Assembly: GCA_047495785.1 (NCBI GenBank)
Contig: JBLDXI010000002.1
Location: 186,001 to 250,000, forward strand
Source of the DNA: Lepidodermella squamata
Lineage: Eukaryota > Animalia > Gastrotricha
Direction: 5' to 3'
DNA length: 64,000 nucleotides
In this document: positions 1 through 64,000 of the stretch, piece after piece
Position numbering within the stretch: the stretch's first letter is position 1
Layout of the letters: each line of letters opens with the position of its first letter
The notes under the pieces: generated by a model
The model's database searches: none
Seen by the model: only the letters and a program-made list of their open reading frames with translations
Told to the model about the DNA's origin: nothing
Translations under genes and position numbers: made by a program

Positions 1-3000
1 TAGATCTTTCGCCTCAATCATAGCCTCCCTTTTCAGTAATTTTGCCGCAATTTCGGTGTTATTCTCCCGGAAAGCTGCGACATGGAGTAGAGACCGTCCG
101 GCTGTGTCGGCGCTTAGCAGAAGGGTTTCACCGCCGAATTCAACCAAAAACTCGACAAATTTCCACTGGTTCGAAATTACAGCAATGTGAACCGGCTTTC
201 CAGTATCCTTTTCGCTGTACTTCACCGGGTAGAAGCACGGCTGGTCAATCTCCTCGATTTGGCCATCCTTACCAGACGCTTGGAACAAAGCTCGAGCGAA
301 ATTGACAGAGCCGAAATTCGCCGCGACACAAATTGGCGCATTGTTGTAGTTATCGACGTAGGTTTCGTTGGTCATTAGCTGCGACAAAGGTCCCTCGAAA
401 ACATCCGCCTTATCCATCTCCGCCGCGATATGCAACGCAGTTTTGCCATGAGGTTCGCAGCACTTTGCCGTAAGCTTCGCGCCGTGTCTGATCAGGAACT
501 CTGCGAAATCTCGTTGGTTATGAGCGACAGCTTCATGAATCGGCTGCATGCCGTTTTTGTCGACGTGGTTGATATCGGCAAGGTGTTCAAGCAACTTATC
601 AGCCGCGGCGAACTTGTGCCAACGTGGCGTGTCGACCAAAGGCTCAGGTTGTCGTCGCGAGGCGTAGAAAATCGGCGTTTGGCCTTCGTCCTGCTCAGCC
701 TCTACCATCTCAACATCACCTTTCCCACTTAAATCAAGATGCCGTAGTAGGAAATCGAGAAACTGGAAGCTGTTCCCCCAAAGCGCCATATGAATCGGCA
801 GTTCGCCCTTATCATTCGCCATGGTAAGATTAGCCCCGTGTTCGATTAGGAACTGGCCAACTTGGGCGGAATCGTATAACGCTGCGACGTGAAGCGGGGT
901 CCAGCCACTTGAATTCTGAACATCAGCCAAGTCGTGAAAGTGGTCCGTTAACATTTCCCGGAACCTTGACAGCTCGTCCTTAGCCGCAAGTTCGAATAAC
1001 TGCTCTAAATACGTTGCCGTAGACTCTTCCTCGCCTTCCAACACCATTTTAAACGCGTGGTAGTTCCTCCGCATCACAGCCTCGTGTAACGGAGATTTCG
1101 AACCAGGTTGTAAGGCTTCGACTATAGCTTCGATAGGTTCAGTATCGTTGTGGCCGAGAGATATGGCGCTTAGGAGTTTCCGTGTCATCTCGAGACTTCC
1201 GACTTCAACAGCCATTTGAAGCGGCTTTTTGCCATGCTTATCCGCGGTGATCAGGACTTCTAACGCATTTGGTTTCTCGAGGAACAGCCCCAACACCTCG
1301 GAGTTATTCGCCTTTACGACTAAATGAATCGCCGAGTCGCCGACGTCGTTAACAGGCTCGATTTTCGCGTTGTGTTGAAGTAGGAATTTAACGAATTCCG
1401 TGCTCTTATTGTTCAAAATTGCGACCTGAAGCGGGGTCATACTTCCAGGGTTAATACAGCCTGGGCATGGCGTTGATTTCGAGTTGATGCTGTGCTTCAT
1501 CCGTTTCAGCGTGTCCAGCTCCGTGAGATAGGCCAGCATTTTGCTGTCCGCAGCGATGTGGAACGCGTTGAAGCCGGTTGAATCTTCAGCTGATATATTG
1601 GCACCGCGATATTGGAGGAATTTAGCGTAGAGAACTGCGCCAGCCCCAACTGCGGCTAGGAATGGAGTTCGGCCATCTCGGTCTCGACCTTCGATTTCGG
1701 CGCCGTTGTCGAGGAGGGTTGAGCCAACCGTATCGCCTGGTGCTGCGTCATTCATTGCGCCCATAAATAGGGAAACCACTTGGCCTTCGACAAGTTCAGG
1801 AATAGCAGGCTATAAAAATCGAAAAAAGATTGAAATTATGTCATTTTTAAGGCAGAAATGAACTAATGTCCAAAATGAGGGCAATTCATGAAAAATTCAA
1901 AATTCGAAAAATTCCCATGCATTATTAAGTTTTGGGATAAATTTATATTTGAAAATTTTGAAAATTCCCAGGTACAACATTATCCTCGTATATTAAGCTA
2001 TAATTAAGTTAAATTTTAGAGACATCATTGTCCTTTGATTTGCCATAATTCAGGACATGGAATCCAAATAAAACATGATATTTAAAAAAAACATGCAAAT
2101 AAAAAATAAAATGCGACAAGGGATATTTCAACCAATTTTTGAAATATAATTTTTGAAATTTCTAAGAAATTCTTGAACAAAATTAAAACTTCAAAAATGA
2201 TGAATAAATAATGAATAATGAATGAACGATGATTCATACTAATTAATTAGTTAATATTAAAAATTTACTCACCAATATTGAGCCACCTTCCATGAAAACT
2301 TGATCCTTCAAAACCGGGTATTCGGACACAGTTTGTCCTCTATTGAAAATCAGTTGTTGCCGATAGGCCGCAACGTGAAGGGCATTAGCACGATGCGAAT
2401 CAAGAGTTTTAACCAGTTTCTTCCTGCCATGTGTCAGCAAAAAATGCACCATTTCAGCCTGGTTGTAAAGCGTGGCGACGTGAAGCGGATTTCCAACTCG
2501 CTGCGGCGTTCCAAACGGGCATTCGGTTTCGTCGAAAATTGACTCTTTAACAGGGAAATCGTTCAACTCTCGGATGAGATCGGCAATGTGAACGTTTCCG
2601 ATTTGTGCAGCGATGCATAACGAAGATCGGCCGCTTGCGTCGAGAGCGCTGATCATTCGGTGTTTAAAATCGGCGAATTTTATGTGATCAAGTAGTAATC
2701 TAACAATATCAGATTGATGGCGCCATGTTGCAATGTGAATAGCCTGTAAAATGTTGAAAAAAATCAAATATTATCATAAAAAAATCTAAGAATTTCATTT
2801 CAACTCTTCAATTCTTAAAAATTTGAAATTTGAAAAATTCTCAAAAAATATTTCCAAAATTTCAAAATCCAAAATTCCAATATTTCCAAATTTGAAATTT
2901 TGAAATTTAAATCCTCCTTAAAAAAAATTGAAATATGAAATTCAAAATCTTGAAATTTTCGAATTGAAACAATTAAATTTTCAAATTTCAATATAAATCT

Positions 3001-3448
3001 GTTTAATTAGCCATTTCAAAGATCCAGTAATTACCTGTTCATTTGTGCCTGGTAAAGAGGCCGAAATGTTGACCCCGCTGTGCAACAGGTGGTCCATGAC
3101 CCGGGTCGCGCCATGGGCGGCCGCTAGCAACAGCGGTGACCAGCCACTTGCGTTTTTAACGTTAACATCGCCATTAAAATGATCACGCAACAAATCTGTC
3201 GCAATGCCAACTAAATCATCCTTAATAGCTTCGTCGAGGCTTTCGAACGGCGTCAGTTCTGGCGGTAATGACGGGTCAATTATAGGCCCGGCGCCTGATG
3301 ATGAGGCGATGACTGAAAGTAACGCGGGCGAAATAGGCCGGGTAAGTTGGTCATCGAGAGGTACAGGTAAATCATCGTCCTCTTCAACGCATATTACGTA
3401 AGGTAAGAAAAACAGCGCGATTAACGCCGCAATAATTTTTAAAATCAT
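1..3448 (-). CDS. Large ankyrin-repeat protein with N-terminal signal peptide; exons 3448-3035, 2743-2273, 1809-<1 (runs off window)
   Basis: Phase-0 GT-AG junctions join the frames (CAG|GTAATT at 3035/3034, TTTTACAG|GCT at 2743, TTG|GTGAGT at 2273, TTTTATAG|CCT at 1809). Many ANK motifs: GWSPLLLAA, NPLHVA, DRDGRTPFLAAV, GWTPLHVAA, GELPIHMA. N-terminus is MILKIIAALIALFFLPYVIC. Confidence 0.88.
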
Positions 3449-5324
3449 TCTAAATTGAATAAAAAATTAAAAAAAATATGAAAAAACGAAAATTGAGCAA
3501 AATTAAATTACATTTTTCTAATTTAAATAATAATAATTGCCATTTATTCCAGAATTATTTGAAATATGTTGACTAAAATTAGTAAAAATTGTGGAGGGTC
3601 AAATTCCGACTTTAAATTTCCAATTAATTTCAAAGTGGAGTTTGTTGACCTCTGAAAAATGAGTTGTTGTTTATTCAAGAAAAATCCAGTAAATTACCGC
3701 TATTCGCTCACTCGCTCTGTCAGCATCATTAGTTGACAGTTTATCGCTATTTCAGTCGTCATAATAATTAAGCTACCCCTGCGCGAACAAAAACGCATTC
3801 AGAAGTTAATGAAAAAGGTAAACATACAAAACAGGTTAGCGACCTAATAAAGCTTAGGCCATGAGGCGGCGGTTTTTGCTTTATAGCCAGAATGGTATTA
3901 GGTACAAAAATAAATACGCCACAGGGACTCATCGTCTGAATACACCATAAAGGAACATACATCAGAACAATTGCTAAAGGCATAAATTTAGGTAATACGC
4001 AGCAATGTCACGCTAAAAGATGCTGCAACTTAACTACCGGCCAAAAATTCAACACATATAATCTCAACAATAATTAAGCAAAAATTGTTCAGGTGGTTAG
4101 AAAACGCTCGTATTATTATTATTATTATTACTGCTATATGTATATTTGATTTCGCGGCATGTAAACAATATGCGCATTTAACAGCCGAGAAATTTTCAAG
4201 AAGAAAATAAAAATTTAGCATCAACTCTTTTGTTAAATACATCCGCAAGAAATATTTTATTTACCCGTGGTTTATTTGTTATAATATTATAAATACATGA
4301 TACCTAACTGTTACATATATTTATTTTTGCATATTATAAGTATTTATTCGCGGCAGTGGTAATAATAATTAAAAATTATATAGCGCCAAAATTTTCAACT
4401 TGACTCGGTGGTTTAGTTATTGCAAAAAGTTACTATACAGGCAGGCATCAAGTGGGCATCGCGCGTGCGCACGCTCTTGAATAGCCGCCGCATCCACGAA
4501 CCACGCGCGCGCGCAGTTTTTATGATGCGCGCGCGCGCTCACTCACTCACTCACTCGCGATAATTTTTAATTGCGCGCGCGCGGTCTCTCGCAACTTTTT
4601 TTCCTGGTTCAGAGATTAATAACACTCAACTGATTATTTTTGTTGTTAAAAAAGTCCTTTATTAGTATCGCTTTAAAATGCATATAATATATGTTGTAAT
4701 AACGGCTCGTGTTAACCGCAGCTTATTTGTTATTAAGCGCGAAAAAATGTGAATAATGAAGTACTTACATAATAAGATAAAAATTTGTCAATTTTTCATC
4801 GTCCACACAGCAGGTGTTTACCAAGCGCTCATTTTGTCAGACCAATTTGCATCGCAATTTCTGTTATCTCAGGTGCGATCTAACCGGTTCAAAAAATTGT
4901 TGTTTTTTCGAAAAAAATTCATAGAAAAAAATGGTGTGGCAATTAAAAATTTAGAAAATTGTAACGCGTCAAAACACTCGAGGTTTTTTCGATGGTCTGT
5001 TTTTGAAGCAGATCATAAATCTTCGCTGCGGTGTTTATTACAAGCCACACAGACAATGCGTCGTTATGACCGAAAACTTGTTGCCACCATTATTCTATAA
5101 TAGCTTTGCAAACAACGCAACAGTTGTGTGCATTAAAACGCTGATAAGATCATGAGCAAACATAGTTGGCTGCCGACTTGGCCGAATTTACGCTGGATAT
5201 TCGTGGACACAATATTCACAAAGTCAAATTAAAGAATATTCGGAAGTACAGATGAGTCCACCTTTGGAAAAGTTCAATTTCGAACTTCATTAATTTTTAA
5301 ATATACTCATAACGGCAGGCCGGA

Positions 5325-5475
5325 ATAACAGCAAACACCCAAAACAGCAAACGTGACAAAACAGCAGAAACACTGTGCATCTTTTACATATATTAATTTT
5401 TCGCTGTTTTGTCGCAAAATACTGAATTTGCTGTTTTGTCGCATTCGATGTTCTGCGAAGTTGCTGTTTTGTCGC
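5325..5475. repeat. Dispersed palindromic repeat (AAAACAGC units facing GCTGTTTT units); second copy in the P4H intron at ~25370-25490
   Basis: ttgctgttttgtcgcattcg(a/c)tgttctgcgaagttgctgttttgt occurs at both sites. Confidence 0.7.
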
Positions 5476-5864
5476 CAAACCCTCACGGCAACGCCTTAAA
5501 TTCTGCAAAATGTGTAGGAAATTTACTTTTTGGATGAAATTAAAAATTCGTAGTTTTTCGATTTTTTCAAGCTATTTCGAAGTCAGAACTTAATTTTCAA
5601 TCTATGAAGTTCAAAAATTTTGACGATATTTGGTTTTCGATTAAGGTAAGATGGAGCTACTTTGAGCCTTCAGCAATCGCGATTCCACCTTAATAATCGC
5701 GTGGTTCTCTTGTGAGGAAAAATTCCGTTCCGCTCAAAATCAGCGACACCTCAGAGTGTCCCATAAGTTGCGCCGTAATTTTTCAATTTTGTAGCTTTTA
5801 TTTAGGAAATTCAAACATTCTTCCTTCAAGTAAACCTAACCAGGATAATCCCATCTTTTAATTA

Positions 5865-6291
5865 ACAGTGATTTTACCGAAGAAATCATAATTTTATCGA
5901 AAATAACTGGAAAACCCAGATGGCAATTTGTTTGGTAATTTTCGGATTTTTACCTGGCTGAACCAAAATTTTCGGGTTTTCTCATTGAGAAGTCACATAA
6001 TTACCATATTTGTTACAATAGCAGCCATAATAAGTAAACTATAATTTCAACCTCAAAGATCTGGAAAATTCGAAAATTAATTTCTGGTAAATCGTTCATT
6101 TTTTGTTTCGATCTCGGACTTATAGCTTATCAATCCTGGGCTACTATTAGGAATGGGCGATTGCTAGGTACTTGGCTATTGGAACAAATACGGTAAGTTC
6201 ACGGATATCCGAAGAAAATTAGGTAAGATACCGAAAAATACCGAACCAGTTACCATCGGGGTTTTCCGGGTTTTTTCGGTAAAATCGCTGT
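5865..6291. mobile_element. MITE-like element with degenerate terminal inverted repeats, containing a nested MITE
   Basis: Left end acagtgattttaccgaagaaa is the near reverse complement of right end ttttttcggtaaaatcgctgt. Confidence 0.65.
6004..6193. mobile_element. Tc1/mariner-pogo-type MITE (TA target); same family as 54261-54945
   Basis: TA|ccatatttgttacaatagc ... gctattggaacaaatacgg|TA; internal tgggctactattag..atgggcgatt shared with the 54 kb copy. Confidence 0.7.
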
Positions 6292-6703
6292 TTACAGATG
6301 ATAAAAGAAAGACTGAAAAATCATTACCATCCTCATTTCATGATCATTAATCACGCCACTCATTTTAAACTTCTGATGCCTTTTTTCCTGTATCATGCGT
6401 TAATTATGGGACACGCTGTTTGAAGTCGAATAAAACTCCACCCCTTTTTAGAAGACGCAGTAATTATTCAGTGTCCTTAGTTTACCTGAGAGGCATCGCA
6501 AGTTGCAGTTATTCAAGCTGTTCGCATCATTTAAATGATAATGATCGAGACATTCACCGGTCGGCGACCTTCAAAGGTCATAAAATTCCTTAATTTCCCA
6601 TTCTAACGATCATGATTCTAGGAAACATTCCAGACTAATAAAAACTGATAATGATATATAAAAATCCACGAAAATACCGTAATTTTTTTATTTTACTGAA
6701 AAA

Positions 6704-7765
6704 ATGTCCCAATTTATTCTAGCAATTTTTTCGCTCATTTTCGTCACGGTCCACTGCGGCCCGCATAGGTGCCAACTGCCGCCTGATGTCGGAAACAGCA
6801 CACTCTGCGACAGCAAGATGACCACCCGCTGGACCTACGAAGAGCACCGCGGCGTTTGCATTCAATTCGCCTACACCGGCTGCGGCGGCAACACCAACAA
6901 TTTCGTAACAATTGACGATTGCCGGCGCGAGTGCGCGGGCGTAGGCACTCAAGCGTGGAATTCGGCTAACAAGGAAGGCCAGCAAGCTCGCTGCTTCGAG
7001 CCACAAGCCGCCGGCCCGTGCGAGTTCTTCATCGATCGCTACTACTTCGACGCGAACTCCCGAACTTGTGAAATATTCAAATATTCCGGCTGTGCTGGGA
7101 ATAGCAATAATTTTGTCACTCGAAGCCACTGCGAGAATATTTGCGAGTCACCGATCAACGCCGCGACTACGCCGATCACGCGAATGGACTATTGGAAGGA
7201 CGAACGGTGTGGTGGGCAGTATTTAGCCGTGGTTAAGGCGAAATTTCCGACGATGAAGTGCGCCGAGCAGGCGGCCGTGAAATTTCAGTACAACCGCGAG
7301 ACTCTGGCGTGCGAGCAGGTGCAATTCTACGGCTGCCCGCGTGTCAAGAATATGAACCTGTTCGAAACTGCGACCGAGTGCCGCCGCTTGTGCATGCCAC
7401 CAGGTAGTAATAGTAGATCTCATTTGCATAGATATGTATCGCGATTTAAGAGAAAATCTAAGAAAAATCATGGATTGTCTTCAATGAAAATCCAGGATTT
7501 TTCTCTGATTTGTTCAATTTTTTTCATATTTTTTTTAAATTCATAAAACAATATTTTTCGGCATGCTAAAATATTAGCCATGTGAAAAATAATTTTCCGA
7601 ATAAATTCTAATTATTGCGATTCTTTTCATTTATTTGAATTATTTACCACGTTTTGTAAAATTTATTTTATTTTATTTTTCTCAGTTTCGAAAAAACGAG
7701 AAGATGCCTGGCATCATGCGGCTCATCAAAAGATGAGGCTTTTGCTGCAGGATAAAGGCGAATAA
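6704..7765 (+). CDS. Secreted triple Kunitz/BPTI-domain protease inhibitor; exons 6704-7403, 7686-7765
   Basis: Signal peptide; three six-Cys Kunitz units (FAYTGCGGNTNNF, FKYSGCAGNSNNF, degenerate FYGCPRVKNMNLF); CCAG|GTAGT donor and TTTTCTCAG acceptor give a VSKKRE...DKGE* tail; AATAAA at ~7850. Confidence 0.9.
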
Positions 7766-8757
7766 TGCCGATACGAATTGCGTCTTCTAAATTTTTTTAG
7801 AAAGAAAGACATTAAACCGCCCTTCGCTTAATCCCTATTGTGAATAACGAATAAAATTGCAACGAATGACCTGAGTCGTTTTTTTTTTACCAAAATTAAA
7901 CCCTTTAATTATCGGTGATTGATTTGCTGAATCCTGAAATTGATTTGCGAATCAATTTCAGGATCAATAGGGCACGCTGGTCGCTAACTTTAACCGAACA
8001 TTTACCGGAATCTATAAAAAATTCAGGTCGATCCGGAAAATTCGATCAATTAATTAGGTCAAGGAGGAAGGAGGTTACTCTATTGTAACTTGCAATCATT
8101 TTCATAATTATATCATTTTCGATTTTCTTGATATATTGATTTTCTCTTTTTCAGCTTCGAAAAAACGCGGAGACAAAAGGTGGTTCGCACGTCGAATGAA
8201 GCAGTTGGTTCAACATAAGCAAGGGCAATCGGTTTGAGCTTATTTGAAGCTCCCCGCTCCATGTTGAAGACAACATAAATAAACGTAAATAATCTCTCAG
8301 CATTTCTTTTCACATTGACTATATCGAATAAAATCACCCAGAATATGAGCACTGAGGACACCCTTACTGAGCTTCTACGGAGCCCTGAAATTCAAGAGAC
8401 AGGTTAAAGTCGGCGGATACCTATATCAATGGCGTGTGCATTCTGTTCGAGGCTCGAGGCAGTCCACCGCCTCTATCCCCTGTTAGTGGAGGAATTTCCA
8501 AGGCTACCCATTGAAGATATAACACCCAGGGTGCGACACCTGACCCAGGGTGCAATAATGACAAGGCCTATCGCCTGATCCGCGGGCTGAATACATGGGA
8601 TAACATATCCCCCATCAGGGTAAACACGACAGATATCAAGGTAGCTTTATTTATTCATGATCGACCTTCGCCTCACGCATCTCACAAACAACAATTAAGA
8701 CTCGCTCATCAAATCGGTCGAATCGCGACGCCGTGTCCAGCCTCTCGAAGTCAGCGC

Positions 8758-9181
8758 TTAAAGAATCCTTTCGTACACATTGTAGTCCTCGTGCCCGGTT
8801 TTTTCACTGCATTCGTACCACACGATGCAGTATTTAATTGGTTTATCTCCTGGTTCAACGTCTTTTTCAACATCGAAGCCAAATGCTTTGCACTCCCTAT
8901 TCCCTAACTTCTTGTTCGTGCACCATGCGGCACATTTCTCTTCCGAATCTATTCCACGATCGTCATTGAAATACTTTCTAATATATCGGGAATAAGCTTT
9001 GGTCAGAGCGCACTGTTCCTTTGCAGGCATCAGTTTGTAGCCAGGGTAGCCATCTGCGGCTGAAATAAGATAAAAACGTGTGACTTGTTGGTAGATAGTT
9101 TTTGATGAAGTCGAGTTACTTACCTGCCATGGCAATGCAGGAAACAGCGATGAGGGCGACGAGAACGATCTTGGATGTCAT
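8758..9181 (-). CDS. Small secreted six-Cys PAN/apple-like protein (119 aa); exons 9181-9124, 9059-8758
   Basis: Signal exon MTSKIVLVALIAVSCIAMA, 64-nt GT-AG intron, core EEKCAAWC...CKAFG...C.VWYEC...YNVYE. Confidence 0.85.
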
Positions 9182-9812
9182 GTCAAAGCGAAAATTGGAG
9201 AAAGAGAAAATAATGTTTCAACAGAGAGAGAAAATTGAAATGATGAATTCCTAGCCTGCTTTCTGCGATCATTTATACCCTTTTCCACCTGTCACCCAGA
9301 AATTAAATTAATTGGGTCATTGCTACTCTGCTCAAGTGCATGATAACAATAGCATTAGTCATCGCCGAAAAATTGCCCTTGAGACAGCTGAAGCAACGGA
9401 GAGAAGAGCGGAGAAGATCATACGCTACCGTAGGCAATAACGTCATTTCGTGGTACTAAATTGATTGGGACATTTTTTAGTAAGCACTGGGCGTTTCGCC
9501 AACTTTCCAGCTGTCACGCAAAACATAAAAAACAATGAGTCACTGCTACTGCTCTGGCCCATGATAACAACAGCGGATTAACTTCACCGATCTACCCTCC
9601 GTTGCTTCAGCTGTGTTAAGTGTAAATTATCGGTTGACACTAATGCTTTTGTTATCTTGGACCTGAGCAGTAGCAATGACCCAATTAATTTAATTTCTGG
9701 GTGACAGGTGGAAAAGGGTTTAAAAGATCGTAGAGCAGGCTCGGAATTTAACATTTCAATTTTCTCTCTCTGTTGAAACATCATTTTATCTTTCGTCAAT
9801 TTTCTTCTTGAA

Positions 9813-10203
9813 ATGGCTTCTCAGATCGTTCTCGTCGCCCTCATCGCTGTTTCCTGCATTGCCATGGCAGGTAAGTAACTCGACTTCATCAAAAGCTATT
9901 CACTAACAAGTCATACATTTATATTGTATTTCAGCCGCAGATGGCTACCCTGGCTACAAACTGATGCCTTCGACTGGACATTGCTCGGAGGCACCGATTG
10001 GTTTTCTGATGAATGGCCTCCATGGAGTGACAACGGAAGAGAAATGTGCCGCCTGGTGCACAAACAACAAGCGCAAAAATAAGGATTGCAAAGCATTTGG
10101 CTGGGAAGTGACTGCTGAAGGTACTACAACCTGCTATTTGTGGTACGAGTGCAATGACAAAACTATGCTGGAATTAGCCTACAATGCGTATGAAAAGATT
10201 TAA
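9813..10203 (+). CDS. Small secreted six-Cys PAN/apple-like protein (108 aa), inverted paralogue; exons 9813-9870, 9935-10203
   Basis: Signal exon MASQIVLVALIAVSCIAMA, 64-nt intron at the same position, same Cys scaffold. Confidence 0.85.
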
Positions 10204-11814
10204 GCGCTGACTGCGGGAGGCTGGACCCGGCGTCGCGGTTCGACCGATTTGATGAGCGAGTCTTGTAGTTTGTGAGATGCTTGTGGTGAAGGTCGATAAT
10301 GAATAAATAAAGTTAACTTGATATATTATCTGTTTCGGCTAAACCCGCGCTGGTTTGAGTTTCGCTGTTGTGCTTTGTGCTGCACAGGGTGGTTGTGCAG
10401 TATTATTGGTAAGAATAAAAATCTCCCATTCATAAAACTGATGCTGTAGTACTATCTTAGTTTTCCAAGCTGCTATTTACAACCTATAAAGATGGTACTG
10501 TCGTGACTACCCGGTAACTCGCACCTTCACAAGTCACAAGAAACATAGATTTAATCACTCTTCATGCACATCATCATTTCGAGCGAGGAGCGCTAAGCAG
10601 TTAGTATCAGGTAAACTTGAGAGAAAAATTAATAAAAAATGAAGCACAAACCCGTCATCATATGTCATAGCGGCCTGGCAGCTTTGAAATAAATAAAAGA
10701 TAAATTAATAACGTTTCGGCTGATCCCGCACTGGTGTGAGTTCGCTGTTGTACTTCGCAGTTTCGATGATTCAAAATATATACAGCGTTACTTATGATAT
10801 GTAAGGCGGTTTATTATAAACATGTGGGCCGATTAGCTCTATTGTCGAGAACATTTACTTTGCTCAATCTGCTGCTAACAAGCCCTGAACAGAAAAACAA
10901 TGGTCGGATCCATGTTGATTCAGATACGAGAAAGACTCCCCTAATTATCTCCAAACCAAAAAAGCTTCTGACTTGGCTGCTCATACTTTCGTCGCCAAGC
11001 GCTGAAACAAAGATGTTATTTTGTTTCCTTTCCAACTTGTTCAAGAATACGAAAAGCGATTGCCGATCGAATATCGAATCAAGCCTTTGTGAAAGATCTA
11101 ATCGAAATGTTTAACAAAGGCACAATGCCAGAAGCTTACCGCATGTAACGCTAAACCTTGTCATTAAGACCTTCCAACTTTAAGGCCTTGTTTCAATCAG
11201 ATAGCGAAGCAACTCTAGGGATAATGTTAGGTATTAGGGATGATCCCTACCAGTTGAATTAGTCCGTACGATCAAATCAATAATCAATGAACTAATCGGG
11301 ACCTTGATGTCGATTTTCCTTATCCTTACCAGTTCTGATGTCCTACTTCGCTCTCTGCTTTCGTTGATCCTCGTGAATGATTTAAAAATCTAACTTCACC
11401 CGGCGATTTTCTTGATCTTTCAGGAGACCAAAAGATTCATCAGTCCATTGAATATCGCAGGATAGTTGCCCCTCATTAGTATAGCTGAATTTTCCTTCAC
11501 AGAGAGTATAGAATGACTATTAATTCAGCTTTCTGGTCAATTGCTGGTCATTTCTCCAGTACATTCATTATTTCACAAAGCAAAGATACGACCTATGTGT
11601 TATAGGATATAGTGAGTGGTGCAAAGAAAGTGGGGCATTCATCATTGGGCCGTAACGCTGTTGTTATCACGCGGATCCAGGCGGTAGTAAAGAAACCAAT
11701 TATTTGATGCCTGGGTGACTCTGCTGAAAGTTTGGCGAAACTACGGCTCGCTACTGCTCGGATCCATAAAAACTGAAAACAACATGAAAACAACAGTGGG
11801 TAAACATCTAGACT

Positions 11815-11912
11815 CTTCTCTCAGTTGCTTCAGCTGTCTCAGGGCAATTTATCGGTGAGCACTAATGCTAGTGTTATTATGGACCTGAGCAGCAGTAATA
11901 ATGCCCCAATTA
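11815..11912 (+). promoter_or_regulatory. Third copy of the PAN-gene upstream element, ~430 nt upstream of the methyltransferase
   Basis: gttgcttcagctgt...ttatcggt..cactaatgct..tgtta..tggacctgagcag matches 9600-9690 and the reverse complement of 9310-9400. Confidence 0.55.
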
Positions 11913-12338
11913 TTTTAGATTATTCATTTTATCTTGATGAATAAAATGAAAAAATGAATAATTAGATTGAGACAAACGGGTTTCAATCGTGATCAGGGCC
12001 TTCGAAAGCTCATAGACGAAGTAAGAGACGACTCATTTCTTCTCATCATTTTCCCAAATTTAGGAAAATCGGTTTAACTTCTGGCTGCCATGTCATTTGT
12101 CAGTGGTTTCGTTCTAGTCAAAAATCAGTTTAAGAGATTTTTCAGAGTTTTTGGCAACGCGTGATTTGCATGCATGTAATGGTACTATCATTCGTGTTTT
12201 TGTTATCAATAAATAATGCGCAGTGCGTAATCTTCAGCTCAAGCATAACGAAAGCTGGCAACTCGTATTCAGCGAACCAGTTGGGAGGCAAATACGAAAG
12301 CTCTCATATTATATACTTCATTTCGGTAAAGTTAAACT

Positions 12339-13408
12339 ATGGCAAATCAAGCCTGTATGCGAAGCGATTACAACGAGATGTCCAAATCTCAACGTCAAGT
12401 TCTCGACATCGCCCGACCATTCATCACAACCGGAATCGAAGCCCATAGATCCGAATTGAACTTACCTTTGATCATAGCCGATTTCGGTTGCAGTACTGGA
12501 GCTAACAGTTCAGCTGCAATATCCGAAATTATCGCTGGATTTCGGGATAAATACGGATTCGACGCGACCAAGTCCATTCTGGCGGTTCACGAAGATTTGC
12601 CGCAAAATGACTGGGGCGAATTTTTCAGTTTTGTCGACCGCAACGGCAAGGCTTATACAAAACAGCACAAGGGCGTGCATTGCTTAGCTGCTGGCTTTTC
12701 GTTCTACCAACAAATTCTGCCTGATAACTGTCTTCATTTCGGCTTCTCCAACGTTGCAGTTCATTGGGCGTCGGCGATTCCTTGCAAGCTGAAACAACAC
12801 ATCTACCCAGCTTTGGGCGATGTAGAAGAGAAACGTCTTTGGGCCGAGCAGTCTCGCCTAGATTGGACCACCTTTCTTCAAGCTAGGTCGAAAGAATTAG
12901 TCGCAGGTGGGGTTCTAGTTGTTAACATCGTCACTGAAGGCGATGTTATGCTTCGAATTTACGAAGCTTTGAACAATGCTGTAAAGCGACTTGTCGACTC
13001 GAAATTGATCAGCCAGGACGAATATTTCGATTTTAATATTCAAATGATGCTTCGAAGTCTTGTTGAAGTTACAGATCCGGGGATTCTTAAGCCTCTCGGG
13101 CTTGAAGTTGTCGCCAGTGACAATTGCGTGCCTAGTTGCAGCGTTTTCTATGAAGATTACGAATCCCACGGCGATGTGGCTCGTTTCATAGCGGATTTCG
13201 CGTCGATTCTCGAGGCAGTTTGCGAGCCAGCTTTTCTTGTCGCACTGTCTGCAGCGAGGTCAGATGCGGAGAAGTCCGAACTTAGCGTGAGGTTATGGAA
13301 ACCTACCGCAAAGTACTCTTCGAAACGTATTCCGGTAATTTAGACAAGCTGAGTCAAATGTGGGACAATGCTTTTATTGTTCTACGCAAAATCGGAGGTC
13401 AACTCTGA
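12339..13408 (+). CDS. SAM-dependent carboxyl methyltransferase (SABATH/Methyltransf_7-like), intronless, with an apparent 1-nt frameshift at ~13298
   Basis: Motifs IADFGCSTGANS, EDLPQNDW, SFYQQILP, AVHW, DWTTFLQARSKEL..GG. The shifted frame continues ETYRKVLF...NAFIVLRKIGGQL* (TGA 13406-13408), a family-like C-terminus. Confidence 0.85.
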
Positions 13409-13637
13409 TATCTTCCAATTTAATTGAAAAACTAAGTAAAAATAAAAGAATTGACTGAAAACGCTCGCTCGTCAGCTAATAAAATGCAAATCTGTTTATA
13501 TTAAAAGCCCATAATTTTTTTGAGAATTTTTTTTATTTTTCTTTCTCTACTGAAATTGCGAAGTTTCTATAGAGAGAAAATTTGGGAGCGAGAATTCGAA
13601 AACCCCATATTTTTACCGGATTTTTTTTCTTCCTGTT

Positions 13638-13960
13638 ACCGGAACCAAATTTGCTGTATCGCAAGCAAATATGCTGTAGCGGAACCAAATTTGCTGTTAG
13701 CGGAACCAAATTTCAGAATTTTCTAGTGGCCTGAAATCGCTTTTCGGATATTTATTGCATGTCAAAATTGGCCCCAATAATTCTAGAAAATTCACCAGCG
13801 AATTCAGCGCAACATTCTCTATAAGACGCAGTGTTCAATTCAAAATCCATGCTTAGCCTAAAATTCTTAGAAATATTCAAAAAATTACTCTTGGCATGTT
13901 TCGACTTTGATTCCGCAAAAAGCAAATTTGGTTCCGCTACAGCATATTTGGTTCCGCTAA
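13638..13960. repeat. Foldback/MITE-like element with repeated GGAACCAAAT units in inverted orientation
   Basis: cggaaccaaatt x3 at 13640-13712; atttggttccgc x2 at 13926-13957. Confidence 0.55.
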
Positions 13961-14942
13961 AAGATATTCCCATTTTTATCCCTCACAGTTACGGAGTCGC
14001 TTCCAGTGTCAAGTTGGTCACGTGACCTTACCTCCAGGTGTCACTCCTGAGTGGTTATCTCGAGAACGGTGATAGTTATGAAGCCGCTCTCAAAAGAAAA
14101 TTTCATCAGGGTTGTGAGATCCACCTGGAAATGCATTCTGTTTGGTCACAGGTGATACTTCATGTACTAGAAAACAGGTACCAGCTCATCACCAAGCCGA
14201 CGAGGCTTCTATCCGTTTCCACCAAATTTATAGGATTGCCCAGCGCGGAGGAATATCTTTTAGACACCCAAGGGCTTTAGCCACCCTTTGAATATAGGGT
14301 GATCAGAAAAGCTCCCATTGAGATTTAATTCGCTTGTAAATATTGCGACTCAATTTATTAAGGTAGCAGGAAGCAGTAACACAATTTTCATTTTTCATCA
14401 ATGCAAAATCAATTATTTTATAAAAATAGGATGAAATTCTTCGTTGAAAAGTTGATGAATTTTGAAAAAAAATTCTCGACTTTTTTCCAAGAATTAATGT
14501 TATTTCTATGTATTTTTTGAAAATTTCTATTTTTTCTTATGGACTCAACGATGAGTATTTTCAACGCATAGGTAAATGTCCTTAATGAACTCAATTATTT
14601 TAGCTTTACAGTCTATTTCGCGCATCGCGCATCCACAAACAAAAAATGCCTGAATACAATGCATGTTATACATATGTCACATCTCAGATTTTTTTCGCCG
14701 CAATGAAATATTATGCGAAATTTTTTGAAAAGTTCAACAGTGTGAGTTATTAGGCTCGAATAAACATGTTTACAGCTCACAATGCTCGCAGGCAGGTATG
14801 ATAGCCCCTTGAAACATCCTATTAGCGAAAAAGCTGTCATCACAAAGAATTTTAAAATTACCTGCAAATTTTCAGACAATTTTCTTTAATTTTTCAAATA
14901 TTGGAAAATCGGAAAATATTATAACGGATTTTTTTTCTAGGG

Positions 14943-15515
14943 ATGAGATCAACGAAATATATTTTTTATTGGCTAGTAATAAAATCGGCGTCACTTCTCG
15001 AGCCCATCTCAGGCCTATCATGCTGCACATGCGTCGACCAGCCTGGTGCGCTGTGTAATAACGCGACCTTTGTGACCCTCCACGCGCACTCGTGTCCCAA
15101 AAAATTCACAAAATACTGCGTGACCTTCGCAACACTACCGCCCGATATGGCTATCAATCAACTTGAAAATCAGTCGATTGCGCACTCAAATCTACGGCCT
15201 AGTGATGAGCGATTATTGGGTCACCAAAATGTCCTTCAATTTGAATATGGGTGTTCAAATAAATGCCCGTTTATTGCGGATCATTTGCGGAGTACGCATT
15301 TCGTCGACTGCTGCGATACAGATAACTGCAACTGCCCGAGGGTAGTATCATCGAAAAAGGTCGAAATTCAACCGCAATCTGAAAAATTAGAGCCGCCTCA
15401 GCCGAGCAAATCTAATACGGCGGCGAAAAATTCAATTTTAACAAGATATAAATTAGTTTGTTTAATTTTAGTTGATTTATTACTTTTTTATCTTGAAATA
15501 AAATTATTTAATTGA
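14943..15515 (+). CDS. Ly6/uPAR (three-finger, quiver-like) protein, probably GPI-anchored
   Basis: Signal peptide, LSCCTC...C...SC...YC...YGCS.KC...CCDTDNCN, Ser/Pro stalk, hydrophobic C-terminus. Confidence 0.82.
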   Translation: MRSTKYIFYWLVIKSASLLEPISGLSCCTCVDQPGALCNNATFVTLHAHSCPKKFTKYCVTFATLPPDMAINQLENQSIAHSNLRPSDERLLGHQNVLQFEYGCSNKCPFIADHLRSTHFVDCCDTDNCNCPRVVSSKKVEIQPQSEKLEPPQPSKSNTAAKNSILTRYKLVCLILVDLLLFYLEIKLFN

Positions 15516-15673
15516 CTTTTTCAAAGCGTTTATCACTGACCTCAATGTCCCGAAATTACGTCACAGATATAGCTTTATTATTCGCCATTCTTCCGGGGCT
15601 TGAAAAGGGACCAGATAAACATTCTTCAATAAATTTTGTTTGTCTTTCAATACAATCTTCAAAAATACTGTTG

Positions 15674-17540
15674 TCAACACGAAGCCGAAATGCCAGCCTC
15701 CAAGCACTGGTTCAGCGTTAGGAAACCAATCGAATAGCCAGCTTCATTGACGACGAAAATGCCAGGCAGATGGCGCTGATTCATCTTAGAAACAGCCGTT
15801 GAAACTTGACAATGCTCCGTGACTGAAATGTCCTCGACGTTCATGGTGAAACGGGTTGAATTTAGCAGCTTCAGCTCGTCCAGTAGGTCGCCTACCGATG
15901 TGTTTGTTGGCAGTTTTTCGAGCATGGCAAAACCGACTGCACTGTCGGTTAGAACTTCGAGTAAACGGCCGCAATCGTCGATGATTCCGACCATTCCGAG
16001 AGCTCCGCAAAGTAAGACAGTTAACGCCTCGCTTTAACAAAAATTGAAATTGAAATTATTTTTCAAAAAATGGAGAAAATTGAAAAATTGAAATTTTATA
16101 TAAAAATTCAAACTTTTTATAAAATTTCTGGAAAATGAGAAAATATCTTCAAATTTCTGAAAAGTTAAAGCTTCAAAAATCAAAAAATTTGTAATTAATT
16201 AAATTATGAAAATCAGAGAAAATTATAAAATTTGGAAACAGGATATTTCGATAAAATGGGACATTTTTCGCAAAAAATTTCAAGAAAAATTCTTGAAAAC
16301 ATAGTTTTAAAATAATACTCAATGCTTCTATTTTACCAGAATGGCGCCGAACGGAAAAGCATGGGAGCCATTTTTGTGTTCTCGTTTTTAAGCAGAATTT
16401 CACGAACTGATAGCGCCCGTCGGCCAATATTGCCGCCAGGGTGATTCGAGCGGAAATCCTCACCGGTGAAACGACGTCGTTTCATCATGTACATGGCTAA
16501 GGCATCACCAAGGGCCAGCATACACGTCGATGACGTAGTCGGAGCAAGACCGTGAGGACAGGCCTCGGGCATGTCAGGAATCATCAGCTGGTTAAATGAA
16601 AAAAATTGAATAGAAGCTCGGAGATTTTTTCGGAAATTTTTAGAATCAAATCCAGTTTTTATTTTAAAATTCAGGCAAAATTTAAAAATTAATTAATTAA
16701 AATTTTGAATTTAGAATCTGTGAATCCAAATTATCGAATTATCATTTGAGTATAGAATTTTTGAATTTTGTTCAATTTTTGAATTTAATTAAAAAAATCA
16801 ATTTTAATATAAATTTAAAAAAATAATTTTCGTAATTGCTAAATTTCCTAATTTTTTTCAAATTAAAATATCAATTATTTTCAGGTCAATTTTTAGGCCA
16901 GGATAATTACCGCGATATTAGCATCTTGAGCCAATTTACTGCGCGACTTTGCCGTAATAGCAATCAGCGGAATCTCCAACCGATGGCACCTAATAATAGT
17001 CTGCAGCATCTCCGGAACATCGCCCGATCGACTCAGCATAATAACCGCATCGCCTCGATTAATCGCGCCCAACTCGCCGTGGTTGAAATCACCTGGGTGC
17101 AGGAAAAACGCCGGTGACCCAGTTGACGCTAGGGTGGACGCAATTTTTCGCCCGATGTGGCCCGATTTTCCAAGCCCAGTGATAATAATTCGCCCGGGGA
17201 TCGCGAGTAGGACCGAGGCAGCTCGGCAGAATGATTCATTGACAACCCCGGCTAATTTTTCAAGCCCGCGAGCTTCTTCTAAAATCACTCGTTGCGCCTC
17301 ACCTATCGCGTCGGTGATGACGTCACCCGTCACGTCGCAGTTGACAAAATCAGCGGCTAAATTGTGGAGGGAGCTTGTCAGGGTGTGGCGCTGGTCATCT
17401 TCACTCAACAGCTTCTTCTTAGCATTGATTGGCATTGTTAGGTTGGAAACTTGGTGGGTTGAAGATTTAGCACCTAGTGGAGTATCCAAGACATGGCGCC
17501 TCGGTGGTGTAGGTGTCGAGACTGAATTTAGAGAAGCCAT
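15674..17540 (-). CDS. KdsD/KpsF/GutQ-family arabinose-5-phosphate isomerase homologue (SIS + CBS domains), 412 aa; exons 17540-16911, 16587-16337, 16031-15674
   Basis: GLGKSGHIGRKIASTLASTGSPAFFLHP, HGELG, SRSG, EACPHGLAPTTSST, HPGG and CBS-like GIIDDCGRLLEVLTD. Two AT-rich GT-AG introns (phase 0 and 2) restore one frame. Confidence 0.92.
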
Positions 17541-17712
17541 CTAGCCTTAAGTTCCACACAGGAGAAAGGAAGGAATGACAATTTGTTGTTTTTCTCTAAC
17601 AAAAATAATGAATGAGTGAATTTTTGAGTTCAGGGCCGCTTGTGCGATTTATTGAAACGCGTGCTTGCAAAATTCAAATTTGTCAATAAGAAAAAAAACA
17701 TGAGCTGAAAAA

Positions 17713-18000
17713 ATGAAAATAAATCCGGCTTACGTCGCCGCCAGAGATGCGCTTCGCGAACAAATTCGCCAACGTATTGCTGAGATCACTCACACTCACC
17801 AACCGACACGTCAAGCACCGCCGCCGAAATTCAACCAATGGTCTCGAGGTCAACCCAAGATCAAAGGAGAACTGAACATGAACGACTTGGTAGACCAGGT
17901 TTGCCCGATTGTAATTGAACAGGTCGAGAGGAATTTTAGCAAAATGTTACATGATAATAATCAACAGCTCATCGCTCTTCTCAAACAAAATAGATGGTAG
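17713..18000 (+). CDS. C-terminal remnant of LINE ORF1
   Basis: Its stop codon overlaps the ORF2 ATG (aatagATGgTAG); assigned by position only. Confidence 0.5.
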   Translation: MKINPAYVAARDALREQIRQRIAEITHTHQPTRQAPPPKFNQWSRGQPKIKGELNMNDLVDQVCPIVIEQVERNFSKMLHDNNQQLIALLKQNRW

Positions 18001-20892
18001 TAATTATTCAATGGAATTCTCGAGGCCTGAAAAGCCGAAAAGTAGAGCTTATCAAATTAGCTAAAGACCTCAATGCAGACATAATTTTAATTAATGAAAC
18101 GCATTTCAGCAGGAAAACAGTTTTTGAAATCCCAGGATATGAACTTTTTAGGAAAGACCGCGAAAACCAGGTAAGCCACGACTCTACTACCTATGGTGGC
18201 GTTGCAATCTTTGTAAAAAATAATATATCTATAACCAAAGAATTTTACGAATTTAGCACCTCCCACAGCGAGTGGTTAGCTATAACAGTTGTAAATAAAT
18301 CCGGTCATAAATTAATAATAGGCACCGGTTATACATCACCAGGTAAAAAAGAGTTGGATGTGTCATTTCTTGATCAAATTTTATCCAGCGATACCCCATG
18401 TTTATTTGCTGGAGACATGAACGCGTGGCATTCCGACCTACTCACAGGCCCGCCGCCGTCCAACACATATGGCCGAATCTTATCAGAATTTTTCAATTCC
18501 TCGAATGTCACTCTTCTCAGCGATGGGACGCCTACTCACTTTTCCCCCAGCGGCGTGGGGCGGCAGATTGATATATGGATCAGCAACGAAGCGGCACGAT
18601 CTTCAATTATAGGTACACCGACGGTAGAAGATTTCTACGGGAGCGACCACACTGCAACTTGCCTCAAAGTCAAATTCTCTGCGTGCACTTCCCCGCCGAA
18701 ATCAGATGTCGAAGCGCCCCGGATAAACTTCAAAAGCAATGAACTGGTCTCGATTCCGAAGCAGTCTTGATCAGTGTCTTGATGAACGCACAGAAGCCGT
18801 CAAGCCGAAAGTAGGCGACGAAATCAGCTCGATCAAAAATTACATCACAGAAATCTCAAGTACAGTTCAGTCTGTCACGGATGCGGTCGCGCCGAAGTGT
18901 CCTGCAAACAAGTTGCCGACCTTCAACATGAACAAGGAGATAGGAGATCTTCTGGATCAGCGAAATCAGCTACAACGTCTGCATGCTGAAACAAACGCGC
19001 CCGAAGTGAAAAGAGAGGTGAATCGCTTGAACCGCGATATCAAAAAGCTCATTGGACAGGAAGAGGCTCGCGAATGTGAACGGAATCTAAAGCTGATGGC
19101 TAAACGGTTTCGAGAAGAACAGCAGCAAAGTCAAGAGGCGTGGCGAATGTTGGCTGCTAGGTTTAATCGTCTCAAACGCAGCAAACGACTTGGTACCCTG
19201 GTTGATCAAAAGACGGGGCTTGTAGCCACTGACGACAAGGCAAAAGCACAACTGATCGCGGCAATCTTCAGCAAAGTTGTAAGTGGAGCACCAGCCTCTT
19301 CAAAACGCCCAGAGGACACTGCGTTCTGGCAGCAGGTAGAGAGTGCGGTTGCATCTAACTCGTCAATAAAACCACTGGAAAGAATCCCCGAAGTGCTACC
19401 AATAAAAATTTCCCGCTTCACAATGAGGCTGTTCATTCGTCGGCTTAAAAACAAAGCGCCTGGTAACGACAATATTCTCAACGCTGTCATAAAAAATGGC
19501 GGTCCAGGACTCCGTAGTCACCTGAAGTACGCGTTTGAATTGTGCCTTGCTACAGGCTATATACCGGCAGAATGGAAACTGGCGATCGTCGTGCCGATCC
19601 TGAAGGAGGGAAAGGATAGCAGGCTCCCGGAATCATACCGCCCGGTGTCACTGTTGCCAGCCTTCGCGAAGCTACTAGAGTCACTGGTAGCCATGATGCT
19701 ACAAAATTTCCTGGAAGCTCAGAGCCTGCTACCCGAGCATCAGTATGGATTTCGAAGACTCCGAGGCGCTGTCGACCCACTTTTTCGCCTGATTAGCGAT
19801 GCAGCCCTCGCCATGGCCCATCACAGCAAGCTCGTGGCTGTGTTCTTGGACTTCAAGGCCGCCTTCGATACGGTCTGGCACGCAGGGCTTATACAAAAAC
19901 TGATCGATTCTGGAGCCCCGGAGCCTTTGGTGCGATGGACAGCGAACTTCCTAGACGACCGATCGTTTCAGGTCCGAGTTAGAGACGAGCTCAGCGAATC
20001 AAGAAAAATCGGCTGCGGTGTGCCACAAGGTAGCCCGTTGAGTCCGCTGCTGTTCATATTTTACTGCGCGGATATGCAGCCTCCGGAGTCAAACCCTGAC
20101 GACGGGAGAAAAGCGGTCGCCGCCGGGACCTACGCAGACGACGCTGCAAACTGGGCATGGGGCCCGCATTACGAGCAGTGCGTTGTAAGGCTACAAGCCC
20201 GCCTCCGATCCACCGAAGCGTGGTGCGCGAAATGGCGTCTAGAACTTAATCCGGCGAAATGCGAAAGCATTCTAATCGGCCACACTGGCGCTTCGTCCCC
20301 GTCGGTTCTTCTCTCCATTGCTGGTCAACGAATCCCTCAAGTCAACGAAGTAAAATACCTAGGAATCACGATCACGGCGAAATTGTCGTGGGAACGCCAC
20401 CTCGACCGTCTGTCTGCGAAGACGAAACCGCGAGCTGCCTGCCTCAGAGGAATAGCTTGTAGGCGCATTGTCCCCAGCGATCTTTGCATCATGTTCAGCC
20501 GAGTCCTCATCGACAGCGTGCTCACATATGGATCTCCAGCCTGGTACTGTCTGCCAAAAACCTCCGAACTGCGCCTTTTCAACTTTCAAGCACACGGGTT
20601 AAGAGCAGCAATGGATCTGCCATTTGAGTGCGATTCCTTCGGAGTCGTCGTCGAAGCGAAGGCGGCAGCAATCAGCGACGTCTTTGAGAAGCAACTGGAG
20701 CGCTATGGCGAACGCTGTCTCACCGCGGACAATGGCATGAAAGAGTACTTGCAGTATATCGCCAGTCAGCAGCCTGATGCCTTCGGCAAGCGGATGCTCG
20801 ACCTACACTGTCCAGCCTGGCACCTACGCCGCAATGTCGCCCCCTCAATGGCGCAAAATAAGAGAATCACAGATTTCTTCAACCCTCGATAG
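17994..20892 (+). pseudogene. LINE ORF2 (AP endonuclease + reverse transcriptase) with a single +1 frameshift at ~18733
   Basis: QWNSRGL, LINETH, AGDMNA, GSDH (APE); KAPGND, YRPVSLL, QYGFR, FLDFKAAFDTV, GVPQGSPLSP, YADD, KYLG (RT). Removing one A in caaaagc gives RINFKAMNW. Confidence 0.92.
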
Positions 20893-21940
20893 CCTTTACT
20901 GCCTTGTTTTATTGTTGCGTTCCCTTGTTGAGCCTTTAGGTCCTTGGAGCCCCTGTGCACGAGCCCTAAGCCTTCCCGAACCTGGAACGTAAGTCACGTT
21001 AAATGAGCCTCTGTAATTTCTTGTTCCAGAGCCTGAGCCTGAGCCTGACATCTAACACCGGATTCTTGAGCCTGAGCCCTGAGCCTTTGAGCCTTTAGCC
21101 CTATGAAGAGCCTGATGTGATATGGGTGTATATATGCATCGTAAGCCGTTTTCAAATGAGTTAACCCCTGCCTTCGATCTTTTCAGAAAATCCGCCCTGA
21201 GCCCTAGCCACTATAGCCCTGAAATGAGCCTTTCAACTTGCCCGTCAAAGCCGCGAAGGTCGACCAACGAATCAACAATTTTCTACTTTTCTATTCAAAC
21301 CAATATAAAAAACCGGCAAGAAAAAAAAAAAATATATATATATAAACAATAACAACTATAAAAAACTCCTATGATCGAGATACATGCGTGTTCGACTAGA
21401 GCCCTGATTAGCATGGGGGCAAGTTATTTCTGTAATCTTTCTAACTCATGTGCCTATAGCGTCGAAAGGCGGAGGGCCTATAATAATAAAAACTACAACA
21501 TGCTAATTGTAAACATTCTGGAGTTTTAGTCACTTGAATTAACGATTTGTAGATAGGTTAATCGGGAATCTGCCACTTCGAAAAAAATCAACTTTTGTTG
21601 TGAAAATTCGATAAAGAAAATTTCTGATGATTATTCTTCGAATCTAAAGTATTTTCCAGGCATTTTAACCTGATTTGCAACCATCTTAACAATTTATTCT
21701 CATTTTTATTCCTGAGATCTTTCAAAAACCACTAGCTAACCTGCAATGCTACATCATCGGATGTTTTTTTAGCTCTTGTGTGGATTTTTTGTATCATTCA
21801 AGTTTTACTTTTTTGCTCCAGCTGCCAGGAAAATAATTGAAATTCGAGCGGACAATTCATGTCTAGGGCTGCACTTACATATCGGTTTTTTCTCACACTC
21901 GAAATACCATAACACCATCGCCAAAGAGCAGTTACCTCGG

Positions 21941-21964
21941 TCTTATCAATGTGGGGAAATCACC
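21941..21964 (+). promoter_or_regulatory. GATA + kappaB-like motif pair upstream of GH16 copy 1 (conserved at 27350-27371 upstream of copy 2)
   Basis: tcttatcaatgtggggaaatcacc vs tcttatcagcgtgggaaatacc, 110-120 nt before each ATG in otherwise diverged flanks. Confidence 0.5.
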
Positions 21965-22052
21965 ATCTGCTGATAGTGCTTAGCACATTTATTTCCCACC
22001 ATTAACAGGTTATAAGGACTATTCATCTCATTGTATTCCCATCATTTCTACA

Positions 22053-22811
22053 ATGTTTCGGCAATCAATTTTCCTGCTAGCTCTAGCGCCAGTTGCGCTA
22101 TCGCTCAAATACACCTTAATCTTCAGCGATGAGTTCAACAACGGCAATACAGTAGACACGTCTAAATGGAACCTTATTGACAAGCCCAGCGAGGTCAACG
22201 GCGAGTTGCAATGGTACTCGAACGAAGACATCTTCCAGGAGAACGATTTCCTATTCCTACGAAGCCGCAAACGCTTCGTCTCAGGATGGGGGACAACCCG
22301 CGATTACAGCTCTGGAATGGTCGATACCAAGGACAAGTTCAGTTTCTTGTACGGCGAGGTTGAATGGCGTGCCAAGTTGCCGAAGGGTTCAGGTCTGTGG
22401 CCTGCTCTATGGCTGGTTCACTACAGCTGCCAGGCCAGTACGCCCTGCGCAGTCTGGCCCCCAGAAATCGACGTAATCGAAGCTCGTGGCGATCTACCCA
22501 ATAAGGTAACGCACGCTGTTCACTTCGGACGTTGGCCCCACAACGACTACCGCACGACTGAATTCTGGGGCCCCGACTTCACGGCTGATTTCCATAACTT
22601 CAAGGTGATCTGGGATCCCAGCCAAGTTTCGTTCTTCGTCGATGGCAAGGAGACGTTTAAGGTCACGGATCCAACGCAGATTCCTCACGAGCCGATGCAT
22701 TTGATCATGAATGTTGCTGTTGGAGGTTTCTACCCGGGCAATCCTGATGGTTCGACCCCGTTCCCAACTCACATGGCCATCGATTGGGTTCGCGTTCACA
22801 AATGGCAGTGA
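22053..22811 (+). CDS. Secreted GH16 beta-1,3-glucanase (laminarinase-like), intronless
   Basis: Signal peptide, FSDEF, GLWPALW, catalytic EIDVIE, NVAVGG..PGNPD.STPFP..M.IDWVRV. Confidence 0.95.
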   Translation: MFRQSIFLLALAPVALSLKYTLIFSDEFNNGNTVDTSKWNLIDKPSEVNGELQWYSNEDIFQENDFLFLRSRKRFVSGWGTTRDYSSGMVDTKDKFSFLYGEVEWRAKLPKGSGLWPALWLVHYSCQASTPCAVWPPEIDVIEARGDLPNKVTHAVHFGRWPHNDYRTTEFWGPDFTADFHNFKVIWDPSQVSFFVDGKETFKVTDPTQIPHEPMHLIMNVAVGGFYPGNPDGSTPFPTHMAIDWVRVHKWQ

Positions 22812-23414
22812 TTGACAGATTTAAAAAGAGAATTTTCAAATTATGAAAATAAACACTGATTATAATTTGCTGGGATGACTTTTTTAACTCTTGAATTTAA
22901 AAGCAGCACATATTGGCTGACACAGTTCATTGAAATATATATTCGGTACCCTTGGAACAGACACCGAAACAGGATAACCCATTAAATGGAGAATTGACGC
23001 ATGCATTCCCAATACAAAGGCCCAATAAGGAATAGAATGATATATTCTCTATGGCCAAGGCCTTTACTTTAAATAGGCCAAGGGAACCTAATGAGAAACC
23101 TAATGAGAAAAAAGTTGAGAAAATCCTACAGAATTAGCGGGTCAAAGGAATCGACTTTGTCTCATGAAGATAAACTTTAACTTGGTTACCATTTCTTATT
23201 TCCTCATTATTCATCAATATGTCCTAAGCAGGCTACAGGCTACTTGATTGTTCAACGTATAAAAACACATAAACATTATTAGAAAACACAATTGATGATA
23301 AGTAAGTAGTAGTAACATTGAAGCTGAATGAACGGCAATGCACTTCAAGTCAAATGCCTATTGTTTACTTTGTAAAATAGTTCAAGCGTAGTTTTTGAAA
23401 CTTAGTATGTAAAA

Positions 23415-26041
23415 ATGACCGTTAAGCTTCAGATTGGCTTGTTAATCCTACTGGTTCAACGTCTAAACTTCGTCGAATTAAAAGACATCCCGGAAGTAAC
23501 CTCTGAAAAAGCCTTATTCGAGCTGGCGAATCAATACTTGGACATTCAGGATTACGAGAAAGCCTACGAGAAATTTACGATACTATTAAAAAAGACAAAT
23601 ATAAAACACGAATTAGGCTTTGCTGAAGAAGTTCCCAAACTCGAAATTATCGACAAACTTCAACTTGTGACAACCAAGCTGAAGCGATATCGTGAATCGC
23701 TTGAGTACTGCAACGAAGCGATCAAACTATCGAAATCTGATGCTGATCGCAAGAAGTACGAGACTAAGAAGAGGATTCTTGAAGTTGCCTTGGCGAAATC
23801 CTTACCCACAGAAAGTTATGTCAAACAAGGTGATGATGGACGATTATTCGCTACTGGGCATGAATATTACGAAAAGGAGAACTATACCGAATCTTATGCG
23901 ACCCTACTCAAGGCTTGGGAAATCTACAACAAGACGAATGAGTTAGGAATCAAGCATGGGGTTCAAGAGTCTTACATCTACGTATTCCTTATGCAATCTC
24001 TCTTCAAGCTTGGAAAAGCCGAAGAAGCAATTGGCATGGCAAGGGTCGCCCTCACTCGAAAGGACTTTGCTGAGCATCACGAGTACTTCAAAACGGAACT
24101 GAAAGCTTTCTCGAACGTCATTACAGATGATAAGTTGAAGCAGAAGCTCAAGAGTTTTAACGCTCACACCAAGGCTGAGCGGATTGAGATTACCGTATTT
24201 CTCGAAAATTTACCGCGGGCTATATTTATGAACAAATGATTTTTGATTCGGGTTGTATTAGGGAGTGGGGATATATACGGGTGTGCTGTTTAATTGCGAA
24301 TCATCACAAAAAGCCGCGAGCAATTCGTATTAAGACGACGTTTTTAGATTGTTTTATTTGTCGATTCAGTGAAAATGCGAGGGAATACTTGCGGTGCCGC
24401 TTTCGCTTGTCTTCTTCGGACACCTGGACGGAATCTTGAAGACGATCAGGAGAGCCAGCCATCATCGATTCCAGAAGGTTAAAACGATTAAGAAGGATAT
24501 GAAAATGTTAAAATAAAACTCTGTGTCTCAGCTAGTGAATGCTGAATGGGCATTTTCTGCTGGCTTATGAATGGTGCCAAGATCAGACGTTGCGAAGCTG
24601 CTTACGCGATAGCTAATCACTGATTACGATAATGCGTCATTAATAAGGCTTTTCTTTTGTTCCAACGCATGCTTCGCCCAAATTAAAATAGCTGTGGTAC
24701 AATTTCGAGGCCTGGGTTAAATATGAACAAACGATTTTTTCGTCGGGTTGTATTAGGGAGCGGGGATATATACAGGTGTGTCGTATATTTTCGAGAAATA
24801 CGGTACCAAGGAACTTGCTGCAACTAAGGTTTATGAATTATGTCGGGCAGAGCACTACAACGAAGTAAGGAAACTTCTATCGGCAAATCCGAAGCTTTAC
24901 TGCAGGCTGGATAATCGAAACCGGCATCCGATGCTTATGCTCTCGCCGATCAAGGAGGAAATTCTGAGTTTGGATCCTTTCGTGTTTTTCGTCCATGATA
25001 TATTGAAGCAGAAGGACATTGATAAATTGGTTGACATGGCGAAGAAAAAGCTGAGAACGGCTGCGGTGACTGGGAAAGCTGGTGAAGGTGATGTTGATTT
25101 ATTGGTTCGCCGTGCTGAGCATGCTTGGGTTTACGCGTCGAAAATGCCAATGCTGACGATGCGGATCGAGGCGATTACTGGGTTGAATTCTTACAAGGAC
25201 GGATCTGAGATGTATCAAGTCGGCAGGTAATTTTGCCCGCTTTTAGCGAAAAGTCGTGAGCCCTGAGGCTGTGGAATTTTTATTTTTGGGCAAATTAATA
25301 AGGACAGGCCATAGGGACAGGCAGTTTGAAAAAATCAGCGGACCGTCAAAGCAGCAACTTTTTCAATTTGCGACATAACAGCAGAAACCTTTTACCCAGT
25401 GAGTTTTCGCTGTTTTGTCGCAGAATAAATAATTTGCTGTTTTGTCGCATTCGCTGTTCTGCGAAGTTGCTGTTTTGTGCTGTTACCGAAAAACCGCACT
25501 GAAAATACTGTTTTGTGCCGTTACCGAAAAACCGCACTGAAAATACTCTAATTTCGAATTGAATTTTTTTTAAATTAATGAATTTACAAAATATTACCTG
25601 ATTTATCCAACAATTTGCAGATATGAAATCGGTGGGCACTACTCGCCTCACACGGACTATTTCGCCGATGAGCCAGCTGGTGGTAACAGAATCGCAACGC
25701 TCCTGCTTTACTTCAACGACGTCGAAGAAGGAGGAGGTACTGTATTCACCGATCTTAAACTATACGCAGATGCTATGACAGGCGGTGGCTTGTTCTGGTT
25801 CAACATGCATCGCAACAACACACTGGACAAGCGAACGACCCACGCTGGTTGCCCGGTGATCCGCGGCGAGAAATGGGTCGCTAATCTATGGTTCCGCTTC
25901 TACGGTCAATATTTCCATAAACCGAGTGGGAAGACTCCCGATGTGCCATTTGAGCTCAAAGATATGAATCTGCCAGACTGGATGAAGTGGATGCCGTATC
26001 GAAAACGCGTCGAGGACAGAAAATTAATCATTCCTATGTGA
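23415..26041 (+). CDS. P4HA: Prolyl 4-hydroxylase alpha-subunit-like protein (signal peptide, TPR-like repeats, 2OG-Fe(II) domain); coding 23415-24192, 24806-25226, 25621-26041, interrupted by a DNA transposon
   Basis: YELCR, PIKEEILSLDP, GGHYSPHTD (HxD), GNRIATLLLYFNDVEEGGGTVF, HAGCPVIRGEKWVAN; phase-2 intron 25227-25620. Confidence 0.88.
24193..24803. mobile_element. 611-bp non-autonomous Tc1/mariner-pogo-type element inserted in the P4H coding sequence
   Basis: TIR ccgtatttctcgaaaat, TA duplication (24191-2, 24804-5), internal ~60-bp direct repeat; excision restores the frame EITKELAA. Confidence 0.92.
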
Positions 26042-26156
26042 CCAAACAGTAAAAGAAAATAAAGCTTAAATTCACGGACCCAACAGAAAAACAGAAAATT
26101 CCACCTTAACTTTGTTGAGCGTCAGGAAATTTTACTGATTTTTTCGTGGTATAGAA

Positions 26157-27140
26157 ATGAGTCAGGCGAAGAAACGATTCAAAGCGCTGGCTTTCTCAGC
26201 TCTCCTGCTGATTGGGCATTTTCGGGTTAACGCCAATGTGATTCGTATCAGACGTCAACCGGACCTGATACAGTTCTCCCCTGTTGCGGCTGCTCCAATC
26301 GCCAAAAAAGTGCAACGACCCGCCTATTTGTTTCCTCCATCATCGATCGGGCAATACTATCCTCTACAGCCTGCTCCGAATCCTCCACAGCCTGCTCCGA
26401 ATCCTTCAAGCAAGATAGAATCTCCGGGGCCCCTAGCAAACCCTTGGAGTGATGCCCAGCCGAAGCCCGCAGCCAAGCCGCCAGTAGATAAAGCCCTGGT
26501 TAACAAAGTATTAGGACCTGCCAACATACCTGCGGCTCGTCGCCAGAGTCTTTCGGATCTTCCCGAGACGCCGACCAAAGTTAAGGAACTGCCGACGAGT
26601 TTCAGCGAGCCGTCATCGCCAACTGGCGTGGGACCACTATCCCCAGTAATTACCGACCCAGAAGCTAGAGCGGAGTATATACAAGGAAATAACCTCGGCA
26701 AACCGAGATGGAGCAAGTTAAGAATTATTGGACATATGGCATTTGCAGCATTCATTATAGCCGCTACCGCTGCTCTGATCTATAATTTTGCAGCAGGCAG
26801 CTCGACGGTGCCTGCTTTCGTCGCTAAGGAGCGAGCTCTTGATCTCCAAATTCGCACTCAGATGCTGCAACAGGTTAACAGGCAATCTGTCGAAGGCCGA
26901 TCACTAAGTGGGAAGGCAGATGATGAAGACAGCGATTTAGGGGATAGGTTACTTCTAGCTGGTGTTAGGGACGATTCGATATTCGACGCAGCCGTCGTCG
27001 CTAGAAGCTACCTAGAACAGCAAGGGTCTTCTGCTGTTTTACAAGTATTGCCAAGTCCGGACGCCGCAACTTCATCAAGAGACAAGTTTTTAAGAAAAAT
27101 TGTTGGTGAATCGGATTATGATGGTGGGAATTCCCTATGA
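26157..27140 (+). CDS. Unknown array family, type A (327 aa)
   Basis: Signal peptide, RIRR, Pro-rich region, KPRWSKLR + hydrophobic helix, VEGR, VARSYL..QG..LPSP..DYDGG. Confidence 0.85.
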   Translation: MSQAKKRFKALAFSALLLIGHFRVNANVIRIRRQPDLIQFSPVAAAPIAKKVQRPAYLFPPSSIGQYYPLQPAPNPPQPAPNPSSKIESPGPLANPWSDAQPKPAAKPPVDKALVNKVLGPANIPAARRQSLSDLPETPTKVKELPTSFSEPSSPTGVGPLSPVITDPEARAEYIQGNNLGKPRWSKLRIIGHMAFAAFIIAATAALIYNFAAGSSTVPAFVAKERALDLQIRTQMLQQVNRQSVEGRSLSGKADDEDSDLGDRLLLAGVRDDSIFDAAVVARSYLEQQGSSAVLQVLPSPDAATSSRDKFLRKIVGESDYDGGNSL

Positions 27141-27471
27141 TCTGCCGAAATAAACTATAATTTGTTCAATGTTTTGCTCGATTCTATTGACGTGCTTTCA
27201 TAGCTTTCAAAGGCTGGGAATATTCCTTTCTAACAATTTCAGCAGATTCTAGTAAATCTGAACTCTGAACTCTCAATCGGTTTTATCAAGTTATTATCAT
27301 CAAAACAGGTATTTGGTCAGTTGTCTGAGGAGAGCAAGAACAAAATACTTCTTATCAGCGTGGGAAATACCTAATTTAATAGTTGCACTTAGCAACGTAT
27401 GGCTGTCGTTTTTCAGCACGATTTAGCCCTTCATAACTCTCCAGTTCATATCCTCATTTTGTAATGCGACA

Positions 27472-28203
27472 ATGTTTACCCCGTTTCTGCTCCTAATTCT
27501 TGCAGTGGGAGTCAATCCACTGAAGTACACCCTTATTTTCAGCGATGAATTCGACGGAGGTAACACAATAGACTCGGCAAAATGGAACGTTGTCGACCGC
27601 CCGAGTTCTCATAACGGCGAGTTACAATGGTACTCTTATGAAGATACCTTTCAAGAAAACGGCTACCTGTTCATCAGAAGCCAGCAGCGATTCGTCTCGG
27701 GATGGGGGACAACCCGCGACTACAGCTCTGGAATGATCGATTCAAGGGAGAAGTTCAGCTTCACGTATGGAGAAGTTGAGATTCGGGCGAAGCTACCGAA
27801 AGGTTCAGGTCTCTGGCCTGCCTTGTGGCTGCTACCTCACACCAACTGGCCGCCAGAGATCGACATTATGGAGGCTCGTGGCGATCTGCCCAACAAGGTA
27901 ACCCACGCTGTTCACTTTGGTTACTCGCCTTACAACGACTACCGCTCAACTGAATTCTGGGGCCCGGACTTCACGGCTGATTTTCACAACTTCAAGGTGA
28001 TCTGGGATCCTAGCCAAGTTACATTCTTCGTCGATGGAAGGGAGACTTTCAAAATCACAGATCCGGCCCAGATTTCCCACGAGCCAATGCATTTGATTAT
28101 GAACGTGGCTGTTGGTGGTTTCTACCCGGGCAATCCTGATGGTTCAACCCCGTTCCCAACCCACATGGTCATCGATTGGGTTCGCGTTCATCGCTGGCAG
28201 TGA
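27472..28203 (+). CDS. Secreted GH16 beta-1,3-glucanase, paralogue 2, intronless
   Basis: Signal peptide, GLWPALW, catalytic EIDIME, highly similar to 22053-22811. Confidence 0.95.
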   Translation: MFTPFLLLILAVGVNPLKYTLIFSDEFDGGNTIDSAKWNVVDRPSSHNGELQWYSYEDTFQENGYLFIRSQQRFVSGWGTTRDYSSGMIDSREKFSFTYGEVEIRAKLPKGSGLWPALWLLPHTNWPPEIDIMEARGDLPNKVTHAVHFGYSPYNDYRSTEFWGPDFTADFHNFKVIWDPSQVTFFVDGRETFKITDPAQISHEPMHLIMNVAVGGFYPGNPDGSTPFPTHMVIDWVRVHRWQ

Positions 28204-28301
28204 AACTAATCAATTAATGACTAACAACTGCACACAAGCAAATAAAAAACCCAGCTTAACCTTTCTTTTGAATGTTTAAATAATTATTTGAAATCACAGC
28301 C

Positions 28302-29173
28302 ATGACAATCCGCAAGAAGAATCTCTTTTGGGTGTTTTTCTCAGTTATTTTAGTCTGTAAGCAGCTTTGCGTTCAGGTTCATGGGCTTCAATTACCAAGG
28401 TCGCAGTTGTCACACCATGGCGATGTTGTAATTGGTGTTTTGAAACGCACGAAGCGAATGGATCCGCCGAACGTAATCTACGGAGGTTCGATGACGGGGT
28501 TCCCAATCCAAATCCGAAAAGTGGAAATACAGCCTCCATCAGCTCCAGATGCACCGGTTTCGATAATCGGACAACCGGATGGGCCGTCGTCAAATCAGGA
28601 TTCGCAGCTTGTACAAGTTGGCAAAGACAAAGCTTGGCGGGAGGGGAATGATCAACTCATCAAGAATACCAATCTGCCAGGGCTATTTTCAGACACCAAG
28701 CGAAGCTACCAGGGGCTGGAAAAGATGCCAAGTGGCGTAAAGATGTTCGGAAAGCTGCTGTCAGCTGTAATGATGGCATTTTCCTTGATGGCAATCACTT
28801 TTGCTGTGTCTACGCTTTTGTCTAAATCTCCGAGGAATTTAGTTCAGGTTGAAGCTGGTCGACAAGACAGAGAGATATTCGCATTGCAAAGCTGAGCCAG
28901 GCAAACGGGAATCTTCTCGAGGGTCGTCAGGTCGACTACAATTCTCTGGGTGAGAATTTGGAATCTCGAGTTTTTTCCAACTTGGAAAATCTAAGTTCTG
29001 ACGATCCTCTGGTGCAGGGAGCTAAAACTGCTAAAGATTACGTAGCCAAGGATGGGTTCGCGTTAATACCTTCTGGCCCTATCGTCTACCTTGATGCGCT
29101 GGAATCGGATATTTTCCTTTCGCAGCTAATTCCAATTACAAACTATGACGCCGGGATCCTTCCAGGAAAATAA
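28302..29173 (+). pseudogene. Unknown array family, type B, frameshifted near 28840-28852 (pseudogene or sequence error)
   Basis: Signal peptide, RTKR, hydrophobic helix; the alternative frame reads SWSTRQRDIRIAKLSQ..LLEGR..LESRVF..GAKTAKDYV..NYDAG. Confidence 0.78.
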
Positions 29174-29353
29174 AACTATGAATGTTCAGTTTCGATATTC
29201 CCAGCTTCGAAAGAATTTGAAATTCAAATAAATAAATCTCAAAAAATCACTCAGATATAAAATCCTGGAATTATGAATTGTTAAAAGTCTCCCTTAATAA
29301 ACGTTTAGTATTAGAGCATAGCTGGTTTCTCTGATCGGCAGAATTCACTACAC

Positions 29354-30583
29354 ATGACGGGTCTGCGAAGTGTCACAACAGCGTTGTTCTTCTCAATTTT
29401 GCTCATATGTGAGCAATTCAATGCATGCTTCACCGCTTGGCCATTCTTCGGCCTCTTTCAACGCCACAACAGACGAGTGAGACGACAACCTGAGAATCCA
29501 TCACCAACGATCATGCCTCGCTACACGCTTCGAATGCCTAACTTGTTTGCAACTCCAAAGCCGGCGCAAGTTGAGCAGCAAATGGATGAGCCGACGGTAA
29601 CCTTAAGAGGTACGGGAGAAATCACGTGGTTCCCCGACCCACTCAGATCCCAAGTGAACAAACCAACGCGAGTCGAGCCCGACTATAACAAGCCCATTCC
29701 TGCATCTGTTTACAAGCGTTTAGGTCCGGAAGCTCAGGCGATCATAGCTGGGGATGAAGATTGGATTTTCGATGAGCCTATTACCCCTGCACCACCTCCA
29801 TCACCGGCTCTAGACGTCAAAACCCTCGTGGATCAACTCGAGGTGAAAGCTAAGGCTGAGAGCCCTTCTTCCAGCAAAATCGTAGCCGAGGCAAGTATCC
29901 AAGACTTGATACCTCAAGAGAGGCCGGTTAGTCAGGTTAGCGATCAGCAAGCATGGGAGGTGAGTAAACTGCCCGGCTCACAGTTAAGCAAAGCATCTCT
30001 GCCAGACATTCCAGCAGCTAATGTCGAAGCGCCATCTTCCCCAGTGAAAGCACATTCGACGCTCGACGTTGCCGCCGAAACTGCGGCCGAATCGACTCCA
30101 TTCATTGCAGAGTCGGCATCGGTTGAGATAGCAGTTAAGCAATCGTGGTATAACCGCAAGCTCTTCCGCGCCATCTTACTCGTGACAGCAATAGTCGTGT
30201 CCGCTGCAATTATCACAGGCATCGTTATGTGCATACTCAAATGCGGCGGTGAGAGTTCGAATGACAGTCCCGCTCCCGCAGTAAAATCTCCGAAAGACTG
30301 GAGGGACTTTGACACAAAATCTCGAATCGATATTTTGAAGGCAACCCAAGTTTCAGCTGAGGGTCGAATGATGCACGATACCGAAGAGCTTACGGCTAGA
30401 ATTTTTCGAAAAAGAAGGGAAAAGGGCGATCTAATTCGCGAAGGATTAGTCGTTGCGAGAAATTTCTTGATGCAAGGCAAGGTGGTTGTGATTAACGGAT
30501 TCCCTAGCCCGGATTACTCGAAGCTCAAAAATGATGAATTTCTCGTCTTTAGATTAACTGATAAACTTAATTACGAAGTATGA
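29354..30583 (+). CDS. Unknown array family, type C (409 aa)
   Basis: Signal peptide, RVRR, LGPEAQ, KQSWYNRKLFR + helix, DWRDFDTKSRIDIL, AEGR, VARNFL..FPSP. Confidence 0.88.
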   Translation: MTGLRSVTTALFFSILLICEQFNACFTAWPFFGLFQRHNRRVRRQPENPSPTIMPRYTLRMPNLFATPKPAQVEQQMDEPTVTLRGTGEITWFPDPLRSQVNKPTRVEPDYNKPIPASVYKRLGPEAQAIIAGDEDWIFDEPITPAPPPSPALDVKTLVDQLEVKAKAESPSSSKIVAEASIQDLIPQERPVSQVSDQQAWEVSKLPGSQLSKASLPDIPAANVEAPSSPVKAHSTLDVAAETAAESTPFIAESASVEIAVKQSWYNRKLFRAILLVTAIVVSAAIITGIVMCILKCGGESSNDSPAPAVKSPKDWRDFDTKSRIDILKATQVSAEGRMMHDTEELTARIFRKRREKGDLIREGLVVARNFLMQGKVVVINGFPSPDYSKLKNDEFLVFRLTDKLNYEV

Positions 30584-30653
30584 GATGAATAAAAAAGTCC
30601 GGCTTAATATTCAGTTATCCTGCTAGAGTGAAGGTTTTTACAGGAATTCGAAA

Positions 30654-31859
30654 ATGGTGCGCTACAGGAGGTTCACGTCGCTCATTTTGTCAGTTCTGAT
30701 TTTGATAGATCAGTTTCATGCTGATGTGTTTCATGGTCATACCCGCGTCAAACGCCAGCCTCCTCAGCCCTTGCCAGGTATCGCTGCAGATGAAATGCCT
30801 GAAGTATTGAAGAAATACGCCGGTAAAAGTAAACCCGCTAATTACCCCCCAACGTCTTATCTTAAGCCTTCCAAGCCTCAAACTCAAAATCTTGATGTGC
30901 CTGTGATCGACCCGAGCCAGCAAATTCCTGCTTCAGTTCAAGAGCAAATGAGCCCTGAAGTTCAAGTTTTAGTTGGCGGAGAAGGTGTGGTACCTAGCGT
31001 GACCTCTTCTTCCCAACAAAACCTCGCTCCAGCACCCGAAGTTTCAGCACAGCCAGGTTCTGAGAAAATTATTGCAAAAGCTGATCTTCGAGACTACACA
31101 TTCGGTTCCACGGAATCGATTGGAGAAATGAGCAACGCCGGGAGTCTCGAGAACATTCCGAACTTTAACAAAGGTTCAATGACAAACTTGTTGCCAGCAG
31201 GCAAGGAACTTCCCCCACCAGGTGAACCTCTAGAGAGGTCTGCGTCATTGACGAACCTCGCCAAAGATCCAAAAACGCCCCCTCTCAGGAAATCTCAATC
31301 GATGTCTGATTTAAACAAAGGGAAACCTGAATACGATCTTGGGAAGCCCGTTGGTGGAACAGCGGTCGCTAAATCGTGGAAAAACCAGCCACTTTTCCGC
31401 GCTATTATCCTGTTTTCTACTATGCTGGCTGGCGTTGCGGCTGCTTTTGTGGCCGTTTATGCTTTCGCAGTGCTGATTAAACCTATGCTGAATCCAAAAC
31501 CTGAATCAGCTGAACCTTACAGCAGACAGCCAAACGACTGGAGGGATTTCGACACCAAAGCTCGACTCGACATTCTGAAGCAGGCCTCAAGAACAACCGA
31601 AGGTCGCTTGAGTTCAGGTGAAAGTAACGATAGCGGAATTACAGGAAGGATTTTACAAATGAAGGAGGATGGTGATATAATCAGTTCTGGAGTGATTATT
31701 GCGAGGAATTTCCTAAAGCTCGGTCCAGTGGTTATGATCAACAGTCTACCTTCCCCGAATTTGAATACAATTCAAAGCGACAGTTTCCTAGTAGCCATAA
31801 TCGTCGGGGAAGATTACGATGGAGGCAGTACCCCTTTTACTATAAATGACTTAATTTAA
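30654..31859 (+). CDS. Unknown array family, type D (401 aa)
   Basis: Signal peptide, RVKR, MSPEVQ, KSWKNQPLFR + helix, TEGR, IARNFL..LPSP..DYDGG. Confidence 0.88.
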   Translation: MVRYRRFTSLILSVLILIDQFHADVFHGHTRVKRQPPQPLPGIAADEMPEVLKKYAGKSKPANYPPTSYLKPSKPQTQNLDVPVIDPSQQIPASVQEQMSPEVQVLVGGEGVVPSVTSSSQQNLAPAPEVSAQPGSEKIIAKADLRDYTFGSTESIGEMSNAGSLENIPNFNKGSMTNLLPAGKELPPPGEPLERSASLTNLAKDPKTPPLRKSQSMSDLNKGKPEYDLGKPVGGTAVAKSWKNQPLFRAIILFSTMLAGVAAAFVAVYAFAVLIKPMLNPKPESAEPYSRQPNDWRDFDTKARLDILKQASRTTEGRLSSGESNDSGITGRILQMKEDGDIISSGVIIARNFLKLGPVVMINSLPSPNLNTIQSDSFLVAIIVGEDYDGGSTPFTINDLI

Positions 31860-31931
31860 CAATAAAAAACCCTTCCTAATGAAGAGAATGAAGACAATCA
31901 GATTTTGCTGCGTAGTGAATTTCATGCAGCC

Positions 31932-32915
31932 ATGAGGCGGAATTTCGCCGTGATATTTTCAATTTTGATTTTCAACGAGCCTTCAGCGGGTGTCTTCGAA
32001 TTTTTGAAAAGCCAACCTTCGCGGAAATCGCAGCTACAGATTCGGCCATCGATTCCTGTGAGCCAACTGAAGGCTGAATCCAATGATGCCTCAACATTTG
32101 TTTACAATCAGTACAGCCCCGAAGCGCAGGCGATTGTTAACGCTTTCGAGCAGCAACAACAAAGTGAAGCCGCGCCAGTTTTTGTTCACAATGCTGATAA
32201 TCCTATAGCTGTCGACATCGTGTCAAATTTTAAAGGTTCCAGTGATAGCTTAGGCTCTTCGGTAACTTCGAAATGGAGCTCAGAGTCTGCTGGGTCTCGC
32301 AAGAGCCTTGCTGAGGCTGATCTTCGAGATCTAATGGTCGAACAACAGACAGGCTTGCTGACAAGGGTCAATTCGGCCGAATCTATCGCCTCCACCATTC
32401 AGATATCGGGAAATCAAGCTACTCCAGAACAAGCCGTAGCGAAATCTTGGTGGAATAGGAAATTGTTCCGGGGCTTAATCTACGCAGGCGTTACTGTCGT
32501 TGTACTGGCAGCTACAGCCGGTGCTATATTTGGTTTCTACAAGTTAGTTCAATTTCTGTCTAATCAGTTGAAGGTTGAAAAAATTGAAACTAAAACCCCG
32601 ATTAATTTGATTGATTTGGACAAGAAAGCTCGACTTGATATTTTGCAACAGAGTTCAAAAGATGCCGAAGGGAGATCAATTCAACTCAGAATAGACACCG
32701 AGGAACTTACCGCGCGAATTCTTCATGCTAGTTACGAGGAAGACGAAGATATTTTCCGCCTTGGAGCTAGAGCAGCGAATGATTATTTAAAACTTGGGCC
32801 TGTGGTAATGATAAATAGTTTCCCAAGCTCAGATGGGAACATCGCCCGAACTGATAGATTTATAGCCGGAATTTTCGATGAGCTTCATTATGATGGAGCA
32901 AACTTATATGAATAA
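31932..32915 (+). CDS. Unknown array family, type E (start reassigned to ATG 31932, 327 aa)
   Basis: MRRNFAVIFSILIF signal, YSPEAQ, KSWWNRKLFR + helix, AEGR, HYDGA. Confidence 0.85.
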   Translation: MRRNFAVIFSILIFNEPSAGVFEFLKSQPSRKSQLQIRPSIPVSQLKAESNDASTFVYNQYSPEAQAIVNAFEQQQQSEAAPVFVHNADNPIAVDIVSNFKGSSDSLGSSVTSKWSSESAGSRKSLAEADLRDLMVEQQTGLLTRVNSAESIASTIQISGNQATPEQAVAKSWWNRKLFRGLIYAGVTVVVLAATAGAIFGFYKLVQFLSNQLKVEKIETKTPINLIDLDKKARLDILQQSSKDAEGRSIQLRIDTEELTARILHASYEEDEDIFRLGARAANDYLKLGPVVMINSFPSSDGNIARTDRFIAGIFDELHYDGANLYE

Positions 32916-33119
32916 AAAAGCTTTCCTATGCTGCTTAAACAATAACTTCACCAATCTTAGGTTCTCCTACTCCATTCACTCCATTCATCTGGAAATAAAT
33001 CTGGAAATAATGCGTTTAAGCCACGAACAGTTTAGATTGTAATGTTCATTTTGAAAAAGTCTCCCTTAACTTATAAAATGGACAAAATAGTTACGGAAAC
33101 TACCGTCTCTTGCCGCACA

Positions 33120-34244
33120 ATGCGACGACACTATGCCTTGATTCTGGCAGCCTTATTTCTGTCAGAGCATTTCCACGTTTCAGCAAATCGTATGCGCTTT
33201 GATGGCGGCTACGCTCAGTTTTGGAAAATAAAACGCTCTAAACGACAGGTTGCTCCGGGTAGCGAAATGCCGAAACAATCTCCTGGCAGCGTTATTCCTG
33301 ATTCTGCCAATAGCGGAATTATCCCCCCGGCTGTATCAAGCAAATTGCCGCCTGAGGCTCAAGCCATGCTCAAGCCTTATGTATCGCCAAATCAGATTCA
33401 ACCTTTACCCGCCGTTAATTCAGATCCGACGAATTCTGTGGTAGGAAGCTGGGGTGCAGATTGGGACCCAAATCCAGCAACTCTGGAGGAAATGGGCGAT
33501 CCATCAGTGCCTTTACAAGGTCCTTTCAAGAGGCATGAATCCGTTCTAGCCGAGGTTAATCTGCAGGAAACTATTTCGCGAACATCGTCAGTGAGTTCAG
33601 TGGATGACTCGCCATCTTCTTCCGCTGATAGCTTCAAAACTGCTAAAACGAAATTCACAATAGGTTCGAATCAGGATTTAACCAAGATATTCAAAGGCTC
33701 GAAAGAAAGCTCGCCAACAGGCGGGTCAGAAACGAATCTAGCATCTCAATCAGTTGATATTGCAGTTAAAAAATCTTGGTGGGACCGAAAGCTGTTCCGA
33801 GGCTTAATCTACGCAGGCGTTACCATCGTCGCGCTGGCAGCTACCGCCGGTTTCGCATTTGGAGTTTACAAGTTAGTGGAATATTTAATCACTCCATCGG
33901 AAGATGTGAAAAGTAAACCTAAACCCCAGAATAATTGGATTGACTTGGACAAGAAAGCTCGGCTAGATATATTGCAACAAAGTTCAAAAGATGTTGAAGG
34001 GCGACTTTCAAGACATGAAAGCCAGACGGAGGAGTTGACGGCTCGAATCTTAGTGGCTGATCGTGAGGATGATGACTTGTTTGCACGTGGTGCTGCTGTC
34101 GCGAGGAATTTCCTATTGCAAGGTTCCGTAGTAATGCTGAATACGTTCCCAAGCCCGAACACCCGGCTAATTATTAACGATCGATTTTCAGTGCTCAATA
34201 TAATTTCATCAGATTATAGCGGTGGAAGTGTGCCTCTTGAATAA
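33120..34244 (+). CDS. Unknown array family, type F copy 1 (start reassigned to ATG 33120, 374 aa)
   Basis: MRRHYALILAALFL signal matches the starts of 37770 and 43622; RSKR; KKSWWDRKLFR + helix; VEGR; DYSGG. Confidence 0.88.
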   Translation: MRRHYALILAALFLSEHFHVSANRMRFDGGYAQFWKIKRSKRQVAPGSEMPKQSPGSVIPDSANSGIIPPAVSSKLPPEAQAMLKPYVSPNQIQPLPAVNSDPTNSVVGSWGADWDPNPATLEEMGDPSVPLQGPFKRHESVLAEVNLQETISRTSSVSSVDDSPSSSADSFKTAKTKFTIGSNQDLTKIFKGSKESSPTGGSETNLASQSVDIAVKKSWWDRKLFRGLIYAGVTIVALAATAGFAFGVYKLVEYLITPSEDVKSKPKPQNNWIDLDKKARLDILQQSSKDVEGRLSRHESQTEELTARILVADREDDDLFARGAAVARNFLLQGSVVMLNTFPSPNTRLIINDRFSVLNIISSDYSGGSVPLE

Positions 34245-34294
34245 AAACGGTGGACCGTTCTGATAATTCTCTAAATCTTCAACATTTGTTCAGC

Positions 34295-34441
34295 CAGTGC
34301 GCGAAGTACGGGGAGGGGGGGGGGGGGGGTGAGGGGTATCGTAACCCCCATTTCACAAGGCCAAAGTGGAAAATCCCCCAAAAACCACAGGGGGGACCCT
34401 TTGGTCATAAAATTAGCTCGAGGATCCTACTTCGCGCACTG
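34295..34441. mobile_element. 147-bp hAT-like MITE
   Basis: TIR cagtgcgcgaagta/tacttcgcgcactg, 8-bp TSD tgttcagc; absent from the homologous spacers at ~39730 and ~44830. Confidence 0.88.
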
Positions 34442-34509
34442 TGTTCAGCCTTGGGGTTTGGTATCGGGAGAATTCAAAAAACCTGCAAAGGAATATTATG
34501 TATAAATAA

Positions 34510-34860
34510 GGCCCACGGTACGGCTAGTTTCGAGGAAAAACTCACATAATAAGGCGAGGCGAAGCCGAGTCTTATTATGCGATTTATGCGTCTTATTATG
34601 CTGAAACAAGAAAAGTGATCTCGCTTCGCTCGAAGAGTTTCAAGTGCTTTTTCTCGCTTCGCTCGATGAAATCAGCGTCCCCTCGCTTTGCTCGGGCGAA
34701 AACCTTGCCCCGTGATTCTCGCTGCGCTCGCGTTTCACGGCGGGGCAAGGTTTTCACACCTTCGGTGCTCACTGTGAAAATTAAAAAATCCCCCCTAAAT
34801 GAGCGGCTTCTTATTATGTTATTATGTTATTATGTAAGCTTCGCCTAGAGCATAGAGAAC
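34510..34860. repeat. Unclassified repeat or transposon fragment replacing the 5' part of a type G gene
   Basis: Repeated tcgcttcgctcg and ttattatg motifs; no counterpart in the other two unit copies. Confidence 0.55.
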
Positions 34861-35001
34861 GCGAGGAATTTTCTATTGCAAGGTCCAGTTGTAGCTCTGA
34901 ATACATTCCCAAGCCCATACACCCGGCTTATTGTTGATGATCGATATTCAATGCATAACTTCATTTCCACAGATTATGATGGCGGAAGCGTCCCAATGTA
35001 A
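34861..35001 (+). pseudogene. 3' remnant of a type G gene
   Basis: Translates ARNFLLQGPVVALNTFPSPYTRLIVDDRYSMHNFISTDYDGGSVPM*. Confidence 0.85.
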
Positions 35002-35214
35002 TAAAAAATCTCCTGAATCTCAGAATCTATCACGCAAACTCTCATAATGTCCAAGATCTGCGGTTCATAAGAAAATTGTACGGGGTAATCAAGCCATCTT
35101 CTTTCATTCTCACGCCAAATTTATGACCAAAAAATCCTCCTTGACATAATTCTCTTCCCATTCATAGAGAACTCATTGCAGATAATCCACGGCCTCCGGA
35201 AAACTATTGATAAG

Positions 35215-36214
35215 ATGCTGAGAAACCGAAAACAGGTTTCATGGCTGATGCTTTCCCTAGCGATTTTGAAGTGTCAAGTATCAGGCGAATCTTGAAGCTC
35301 GAATGCCGACTCGCCGTGAAAAGACGCCATTCCAGTTAGCGCTGCTATCTGATTGGATATCTGACAACCCTCAGCTGTACAGCCAAGGTTTCGGCTATCC
35401 GTATCGACGAGTCGAAACACCAGTTGGAAGCCTAAATTCTGCACCTGGGGTTATGGAAGTCCCAACAAAGTTCTCCAAAGCCATTTATCGAAGCAAATCA
35501 GCTCCGAGTGTTGTTGACCTCGAAAAGGGAGTTCCTAGACAGCCAATCGAGCGACTACCCGAGTCTCTGATAGCGAAGCTCAGCCCTGAGAGTCAGATTG
35601 TCATGAAACCTGGGCAGAGAATACGTCACACAGGTGGGGAAGAAGCAAGGCTGACATCATCTCATACCACTTCATCAGATACCACTGTAATAGCCGACGT
35701 GAACTTTGCGGAAATGGCTGCAGTGAGGTATGAAGCTGAGCAAGTTCAATTGCTACCTGGTCACCGGGAGCGCATCGATCAAGCCATCGTGCAGACAACT
35801 TGGAAACAACGAGCTTTGGTCGGAGCTTACATCCTAAGCGGAGTAGTAGTTGCTGCCTTGGTAACGTACGGCATGTATCGCTTGAATCAGTTAATCGATG
35901 GCGGGGATGTTCCGAAACAGCACAGAATCAAAGTCCTTCAAATCCCGAAGGACAACAGTTGGATCGAGGGTCGACTGATGAAGAGTACTTCTTACAATTC
36001 GATTTACACTCGAATCTTCAGTTCAATCGATTTGACGGAAGATGATTTAATGGCGCGAGGAGCTGAACTGGCTGGGGATTATTTGAGTCAAAATATAGCC
36101 ATTACTCGCAATACATTTCCGAACCCTGAGTTTGGTACTATAATTAATGATTATTTTTTAGAAATCGCAATGATCAAAGGAATAGCTTCTTACGACCCTG
36201 CAATCGATTACTGA
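35215..36214 (+). pseudogene. Type H copy 1, with a 5-bp deletion after the signal peptide (residual ORF 35303-36214 has no signal peptide)
   Basis: ggcga-atcttg vs ggcgatgcaaatcttg in 41063; gives GGC GAA TCT TGA. Confidence 0.85.
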
Positions 36215-36315
36215 ATAAAAATAAAGCAGTTCGAATTTTAGCATTATAAAAAATCCAGCTTAAATCCTGATCGCCCGGTTTACTTGGGCAGCCGATTCGG
36301 TTTTTTAGGACCGGG

Positions 36316-36888
36316 ATGGATTTAAGCTTTGTTCGATTTTTTGCATGGACAATGTCACTGGCTCTTCTAAACCAGCAGATAGTAGTATCAGCCATCGAAA
36401 TTCCGCGCCAATTATCCCCGATTCAGGTTCCAAAATCACAATGGTTCGAACTGGACTTTCCTGAAAAAGTTGCAACAGCATTGCACACGACGGTGTGGAA
36501 GCCTTTCAAATTATTAGTAAGTTTTGCTGTTTTCGGAATCTTGGTGACGGTACTTAGCACAATGATTTGGCGAGAATTCATTGAGTCGGCCAATGATCGG
36601 AAAAAGAAACATCAAGCGTACCAAATGCAAAAGCTGGCAGATCAAGGAGGAGATGCGGGTAGATACGCACGTATAGAAGGAAGGTCGGCAGGCGATTCGA
36701 GTGAAATTCTAGGCAGAAAGCTTGGCTCGATGGTTGAACTTGATGGAAGGGCGGTCGAGGTTCTAAAAGACATCGACGCTAGTTTGAGCGGCCTTCCAAC
36801 ACCGACAAGGCAGAGAGCGGCTAAAGATGTTTTCGCTAGGCTCAGCAGGGGTATTATCGGAGAGAATGATTATAAAATAAATGACTGA
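36316..36888 (+). CDS. Unknown array family, type I copy 1 (190 aa, shortest member)
   Basis: Signal peptide, TTVWKPFKLL + helix, IEGR, LPTP..DVF..ENDY. Confidence 0.82.
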   Translation: MDLSFVRFFAWTMSLALLNQQIVVSAIEIPRQLSPIQVPKSQWFELDFPEKVATALHTTVWKPFKLLVSFAVFGILVTVLSTMIWREFIESANDRKKKHQAYQMQKLADQGGDAGRYARIEGRSAGDSSEILGRKLGSMVELDGRAVEVLKDIDASLSGLPTPTRQRAAKDVFARLSRGIIGENDYKIND

Positions 36889-37769
36889 ATTCTTGCTAAT
36901 TTATTCAGTCTTACTAATTTTAGCACTTGAGTTCACATCAAATTATTTTTTGAAACTGCTAAGTTCATTGATGTGGAGAAAAATCGATCCCCAAGCGTAG
37001 TTCCAGCTAGCTTCTGTTGCAGAACTGAAAGCAAGCCTAACAAAACTTTATAAATTGTTGGAAAATTAAGGCCCCAAAAAATTATCATCTAATATTATCA
37101 GTTTACTAGAAAAACTGAAGAAAATTCAATCAGAAACAATCAGAAAGAAAACGCCTTTCCTTATCCTAACCAGTTCTGCCCACTGCGCTCTCCGCACGTA
37201 TGTTTTATATTATTATAATATAGAATTTTATAATATATTATTATCTCTCCGTTGAGCACGCATTAAGCACCGGTTTGGTGGAATGCTTGATTCCGTTGAG
37301 CATTGTTAAGCATTTCGTTGAGCGCGATTAAGCACCTCATTCAGCAACGTCGAGCACGTTGAGCGCGAATTGAGCATTCTCATTGAGCACAATTAAATTT
37401 CAAGTTTAGGATCACTCTCAATATCTGACCACGATCCGCTGAATTCAAGTGTCCACTTGTCGAACCAGCCCGAGGCTGACGATAAGCAGTGCAGGCCAAT
37501 TTCCGTGGCGACCAACAACCGCTTGCCATCCTCTTGTAACAGCAGATGCGTTACATATCGTTCGGCTCGAAAGTTATGGACTTAAATTCCTGCTGCTTTA
37601 ACAAGAACTTCACCAATCTTAGGTACTCCTACTCCATTCATCTGGAAAAAATCTGGAAATAATGCGCTTGAGCCACGAAAAGTTAAGCTTGTATAGCTCA
37701 TTTTGAAAAAGTCCTTAACTTACAAAATGGGCAAAAATAGTTACGGAAATTACCGTCTCTTGCCGCACA

Positions 37770-39683
37770 ATGCGACAACACTATGCCTTGATTGTGGCAA
37801 CCTTAATCCTGGCAGAGCATTTCCACGTTTCAGCAAACCGTACGCGCTATGATGGCGGCTATGTTCAGTTTTGGAAACTAAAACGCTCCAAACGACGAGT
37901 TTCAGCGGACGAAATGCCGAAACCATCTGCTGGCAGCGTTATTCCTGATTCTGCCAATAGCGGAATTATCCCCCAGGCTGTATCAAGCAGATTGCCGCCT
38001 GAGGCTCAAGCCATGCTCAAGCCTTATGTATCGCCAGTTCAGATTCAACCTCTACCGGCCGTTAATTCAGATCCGACGAATTCTGTTGTAGGAAGCTGGG
38101 GTGCAGATTGGGACCCAAATCCAGCAACTCTGGAGCAAATGGGCGATCCTTCAGTGCCGTTGCAAGGTCCTTTCAAAAGACATGACTCCGTTCTAGCTGA
38201 GGTTAATCTACAGGAAACTATTTCGCGAACATCTTCAGTGAGTTCAGTGGATGACTCGCCATCTTCTTCCGCTGATAGCTTCAAAACTGCTAAAACGAAA
38301 TTCACAATGGGTTCGAATCAGGATTTAACCAAGATATTCAATAAAGGCTCGAAAGAAAGCTCGCCAACAGGCGGGTCAGAAACGAATCTAGCACCAACTA
38401 ACGCAGGATCGAATCAAGATCTATCGCCAGCTCAATCAGTAGATATCGCAGTTAAAAAATCTTGGTGGGACCGAAAGTTGTTCCGAGGCTTATTCTACGC
38501 AGGCGTTACCGTCGTCGTACTGGCAGCTACAGCCGGTGCTATATTTGGGTTCTACAAGTTGGTGGAATACTTAATCACTCCATCGGAAGATGTGAAAATT
38601 AAACCTAAACCCCCGAATAATTGGATTGACTTGGACAAGAAAGCTCGGCTAGATATATTGCAACAAAGTTCAAAAGATGTTGAAGGGCGACTTTCAAGAC
38701 ATGAAAGCCAGACGGAGGAGTTGACGGCTCGAATCTTAGTGGCTGATCGTGAGGATGATCAGCGAGGAAAGTAGGCCGGTCAACCTGCCAGGGACGCGGT
38801 TCATCAGTAAATAAATTTGCCGCTCGCTCGCTTTGCTCGCTCGCGAACGCCTGATCCTTATAATCTATTGTCGAGTATCGAGAACGCTAGTTTGCGACTT
38901 TCCTTTTTCCCCACAGTTTTTCGCTCTCGATCAGCCTAAAATGGTCATTTGATTGATAATTTCAATTTTTACTTTTTACTTCTCAACTGTGCTTTGCGAG
39001 CTAAGCGAGCTTTAGTTGACGCTATTTTCAGAGATTTTGCAGGAAGAATGGCCTGAAAATGCTCGAAATCGCGTACAATTTCAAAAATCAAACACAAAAT
39101 CGAGTTTAAAATTGGTTAATACACCTATCAAGGACTTGAATTTTATCACCTTTTGATGAATAAAACGTAATTTCCCAAGTTGTTTACGAATTAAGCTTTC
39201 AACTTAAAGGCCAATGAAGTTAATCATCATGTTCAACTCAGAAAGTCGAGCGCAAATTTCAAATTACATTCTGCTGTTATTATAGCGAGCGAAGCGAGCT
39301 TAGCTGAAGGTATTTTGTAATGAATAACAAGGCTGAAATAGCCTTTGCTACATTCATTTTGCAATACAACTACGCTCCACCAGCCAACCTACCGGGGATT
39401 TCAGCGTCCCTGGCGGGTACACCTTGGCCCTCAAACCTACCAGGTACGCGTCCCTGGTACTACCCTCGTTGTCCCTGGCGTCCCTGGTGCTACTTTCCTC
39501 GCTGAGGATGATGACTTGTTTGCACGTGGCGCTGCTGTCGCGAGGAATTTCCTATTGCAAGGTTCCGTAGTAATGCTGAATACGTTCCCAAGCCCGAACA
39601 CCCGGCTAATTATTAACGATCGATTTTCAGTGCTCAATATAATTTCATCAGATTATAGCGGTGGAAGTGTGCCTCTTGAATAA
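37770..39683 (+). pseudogene. Type F copy 2, disrupted by a hAT-like insertion
   Basis: Nearly identical to 43622-44782 except for the 745-bp insert plus TSD. Confidence 0.9.
38760..39504. mobile_element. 745-bp non-autonomous hAT-like DNA transposon
   Basis: 15-bp TIR cagcgaggaaagtag/ctactttcctcgctg, 8-bp TSD aggatgat, subterminal gtccctgg repeats; unit offsets 5852 vs 5099 differ by 745+8. Confidence 0.95.
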
Positions 39684-39883
39684 AAACGGTGGACCGTTCT
39701 GATAATTCTCTAAATTTTTAAATTTTGTTTAGCTTTTTGCAGTATGAAATCGGGAGAATTGGAAAAACTTGCTAAGAATATGCGTGATCAGATGTCTTTA
39801 ATTCTTATGGCCACGTCGATGTTGAAAAATCCCCCTCAAGTTATCGCATAACATAGTCTTGTCTACCGTCCCTTGCCTGCGCG

Positions 39884-40825
39884 ATGCTACGCAACTATGC
39901 CCTGATTGTGGCAGCCTTACTTTTATCTGAGCACTTCCACGTGTTACAAGGCTCTAGAGGCTCTAGAGGCTCTAAAGGCTCTAAAGGCTCCAAAGTGGAA
40001 AGCGAAATCGAAGTCCTACCGCCATTTCCTGGCATTAGGATCTCTCCAACTGACTATGGCAAAAGCCGTGTCTCACCTGAAGCTCGCGTGGTTCTCTATC
40101 CTCAAAATCGGATTCAACAATTAGCGGCTCTTCACGCAGAATTGAAAAGCAAACAGCGCAGAGAAAACATGGATCCTAATTGGGACCCATATCGTGATAT
40201 TCTGGAGCTAGCAGGCGATCCAGCGGAAAACACTTTGAGATCATCGTCAGAGAGCTTAAGCAATGACTCGCCAACTCATTTCTCTGATGGCTTGAACGTA
40301 CCAGTAAATGCAGGTCAAGAGCTGTCGCCAGCTCAATCAGTTGAAATCACAGTTAAAAAATCGCGGTGGGATCGAAAGTTGTTTCGAGGCCTGTTCTGGT
40401 TCGGTGTGACAGTACTTTATATCGCAGCCATTGTCGGTATCACAATTGGCATCGTAGAGCTCGTAGCTTACTTCAACCCGGGCAAGAAGAGCGAGCCTGT
40501 AAAGCCAGTTGCAAATAATTGGAAAGGCCTCGACGACAAATCTCGCCTCGACATTCTGACGGGCAACCAACGGAGCGTAGAAGGACGATTTTCACGAGAT
40601 GATAGCGAGACGGAGGAATTGACGGCTCGAATCTTAGCAGTTGACCGTGACGATGATGATTTGCTTTCACAGGGCGCTACTGTCGCTAGGAATTTTCTAT
40701 TGCAAGGTCCAGTTGTAGCTCTGAATACATTCCCAAGCCCATATATCCGGCTTATTGTTACTGATCAATATGCAATGCATAACTTCATTTCGTTTGATTA
40801 CGATGGTGAAAGCCTCCCAATGTAA
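39884..40825 (+). CDS. Unknown array family, type G (313 aa)
   Basis: Signal peptide, (GSR/K)5, VSPEAR, KKSRWDRKLFR + helix, VEGR, DYDGE. Confidence 0.88.
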   Translation: MLRNYALIVAALLLSEHFHVLQGSRGSRGSKGSKGSKVESEIEVLPPFPGIRISPTDYGKSRVSPEARVVLYPQNRIQQLAALHAELKSKQRRENMDPNWDPYRDILELAGDPAENTLRSSSESLSNDSPTHFSDGLNVPVNAGQELSPAQSVEITVKKSRWDRKLFRGLFWFGVTVLYIAAIVGITIGIVELVAYFNPGKKSEPVKPVANNWKGLDDKSRLDILTGNQRSVEGRFSRDDSETEELTARILAVDRDDDDLLSQGATVARNFLLQGPVVALNTFPSPYIRLIVTDQYAMHNFISFDYDGESLPM

Positions 40826-41062
40826 TAAACATGTCCTGAAGCTCTGAATCTATCAGGCACATTAAATAGCAAACTATCATCATCCTAAGGTTAACTTGAC
40901 GGCTCACAAGAAAGATAAGAAAAATTTAGCCATTTTCTTTCATTCTCCTGTCAAAATTTAAGACCGAAAAATCCTCCTTGACATAATTCTCTTCCCATTC
41001 ATGGAGAACTCATTGTAGCTGCTCTACGGGAGAGTCTCCCGCCTCTGGAAAACTTTGATAAA

Positions 41063-42067
41063 ATGCTTAGAAACCCAAAACAAGTTTCATGGCTGTTGCT
41101 TTCCCTAGCGATTTTGAAGTGTCAAGTATCAGGCGATGCAAATCTTGAAGCTCGAATGCCGACTCGCCGTGAAAAGACGCCATTCCAGTTAGCGCTGCTA
41201 TCTGATTGGATATCTGACAACCCTCAGCTGTACAGCCAAGGTTTCGGCTATCCGTATCGACGAGTCGAAACACCAGTTGGAAGCCTAAATTCTGCACCTG
41301 GGGTTATGGAAGTCCCAACAAAGTTCTCCAAAGCCATTTATCGAAGCAAATCAGCTCCGAGTGTTGTTGACCTCGAAAAGGGAGTTCCTAGACAGCCAAT
41401 CGAGCGACTACCCGAGTCTCTGATAGCGAAGCTCAGCCCTGAGAGTCAGATTGTCATGAAACCTGGGCAGAGAATACGTCACACAGGTGGGGAAGAAGCA
41501 AGGCTGACATCATCTCATACCACTTCATCAGATACCACTGTAATAGCCGACGTGAACTTTGCGGAAATGGCTGCAGTGAGGTATGAAGCTGAGCAAGTTC
41601 AATTGCTACCTGGTCACCGGGAGCGCATCGATCAAGCCATCGTGCAGACAACTTGGAAACAACGAGCTTTGGTCGGAGCTTACATCCTAAGCGGAGTAGT
41701 AGTTGCTGCCTTGGTAACGTACGGCATGTATCGCTTGAATCAGTTAATCGATGGCGGGGATGTTCCGAAACAGCACAGAATCAAAGTCCTTCAAATCCCG
41801 AAGGACAACAGTTGGATCGAGGGTCGACTGATGAAGAGTACTTCTTACAATTCGATTTACACTCGAATCTTCAGTTCAATCGATTTGACGGAAGATGATT
41901 TAATGGCGCGAGGAGCTGAACTGGCTGGGGATTATTTGAGTCAAAATATAGCCATTACTCGCAATACATTTCCGAACCCTGAGTTTGGTACTATAATTAA
42001 TGATTATTTTTTAGAAATCGCAATGATCAAAGGAATAGCTTCTTACGACCCTGCAATCGATTACTGA
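41063..42067 (+). CDS. Unknown array family, type H copy 2 (334 aa)
   Basis: Signal peptide, LSPESQ, TTWKQR + helix, IEGR, NTFPNP, SYD. Confidence 0.88.
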   Translation: MLRNPKQVSWLLLSLAILKCQVSGDANLEARMPTRREKTPFQLALLSDWISDNPQLYSQGFGYPYRRVETPVGSLNSAPGVMEVPTKFSKAIYRSKSAPSVVDLEKGVPRQPIERLPESLIAKLSPESQIVMKPGQRIRHTGGEEARLTSSHTTSSDTTVIADVNFAEMAAVRYEAEQVQLLPGHRERIDQAIVQTTWKQRALVGAYILSGVVVAALVTYGMYRLNQLIDGGDVPKQHRIKVLQIPKDNSWIEGRLMKSTSYNSIYTRIFSSIDLTEDDLMARGAELAGDYLSQNIAITRNTFPNPEFGTIINDYFLEIAMIKGIASYDPAIDY

Positions 42068-42167
42068 ATAAAAATAAAGCAGTTCGAATTTTAGCATTAA
42101 AAAAATCCAGCTTAAATCCTGATCGCCCGGTTTACTTGGGCAGCCGATTCGGTTTTTTAGGACCGGG

Positions 42168-42740
42168 ATGGATTTAAGCTTTGTTCGATTTTTTGCATGG
42201 ACAATGTCACTGGCTCTTCTAAACCAGCAGATAGTAGTTTCAGCCATCGATATTCCGCACAAATTGTCCCCGATCGAAGTTCCCAAATCACAATGGTTCG
42301 AACTGGACTTTCCTGAAAAAGTTGCAACAACAGTGCACACGACGGTGTGGAAGCCTTTCAAATTATTAGTAAGTTTTGCTGTTTTCGGAATCTTGGTGAC
42401 GGTACTTAGCACAATGATTTGGCGAGAATTCATTGAGTCGGCCAATGATCGGAAAAAGAAACATCAAGCGTACCAAATGCAAAAGCTGGCAGATCAAGGA
42501 GGAGATGCGGGTAGATACGCACGTATAGAAGGAAGGTCGGCAGGCGATTCGAGTGAAATTCTAGGCAGAAAGCTTGGCTCGATGGTTGAACTTGATGGAA
42601 GGGCGGTCGAGGTTTTAAAAGACTTCGATGCTAGCTTGAGTGGCCTCCCAACACCGACAAGGCAGACAGCGGCTAAAGATGTTTTCGCTAGGCTCAGCAG
42701 GGGTATTATCGGAGAGAATGATTATAAAATAAATGACTGA
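42168..42740 (+). CDS. Unknown array family, type I copy 2
   Basis: Paralogue of 36316. Confidence 0.82.
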   Translation: MDLSFVRFFAWTMSLALLNQQIVVSAIDIPHKLSPIEVPKSQWFELDFPEKVATTVHTTVWKPFKLLVSFAVFGILVTVLSTMIWREFIESANDRKKKHQAYQMQKLADQGGDAGRYARIEGRSAGDSSEILGRKLGSMVELDGRAVEVLKDFDASLSGLPTPTRQTAAKDVFARLSRGIIGENDYKIND

Positions 42741-43621
42741 ATTCTTGCTAATTTATTCAGTCTTACTAATTTTAGCACTTGAGTTCACATCAAATTATTT
42801 TTTGAAACTGCTAAGTTCATTGATGTGGAGAAAAATCGATCCCCAAGCGTAGTTCCAGCTAGCTTCTGTTGCAGAACTGAAAGCAAGCCTAACAAAACTT
42901 TATAAATTGTTGGAAAATTAAGGCCCCAAAAAATTATCATCTAATATTATCAGTTTACTAGAAAAACTGAAGAAAATTCAATCAGAAACAATCAGAAAGA
43001 AAACGCCTTTCCTTATCCTAACCAGTTCTGCCCACTGCGCTCTCCGCACGTATGTTTTATATTATTATAATATAGAATTTTATAATATATTATTATCTCT
43101 CCGTTGAGCACGCATTAAGCACCGGTTTGGTGGAATGCTTGATTCCGTTGAGCATTGTTAAGCATTTCGTTGAGCGCGATTAAGCACCTCATTCAGCAAC
43201 GTCGAGCACGTTGAGCGCGAATTGAGCATTCTCATTGAGCACAATTAAATTTCAAGTTTAGGATCACTCTCAATATCTGACCACGATCCGCTGAATTCAA
43301 GTGTCCACTTGTCGAACCAGCCCGAGGCTGACGATAAGCAGTGCAGGCCAATTTCCGTGGCGACCAACAACCGCTTGCCATCCTCTTGTAACAGCAGATG
43401 CGTTACATATCGTTCGGCTCGAAAGTTATGGACTTAAATTCCTGCTGCTTTAACAAGAACTTCACCAATCTTAGGTACTCCTACTCCATTCATCTGGAAA
43501 AAATCTGGAAATAATGCGCTTGAGCCACGAAAAGTTAAGCTTGTATAGCTCATTTTGAAAAAGTCCTTAACTTACAAAATGGGCAAAAATAGTTACGGAA
43601 ATTACCGTCTCTTGCCGCACA

Positions 43622-44782
43622 ATGCGACAACACTATGCCTTGATTGTGGCAACCTTAATCCTGGCAGAGCATTTCCACGTTTCAGCAAACCGTACGCGCT
43701 ATGATGGCGGCTATGTTCAGTTTTGGAAACTAAAACGCTCCAAACGACAAGTTTCAGCGGACGAAATGCCGAAACCATCTGCTGGCAGCGTTATTCCTGA
43801 TTCTGCCAATAGCGGAATTATCCCCCAGGCTGTATCAAGCAGATTGCCGCCTGAGGCTCAAGCCATGCTCAAGCCTTATGTATCGCCAGTTCAGATTCAA
43901 CCTCTACCGGCCGTTAATTCAGATCCGACGAATTCTGTTGTAGGAAGCTGGGGTGCAGATTGGGACCCAAATCCAGCAACTCTGGAGCAAATGGGCGATC
44001 CTTCAGTGCCGTTGCAAGGTCCTTTCAAAAGACATGACTCCGTTCTAGCTGAGGTTAATCTACAGGAAACTATTTCGCGAACATCTTCAGTGAGTTCAGT
44101 GGATGACTCGCCATCTTCTTCCGCTGATAGCTTCAAAACTGCTAAAACGAAATTCACAATGGGTTCGAATCAGGATTTAACCAAGATATTCAATAAAGGC
44201 TCGAAAGAAAGCTCGCCAACAGGCGGGTCAGAAACGAATCTAGCACCAACTAACGCAGGATCGAATCAAGATCTATCGCCAGCTCAATCAGTAGATATCG
44301 CAGTTAAAAAATCTTGGTGGGACCGAAAGTTGTTCCGAGGCTTATTCTACGCAGGCGTTACCGTCGTCGTACTGGCAGCTACAGCCGGTGCTATATTTGG
44401 GTTCTACAAGTTGGTGGAATACTTAATCACTCCATCGGAAGATGTGAAAATTAAACCTAAACCCCCGAATAATTGGATTGACTTGGACAAGAAAGCTCGG
44501 CTAGATATATTGCAACAAAGTTCAAAAGATGTTGAAGGGCGACTTTCAAGACATGAAAGCCAGACGGAGGAGTTGACGGCTCGAATCTTAGTGGCTGATC
44601 GTGAGGATGATGACTTGTTTGCACGTGGCGCTGCTGTCGCGAGGAATTTCCTATTGCAAGGTTCCGTAGTAATGCTGAATACGTTCCCAAGCCCGAACAC
44701 CCGGCTAATTATTAACGATCGATTTTCAGTGCTCAATATAATTTCATCAGATTATAGCGGTGGAAGTGTGCCTCTTGAATAA
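43622..44782 (+). CDS. Unknown array family, type F copy 3 (386 aa, intact)
   Basis: Same architecture as 33120. Confidence 0.88.
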   Translation: MRQHYALIVATLILAEHFHVSANRTRYDGGYVQFWKLKRSKRQVSADEMPKPSAGSVIPDSANSGIIPQAVSSRLPPEAQAMLKPYVSPVQIQPLPAVNSDPTNSVVGSWGADWDPNPATLEQMGDPSVPLQGPFKRHDSVLAEVNLQETISRTSSVSSVDDSPSSSADSFKTAKTKFTMGSNQDLTKIFNKGSKESSPTGGSETNLAPTNAGSNQDLSPAQSVDIAVKKSWWDRKLFRGLFYAGVTVVVLAATAGAIFGFYKLVEYLITPSEDVKIKPKPPNNWIDLDKKARLDILQQSSKDVEGRLSRHESQTEELTARILVADREDDDLFARGAAVARNFLLQGSVVMLNTFPSPNTRLIINDRFSVLNIISSDYSGGSVPLE

Positions 44783-44982
44783 AAACGGTGGACCGTTCTG
44801 ATAATTCTCTAAATTTTTAAATTTTGTTTAGCTTTTTGCAGTATGAAATCGGGAGAATTGGAAAAACTTGCTAAGAATATGCGTGATCAGATGTCTTTAA
44901 TTCTTATGGCCACGTCGATGTTGAAAAATCCCCCTCAAGTTATCGCATAACATAGTCTTGTCTACCGTCCCTTGCCTGCGCG

Positions 44983-45924
44983 ATGCTACGCAACTATGCC
45001 CTGATTGTGGCAGCCTTACTTTTATCTGAGCACTTCCACGTGTTACAAGGCTCTAGAGGCTCTAGAGGCTCTAAAGGCTCTAAAGGCTCCAAAGTGGAAA
45101 GCGAAATCGAAGTCCTACCGCCATTTCCTGGCATTAGGATCTCTCCAACTGACTATGGCAAAAGCCGTGTCTCACCTGAAGCTCGCGTGGTTCTCTATCC
45201 TCAAAATCGGATTCAACAATTAGCGGCTCTTCACGCAGAATTGAAAAGCAAACAGCGCAGAGAAAACATGGATCCTAATTGGGACCCATATCGTGATATT
45301 CTGGAGCTAGCAGGCGATCCAGCGGAAAACACTTTGAGATCATCGTCAGAGAGCTTAAGCAATGACTCGCCAACTCATTTCTCTGATGGCTTGAACGTAC
45401 CAGTAAATGCAGGTCAAGAGCTGTCGCCAGCTCAATCAGTTGAAATCACAGTTAAAAAATCGCGGTGGGATCGAAAGTTGTTTCGAGGCCTGTTCTGGTT
45501 CGGTGTGACAGTACTTTATATCGCAGCCATTGTCGGTATCACAATTGGCATCGTAGAGCTCGTAGCTTACTTCAACCCGGGCAAGAAGAGCGAGCCTGTA
45601 AAGCCAGTTGCAAATAATTGGAAAGGCCTCGACGACAAATCTCGCCTCGACATTCTGACGGGCAACCAACGGAGCGTAGAAGGACGATTTTCACGAGATG
45701 ATAGCGAGACGGAGGAATTGACGGCTCGAATCTTAGCAGTTGACCGTGACGATGATGATTTGCTTTCACAGGGCGCTACTGTCGCTAGGAATTTTCTATT
45801 GCAAGGTCCAGTTGTAGCTCTGAATACATTCCCAAGCCCATATATCCGGCTTATTGTTACTGATCAATATGCAATGCATAACTTCATTTCGTTTGATTAC
45901 GATGGTGAAAGCCTCCCAATGTAA
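44983..45924 (+). CDS. Unknown array family, type G (protein identical to 39884)
   Basis: Offset 5099 nt from 39884. Confidence 0.88.
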   Translation: MLRNYALIVAALLLSEHFHVLQGSRGSRGSKGSKGSKVESEIEVLPPFPGIRISPTDYGKSRVSPEARVVLYPQNRIQQLAALHAELKSKQRRENMDPNWDPYRDILELAGDPAENTLRSSSESLSNDSPTHFSDGLNVPVNAGQELSPAQSVEITVKKSRWDRKLFRGLFWFGVTVLYIAAIVGITIGIVELVAYFNPGKKSEPVKPVANNWKGLDDKSRLDILTGNQRSVEGRFSRDDSETEELTARILAVDRDDDDLLSQGATVARNFLLQGPVVALNTFPSPYIRLIVTDQYAMHNFISFDYDGESLPM

Positions 45925-46161
45925 TAAACATGTCCTGAAGCTCTGAATCTATCAGGCACATTAAATAGCAAACTATCATCATCCTAAGGTTAACTTGACG
46001 GCTCACAAGAAAGATAAGAAAAATTTAGCCATTTTCTTTCATTCTCCTGTCAAAATTTAAGACCGAAAAATCCTCCTTGACATAATTCTCTTCCCATTCA
46101 TGGAGAACTCATTGTAGCTGCTCTACGGGAGAGTCTCCCGCCTCTGGAAAACTTTGATAAA

Positions 46162-47166
46162 ATGCTTAGAAACCCAAAACAAGTTTCATGGCTGTTGCTT
46201 TCCCTAGCGATTTTGAAGTGTCAAGTATCAGGCGATGCAAATCTTGAAGCTCGAATGCCGACTCGCCGTGAAAAGACGCCATTCCAGTTAGCGCTGCTAT
46301 CTGATTGGATATCTGACAACCCTCAGCTGTACAGCCAAGGTTTCGGCTATCCGTATCGACGAGTCGAAACACCAGTTGGAAGCCTAAATTCTGCACCTGG
46401 GGTTATGGAAGTCCCAACAAAGTTCTCCAAAGCCATTTATCGAAGCAAATCAGCTCCGAGTGTTGTTGACCTCGAAAAGGGAGTTCCTAGACAGCCAATC
46501 GAGCGACTACCCGAGTCTCTGATAGCGAAGCTCAGCCCTGAGAGTCAGATTGTCATGAAACCTGGGCAGAGAATACGTCACACAGGTGGGGAAGAAGCAA
46601 GGCTGACATCATCTCATACCACTTCATCAGATACCACTGTAATAGCCGACGTGAACTTTGCGGAAATGGCTGCAGTGAGGTATGAAGCTGAGCAAGTTCA
46701 ATTGCTACCTGGTCACCGGGAGCGCATCGATCAAGCCATCGTGCAGACAACTTGGAAACAACGAGCTTTGGTCGGAGCTTACATCCTAAGCGGAGTAGTA
46801 GTTGCTGCCTTGGTAACGTACGGCATGTATCGCTTGAATCAGTTAATCGATGGCGGGGATGTTCCGAAACAGCACAGAATCAAAGTCCTTCAAACCCCGA
46901 AGGACAACAGTTGGATCGAGGGTCGACTGATGAAGAGTACTTCTTACAATTCGATTTACACTCGAATCTTCAGTTCAATCGATTTGACGGAAGATGATTT
47001 AATGGCGCGAGGAGCTGAACTGGCTGGGGATTATTTGAGTCAAAATATAGCCATTACTCGCAATACATTTCCGAACCCTGAGTTTGGTACTATAATTAAT
47101 GATTATTTTTTAGAAATCGCAATGATCAAAGGAATAGCTTCTTACGACCCTGCAATCGATTACTGA
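46162..47166 (+). CDS. Unknown array family, type H copy 3
   Basis: One amino-acid difference (I/T) from 41063. Confidence 0.88.
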   Translation: MLRNPKQVSWLLLSLAILKCQVSGDANLEARMPTRREKTPFQLALLSDWISDNPQLYSQGFGYPYRRVETPVGSLNSAPGVMEVPTKFSKAIYRSKSAPSVVDLEKGVPRQPIERLPESLIAKLSPESQIVMKPGQRIRHTGGEEARLTSSHTTSSDTTVIADVNFAEMAAVRYEAEQVQLLPGHRERIDQAIVQTTWKQRALVGAYILSGVVVAALVTYGMYRLNQLIDGGDVPKQHRIKVLQTPKDNSWIEGRLMKSTSYNSIYTRIFSSIDLTEDDLMARGAELAGDYLSQNIAITRNTFPNPEFGTIINDYFLEIAMIKGIASYDPAIDY

Positions 47167-47266
47167 ATAAAAATAAAGCAGTTCGAATTTTAGCATTAAA
47201 AAAATCCAGCTTAAATCCTGATCGCCCGGTTTACTTGGGCAGCCGATTCGGTTTTTTAGGACCGGG

Positions 47267-47839
47267 ATGGATTTAAGCTTTGTTCGATTTTTTGCATGGA
47301 CAATGTCACTGGCTCTTCTAAACCAGCAGATAGTAGTTTCAGCCATCGATATTCCGCACAAATTGTCCCCGATCGAAGTTCCCAAATCACAATGGTTCGA
47401 ACTGGACTTTCCTGAAAAAGTTGCAACAGCAGTGCACACGACGGTGTGGAAGCCTTTCAAATTATTAGTAAGTTTTGCTGTTTTCGGAATCTTGGTGACG
47501 GTACTTAGCACAATGATTTGGCGAGAATTCATTGAGTCGGCCAATGATCGGAAAAAGAAACATCAAGCGTACCAAATGCAAAAGCTGGCAGATCAAGGAG
47601 GAGATGCGGGTAGATACGCACGTATAGAAGGAAGGTCGGCAGGCGATTCGAGTGAAATTCTAGGCAGAAAGCTTGGCTCGATGGTTGAACTTGATGGAAG
47701 GGCGGTCGAGGTTTTAAAAGACTTCGATGCTAGCTTGAGTGGCCTCCCAACACCGACAAGGCAGACAGCGGCTAAAGATGTTTTCGCTAGGCTTAGCAGG
47801 GGTATTATCGGAGAGAATGATTACAAAATAAATGACTGA
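47267..47839 (+). CDS. Unknown array family, type I copy 3
   Basis: One amino-acid difference (T/A) from 42168. Confidence 0.82.
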   Translation: MDLSFVRFFAWTMSLALLNQQIVVSAIDIPHKLSPIEVPKSQWFELDFPEKVATAVHTTVWKPFKLLVSFAVFGILVTVLSTMIWREFIESANDRKKKHQAYQMQKLADQGGDAGRYARIEGRSAGDSSEILGRKLGSMVELDGRAVEVLKDFDASLSGLPTPTRQTAAKDVFARLSRGIIGENDYKIND

Positions 47840-48274
47840 ATTCTTGCTAATTTATTCAGTCTTACTAATTTTAGCACTTGAGTTCACATCAAATTATTTT
47901 TTGAAACTGCTAAGTTCATCGATGAGGAGAAAAATCGATCCTCAAGCCTAGTTCCAGCTAGCTTCTGTTGCGGTGCAAATTACGCATTTTTCAAAGGACC
48001 GGAAGCAAGCCTAACAAAACTTGATAAATTGTTGGAAAATTAAGTACTTTGGCCCCGTAAAATTATCATCTAGTATTATCAGTTTACTTTAGAAAAACTG
48101 AAGGAAATTCAATCAGAAACAATCAGAAAGAAAACGCCTAACCAGTTCTGCCCACTGCGCTCTCCGCACGTATGTTTTATATTATAATAATATAGAATTT
48201 TATAATATATTATTATTATATTCAATTAGTGGTAACAAAGTCTTTCAACCAGGTTTAACCTCGAAATTTTTTAA

Positions 48275-50120
48275 TTAATTTGATGATTCACTGGCCACAT
48301 CATTGCAATCGTGCTTCTGCGATCCATCCGGACAATCGCACAACTGTGCGACGCACCTTCTCGCAATCTTGCAGTCGCATATAGCTGGGGATAAATGTTA
48401 TCAATAAGTAGGTATCATTAAACAAATTTCTCCGTCTTACGTTTCAAGCAATCAGGTCCCGTTTTCCATTTATCGAAACAAGAGCAAACATTCGGTGAGC
48501 TGCACCAACCATTTTCCGGACACACTATCGACCCGCAGGCCTCTGAAAAAAAGACAAGAATGTTGATATCCGCGAATAATCATAAAATACGTTGATCGCA
48601 AAATTTTCCAGTCCACCCCATGCTGCATGCACATTTGTTAGCACCACCACATATCCCCCTCTTGCAAACTGGATCGCAATTCGGCCTAACTATTGCGATA
48701 TTGAAACATCGTCATAGAAACCTGAATGCGAGCCTACTAGCTTACTGATTGAGTAGAATCGAGCTTCGACTAAAGCAAGACCTCCGGCAAGACCCCGATT
48801 GCCAACGTAAAATCCGAGAACAGGCGGCTGCATTGTAGGGTCATTTAACGGCAGGAATGGCGCAATTTTGTAGTCGCGAAATATCGATTGGCATCCGCCA
48901 ATGTAGCAAATGTCCAATGATAAAGTGTCGCCGTTCCTAACAACAAGGCCAACGTGGCTTCTACCAGTTACCCATGCCTTGTTAAGGCTGAATCGCGGCT
49001 CAATGGCCCCTGATGTTAAAAAATATTAACTTATCCCCGCCAGCCGTTAATGGCTACGTTACCTGAGACATTTGGAGCCATTGAGATTTGAGATGAAATT
49101 ATCTGGATATTGGCTAAATAGACGCCAAAGCGGATTTGTAAGCCGGCGAAGCTGCTCAAGTTAACGATATCTAAATCCGTCGGGATCGATTTGACGGACG
49201 ATTTCGACAAAATAAATACGCCGTAATAATCGATGTTATTTGAACCCAATTCTGTATGCGTGGTAAAATTGATTGAGAAATCCGTGAATGGCATTATCTG
49301 CAAAATGAACGTGTTGCAGACGTAAAATCATAGCATCCTCAACAACTTTTTTGCTCGTCAAAGTAGTAAAGGTGTTACTGGTTTTTGCTATCTGTATAAA
49401 ATTGTCAGTGGTAAGAATAGGCGATGGTGTATTTCCAGAACTGCTATATGTCCAGTTCTGAGCTGTAAAGACAGGAAAGTAATCATTAGATTAGTGTGTC
49501 TCAAATTGAATAAAATTATTTCAACCAAAGAAGCTCAAGTCGGTTAAGAAAACTGATTAGGGACTGGACGCTTTCCGAATTTCTACGTTAATAAATAGTA
49601 ATACTCCAAACTCTAAAAGTTTGCCTCACCGTAGTTGCCATCGGTTAAGTACGAAAATTCCGGCATGAACATTCGCTGATCCATTATTGGCGATATAACT
49701 GGAATTCAAACAACATCAGCCCTATATTTGCGTCGCCCAAATTCAAGATTCGAACCTTGAGAGCAGTCTGAGCCGGTGAAACGTGCAAGGCACGTGCATA
49801 CATTTTGGTGCAGTGCAGACACTGCCTCTCGGATTGCAAGGAGAGCTGCAAATCGCTGAAAAGTGCACAAGTCAGACTCAATATTTATAACAACAAAAAC
49901 TTGATCAAAGTTTCACCTGTCGTACAATTTGGGCCTGTCCAGCCAGCAGAGCAGGTGCAGATGTTTATCCCCGTGCATGATCCGCCATTGGCGCAAGTTT
50001 GAGCGCAAGCTGTGAATACAAACTGATAACAAAAGTAAAAATGGAAACTTATACCTACTCTGAGCTGAAGTAACAGCGAGTATAGCCGTCTAAGCAGGAA
50101 AAACTATGATAATTATCATC
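48275..50120 (-). pseudogene. Multi-exon secreted EGF / lectin-like beta-sandwich / Cys-rich protein, copy 1; signal exon appears damaged
   Basis: Exons parallel those of copies 2 and 3; exon 1 has an extra T in a homopolymer and TAG where copy 3 has TTG. Confidence 0.65.
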
Positions 50121-50497
50121 TTGAGCTTTTTTGATTATATGTATATAACCTTTTTGTTCGGTTGATTCCAGCTCAACTCTTGGTAGACTGTATTTAATTT
50201 ATGTTGCTAAATTATCGATCATCATGGCTACTTCCTCAAACGTCGATAATTCAGCCATTTTGTTCGGACGCGGTAAAGAAAACGCGTACATAAGAAAAAG
50301 CTGGATTTGCTTGCGTCATTCCAGTTGCTATTGATATGAAACCCCAACTCATTATTTATTATCAAAAAATCACTAAGCAACACGCAATGTCGCATCACCA
50401 ATATTTTTCTGTATCGAACACCAAGACTAGACGTTCCGCGTGTAGATGAATTTCATTTCATCAAATATAGAAAATAAGTGAATAGGAAAAAATAATG

Positions 50498-51428
50498 CAC
50501 ATTTCCCCATCCGCCGGTGTTTCTTCCGCGCGCGCGCTCCTATTGGCTGGGCCTTGTTGCGCAACAACTGAGATAATTACAGCCTTCGTGCGCGCGCGCG
50601 CACGGATAAGAGCAAAGACGGCTGCGCCCTGCGCTGAGTCAGCGAAATGCTTTCAAGAAAATAAAAAAGCTTAAATTAAGGCAGATTTTGTTGTCGAAAA
50701 ACTTGACAAAATATGGATTATCATGTATTTTGTTCGTATTTACCGATCTATTGAATAGAAAACAGAAAATAGTGCGCGCGCAGATTAGAAAATTCAAATT
50801 TTAACTAACAAATTGCGAAAGCGCGCACCGATGGCACGGACTATTTTCGGTGAATTCCATCAAAGTATAGCTTGAGACTCCAACCATTTGATTATTTTCG
50901 CGCTACATCGAATTGATTAAAAAATGTTTCTTGCCCTTGAAAGTTTATGCCTTTGAAAAGTTACCGCTCATTAAAGCCGCTTATAATATAAAGTAGATGT
51001 AGAAATTCCTTAGAATGATCAAAACTCAAGCGCTTCTAAAAATGTAGAAAAATTGCGAATTCACGAAAGCGACATAATATCATGATGAACCATAGTGGCG
51101 CGATTTTATTTTGCTTGGACATATTTTTGAGCGCCCTGTCCATTGTAAGGCATCATTATTTCTCGCATATCTTCTTGATTTGCAATTTTTTCAAACTTGA
51201 TACTAATTGAAAAATGTACTCTCGATGCGCGCGCTTCACATGATATACTGGACTTGTTCAATTCGGGCTAGATGACTTGTGGTTTTCTTGTGATTTTGCA
51301 GCGCGCGCGCGTAGAAAGCTGCAATTATTTGTTGCGCAATGAATGCGCGCGCCGTGCAATTACGCGTAAATTTAACCAACCAATAGGAGCGCGCGCGTGG
51401 AGAAAACACCGGCGGATGGGGAAATGTG
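50498..51428. mobile_element. 931-bp Mutator-like MITE
   Basis: ~55-bp TIR cacatttccccatccgccggtgttt...ctcctattgg; 11-bp direct repeat aaaaaataatg on both flanks. Confidence 0.85.
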
Positions 51429-52113
51429 AAAAAATAATGTTATCGTATGCGGGTGCGAATGTTTTGCAATAATATAGGATCAGAGCTGGAAAACTGGCAG
51501 AAGTGACGCACCAGGTGCGTATGAAATTTTGAGAAAAGTTGGCAATTTTGGCTAATAACAAAGTCAAAAGTTGGTTGAGTTAATATCGTTAGCGACGCGC
51601 CAAAACAACCACTTACTGTACCCCCTCTGCTCGAGAGATCTATGCTGAATGGCTGGTTAATTCATGCCCTGAACTGAAAATATTCCCCTTTTGCTTAATT
51701 CTATGTGGTGGTTGATTCATGGTTCATGGTATAGGTTTATGCTTGCCCGAAAGCTTCTTTCCGCTGCATCAGTATCGATCATTTACAAGGTAGATCTCGC
51801 AGTCACCTCCGGGATAATATGATGCATGTCTATTGCTGAAAAATAATTTCCTGTTGCTTGTTGCTGGTAGACAACATGGTGAACCTGCTCACAGTCGAGC
51901 TTCGCATCCCTCCATAGCTGATTGACACCTAACTTCAGATGCCATATCGGTATGTTAGGAGCACGTAGCTGCCGTATCGATCAGGATTCTCGGAATCTCT
52001 TCATAGATGATTATGAATCAAGTTTTCCATTATCCTTCACCAGCTTATGCGCACTCGCATTTTTATTCATCATAACAGTGCGAATAATGGGCGAAATCGC
52101 TTGCCACCACTTA

Positions 52114-53877
52114 TTATGTACCCACATCGTTACAGTCATGCTTTTGTGATCCATCCAGACAATCGCACATCATCGACACGCACCGTTTAGCAGTCTTACA
52201 GTCGCAGATAGCTGGTTAGAGATTTGAATCAATCAACTTCTACCACTACCTATTTTTTCCTTTCTTACGTTTCAAACAGTCCGGCCCCGTTTTCCATTTG
52301 TCGAAACAAGAGCAAACATTTGGTGAGGTGCACCAACTATTTTTCGGGCAAGCTATCGACCCGCAGGCCTCTGAGAAAATAACACAGATGCTGAGTTTCG
52401 TGGAAAATAAAAAATTACGTTGGTCGCAGAATTGCCCTGTCCAGCCGATGTAGCAGGCACATTTGTTAGTACCACCGCATATCCCCCTCTTGCACACTGG
52501 ATCGCACTTTGGTTTGACTTGAGCGATAGAAAACTCCGTCATCAAAACAACCATATCAAACCCAAAACTTACTGAATGAGTAGAGTCTAACGTCGACCAA
52601 TGAAACACGGCCAGCAGCTGCCCCATTGCCGACAAAAAATCCGAGAACAGGCGGCTGCATTTTCGGGTCCTTTACCGGCAGGAAAGGCGCAATTTTGTAG
52701 TCGCGAAAAATGGCCTGGCATCCACTGATGTAGCAAATGTCTAGTGATAACGTGTCTCCGTTCCTTACTACAAGACCAACGTGACTCCTACCAGATATCC
52801 ACGCCTGGTTAAGGTTGAAGACTGCTTGGACCGCTCCTGAATAGTGGCAGTTCAAAACAGTAGTTAACAAGTAGTTAAGCCTTTGGGAAAAGTTCACCAG
52901 ACAAATCAACGGTCGTAGAAGTTTGCGAAGAAATGATGCCAATTTTCCCCCAATATACACTGAAGCGAATCATCAAACCAGCGAAATTGCTGGTGTTAAC
53001 AACATAATAGTCAGTTGGTTTTGGTTTCATCGAAGAATTCGACAGGATGAATATGCCGTAATGATCGATACCGTTGGGAGCCAAGTCCGTATGTGTTGTG
53101 AAATTAACAGAGAAATCCGTTAGTGCCATTAACTGCAGGGAACAATTTGGTCGAGTTAAATTGATATCAGGTTATCAGGGTTAAATGTATGAATGTATGC
53201 ATGTTTTTCAAAATGTTAAATGATTTACTTTACGACTTGAAAATGCCGTACATGTATAGGCGCCAAGTGCCAAATTGATGAAATTCTCTTGTGATAGAAC
53301 CGTGAAACTCCCGGAGCTGCTAAACTTCCAGTTTTGATCTGCGGATATTGAAAAACATCAATTAGGTGCTGCGAGGGTGGTGTTGGTAATCTAACCGTAA
53401 TTGCCGTCATTCAAGTACGAAAATTCCTCCGAAAACATTCGTTGATCCATCAACGGCGAATTGACTAAGTTTAAAAATGTTCAGCAATCTTTTACAGTTT
53501 TGTTATCAGATGTGATACCTTGAGAGCAGTCTTGGCCAGCGAAACGGGTTAAACAAGTGCAGACATTGGGCGCAGTACAGAGGCCACCCCGGGCATTGCA
53601 AGGCGGGTTGCAAGTAGCTGAAAAATTGGAATATAAACGATTGTTAGATCAAACTTGAAGCTAACCATTTGCACATCTCGATCCTGTCCAACCAGCAGCG
53701 CAAGTGCAAGTATTTGGCGCTGAGCATACTCCGCCATTGGAACACGCTGGGGTACAAGCTGATAGAAAATGAAATATCAAACTATGCAATTTGCTTTAAA
53801 AAATAAGCTTATCAACTTTGAGCTGAAGCTACTGAAAATATAGCCAGTGACAGTGGTAATATTACAAAAATCAGCAT
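52114..53877 (-). CDS. Multi-exon secreted EGF / lectin-like beta-sandwich / Cys-rich protein, copy 2
   Basis: MLIFVILPLSLAIFSVASAQ; two EGF units; TDFSVNFTTH...HVGLVVRNGDTLSLDIC domain; two more EGF units; CDCKTAKRC..CDCLDGSQKHDC tail; short GT-AG introns. Confidence 0.8.
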
Positions 53878-54260
53878 AGGTACTAAATTTGTTCTGTATT
53901 TACATCAAAATGCGCCTCAGATAACTTGAGCTCCAATCGCGTTTGATCGACACCAAACTCTAGATAATATTTATGATTACAAGAAAATGCGTTATTGCAA
54001 AGTTTTTCAGTATCGATCAGCATGGCTAGTTGCTAAAACGTCGATAAATCAGTTGATATATAGTGCGTGATACACACGTGGCCCCATCTTTAACCTGTAT
54101 ATTAAGCCATACGTAAAAAGTAGCTACATTAATCTATCAAAACTATCACTTCTGAGCAGGTGATATCAACATCGAATTGGGACTGAATAGTAAGATCAAG
54201 AGTAGGGCAGGAGTATTTTATCGTCACCATTTGCAAACTAGATAGCAATAAAAACGAACA

Positions 54261-54945
54261 CCGTATTTGTTCCCATATCTACTAAAATTTCAGCCTCGAA
54301 ATTTTGAAAATCTTGAAAAATAATTTTTTGTGAATCTCTCATTTTTTATGTTTACGAACCGACTTGACCCCTCAACCATGGGCTACTATTAGATATGGGC
54401 GATTATTATCGTATGGGCTACTACAGAGAAAATTAGTTATAACGAACCACTACCATGTCAGACCAAAAAGTTCGCTATAAGAAAAGTTCGTTAGAGCAAA
54501 GGCTGAAATTCTGAAATTACCACCATTTAAATCTGAGAATTCATCGATTTTCGAAAAGCCAGAATCTGTCGAAAGTCTCTTCATGGGACGAGTAGGAAGA
54601 CCTATTGGGTTCCTCAACCTCTAGTTTTTACCTTTTCTCAGGAATCACAACAAAACACTGATTTGTAAGAATAAAATGTATGGTTTTTCCATGCAAGTGC
54701 CACGTGGCACATGCGCAAAAATACGGAGTTCGCTATAGCAAACGTGTCCAAGGGGTGTTTTACTGCTGCAGCGCCAGCTCAAAACGTTCGTTATAGACAA
54801 AAGTTCGCTATGAATTATTCGTTATAGCTCAGGTTGTTTACATGCAAAAGTGCCTATTTTGGATCGAGCCAACCAAAATCGTTCGTTATAGGAAAATAAC
54901 ACCGGTTCGTTATAACTAAGTTGCACTTTATTGGAAAAAATACGG
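54261..54945. mobile_element. Mariner/pogo-type MITE with a second element nested at 54424-54928
   Basis: Outer ends ccgtatttgttcc/ggaaaaaatacgg; inner TIR core ttagttataacgaacc, with TA on both sides of the inner element. Confidence 0.75.
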
Positions 54946-55060
54946 TATTACATGTCTGATAGCCTAGAAATGCTTCAGTATAGATTAGTATTCCAGAGTA
55001 GTATTTCGTTGTTGTATTTCACCATTGATTAAGCTGGAGAATTGTTTAATCATTTTCATT

Positions 55061-55319
55061 ATGTGACCACTTTTTAGGCGGGAAACAACGCCGTCTCCTA
55101 TTGGTTCATTCAAATACTACGCGGGCAAACAGTTTTGCGTGGAAAATGATCGTTTTTACAACAATTGGCACGCGTTTTCGATAAAATAGCGCCATATAGC
55201 GCTAAATGGTTGCCAAGCCTATTTTTTCCAATGAAAAAATGATCATTTGAATCGTCCGCGTAGTATTTGAATTAACCAATAGGAGACGGCATTGTTTCCC
55301 GCCTAAAAAGTGGTCACAT
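55061..55319. mobile_element. 259-bp MITE with ~65-bp TIRs, immediately 3' of the copy 3 stop codon
   Basis: atgtgaccactttttaggcgggaaacaa...actacgcgg is inverted at the other end. Confidence 0.85.
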
Positions 55320-55323
55320 GATT

Positions 55324-57180
55324 TTATCGTTCATCATTCACCTCGTTACAATCGTGCTTCTCGGATCCATCCGGACAATCGCACAACATTGCGGCGCACC
55401 TCTTCGCAAGCTTGCAGTCGCAGATGGCTAGGTATAAATTAAATAATTCATGTTCTTTTCAACTCTTATATACTCCATTGCCTTACGTTTCAAACAGTCG
55501 GGCCCCGTTTTCCACTTGTCGAAACAAGAGCAAACATTCGGCGAGGTGCACCAGCCATTTTTCGGACAAAGTATCGATCCGCAGGCCTCTTGCAAAAAAT
55601 CAAGGAATGTTGATTTTCATACAAACAAATACAAAATTACGCTGATCGCAAAATTGCCCGGTCCATCCGATGTTACATGTACATTTGTTAGCTCCAGCGC
55701 AAAATCCCTGATTGCAACCCGGAACGCACTTTGGCTTAACTATTACGATAATATTAAAACTTGAATCATGCGTCATGAAAATATATGTCTGTTCGGTTGA
55801 ACTAACTGAATGAGTAGAGTCGAGCTTCGACCAAGGCAAGAGATCCGCTTGCTCCCCCATTGCCGGCGTAAAATCCGAGAACAGGCGGCTGCATTGTCGG
55901 GTCATTTATTGGTAGAAATGGGGCTATTTTGTAATCGCGAAAAATGGCTTGACACCCGCCGATGTAGCAGATATCCAGCGATAACGTGTCTCCGTTCCTT
56001 ACAACAAGACCAACATGGCTTCTACCAGTTACCCATGCCTTGTTAAGGCTAAATCGCGGCTGAGCGGCACCTGACATGACATAAAATATGATCATGATCG
56101 ACTGTCGAATATGGTTATGTTACTGGATATATTAGGAGTTGTTGAAATTTGCGATGAAATTATATGGACATAGCCATAGTAGATCCCAAAGCGAATCTGT
56201 AAGCCGGCGAAGCTGCTCAAGTTCAAGATATTTGAATCAGTCGGAGTCGCTTTGACGGACGAGTTAGACACTATGAATACGCCATAGAAATCTATGTTCT
56301 TTGTACCCAATTCAGTATGCGTGGTAAAATTGACCGAAAAATCCGTGAATGGCATTATCTACAATATAACTGTGTCTCAAAGGTAGAATTAAAGAAAATC
56401 ATCTGCAAACTTGTTTGCTCGTCATTGCAGTGTTGGTGCTGCTAGCCTTAGTCATTTGTATAAAATTTTCAGAGGTAAGAATTGGCGATGGAGTATTTCC
56501 AGAACTGCTATATGTCCAGTTCTGAGCTGTAAAGACAGGAAAGCAATAATTAAATTAGTTAAATGTTACTAATGTATACAAATTAATTCAGCCTAAGATG
56601 ACTATACAAGGCAACCTGCGGAATCTCACGTCTCTCGTATTTCTAAACGTAAATCTTCGTATCCTATTATAAGTATGCCTCACCGTAGTTGCCGTCATTT
56701 AAGTAGGAAAACTCCGGCATGAACATTCGCTGATCCATTATTGGCGATATAACTGGAATTCAAACAACATCAGCCTATCCAAGTTCCAAGTTAGCCGAAA
56801 TTTATGATCTGAACCTTGAGAACAGTCTGAGCCGGTGAAACGCGCAAGGCAAGTGCAAACATTTGGTGCCGTGCAGACACCGCCTCTCGGATTGCAAGGA
56901 GAGCTGCAAATCGCTGTAAAAATCACAGGCCGGACTCAATATTTCTTCTCAATATAACTTCACCATTCTTTCACCTATCGTACAATTTGATCCTGTCCAA
57001 CCAGCAGAGCAGGTGCAGACATTGGTCCCTGTGCAAGTTCCGCCATTGGCACACGTTTGAGCGCAAGCTTTAAAAATACAAACTCATTATAAAAGTCGCA
57101 AATGTAAACTAATAGCTACTCTGAGCCGATGTAACAGCGAATATAGCCAACAACGCAGGAAAAACTAGACAGATAATCAT
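55324..57180 (-). CDS. Multi-exon secreted EGF / lectin-like beta-sandwich / Cys-rich protein, copy 3
   Basis: MIICLVFPALLAIFAVTSAQ; CANGGTCTGTNVCTCSAGWTGSNC; CNPRGGVCTAPNVCTC; same central domain and tail as copy 2. Confidence 0.82.
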
Positions 57181-57824
57181 CGTTAATTCCGGCTCGGTTG
57201 AATCCAGCTTTTCTCTTGAATGGCGCTAAACCTCAGCTAATCATTTATGATCGCAATGCCGCTAGAATTACGTCACGGGTCACGGTACACTTCGAAAATA
57301 TCTCCGTATTGAACAGCGTGGCTAGTTACTTTAACGTCGATAAATTCTGTCATTCTTTGTACGTGACGACTGAGCCGTTTTTTTTTTATATTATCACTAC
57401 AGTCATGGCGCGGTCTTTTCACTTCCAACACAGCCGAATTGTTGCTATACAGTTAATTATTCTCATTTAGCATACAATTTGACTCACACAATCGAATAAT
57501 GTCACCTGCGTTGTGCTTAGGGAATTTTCTTGCTCTTCTGAATCGTCGCAGTTAAGCTTGATCACCTTATCTTTCACGTCACACCTGACTAAAATCATTT
57601 AGAAAGCGGCACGTGGACGTTACACTTCACCTATTCACAAGTTACAAGAATAAACTAATACTGAAAAGAAACCGATGATAGCAACGTAGCGAGTGATGCA
57701 AATTTGCCGCCGACTATCGATCCTCGCGTTCTATGTTATTCAGCTGGTTTGCTTTGCGCATAAGCAGATGAAATTACTTCACAGAGTCATTTTGAACATA
57801 GGACAAGTTTGGCTACTATCTAAT

Positions 57825-57880
57825 ACAGTGCTCCCTCGTTAGTGGCACCCTCGTTAAAAGAACTCCCTCGTTAATAGACC
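57825..57880. mobile_element. Probable Tigger/pogo-like transposon end
   Basis: TA|cagtgctccctcgtta with three ccctcgtta repeats; other end not found. Confidence 0.35.
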
Positions 57881-59594
57881 GTAATTTTGGACCCTGCAAA
57901 ATAAATCAGTGGTTAATTTTTAATTAAACAAAAAATAATTATCTGAAAAATTACAAAAATTAAGTGTGAAAATGTTTAAAATTAGCGTTCCTAGAAACCT
58001 AGCAGCGCGTTGTCGTAGTTTTGAGAGATCCAGTTACATATTTCAAGTTCAGTTGAAGCAAGTTGAAAGACCATCAGTGCATTAGGCCGTTTTTATGACT
58101 TTGATTATGCAACAGAGTGTGTGGATTAGCTGCCACTCAAGTCTTGCTGCGAGTCGTCCTGCTTTTTTAGTTGAAATTTCATCGGAAATTACGCCAGTTC
58201 ATCAGAAAACAATTAGTAATCGTTTTAACAACTATAAAAATGCCCATCTTCAATCTTCTTGATTTGCAGATTTTTCTGAGGTCAATTGTTGATCAACTGA
58301 AGACCCATTGAATAGCCCTGATTTTTCATTTTTAGCAGTTTTCCCAGCCAGAAAAGCTTTTTAAATTTATCAACGTTATAGCATGATCGAATTGGGATTA
58401 AAATCGAGATTTTTATTCAGAAAACCTGAAAATTCGTGGTATTTGTTAACGATTTGGAAGTTATTTCTCGATTTTCGAAAGAACCCCGCTAGAATCAACA
58501 TTTAGCCTAATAGGAAATCACTAGTAAAATTCAGGTTTTTGTGGTCGAAAATTCTTTAATTTTCCACTCTAAATGATGAGTTTTTTCAGTTTATCAAATT
58601 TATTTCCCAGCTGTGTTGCGTAATCACGAAGAATCAAGTCCTTGTTTTCAGATTTAATTCAATTTAGATACACATACCTACATTTATTCTCATAACAAAC
58701 TGATTTCATTCGTTCGAGTTGTCCTGAGTTAATGAAATTATTAGCCGATTTTCGATAGTCGATAGGCCTGATCTGACATGAAACTGGCTGCCACTACTTC
58801 ACGATTTCATTGCTCAACGCCCTGGCAATTTTCTCGGTTTTTTTTCACAACATTTAATAATTAGATTTTGACTTAGAAAATGGCAACATCCCGAGGAGGG
58901 GCGGCGGGAGCTTCTGCCCGTTTTGTTAACTTGCTCTGATCTTAATAGGCGGGTCAATGACCCCGCCTGACAAGATGATAATTCATTCGATTCAATCACC
59001 CATCGAATCGTTGTTTCTTCTTGGCGGAACCACAGGTCTTATGCCTTGAAATTACGAGATCCGTGATCGCTCAATGCCATTAATTGGATGAAATTCAAGA
59101 AAGAAAGAGGCAGCTTAACTGCGTAAAAATAATCGAAAATACATATTTCACCCTAATTTTTTCACATTTCATGTTTGTTAGTCAAGCACAAAAATGATTT
59201 GATAATGAAAACTTCAAGATGCCCCATAGTGAAGTCCCGGCATTGAGCACATATCATCAATCCTCTGATCAGCATGTTTGAAGTAAATTGAAATAATGGA
59301 TAATGAGATTCCAGGTTCTGGTTTTATTTTGAGTTCGTTAACCCCAGGCAGGAATCAAGATCGGAGAAAAAACAATGGCTAGCCAGTCAAATCAAAGTCG
59401 CCCTGACAACTAAGAAAAAACTTGGCGACGCACTTATGATTCATCGTTTGACAGCTTTCAGCGAGCAAAGTTTGCAATTCACATGATCCGTGTCCGTCTC
59501 TTTCAGCGCGTTGCCATGGCAACTGTCTTAAGACGCAGCAACGGTCTATTTTTAGCTCCTGCATTCAATTACAGCCCTCGTTATAGCTTTCCCT

Positions 59595-60188
59595 TGTTAA
59601 AAGACCGGGTCTGGCTCCCGACCCAGTGCTTTTATCGAGGGAGCACTGTATGGCTAAAAAAAAATTACGCTTGATAGGACTGCCGAGGATGACTCGGATC
59701 CGCCTGAGCTCTGAGCCGAAATTGCCGAAATCGAGAGAGAGAGAGGGAGCGAAATCAGCAGTTCGAGGGCTTCACCCAGAGTGCGAGCAAAGCCTGCACG
59801 TTCTCGCGCACTTCCACGATTAGGGCGGAGCTGGAACAGTGGCCTACGGAGCTTCTCTGCGAACCCGCTGCCCCGATCACCGCTCGTTTTGCTAGAGAAG
59901 AGTCTTCCCCTGGGCCCTCTTCCTACTAACGTAGTACGGCTTTACTTCTCTCTTCTATTTCTCTTAATGCTGTACATCTCTGCCGGTCTTGCCGCTTCCT
60001 TTAGCAAGACCGCGTATCACCGCCCTTTAATCGTCCTTTCTCCTCGTTGCCTGCACTTTTTATGTGAAGATAAGGGAATACTCTATGGCAAACCATGGAG
60101 AAATATAATTTCCCCCCGATCTGGAAACCCGAGTGAGTTTGGCGCAGCCAAACGAATCGAGGGGTTCCAGATCGGGGGCTATTCAACA
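59595..60188. mobile_element. Possible solo LTR
   Basis: GC-richer block bounded by TGTT...AACA; flanking duplication imperfect (tccct/tccga). Confidence 0.35.
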
Positions 60189-60199
60189 TCCGAAAACTC

Positions 60200-60777
60200 G
60201 GTACGACTATTCGGGAAACGTCAATTCGACACTTAAAATATCACGGACCGAAAACGACAATTCGGCAAAGGAATATTGAGCCGAGTGTCCACTTTCGACA
60301 ATTCCGCAAAAGAGAACTCGACATGATGAAAATCACTAATGTGGGGAAACGACAACTCGGCAAGAATACATTTTTGCCACGTTTAAGAAAGATTGATAAA
60401 ACTCGTGAACCTGACAAAATTTAATGTCCCAGATTGAAAATATTGAGAATATCAAGGGTAAGAAGGCTATGCGAGCGGAGCGAGCATGCCAATTCGACCC
60501 TGGTTTTTTCGACAGTACTTTTTCATGTGTACTGTGACTCCTGAAATTTGATATCTATAGCTCATGCTGAGTTGTCGTTTCAGTTATTAGTGATTTGTCG
60601 AGTTGTCTTCTGCCCAATTGTCGCTCAAGGGTACGATAAGTGTTTACTAACGAGTTGTCGTTTGCCGATTTGTCGTTTTCGATCTGATAAAAAAATACGG
60701 CCGAATTGACGTTTGTTGAATTGTCGCTGTCGAATTGTCGTATTCCCAGTTGTCGTTGCTCAGTTGTCATACAACCG
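60200..60777. mobile_element. Foldback/MITE-like element with CGACAA(T/C)TCG subterminal repeats in inverted orientation
   Basis: cgacaattcg units on the left, gttgtcg units on the right. Confidence 0.6.
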
Positions 60778-61706
60778 TGGGAAATATCGGCGAGCCAATT
60801 TCCCGCATTTATAATTGGCTTCTGCGAAATTCAAAGGATACTCGAATAAAACGAAGAAGATCCTTAACAAAGTTGATCGAGTCTTTCAATCGCAATGACC
60901 AACCGGATGAGCGAGAAGTGCTGCGACTTTCCACCGTGCTAGGATTGGAAGAAAGTAAGGTTCGATACTGGTTCCAAACACGGCGCCTGAAATTGAACCC
61001 GGACTTACGAGAACCTAAATTTAAAAGATTCACGAGCGAGAATTTGGCCCTACTAGAAAAGGCCGCATGTCACTAGTTGATAGTTTATATTAATTTACTT
61101 TTTCTCAGGAATTTCTAGACAATCCTGTTCCTAGTGGGCAAAAGAGGGCTCAGTTATCAGAGGAAATCGGTTGTCCGCGATCTGCTATTCATGACTGGCT
61201 AAGAAGAAGGCGTTCCGGTTTTATTGAAAGTCTGGCCGGCTATGAAATGGTATTATTACTTTTGAATATATAAATTGTAATCTAGAGCCAATGTTTAGGT
61301 CAAAGAAATGAACTTGAAGGACTTCGGGGATAAGGGTCGATCGTTTGAGCCGTGGCAACTCGACATTCTACGAGAGGAACGTGCAAAGCCCTCGAAATTG
61401 CATGCCCGCCGCCTGTTAGAAATTGCTGAACGAATCAAATCGACTCCTCAGAGAATAAAATCCTGGTTCAACCGCAGATGCAATGCATGTATAAACCGCA
61501 AAATGAATCACAAGTCGATAAACGATTCCTATTATTTAACCGGACCTCAGATTTCGGCACTGAAAAATGAATTTAGCAAGTCTCGGTATCTTTCAAAACA
61601 AGAATATCAAGACTTGGCAGTGAGAATCGGTTTCACTGAATGGCAAGTTAAAAACTGGTTTTTCCGCGAAAATCGTTTGAAAGATCGTTGTTTTGAATCG
61701 CTGTAA
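60778..61706 (+). CDS. Divergent four-homeodomain protein (5' end unresolved); exons ?-61061, 61109-61249, 61299-61706
   Basis: Helix-3 motifs KVRYWFQTRR, AIHDWLRRRR, RIKSWFNRR, QVKNWFFREN, each preceded by helix-1/2-like spacing. Confidence 0.75.
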
Positions 61707-62279
61707 ATGTGACTTGGTTTAACTTGGTTTACAAAATCACGAGCCTGTTTCGCATTTCTCTCCATTTGATATTAAAGTAAACAAAAGGCAATAATAGAAT
61801 TCCACGCGTCAATTGGTGTAATTAGTCATGGTCCAGAGATTCTCTGTCCTGTGCAAATGATGTCATAATTGGCGTTTCATGGTAATTATTTCTCCTTCGT
61901 GTAATTCCTAACACTACCTCATAAGATAATGCAATGATTTCGGAAAGAAGCGGTATTCATTTCTTGTTATATTTCACAACTCGTCATTGATGCGGCGTTG
62001 AAGCCGCGACTCTGTGATCCATCCGCACAACGTCGGTGGGTTAAATCTCAAAAGCATGGAACGTTTCGGCGCATAATGGCGGCAATGAACTGAAGAATGG
62101 ATCATCTGAATAATGGCTAAAAATACTCAATAATAAACCGAATTGGCGATAATAATTCACTCAAAATTCAGTCAGAAGAGATCAACACATACACGGGCAT
62201 TAATTTATCATCTAATTACGCGTAAGACCGCTAAATAAGTACGAAGGCCCGCGAATTAGGGTGAAACGCGAATTAGGCT

Positions 62280-62690
62280 GGAATTTGGCCCTACTAGAAA
62301 AGGTTGTTTCCGCATGCCATCCGCAAGTTCGTATTGATTTAACTTTGATCTTAGGAATTGCTAGTGAATCCTGTTCCTAGTGGGGAAAGGAGAGCTCAGC
62401 TATCAGCGGAAATCGGATGTCTGCGATACTGCATTGATGGTTGGCTGAAACAAAGGCGTTGTTAGAAATCAAATCGACTCCTCAGAGAATAAAAACCTGG
62501 TTCAACCGCAGACGCAATGCATGCCTAAATGGCAAGTCGATAAACGATTCCTATTATTTCACCGGAGTTCAGATATCGGCACTAAAGGACGAAATTCGCA
62601 AGTTTCGGTTTCTTTCAAAACAAGAGTATCAGGACTTGGCTGAGAGGATCGGTTGCACTGACTGGAAGAAAGTTCGATAATGGTTCTGAT
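62280..62690 (+). pseudogene. Decayed, internally deleted duplicate of the multi-homeobox gene
   Basis: gaatttggccctactagaaaag and KSTPQRIKTWFNRRRN match 61040-61670; in-frame stops present. Confidence 0.8.
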
Positions 62691-62803
62691 CTACTCGTCT
62701 TAGGCATACTTCGCCGGAAAAGTGACTTTATTTGCAAAATAGCAACATCTCTAGCATTGTTTTTCATAATAAAATCATGAATTAGTCACCCCTGGGACCA
62801 CTT

Positions 62804-63787
62804 ATGGCGAACGCCTTCATGTGCATGCTGGAGGAGCGACTAGCCAAGGATGGCCAACTACCCAAATACTATCGAAGATTTGTGGATGACACACTCACCA
62901 TCATGCCGGGCCTAGCGGCGGCTAATGAATTCCTGGGTGTTCTCAATGGTTTGCATCCGTCGGTAGATTTCACGATGGAAATTGAAGACAACAACCAGAT
63001 CGCGTTTTGCGGGGCCGTCATCAAATCAACGAAAAGGGTACTGGAAACGGAGGTCTACCACAAGCCAACCGACACGGGCCTTCTGCTTCACTTCAAGAGC
63101 CATGTGGAGGGCAGATACAAAAAGTCTCTGGTCAAAACGATGTTATACAGAGCATACCATTTGAGTAGCAACTGGGACGCCTTCCACAGGGAAGTGCAAA
63201 ACCTCCGCAATACCTTTATAAAGCTTGAGTATCCGCCTAATCTTTTTGAGCAGATCTTGGCTACTTTTCTCGATCGAATAGTCGCGTCCGGCATTCAGAC
63301 AGACAGGTCGCAGTCCGAGCCAGTGCGATTCATCGTACCCTTCAAGGACGAGAAGTGCGCGCGCCAACTCAAGTCCAGATTGAATGAGCTCGCCGGGAAG
63401 CTGCTTGTACCAATCCAGGCTGTTTTCACCAGCCGGAAGATCGCGGAAAATTTTGGGGCCAAGGAACCGAAGCCAGACCTGTTCAACCGCCAGTGCGTTG
63501 TCCACCAGTTCAAATGTGGCCAGTGTGACGCTGGCTATATCGGAATGACGGAGAAGCACCTTCACCAGCGCGTTGAACAACATTGGCTACAGTCCAGCTC
63601 GATAGGGAAACATTTGCGCTCGCATGAATTGCCTGATGGCTTCAACCTGCACGCGTGTTTCACGGTGTTACGCAAATGCAGAAACAGATGGGACTGCTTA
63701 TTGCACGAAAGCTTGTTGATAAAGAAAATCAAACTAGCAATGAGCCTAAACGTGCAAACAGATTCTATCAAATTGAAGCTATTTTAG
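62804..63787 (+). CDS. Penelope-like RT (C-terminal part) + GIY-YIG endonuclease, N-terminally truncated
   Basis: SPLGPLMANAFM, YRRFVDD, VYHKPTDTG, VHQFKCGQCDAGYIGMT..LHQRVEQH. Confidence 0.9.
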   Translation: MANAFMCMLEERLAKDGQLPKYYRRFVDDTLTIMPGLAAANEFLGVLNGLHPSVDFTMEIEDNNQIAFCGAVIKSTKRVLETEVYHKPTDTGLLLHFKSHVEGRYKKSLVKTMLYRAYHLSSNWDAFHREVQNLRNTFIKLEYPPNLFEQILATFLDRIVASGIQTDRSQSEPVRFIVPFKDEKCARQLKSRLNELAGKLLVPIQAVFTSRKIAENFGAKEPKPDLFNRQCVVHQFKCGQCDAGYIGMTEKHLHQRVEQHWLQSSSIGKHLRSHELPDGFNLHACFTVLRKCRNRWDCLLHESLLIKKIKLAMSLNVQTDSIKLKLF

Positions 63788-63867
63788 TGCTCTTCATACT
63801 TTTTTGTTGTGGACTTTCTTTGTTGTGATTTCCCTTTACCTTGTTCTTTATCTTGTTTTGCTTTCTA

Positions 63868-63903
63868 GTCTGATGATGGCTCACGAAAGAGCCGAAACGT
63901 CAC
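63868..63903 (+). ncRNA. Minimal type I hammerhead ribozyme of the Penelope element
   Basis: CTGATGA-t-GGCTC(acgaaa)GAGCC-GAAA-CG-TC; helix I only ~2 bp, helix III reduced to the palindrome ACGT. Confidence 0.75.
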
Positions 63904-64000
63904 GTTTAAATAAAGTGAATAAGAGTTCTCTGCCAATGCGCTTTCTCTTCATGAATTAGTCATGCAAGGTTCAGAGATTCCATTCATGGGCGAGTGATGT

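Follow-up and report, generated by a model that had tools for sequence, protein, structure and literature searches.

How does an animal come to possess a gene for an arabinose-5-phosphate isomerase, and what might it do with the product? The reaction catalyzed by this enzyme is the entry step to Kdo, a constituent of the envelopes of Gram-negative bacteria and of the cell walls of plants, and to our knowledge the enzyme is normally absent from animals. In the window, by which we mean the whole 64-kb stretch of DNA that was analyzed, we found a three-exon gene on the minus strand (17540-15674; Table 1) whose 412-residue product is an isomerase of the KpsF/GutQ (KdsD) type. From the N-terminus, this product comprises a disordered extension of about 70 amino acids, a SIS domain, and a C-terminal pair of CBS motifs. 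The exon/intron model was derived from the sequence, and its borders were then verified by spliced contigs; the start ATG of exon 1 is immediately preceded by an in-frame TAG. We assign a probability of about 0.7 to the reading that this is a working nuclear gene of an invertebrate animal and that its ancestor was a bacterial sugar-phosphate isomerase of the KpsF/GutQ (KdsD) type.

Table 1. Features of the isomerase gene in the window, with the counterparts of its first intron in two orthologue contigs.
Feature	Sequence	Coordinates	Strand	Remarks
Transcript, approximate extent	window	15481-17590	-	5' UTR of ~50 nt, 3' UTR of ~190 nt; from X1/X3 contig coverage
Exon 1	window	16911-17540	-	start codon, N-terminal extension and first two-thirds of SIS; 210 codons, ends in phase 0
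N-terminal extension	window	17316-17540	-	~70-75 residues; missing in bacterial homologues; from alignments and AlphaFold
Intron 1	window	16588-16910	-	323 nt, GT..AG, 19% GC; spliced joint
Exon 2	window	16337-16587	-	251 nt; end of SIS (E152 in PEACP, H193 in HPGG) and start of first CBS motif
Intron 2	window	16032-16336	-	305 nt, GT..AG, 19% GC; interrupts a codon after its second base
Exon 3	window	15674-16031	-	remainder of CBS pair; stop codon TGA at 15676-15674
Intron 1	L001	6721-6781		61 nt; same phase-0 position
Intron 1	L003	4394-4469		76 nt; same phase-0 position

All searches, alignments, trees, fold models and counts were made per exon or on the natural uninterrupted open reading frames of the orthologues. 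Pfam places a SIS domain in exon 1 (PF01380, E 9e-18) and a CBS domain in exon 3 (PF00571, E 1.5e-5, 25.7 bits). The NCBIfam models KdsD, GutQ and kpsF run collinearly from exon 1 into exon 2; the KdsD profile (NF008141) is covered from position 16 to 143 on exon 1 (118 bits) and from 151 to 212 on exon 2 (64 bits), and the kpsF profile from 103 to 165 on exon 2 (E 8e-19). Scored piecewise, TIGR00393 gives 101.5 bits on exon 1 and 68.2 bits on exon 2 and leaves exon 3 unscored, its curated cut-off of 203.7 bits being one for the whole protein. The exons also align to the PDB entries 2xhz, 5uqi and 3etn (in the solved chain 2xhz, residue 59 is Ala instead of the Lys encoded in the E. coli genome). 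Exon 3 aligns collinearly with bacterial KdsD as far as the C-terminus, apart from 13 residues that are inserted between the two CBS motifs. As in other members of the KpsF/GutQ family, the SIS domain has a GKSG(H) phosphate-binding loop and follows the family model collinearly, and the C-terminus is formed by a pair of CBS domains, though the motifs of the latter are degenerate.

The residues of the active site are well preserved. In E. coli numbering, the window exons retain K59 (in GKSG), H82 (in HPG), H88 (in HGE), E111, E152 and H193 (in HPGG). Five of them (K59, H88, E111, E152 and H193), which we take to be active-site residues of E. coli KdsD, are retained in the orthologues too, and each is invariant or nearly so among 457 bacterial homologues; E111 and E152 are presumably the active-site glutamates that have been mutated in the E. 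coli enzyme. An earlier note, made from the letters of this DNA, had pointed to the retention of the Lys of GKSG and the His residues of HGE and HPGG, and our residue table bears this out. It had also called attention to two usual glutamates that have become aspartates (in PGDF and SGDV). These exchanges are real, but the sites are E85 and E108, not E111 and E152. At position 85 the bacterial homologues have Glu in 434 cases and Asp in 23, and at position 108 the counts are 395 and 17 (n = 457 for both). A further exchange, D90E in the HGDLG motif, escaped that note; all 457 bacterial sequences have Asp there. Asp90, Glu85 and Glu108, further positions regarded as invariant in the KpsF/GutQ family, are not matched by the window gene. 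All three exchanges are conserved throughout the animal clade, except that D90 is retained in the lineage of P0003, in which the otherwise invariant H82 is replaced. The three exchanges lie near the active site. Because Asp is the minority state at positions 85 and 108 in bacteria and D90E is unseen in the 457 sequences, the specificity of the enzyme may, to judge by these residues, have shifted relative to its bacterial counterparts.

The two ends of the protein also differ from the bacterial enzymes. Position 16 of the KdsD profile corresponds to residue 82 of the product, and some 66-70 amino acids have thus been added at the N-terminus. This extension is rich in Ser, Thr and Pro and is predicted to be disordered; in the AlphaFold model of exon 1, residues 1-41 have pLDDT values below 50 and residues 41-70 values of 56-68, whereas the SIS core is modeled with pLDDT above 90. 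Its first residues (MAS.N...TP.PPR) are common to the window gene and the L001 orthologue. At the other end, the C-terminal reading frame of the orthologue yields a model of a CBS pair (pLDDT above 90) that resembles the CBS pairs of the putative arabinose-5-phosphate isomerases 4o9k and 3k2v (TM 0.74-0.78). The degeneracy of the CBS motifs shows in the Pfam CBS score, with 18 bits in L001 and none in L003 beside the value given above for the window. With the CBS fold retained and its customary sequence motifs lost, the regulation of the enzyme has probably changed relative to the bacterial enzymes.

Between the window gene and its orthologues, silent sites are saturated (pS 0.79-0.82), and pN is 0.28-0.32. 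For L001 against L003, dN/dS is 0.15-0.35. In run X1 (organism A), third codon positions hold 29 of the 32 listed exon differences (p 2e-11). The gene is therefore under purifying selection. Further, lineages with saturated silent sites still have 76-79% identity in the SIS core, which points to a constrained active site.

These results bear on the idea that the fold was kept while the arabinose-5-phosphate isomerase function was lost, such that the protein would now act on another sugar phosphate or have a sugar-phosphate-binding or regulatory role. The exchange at Asp90, the minority states at positions 85 and 108, the replacement of H82 in P0003, the newly added tail, and the CBS pair, now devoid of its usual motifs and interrupted by an insert, would all fit such a history, as would the very long stem branch of the clade (see below). 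The surroundings are compatible with it as well: when E. coli KdsA, KdsB and KdsC served as tblastn queries (E up to 1), no relatives of these Kdo partner proteins came up in the 64-kb window or in the orthologue contigs. Against this idea, the residues that we take to be catalytic in E. coli KdsD are all present in the window, L001 and L003, the substitutions are conservative ones of acid for acid, and the SIS core has resisted change over a time that saturated its silent sites. We consider a loss of the function unlikely and favor a working isomerase.

If the gene is a working one, where did it come from? Only three clusters among 1.84 billion protein representatives are close to it (203-235 bits; the next match has 136 bits), and all three lie on unlabeled metagenome contigs with animal-type neighbors; intron 1 is present in two of the three. 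Beyond them, all matches are of bacterial type at about 50% identity, and every named match is bacterial (44-56% identity). Named eukaryotes are absent from the best 120 matches of each of two word searches, and the same is true of plant-named proteins. When the longer orthologue P0001 was the query, so that proteins of up to 521 amino acids were covered, the word search returned no annotated full-length eukaryotic protein. In the JGI metagenomes, clade-specific motifs gave bacterial-type relatives only and no further members of the clade. An origin in giant viruses was considered and rejected, as a search of IMG/VR with clade patterns gave no relative. Full-text literature searches gave no report of a KpsF/GutQ-type enzyme in an animal. 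From these searches, the nearest relatives outside the lineage appear to be bacterial, and the gene appears to be absent from other animals. The broad occurrence of orthologues across animals that, according to the earlier note, would speak against a transfer is not what we observe; the close relatives are confined to the three metagenome clusters.

The trees, for which no root was inferred and from which plant and green-algal homologues were left out, unite the animal sequences with full support (100/100). The clade lies among sequences of alphaproteobacterial type, outside a clade of gammaproteobacterial, betaproteobacterial and other-phyla sequences, on a stem of 1.0 to 2.0 changes per site. 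Among 80 named bacterial genomes, identities are 44-53% across Alpha- and Gammaproteobacteria, with none standing out, and under fuller sampling the best trees give the animal clade without a supported sister. The homologue P0283 had appeared as a weakly supported sister in the first tree (94/61), but it was discarded in this role when the addition of its own relatives drew it into a separate clade. The AU test retained a sister relationship of the animal clade to the gamma/other clade (p 0.36). It also retained a union with a clade of marine eukaryotes, both for the N-terminal part (p 0.18) and for the C-terminal part (p 0.19).

This last result is in keeping with eukaryotic descent, by which the gene would be either an old, possibly mitochondrion-derived one that was lost in nearly all animals, or one received via a protist or alga with an isomerase of bacterial derivation. 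The marine clade is a separate group of N-terminally extended, single-exon homologues (P0283, P0389-P0393 and P0396); one member is a transcript in a collection of marine protist transcriptomes, and another shares a sparse contig of eukaryotic appearance with a fragmented nitric-oxide synthase. The affinity of the animal clade to alphaproteobacterial-type sequences is compatible with a mitochondrial origin, too. However, the best trees part the two clades with supports of 99/96 and 100/99, and joining them costs 10 and 16 log-likelihood units. No other animal or named eukaryote turned up near the clade among the 5.8 billion and the 1.84 billion sequences searched, and the vertical route needs loss in almost all sampled animals. 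Eukaryotic descent strikes us as improbable. An old horizontal acquisition is well supported, and bacteria, long ago, are the most likely source of the gene. The proposal of a domesticated horizontal transfer, put forward in the earlier note, agrees with the distribution and selection described above and with the host setting, spliced introns and base composition described below; as regards the donor, the AU tests leave alternatives.

The transcripts and the gene's neighbors point to an animal host. We treat the public runs X1 (organism A) and X3 (organism B) as RNA-like on account of their exon-only coverage, the run type itself having been guessed by the tool. Both have contigs over 15481-16031, 16337-16587 and 16911 to about 17590, with zero depth on both introns. 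The joint 16031>16337 is present in X1 and X3, and the joint 16587>16911 is present in X1, with matching loose ends in X3; all joints fall exactly on the predicted GT..AG borders. In the DNA run X2, by contrast, both introns have coverage, and intron 2 is also seen there as a second allele. The two AT-rich, host-style introns that had been read from the DNA are therefore genuine, and the worry that the gene might not be expressed is answered by the spliced contigs of both runs. A non-LTR retrotransposon (endonuclease and reverse transcriptase) lies 450 bp upstream of the gene and an open reading frame for a Ly6/uPAR-like protein lies downstream; the window also has a Kunitz reading frame, and Rfam and tRNA scans of its 64 kb gave no matches. 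The region sits within one DNA contig record of more than 130 kb, and the GC content of the exons (0.50-0.53) is inside the range of the adjacent host reading frames. The orthologue contigs bear ankyrin, protein-kinase, EGF-like and Cys-loop receptor genes. The gene is integrated in host DNA, has spliceosomal introns, and is transcribed and spliced. Contaminating bacterial DNA, DNA of a symbiont or a dead insertion, to which similarity to bacterial proteins taken alone might point, can be dismissed, because the neighbors on both sides are animal-type genes and a retrotransposon, the introns are precisely removed in transcripts, a single contig record carries the region, the frame is intact and under purifying selection, and the composition is that of the host.

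We propose the following history for the acquired gene. An ancestor of this animal lineage would have acquired it, the most likely source being an alphaproteobacterial-type member of the proteobacteria (Pseudomonadota). Intron 1, whose phase-0 position is common to the window, L001 and L003, would have been gained next. The disordered N-terminal tail of about 70 residues would have been added after uptake, and the base composition would have shifted to host values. Intron 2 is private to the window lineage, the L001 and L003 orthologues being uninterrupted at that point, and it would have been acquired later, in the window lineage alone. The product is most likely cytosolic. Its predicted activity is the interconversion of D-ribulose 5-phosphate, an intermediate of the pentose-phosphate pathway, and D-arabinose 5-phosphate, which would be carried out by the SIS active site with its retained Lys59, His88, Glu111, Glu152 and His193.

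The silent sites have become saturated while a dedicated copy was kept, and this long retention suggests that these animals have a use for arabinose 5-phosphate or a close analogue. The Kdo-like glycan synthesis or pentose salvage proposed in the earlier note may be such a use, and our results lean neither toward nor away from it. A bolder and rather doubtful extension is that the acquired isomerase diverts ribulose 5-phosphate into a product not known from animals, such as a Kdo-like eight-carbon ulosonic acid or a glycan or metabolite containing D-arabinose. A Kdo-like acid could arise through additional acquired genes or through a sialic-acid-type synthase native to the animal. If this were true, the E85D, D90E and E108D exchanges, the remodeled CBS pair and the new tail would reflect a new specificity or an animal-type regulation. 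The gene thus raises the question of whether Kdo-like sugars or D-arabinose compounds are made by some animals. It also adds a clean, intron-dated example to the bacterial metabolic genes that animals have domesticated.

Among known systems, the bacterial KdsD, GutQ and KpsF enzymes (TIGR00393, NF008141, NF008581; PDB 2xhz, 3etn, 5uqi) are the closest in build. Like them, the window protein has one SIS domain with a CBS pair behind it, and from about residue 76 onward the sequences align collinearly up to the C-terminus; the SIS parts are 44-53% identical, and the GKSGH, HPG, HG.LG, SG..PE, EACP and HPGG motifs are shared. Unlike them, it is encoded by a nuclear gene with two spliceosomal introns, bears the disordered tail and the three acidic exchanges, and has a CBS pair that carries the 13-residue insert and is devoid of the TDGDLRR-type and H.HD-type motifs. 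In E. coli, the kdsC and lpt genes adjoin; none is beside the window gene.

Eukaryotic systems offer other comparisons. Plants and green algae use arabinose-5-phosphate isomerase in the Kdo pathway for rhamnogalacturonan II, and in plants the Kdo pathway is complete and a polymer that contains Kdo is known; theirs is likewise a eukaryotic nuclear gene of the same family. The marine microbial-eukaryote clade (P0283, P0389-P0393, P0396 and P0507) resembles the animal one in its SIS and CBS domains, added N-terminal tail, eukaryote-like setting and alphaproteobacterial kin. It differs in having a single exon, well-kept CBS motifs (Pfam CBS 57 bits) and E108, and in the best trees it adjoins a group with an alphaproteobacterial genome bin, apart from the animal clade. 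Finally, the SIS domains of eukaryotic glutamine:fructose-6-phosphate aminotransferases have been proposed as the eukaryotic source of D-arabinose 5-phosphate in a 2024 study, in which an E. coli kdsD gutQ mutant was rescued by the enzymes of yeast, human and trypanosomatids; the same study states that the bacterial enzyme has no obvious eukaryotic homologues (PMC11301363). These domains share the SIS fold with the window protein, and the interconversion of ribulose 5-phosphate and arabinose 5-phosphate of which they are capable is the one predicted here. However, they belong to another family with another architecture and would act by moonlighting (PMC11301363), whereas the window gene encodes a dedicated protein of the KpsF/GutQ type.

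The putative L. squamata arabinose-5-phosphate isomerase gene is a new member of the KpsF/GutQ family. Pfam places a SIS domain on exon 1 (E 9e-18) and a CBS domain on exon 3 (E 1.5e-5), and the NCBIfam KdsD, GutQ and KpsF/GutQ-family models match exon 1, then exon 2, collinearly (KdsD profile positions 16-143 and 151-212, respectively). The top solved-structure matches are the arabinose-5-phosphate isomerases 2xhz (E. coli) and 3etn (Bacteroides). In a model of exon 1, the SIS core is confident from residue 72, with pLDDT below 50 for residues 1-41 and of 56-68 for residues 41-70. The uninterrupted post-SIS ORF of the ortholog on metagenome contig L001 was modeled with pLDDT above 90 and matches CBS pairs, including those of the putative arabinose-5-phosphate isomerases 4o9k and 3k2v (TM 0.74-0.78). 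The protein thus consists of a new tail of ~70 residues followed by the SIS domain and a CBS pair; an earlier note made from the sequence alone had already described a SIS+CBS architecture with such an extension. All searches, alignments, trees, folds and counts on the isomerase were performed exon by exon or on the orthologs' natural uninterrupted ORFs.

The isomerase is a host gene that is transcribed and spliced. Its splice sites are legible in the window itself, an in-frame TAG lies immediately 5' of the ATG, the product has 412 amino acids, and the exons (50-53% GC) fall inside the range of nearby host ORFs. Three public runs contain the stretch. In X1 (coded organism A) and X3 (coded organism B), the contigs comprise exons only, with zero depth across both introns and joints at 16587>16911 and 16031>16337; the skipped parts are GT..AG on the gene strand. 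Loose ends in X3 at 16588 and 16911 bear the partner exon's sequence. The RNA nature of X1 is a tool's guess, and we took the run as RNA because of its exon-only pattern and exact joints. In X2, exons and introns are equally covered, as expected of a DNA run, and one record exceeds 130 kb. The exon-only contigs of X1 and X3 bear out the two host-style introns described in the earlier note and show that the gene is expressed. X2 also reveals another allele of intron 2, with 239 different letters in place of 263 nt; this large difference is limited to the intron.

Features of the window and of two related contigs
Feature	Position	Strand	Remarks
Triple-Kunitz ORF, 280 aa	6704-7546	+	three Kunitz domains
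Methyltransferase ORF, 334 aa	12339-13343	+	uninterrupted; SAM-dependent carboxyl methyltransferase family, Methyltransf_7, E 5e-37
Cys-rich ORF, 190 aa	14943-15515	+	weak snake-toxin/Ly6-uPAR-type match
Isomerase open stretches	17540-16893, 16584-16333, 15994-15674	-	ORFs joining into one gene
Isomerase exon 1	17540-16911	-	210 codons
Isomerase intron 1	16910-16588	-	323 nt, GT..AG, 19% GC
Isomerase exon 2	16587-16337	-	251 nt
Isomerase intron 2	16336-16032	-	305 nt, GT..AG, 19% GC, splits a codon
Isomerase exon 3	16031-15674	-	TGA at end
Non-LTR retrotransposon	17668-20892	+	head-to-head with isomerase gene
Retrotransposon short ORF	17713-18000	+	
Retrotransposon endonuclease ORF	17994-18770	+	
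Retrotransposon reverse-transcriptase ORF	18739-20892	+	
Glycoside hydrolase ORF, 252 aa	22053-22811	+	family 16 domain, E 1.5e-23; matches beta-glucan-synthesis proteins SKN1/KRE6
ORF array	26157-47839	+	dense, one strand; intronless ORFs, 190-409 aa
Second-clade isomerase gene	L119 3062-4216		single exon, N-terminal tail; sparse, eukaryote-like marine contig
Second-clade isomerase gene	L087 1189-2442		single exon, N-terminal tail; sparse, eukaryote-like marine contig

The neighbors of the isomerase are animal-type. The Cys-rich ORF lies immediately downstream and convergent, with the triple-Kunitz ORF farther along. The retrotransposon, whose ORFs overlap in a frameshift-like manner, begins ~100-150 bp upstream of the isomerase transcript; DNA-run depth rises from ~60 to 260-700 from its start onward, and it is therefore a multi-copy element. 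The methyltransferase family is known mainly from plants; its ORF would be unusual for an animal and is possibly a further transfer candidate. The ORFs of the array fall into several related families, and none of the seven tested (those at 26157, 29354, 30654, 33042, 35303, 37770 and 43622) had a Pfam match. Within the array, ~5.1 kb is duplicated in tandem and nearly identical (39884-42740 and 44983-47839, with ORFs 99-100% identical), and a third copy, at 35303-36888, is partial.

Close relatives of the isomerase are few. When 1.84 billion cluster representatives were searched, just three close clusters emerged (P0001-P0003; 203-235 bits), all from ENA metagenome assemblies; the next-best match scored 136 bits, followed by 7,170 matches of bacterial-type similarity. 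The contigs of P0001 and P0002 (L001-L005) are animal-like, with short introns and with ankyrin, protein-kinase, EGF-like and Cys-loop receptor genes. Two word searches, one sized for full-length eukaryotic proteins, yielded only bacterial names beyond the three clusters among the matches listed, and clade-specific motifs retrieved no further member from 241 million JGI metagenome records or IMG/VR. A 2024 study describes eukaryotes as without obvious homologs of the bacterial isomerase (PMC11301363), and the literature that we searched contained no report of a KpsF/GutQ-type enzyme in an animal.

The SIS part is 44-53% identical to named bacterial genomes across Alpha- and Gammaproteobacteria. 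Separate trees, without plant sequences, were built from 135 columns covering the exon 1 part and from 184 columns covering what follows intron 1. In both, the window gene and its metagenome orthologs form a clade (100/100) on a long stem (1.0-2.0 changes per site), amid alphaproteobacterial-type sequences and outside a well-supported gamma/beta/other-phyla clade. A second clade of tail-bearing homologs, including a protist-transcriptome sequence, is placed next to a group containing an alphaproteobacterial genome bin, and probably reflects a separate uptake of the gene by a marine protist or alga. One of its genes, on a sparse contig, adjoins a fragmented nitric-oxide synthase gene. Two alternatives were not rejected by AU tests: a grouping of this clade and the animal one (p 0.18 and 0.19), and a position of the animal clade next to the gamma clade (p 0.36). 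The gene can safely be called bacterial-type and is probably proteobacterial, with several donor placements compatible with the AU tests.

In the orthologs on L001 and L003, an intron (61 and 76 nt, respectively) sits exactly where intron 1 does and in the same phase, and there is none at the intron 2 position. Between the window and these orthologs, silent sites are saturated (pS 0.79-0.82) and pN is 0.28-0.32; between L001 and L003, dN/dS is 0.15-0.35. Of 32 listed exon differences between X1 and the window, 29 fall at third codon positions (p 2e-11). The shared intron, saturation and constraint indicate that the gene has long resided in the animal group. An old horizontal acquisition followed by domestication is well supported by the spliced host gene, its bacterial-type relatives and the purifying pattern, in line with the domesticated transfer that the earlier note had proposed; on this reading, the isomerase is a new member of the known set of bacterial genes domesticated by animals.

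Aligned with 457 bacterial homologs and E. coli KdsD from the K-12 genome (whose numbering is used), the protein retains K59, H82, H88, E111, E152 and H193, including the catalytic-type Lys and His residues previously noted. Five of these, K59, H88, E111, E152 and H193, are the residues to which the KdsD literature assigns a catalytic role. In the solved 2xhz chain, Ala replaces the genome-encoded Lys at position 59, a detail that supports this assignment. The two Glu-to-Asp changes already reported are real: they are E85D and E108D, distinct from the retained E111 and E152, and Asp occurs there in 23 and 17 of the 457 homologs, respectively. An additional change, D90E in the HGDLG motif, affects a position that is Asp in all 457. 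The three changes are common to the orthologs, except that P0003 keeps Asp90; it also has Asn for the HPG-motif His82, invariant in the bacterial sequences; P0003 may be a diverging paralog.

A working isomerase is suggested by the retained active site, by a SIS core 76-79% identical across lineages with saturated silent sites, and by steady transcription. Its most likely reaction would be the cytosolic interconversion of ribulose 5-phosphate and arabinose 5-phosphate; by eye, the N-terminal tail has no signal-peptide-like or membrane-like stretch. Neither the 64-kb window nor the ortholog contigs contained relatives of KdsA, KdsB or KdsC. Kdo-like glycan synthesis and pentose salvage, which the earlier note had suggested, would be candidate uses. 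Kdo-like or D-arabinose chemistry in the animal, if true, would sharply raise the significance of this gene. The changes beside the active site and the remodeled CBS pair leave room for shifted specificity or regulation. The post-SIS region aligns with bacterial KdsD up to the final residues; it has lost the usual motifs, and an insert of 13 residues separates its two CBS motifs.

Follow-up and report, generated by a model that had tools for sequence, protein, structure and literature searches.

A tandem array of intron-free genes encoding a probably lineage-restricted family of putative membrane proteins

What kind of protein is encoded by 17 small loci that lack introns, together span 22 kb, belong to one family, fall into nine types and all lie on the same strand (26157-47839, +)? 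Their array sits within the window, by which we mean the whole 64,000-nucleotide stretch of DNA analysed. A sequence-only reading had described it as an unrecognised family of precursor or membrane proteins, and its count of loci, their strand and their coordinates agree with the open reading frame (ORF) list and with family matching (Table 1). The family is larger than that reading saw, with ~30 loci across the 121-Mb genome. Outside the array, there are two further clusters plus four genes that stand alone, scattered and highly divergent; every one of these has a single exon and the shared layout. When the conserved C-terminal domains (C-domains) are grouped, that of type A clusters with the C48 cluster. 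A GH16 glucanase gene that is not a family member also lies within the array, and a further copy is found at 22053-22811. On balance, we favour the view that these genes belong to a lineage-restricted, ~30-member family of convertase-processed type I proteins, in which a variable, disordered ectodomain is joined to a conserved cytosolic module in the manner of PSGL-1 and CD43, to which the family would be unrelated.

Table 1. Family loci and other features of the array
Feature	Position	Strand	Remarks
Type A	26157..27140	+	Intact, 327 aa; RIRR-Q site; ORF and family match
GH16 glucanase gene	27472..28203	+	Not a family member; Pfam PF00722, E 6.6e-26
Type B	28302..29173	+	Damaged; three-frame translation
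Type C	29354..30583	+	Intact, 409 aa; RVRR-Q site
Intergenic gap (example)	30584..30653	+	70 bp; AATAAA of C adjoins promoter-like motif of D, 30593-30607
Type D	30654..31859	+	Intact, 401 aa; RVKR-Q site
Type E	31932..32915	+	Intact, 327 aa counted from first ATG; no dibasic site
Type F copy 1 (F1)	33120..34244	+	Intact, 374 aa; 89% identical to F3
Type I remnant	34840..34998	+	Last ~53 codons of C-domain only; tblastn and unit comparison
Type G copy 0 (G0)	35215..36214	+	Damaged
Type H copy 0 (H0)	36316..36888	+	Intact, 190 aa; shortest type, ectodomain 28 aa
Type F copy 2 (F2)	37770..39683	+	Damaged; coding sequence interrupted at codon ~330
Non-autonomous DNA transposon in F2	38760..39502	.	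743 bp; 16-nt terminal inverted repeats
Type I copy 1 (I1)	39884..40825	+	Intact, 313 aa
Type G copy 1 (G1)	41063..42067	+	Intact, 334 aa
Type H copy 1 (H1)	42168..42740	+	Intact, 190 aa
Type F copy 3 (F3)	43622..44782	+	Intact, 386 aa; reference member
F3 convertase-type site RSKR	43736..43747	+	aa 39-42, then Gln
F3 island 1	43820..43870	+	IP..V...L.PEAQ.ML type; 8/18 proteins, 0.17 expected in shuffles
F3 island 2	44042..44068	+	VLAEVNLQE type; 4/18 proteins, 0 in shuffles
F3 basic Trp-containing segment and ~20-aa hydrophobic helix	44300..44407	+	
F3 conserved ~105-aa C-domain	44462..44779	+	Alignments
Type I copy 2 (I2)	44983..45924	+	Intact; protein identical to I1
Type G copy 2 (G2)	46162..47166	+	Intact
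Type H copy 2 (H2)	47267..47839	+	Intact

Selection, transcription and turnover of the array

The genes are real and are maintained by purifying selection. Values of dN/dS are 0.11-0.44 in the C-domain (0.20 for F3 versus F1) and 0.17-0.57 in the ectodomain, with a single comparison at 0.87. Recent paralogues have ectodomain omega values of 0.28 (F1/F3) and 0.57 (J2/J3), and nothing in these paralogue comparisons points to diversifying selection on this region. Transcription was assessed in one RNA-like run of uncertain type and very low depth (X1), in which thin contigs (depth 2-5) fall only inside the ORFs of B, D (~30851-31151) and E (~32590-32885) and gene C is undetected; the GH16 gene reaches a depth of 90-340 in the same run, and intergenic DNA is empty. 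A silent array with neutral C-domain evolution, the outcome that the sequence-only reading had named as fatal to itself, is thus not what we found.

Each array gene is probably its own transcription unit. Of 15 array loci checked, 13 carry a 15-nt promoter-like motif 42-56 nt (81 nt in G) upstream of the ATG, namely types A-E, F1, G, H and I; the form in F2 and F3, with 2 bp deleted, fails the pattern. All eight exact matches in the window fall within the array, against 0.08 expected, and the motif is also common elsewhere in the genome. Poly(A) signals are placed at the stop codons or directly after them, and one gap between neighbouring genes is given as an example in Table 1.

These observations bear on the idea that the loci derive from mobile elements or viruses, as envelope-like proteins, or are non-functional ORFs, which we regard as highly improbable. 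The genes are single-exon, whereas other genes of this genome have introns, transposons lie inside the array, and a furin site combined with a membrane helix looks superficially envelope-like. However, the units are not flanked by terminal repeats, LTRs or polymerase genes, each gene has the genome's own common promoter-like motif, dN/dS is well under 1, and the convertase site stands just past the signal peptide rather than ahead of a fusion peptide. Retroviral or retroelement envelope-like proteins in particular were rejected, with no element structure around the genes and an ectodomain that is Cys-free, not Cys-rich.

The array evolves by tandem segmental duplication, gene conversion and pseudogenisation, the last by frameshift, deletion and transposon insertion. 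In its final 15 kb, a ~5.8-kb unit, F-I-G-H, is present three times, and the units share 91-99.9% identity. Because units 2 and 3 are recent duplicates (98-99.9% identical), the window contains ~10 independent sequences rather than 17, although the nine types themselves hold up. The membrane helix of type E is identical to that of F2 and F3, which indicates gene conversion. Four of the 17 loci are damaged, as had been reported. In type B, the signal peptide, RTKR site and helix share one frame, with a stop at 28895, and the C-domain (28853-29170) is in a different one; the shift falls around 28850-28895, before the C-domain, and at this site a DNA contig of run X2 matches the assembly. At the type I remnant, which is left by a deletion, comparison of units indicates that the rest of the gene has been replaced by other sequence. 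In G0, a frameshift follows the signal peptide: the signal-peptide ORF from 35215 ends after 26 codons and the remainder is readable from 35303. The transposon in F2 has a 10-bp target duplication (TGAGGATGAT) and is matched by dozens of sequences in other parts of the genome, with identities mostly of 73-85%; ~12 of these approach its full length. With its units, conversion, fresh transposon and two frameshifts, the array offers a dated series of events in the birth and death of a gene family.

Earlier interpretation therefore stands in part. The proposal of a lineage-restricted family turning over by birth and death, through tandem duplication, conversion and pseudogenes, is upheld, and the arms-race reading is weakened because the ectodomains of recent paralogues are under purifying rather than diversifying selection. 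The label 'effector or recognition system' amounts to guesswork.

Protein layout and searches for relatives

The layout that had been read from the sequence was recovered: a signal-peptide-like N terminus, an R-x-K/R-R site in some types, a Pro/Ser-rich region, a basic segment that contains Trp, a ~20-aa hydrophobic helix with a Kyte-Doolittle mean of 1.9-2.7, and the C-domain, where the signal-peptide and membrane-helix calls are from hydropathy only. Furin-type sites are indeed present in types A-D and F (RIRR, RTKR, RVRR, RVKR and RSKR, each followed by Gln). Across the family, R-x-K/R-R occurs in 11 of 19 members examined, 7-25 aa past the signal-peptide-like segment, and Gln follows directly in 9 of these 11. 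The Pro/Ser-rich region is Cys-free, in keeping with the scarcity noted before, and spans 28-217 aa in the window and up to 262 aa in J3, from the second cluster; its composition is 11.7% Ser, 4.4% Thr and 10.9% Pro, and most types lack tandem repeats. Both islands described in it are real, judged by their counts against shuffled sequences (Table 1). In the C-domain, R, G-R and Y are invariant across 21 diverged copies, and at least 90% of them also have the Glu of EGR, L, P-x-P and D.

Such features could also belong to pro-protein precursors, with the ectodomain shed or cut into soluble bioactive fragments (the islands, a pyroglutamyl N terminus) and the membrane part serving for sorting only. 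A convertase site followed by Gln is seen in many secreted peptides, the islands are short conserved stretches amid freely evolving sequence, and the juxtamembrane basic segment could act as a shedding site. We nevertheless consider such precursors unlikely: the islands are not systematically bracketed by dibasic sites, conservation is highest in the C-domain rather than the ectodomain, and types E, G, H, I and K1 have no convertase site yet are intact and constrained. A further suggestion of the sequence-only reading, membrane-attacking pro-toxins or antimicrobial precursors whose active part is the basic Trp-rich segment plus the hydrophobic helix, gained no positive evidence and seems very unlikely. 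Although a cationic amphipathic segment does adjoin the helix and the N terminus is precursor-like, the segment is not bracketed by cleavage sites, the helix has ordinary membrane-span length, Pfam gave no PADLOC-type, pore-former or toxin family match, and the 105-aa conserved C-domain would be left without a role.

Database searches bear out the earlier statement that no known family is recognisable. When 20 family proteins were compared with Pfam-A (24,736 models), nothing exceeded the curated gathering threshold; the scattered matches had E values of 0.03 or worse, in a single member each and far below the cut-off. When 1.84 billion proteins were scanned exhaustively with an HMM of the C-domain, the only matches were three spurious repeat proteins, and word-indexed searches, the ESM Atlas and a metagenome scan gave no true match to it. 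The best match among PDB sequences was SNX5, with an overall E value of 0.008-0.03 but a domain E value of 4.9. AlphaFold models of the C-domain are poor (pLDDT 55 and 60), so the fold searches made with them are uninformative: Foldseek found nothing in the PDB at E ≤ 0.001, and TM-scores in the ESM Atlas were ≤ 0.35. None of the Pfam, PDB and HMM searches thus gave the confident match to a characterised family that would have overturned the sequence-only reading. They support a family that is unrecognised and appears lineage-restricted, with the source genome and its nearest kin lying outside the databases searched. In the C-domain we see a candidate for a new protein domain.

Membrane topology and the proposed role

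A type I topology is plausible. Type I proteins have a cleaved signal peptide, a luminal N terminus and a stop-transfer helix, and the positive-inside rule puts their more basic flank on the cytosolic side. Here, the charge ahead of the helix is +1 to +4; behind the helix, 17 of 18 members have -2 to +2, and a single divergent gene has +5. This bias is opposite to that rule. NxS/T sequons are rarer than expected in both parts: the ectodomain has 5 versus 17.5 expected and the presumed cytosolic domain 7 versus 16, a statistic that counts paralogues as independent and so overstates significance. The more basic flank on the supposed outside and the sequon depletion on both sides of the helix are two signs contrary to type I.

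The same signs can be read as marking secretory-pathway proteins whose C-domain is luminal or extracellular, with a helix that is not a stop-transfer segment, or with storage in secretory granules, and with activity following proteolytic release. In that case the invariant (I/V)EGR would presumably be a serine-protease cut site and the acidic DYDGG, we assume, a tyrosine-sulfation-type site. Beyond the basic flank and the sequons, rare in C-domain and ectodomain alike, such proteins would fit conserved features that resemble short motifs rather than a hydrophobic core, and the low-confidence C-domain models. We think this improbable, as a 19-20-aa segment with a Kyte-Doolittle mean of 1.9-2.7 after a cleaved signal peptide should integrate as a span, the significance of the sequon counts is inflated, and the EGR and DYDGG readings draw on consensus sites.

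For the type I surface protein that we favour, the N-terminal signal peptide would bring the chain into the ER, where it would presumably be cleaved. In most types, a furin/Kex2-type convertase would then cut off a 7-25-aa propeptide after R-x-K/R-R, leaving an N-terminal Gln, usually Gln-Pro, able to cyclise to pyroglutamate. The largely disordered ectodomain, varying in length, would present island 1, island 2 or both, the basic Trp-containing segment would be placed at the membrane interface, and a single helix would cross the membrane. A mainly helical cytosolic domain of ~105 aa may link the protein to a partner through its R, (E)GR, P-x-P, D-x-F and terminal DYDGG. The array gains copies by tandem F-I-G-H duplication, swaps sequence by conversion and loses copies by damage. 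Cell-surface adhesion or recognition would be the most likely role. As a tentative and rather doubtful extension, the family might form a recognition or signalling system private to its lineage, in which the cytosolic module is a previously unknown signalling or adaptor-binding fold and two linear motifs are displayed on a convertase-trimmed, pyroglutamyl-capped disordered stalk.

Lineage-restricted membrane-protein families are frequent in invertebrate genomes. The source lineage here is a poorly studied invertebrate group, and ~30 compact, separately promoted and selectively kept genes provide a clean entry to its lineage-specific cell-surface biology.

Comparison with known systems

In the convertase-cleaved precursor of sea-urchin bindin, Cys is rare or absent, and fast-changing low-complexity sequence surrounds a conserved core; the pro-region is long, and bindin lacks both a membrane anchor and a C-terminal domain like the one found here. 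The array family likewise combines a convertase-type site, almost no Cys and a conserved part beside fast-changing sequence, but it has a helix and C-domain, no similarity to bindin and no sign of positive selection. Sex- or gamete-specific recognition proteins of a bindin-like kind would be one particular form of the surface-receptor reading. They would be consistent with the very weak expression seen in bulk material and with a tandem family whose ectodomains diverge fast between types; with omega at 0.28-0.57 in recent paralogues rather than >1, and no sequence similarity to gamete proteins in Pfam and protein database searches, we judge them quite unlikely.

In syndecans, which are type I proteins, the ectodomain is disordered and Cys-free, a basic site adjoins the membrane, the helix is rich in Gly and Ala, and the cytoplasmic tail is conserved; as modelled here, the array family would have a counterpart to each of these. 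Syndecan tails are ~30 aa long and end in EFYA, and the ectodomains carry Ser-Gly glycosaminoglycan sites; the array family has neither such a tail nor such sites, and no Pfam syndecan match.

The coding regions of the PSGL-1 and CD43 genes are single-exon. The array family has no sequence similarity to these proteins in Pfam and protein database searches, and its basic cluster is on the supposed outer side, before the helix, rather than being a cytosolic ERM-binding cluster. Compared with PSGL-1, it lacks decamer repeats and a juxtamembrane Cys, has almost no N-glycosylation sequons and carries a longer tail (~105 aa) in which other motifs are invariant, and its genes form a tandem multigene family of ~30 loci. 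A true sialomucin, defined by a Ser/Thr-rich (typically >25-30%), O-glycosylated repeat domain, was rejected, as Ser plus Thr reach only ~16% and most types are free of tandem repeats. PSGL-1 has a signal peptide and a short propeptide, for which an RX[R/K]R end is seen in just 9 of 14 species; its N terminus is poorly conserved with short functional motifs, its ectodomain is disordered and rich in Pro, Ser and Thr, its mucin domain is variable, and its transmembrane and cytoplasmic domains are conserved (PMC2174952). The likeness to the array family, which is one of architecture only, therefore takes in the signal peptide, an optional RX[R/K]R propeptide, a poorly conserved disordered ectodomain with short motifs, a single span and a conserved tail. 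Variable outside and conserved in helix and tail, the proposed proteins would thus function like a PSGL-1/CD43-type surface glycoprotein.

Layout and reality of the array genes

Each of the 17 family loci on the forward strand is a single unbroken reading frame or the remnant of one, and reciprocal tblastn joins them all into one family. Together with the alignment, this bears out the intron-free, one-strand array with a common layout described in the sequence-only reading; its nine types (A to I) and four damaged loci are likewise as we find them. The proteins begin with a basic, then hydrophobic, signal-peptide-like segment in which the pattern S-x-L-L-L-x-E/Q-Q/H-F is kept in the alignment. 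An R-x-K/R-R site, confirmed there in types A, B, C, D and F, lies 7-25 residues past this segment; the next residue is Met in B and Gln in the other four. The Pro/Ser-rich region spans 28-217 aa within the window and up to 262 aa in a second cluster, and most members have no Cys past the signal peptide. A basic segment carrying a near-invariant Trp precedes a hydrophobic helix of ~20 residues (Kyte-Doolittle mean 1.9-2.7), and the proteins end in a domain of ~105 aa (the C-domain) in which, across 21 diverged copies, R, G-R and Y are invariant and L, the E of EGR, P-x-P and D are kept in at least 90%. The two short ectodomain islands proposed earlier occur far above chance, the PEAQ type in 8 of 18 proteins (0.17 in shuffles) and the VLAE type in 4 of 18 (0 in shuffles).

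Three lines of evidence, namely selection, transcription and the signals that each locus carries, establish that these are real genes. Neutral C-domain evolution and a lack of transcription had been named in advance as grounds for abandoning the proposal. C-domain dN/dS is 0.11-0.44 in all comparisons with measurable dS; in the ectodomains of recent duplicates it is 0.28 (F1/F3) and 0.57 (J2/J3, from the second cluster), and the highest ectodomain value, ~0.9, is confined to I/F, whose alignment is uncertain. One sequencing run, X1, behaves like RNA, although the run type itself is a guess: it covers a GH16 glucanase reading frame at depth 90-340 and intergenic DNA at zero, in contrast to the even depth of ~130 in the DNA run X2. 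In X1, thin contigs (depth 2-5), uninformative on transcript ends, are restricted to the reading frames of B, D and E; gene C has no contig in this single RNA-like run.

Each array gene also has an AATAAA at its stop codon or a few bases away, and a 15-nt motif, AAAADYCYNNCTTAA, 42-56 nt before its ATG (81 in G), in a 2-bp-deleted form in F2 and F3. All eight exact matches in the window fall inside the array, against 0.08 expected. Genome-wide there are 2133 matches against 545 for the reversed control, the commonest form being AAAAWTCCNCCTTAA, and sampled matches typically lie 20-180 nt ahead of the first ATG of unrelated genes, for example a homeobox gene. These counts and neighbours rule out a family-specific regulatory motif, and AAAADYCYNNCTTAA looks like a common core-promoter-like element of this genome, seemingly undescribed. 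Some genes are separated by merely 70-100 bp, unusually tight packing for an animal; in these gaps a gene's AATAAA overlaps or abuts its own stop, and the following gene's promoter-like motif comes straight after. The presence of both signals at every gene argues against reading the tight spacing as an operon with polycistronic transcripts.

Duplication, damage and neighbouring genes

The history of the array is one of birth and death, as had been proposed. Its final 15 kb consists of three tandem ~5.8-kb F-I-G-H units, with 98.4-99.9% identity between units 2 and 3 and 91-96% between unit 1 and those two, so that the window amounts to ~10 independent sequences rather than 17. Locus B shifts frame between helix and C-domain, where an X2 contig matches the assembly; one I copy retains just its last ~53 codons; the signal-peptide frame of G0 ends at a stop after 26 codons; and F2 is interrupted by a non-autonomous DNA transposon with dozens of matches elsewhere in the genome, ~12 of them near full length and mostly 73-85% identical. 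Gene E and F2/F3 have an identical membrane helix despite C-domains saturated at silent sites (dS 0.53 versus 2.6), which points to gene conversion. Across the end of E, X2 shows two sequence forms at similar depth (~64 versus 52-83), which could reflect divergent haplotypes or F-copy reads falling on the converted segment.

The window holds other genes of note. The GH16 glucanase gene between A and B is unrelated to the family and has strong coverage in X1. The nearest Atlas clusters of both window copies are mostly bacterial, and an old horizontal acquisition is possible. A plant-type carboxyl methyltransferase and a SIS-domain gene are both unusual for an animal.

Coordinates of features in the window and of family clusters elsewhere in the genome
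Feature	Position	Detail
Family array	26157-47839 (+)	17 loci
Exact AAAADYCYNNCTTAA matches	26095-26109, 28245-28259, 29283-29297, 30593-30607, 33055-33069, 36249-36263, 42101-42115, 47200-47214	
Gaps of 70-100 bp	30584-30653, 31860-31931, 42068-42167	
Two-form segment in X2	32354-32735	end of gene E
Fragment related to F2 transposon	34245-34839	same CGAGCGAAGCGAG-type internal repeats; place where unit 1 lost gene I
Non-autonomous DNA transposon in F2	38760-39502	743 bp; perfect 16-nt terminal inverted repeats; 10-bp target duplication
Two GH16 glucanase genes	22053-22811, 27472-28203	intron-free, secreted
SAM-dependent carboxyl methyltransferase (listed first) and SIS-domain arabinose-5-phosphate-isomerase-like gene (listed second)	12339-13343/15674-17540	methyltransferase a single ORF, PF03492, E 5.5e-37; SIS gene PF01380
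Non-LTR retrotransposon	17994-20892	apparently intact; endonuclease ORF (PF03372), then reverse-transcriptase ORF (PF00078)
Second cluster, J genes	contig C2, ~100 kb upstream	C-domain profile
Short ORFs alternating with J genes	pieces L013 (985-1737, 7786-8604) and L016 (498-1175), C2:66-77 kb	PF02931, weak, below cut-off
Third cluster, K genes	contig C48	type A is closest to these (tree)
Genes beside third cluster	piece L017 3314-6055, C48:913-916 kb	TIR-domain gene PF13676, E 2e-20; AIG1-type GTPase gene; ankyrin-repeat-like ORFs (by eye)
Four dispersed, very divergent single genes	contigs C15 and C42, elsewhere on C2	C-domain profile

Relatives within and beyond the genome

From the window alone, both the size and the age of the family would be underestimated. 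The C-domain profile has 29 matches in this 121-Mb animal assembly of 151 contigs, where the window occupies C2:186001-250000. The copies outside the window, clustered and dispersed, are all single ORFs of the same layout, and tree branches 1-4 substitutions per site long show old divergence. In the second cluster the duplicated unit is a pair made of a J gene and a short ORF resembling the end of the ligand-binding domain and the membrane part of Cys-loop ion channels. The neighbourhood of the third cluster is immune-gene-like: besides the TIR-domain gene, it contains a gene for an AIG1-type GTPase (PF04548), and further ORFs there look ankyrin-repeat-like by eye.

Beyond this genome, the description of the family as unrecognised and lineage-restricted held. 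Pfam gave only scattered sub-threshold matches for 20 members, and PDB sequences a single one, SNX5, with the family profiles A1 and A4. When 1.84 billion representatives were searched exhaustively with an HMM, three matches came back, all repetitive proteins aligned in many stretches, which on reading we judged spurious. Word-indexed protein searches were blank for F3, for the 17-member full-length alignment and for a divergent gene at C2:838 kb. The ESM Atlas searched by features gave no usable match (best 0.75), a metagenome scan with alignment A5 gave 178 pattern matches and zero relatives, and exact-sequence look-up of the H1 and GH16 proteins found nothing on record. These blanks do not extend to the closest relatives, and a protein that had diverged as far as the four dispersed paralogues (23-35 bits) would miss significance in the 1.84-billion library. 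Given 14 and 21 paralogues, AlphaFold models the C-domain as mainly helical, with poor confidence (pLDDT 54.9 and 60.3), so that the absence of meaningful matches to the better model, by Foldseek against PDB and by Atlas shape search, says little. A complex prediction for two copies of helix plus C-domain scored 0.00, which speaks neither for nor against self-association.

Membrane arrangement and a known parallel

The simplest reading, and the most likely, is that these are type I membrane proteins. The signal peptide would direct entry into the ER, and in the late secretory pathway a convertase would trim the chain, leaving an N-terminal Gln able to cyclise. An extended, Cys-free ectodomain would then display the two short conserved motifs, with one span crossing the membrane and a conserved cytosolic module that may bind a partner. 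Some features fit this arrangement badly. The flank before the helix is consistently more basic (+1 to +4) than the one after it, which lies at -2 to +2 in 17 of 18 members; this runs counter to the positive-inside rule. Sequons (NxS/T) are depleted in the ectodomain (5 versus 17.5 expected) and also in the supposed cytosolic domain (7 versus 16), with P-values overstated because the test takes paralogues as independent. Conserved C-domain positions, including (I/V)EGR and the acidic DYDGG, resemble short motifs. These three features keep alive a rival arrangement that places the C-domain, and its processing, in the lumen. Among phosphorylation-type motifs in the ectodomain, S-x-E is at best marginally enriched (27 versus 19.9 expected, P ~0.05), and basophilic sites show no enrichment.

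As for function, the idea of an effector or recognition system turning over by birth and death stands in its second part; the low ectodomain dN/dS of recent duplicates gives no sign of diversifying selection of the arms-race kind. We found no support for a pro-toxin role, nor for a mobile-element origin of the family. Overall, the observation stands confirmed and its interpretation is supported in part: the family is real, unrecognised and lineage-restricted and evolves by birth and death, with effector or recognition as a conjectural role.

For the type I arrangement, the closest architectural parallel is PSGL-1, which has a signal peptide, a propeptide with the RX[R/K]R site found in just 9 of 14 species, and a poorly conserved N-terminus that nevertheless carries short functional motifs (PMC2174952). 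The array family shares no sequence similarity with PSGL-1 and, unlike it, has an ectodomain with only ~16% Ser+Thr, without repeats or juxtamembrane Cys, and a longer and different tail. The likeness is one of design rather than membership: a new family on a familiar plan, and a useful lead for work on this animal.
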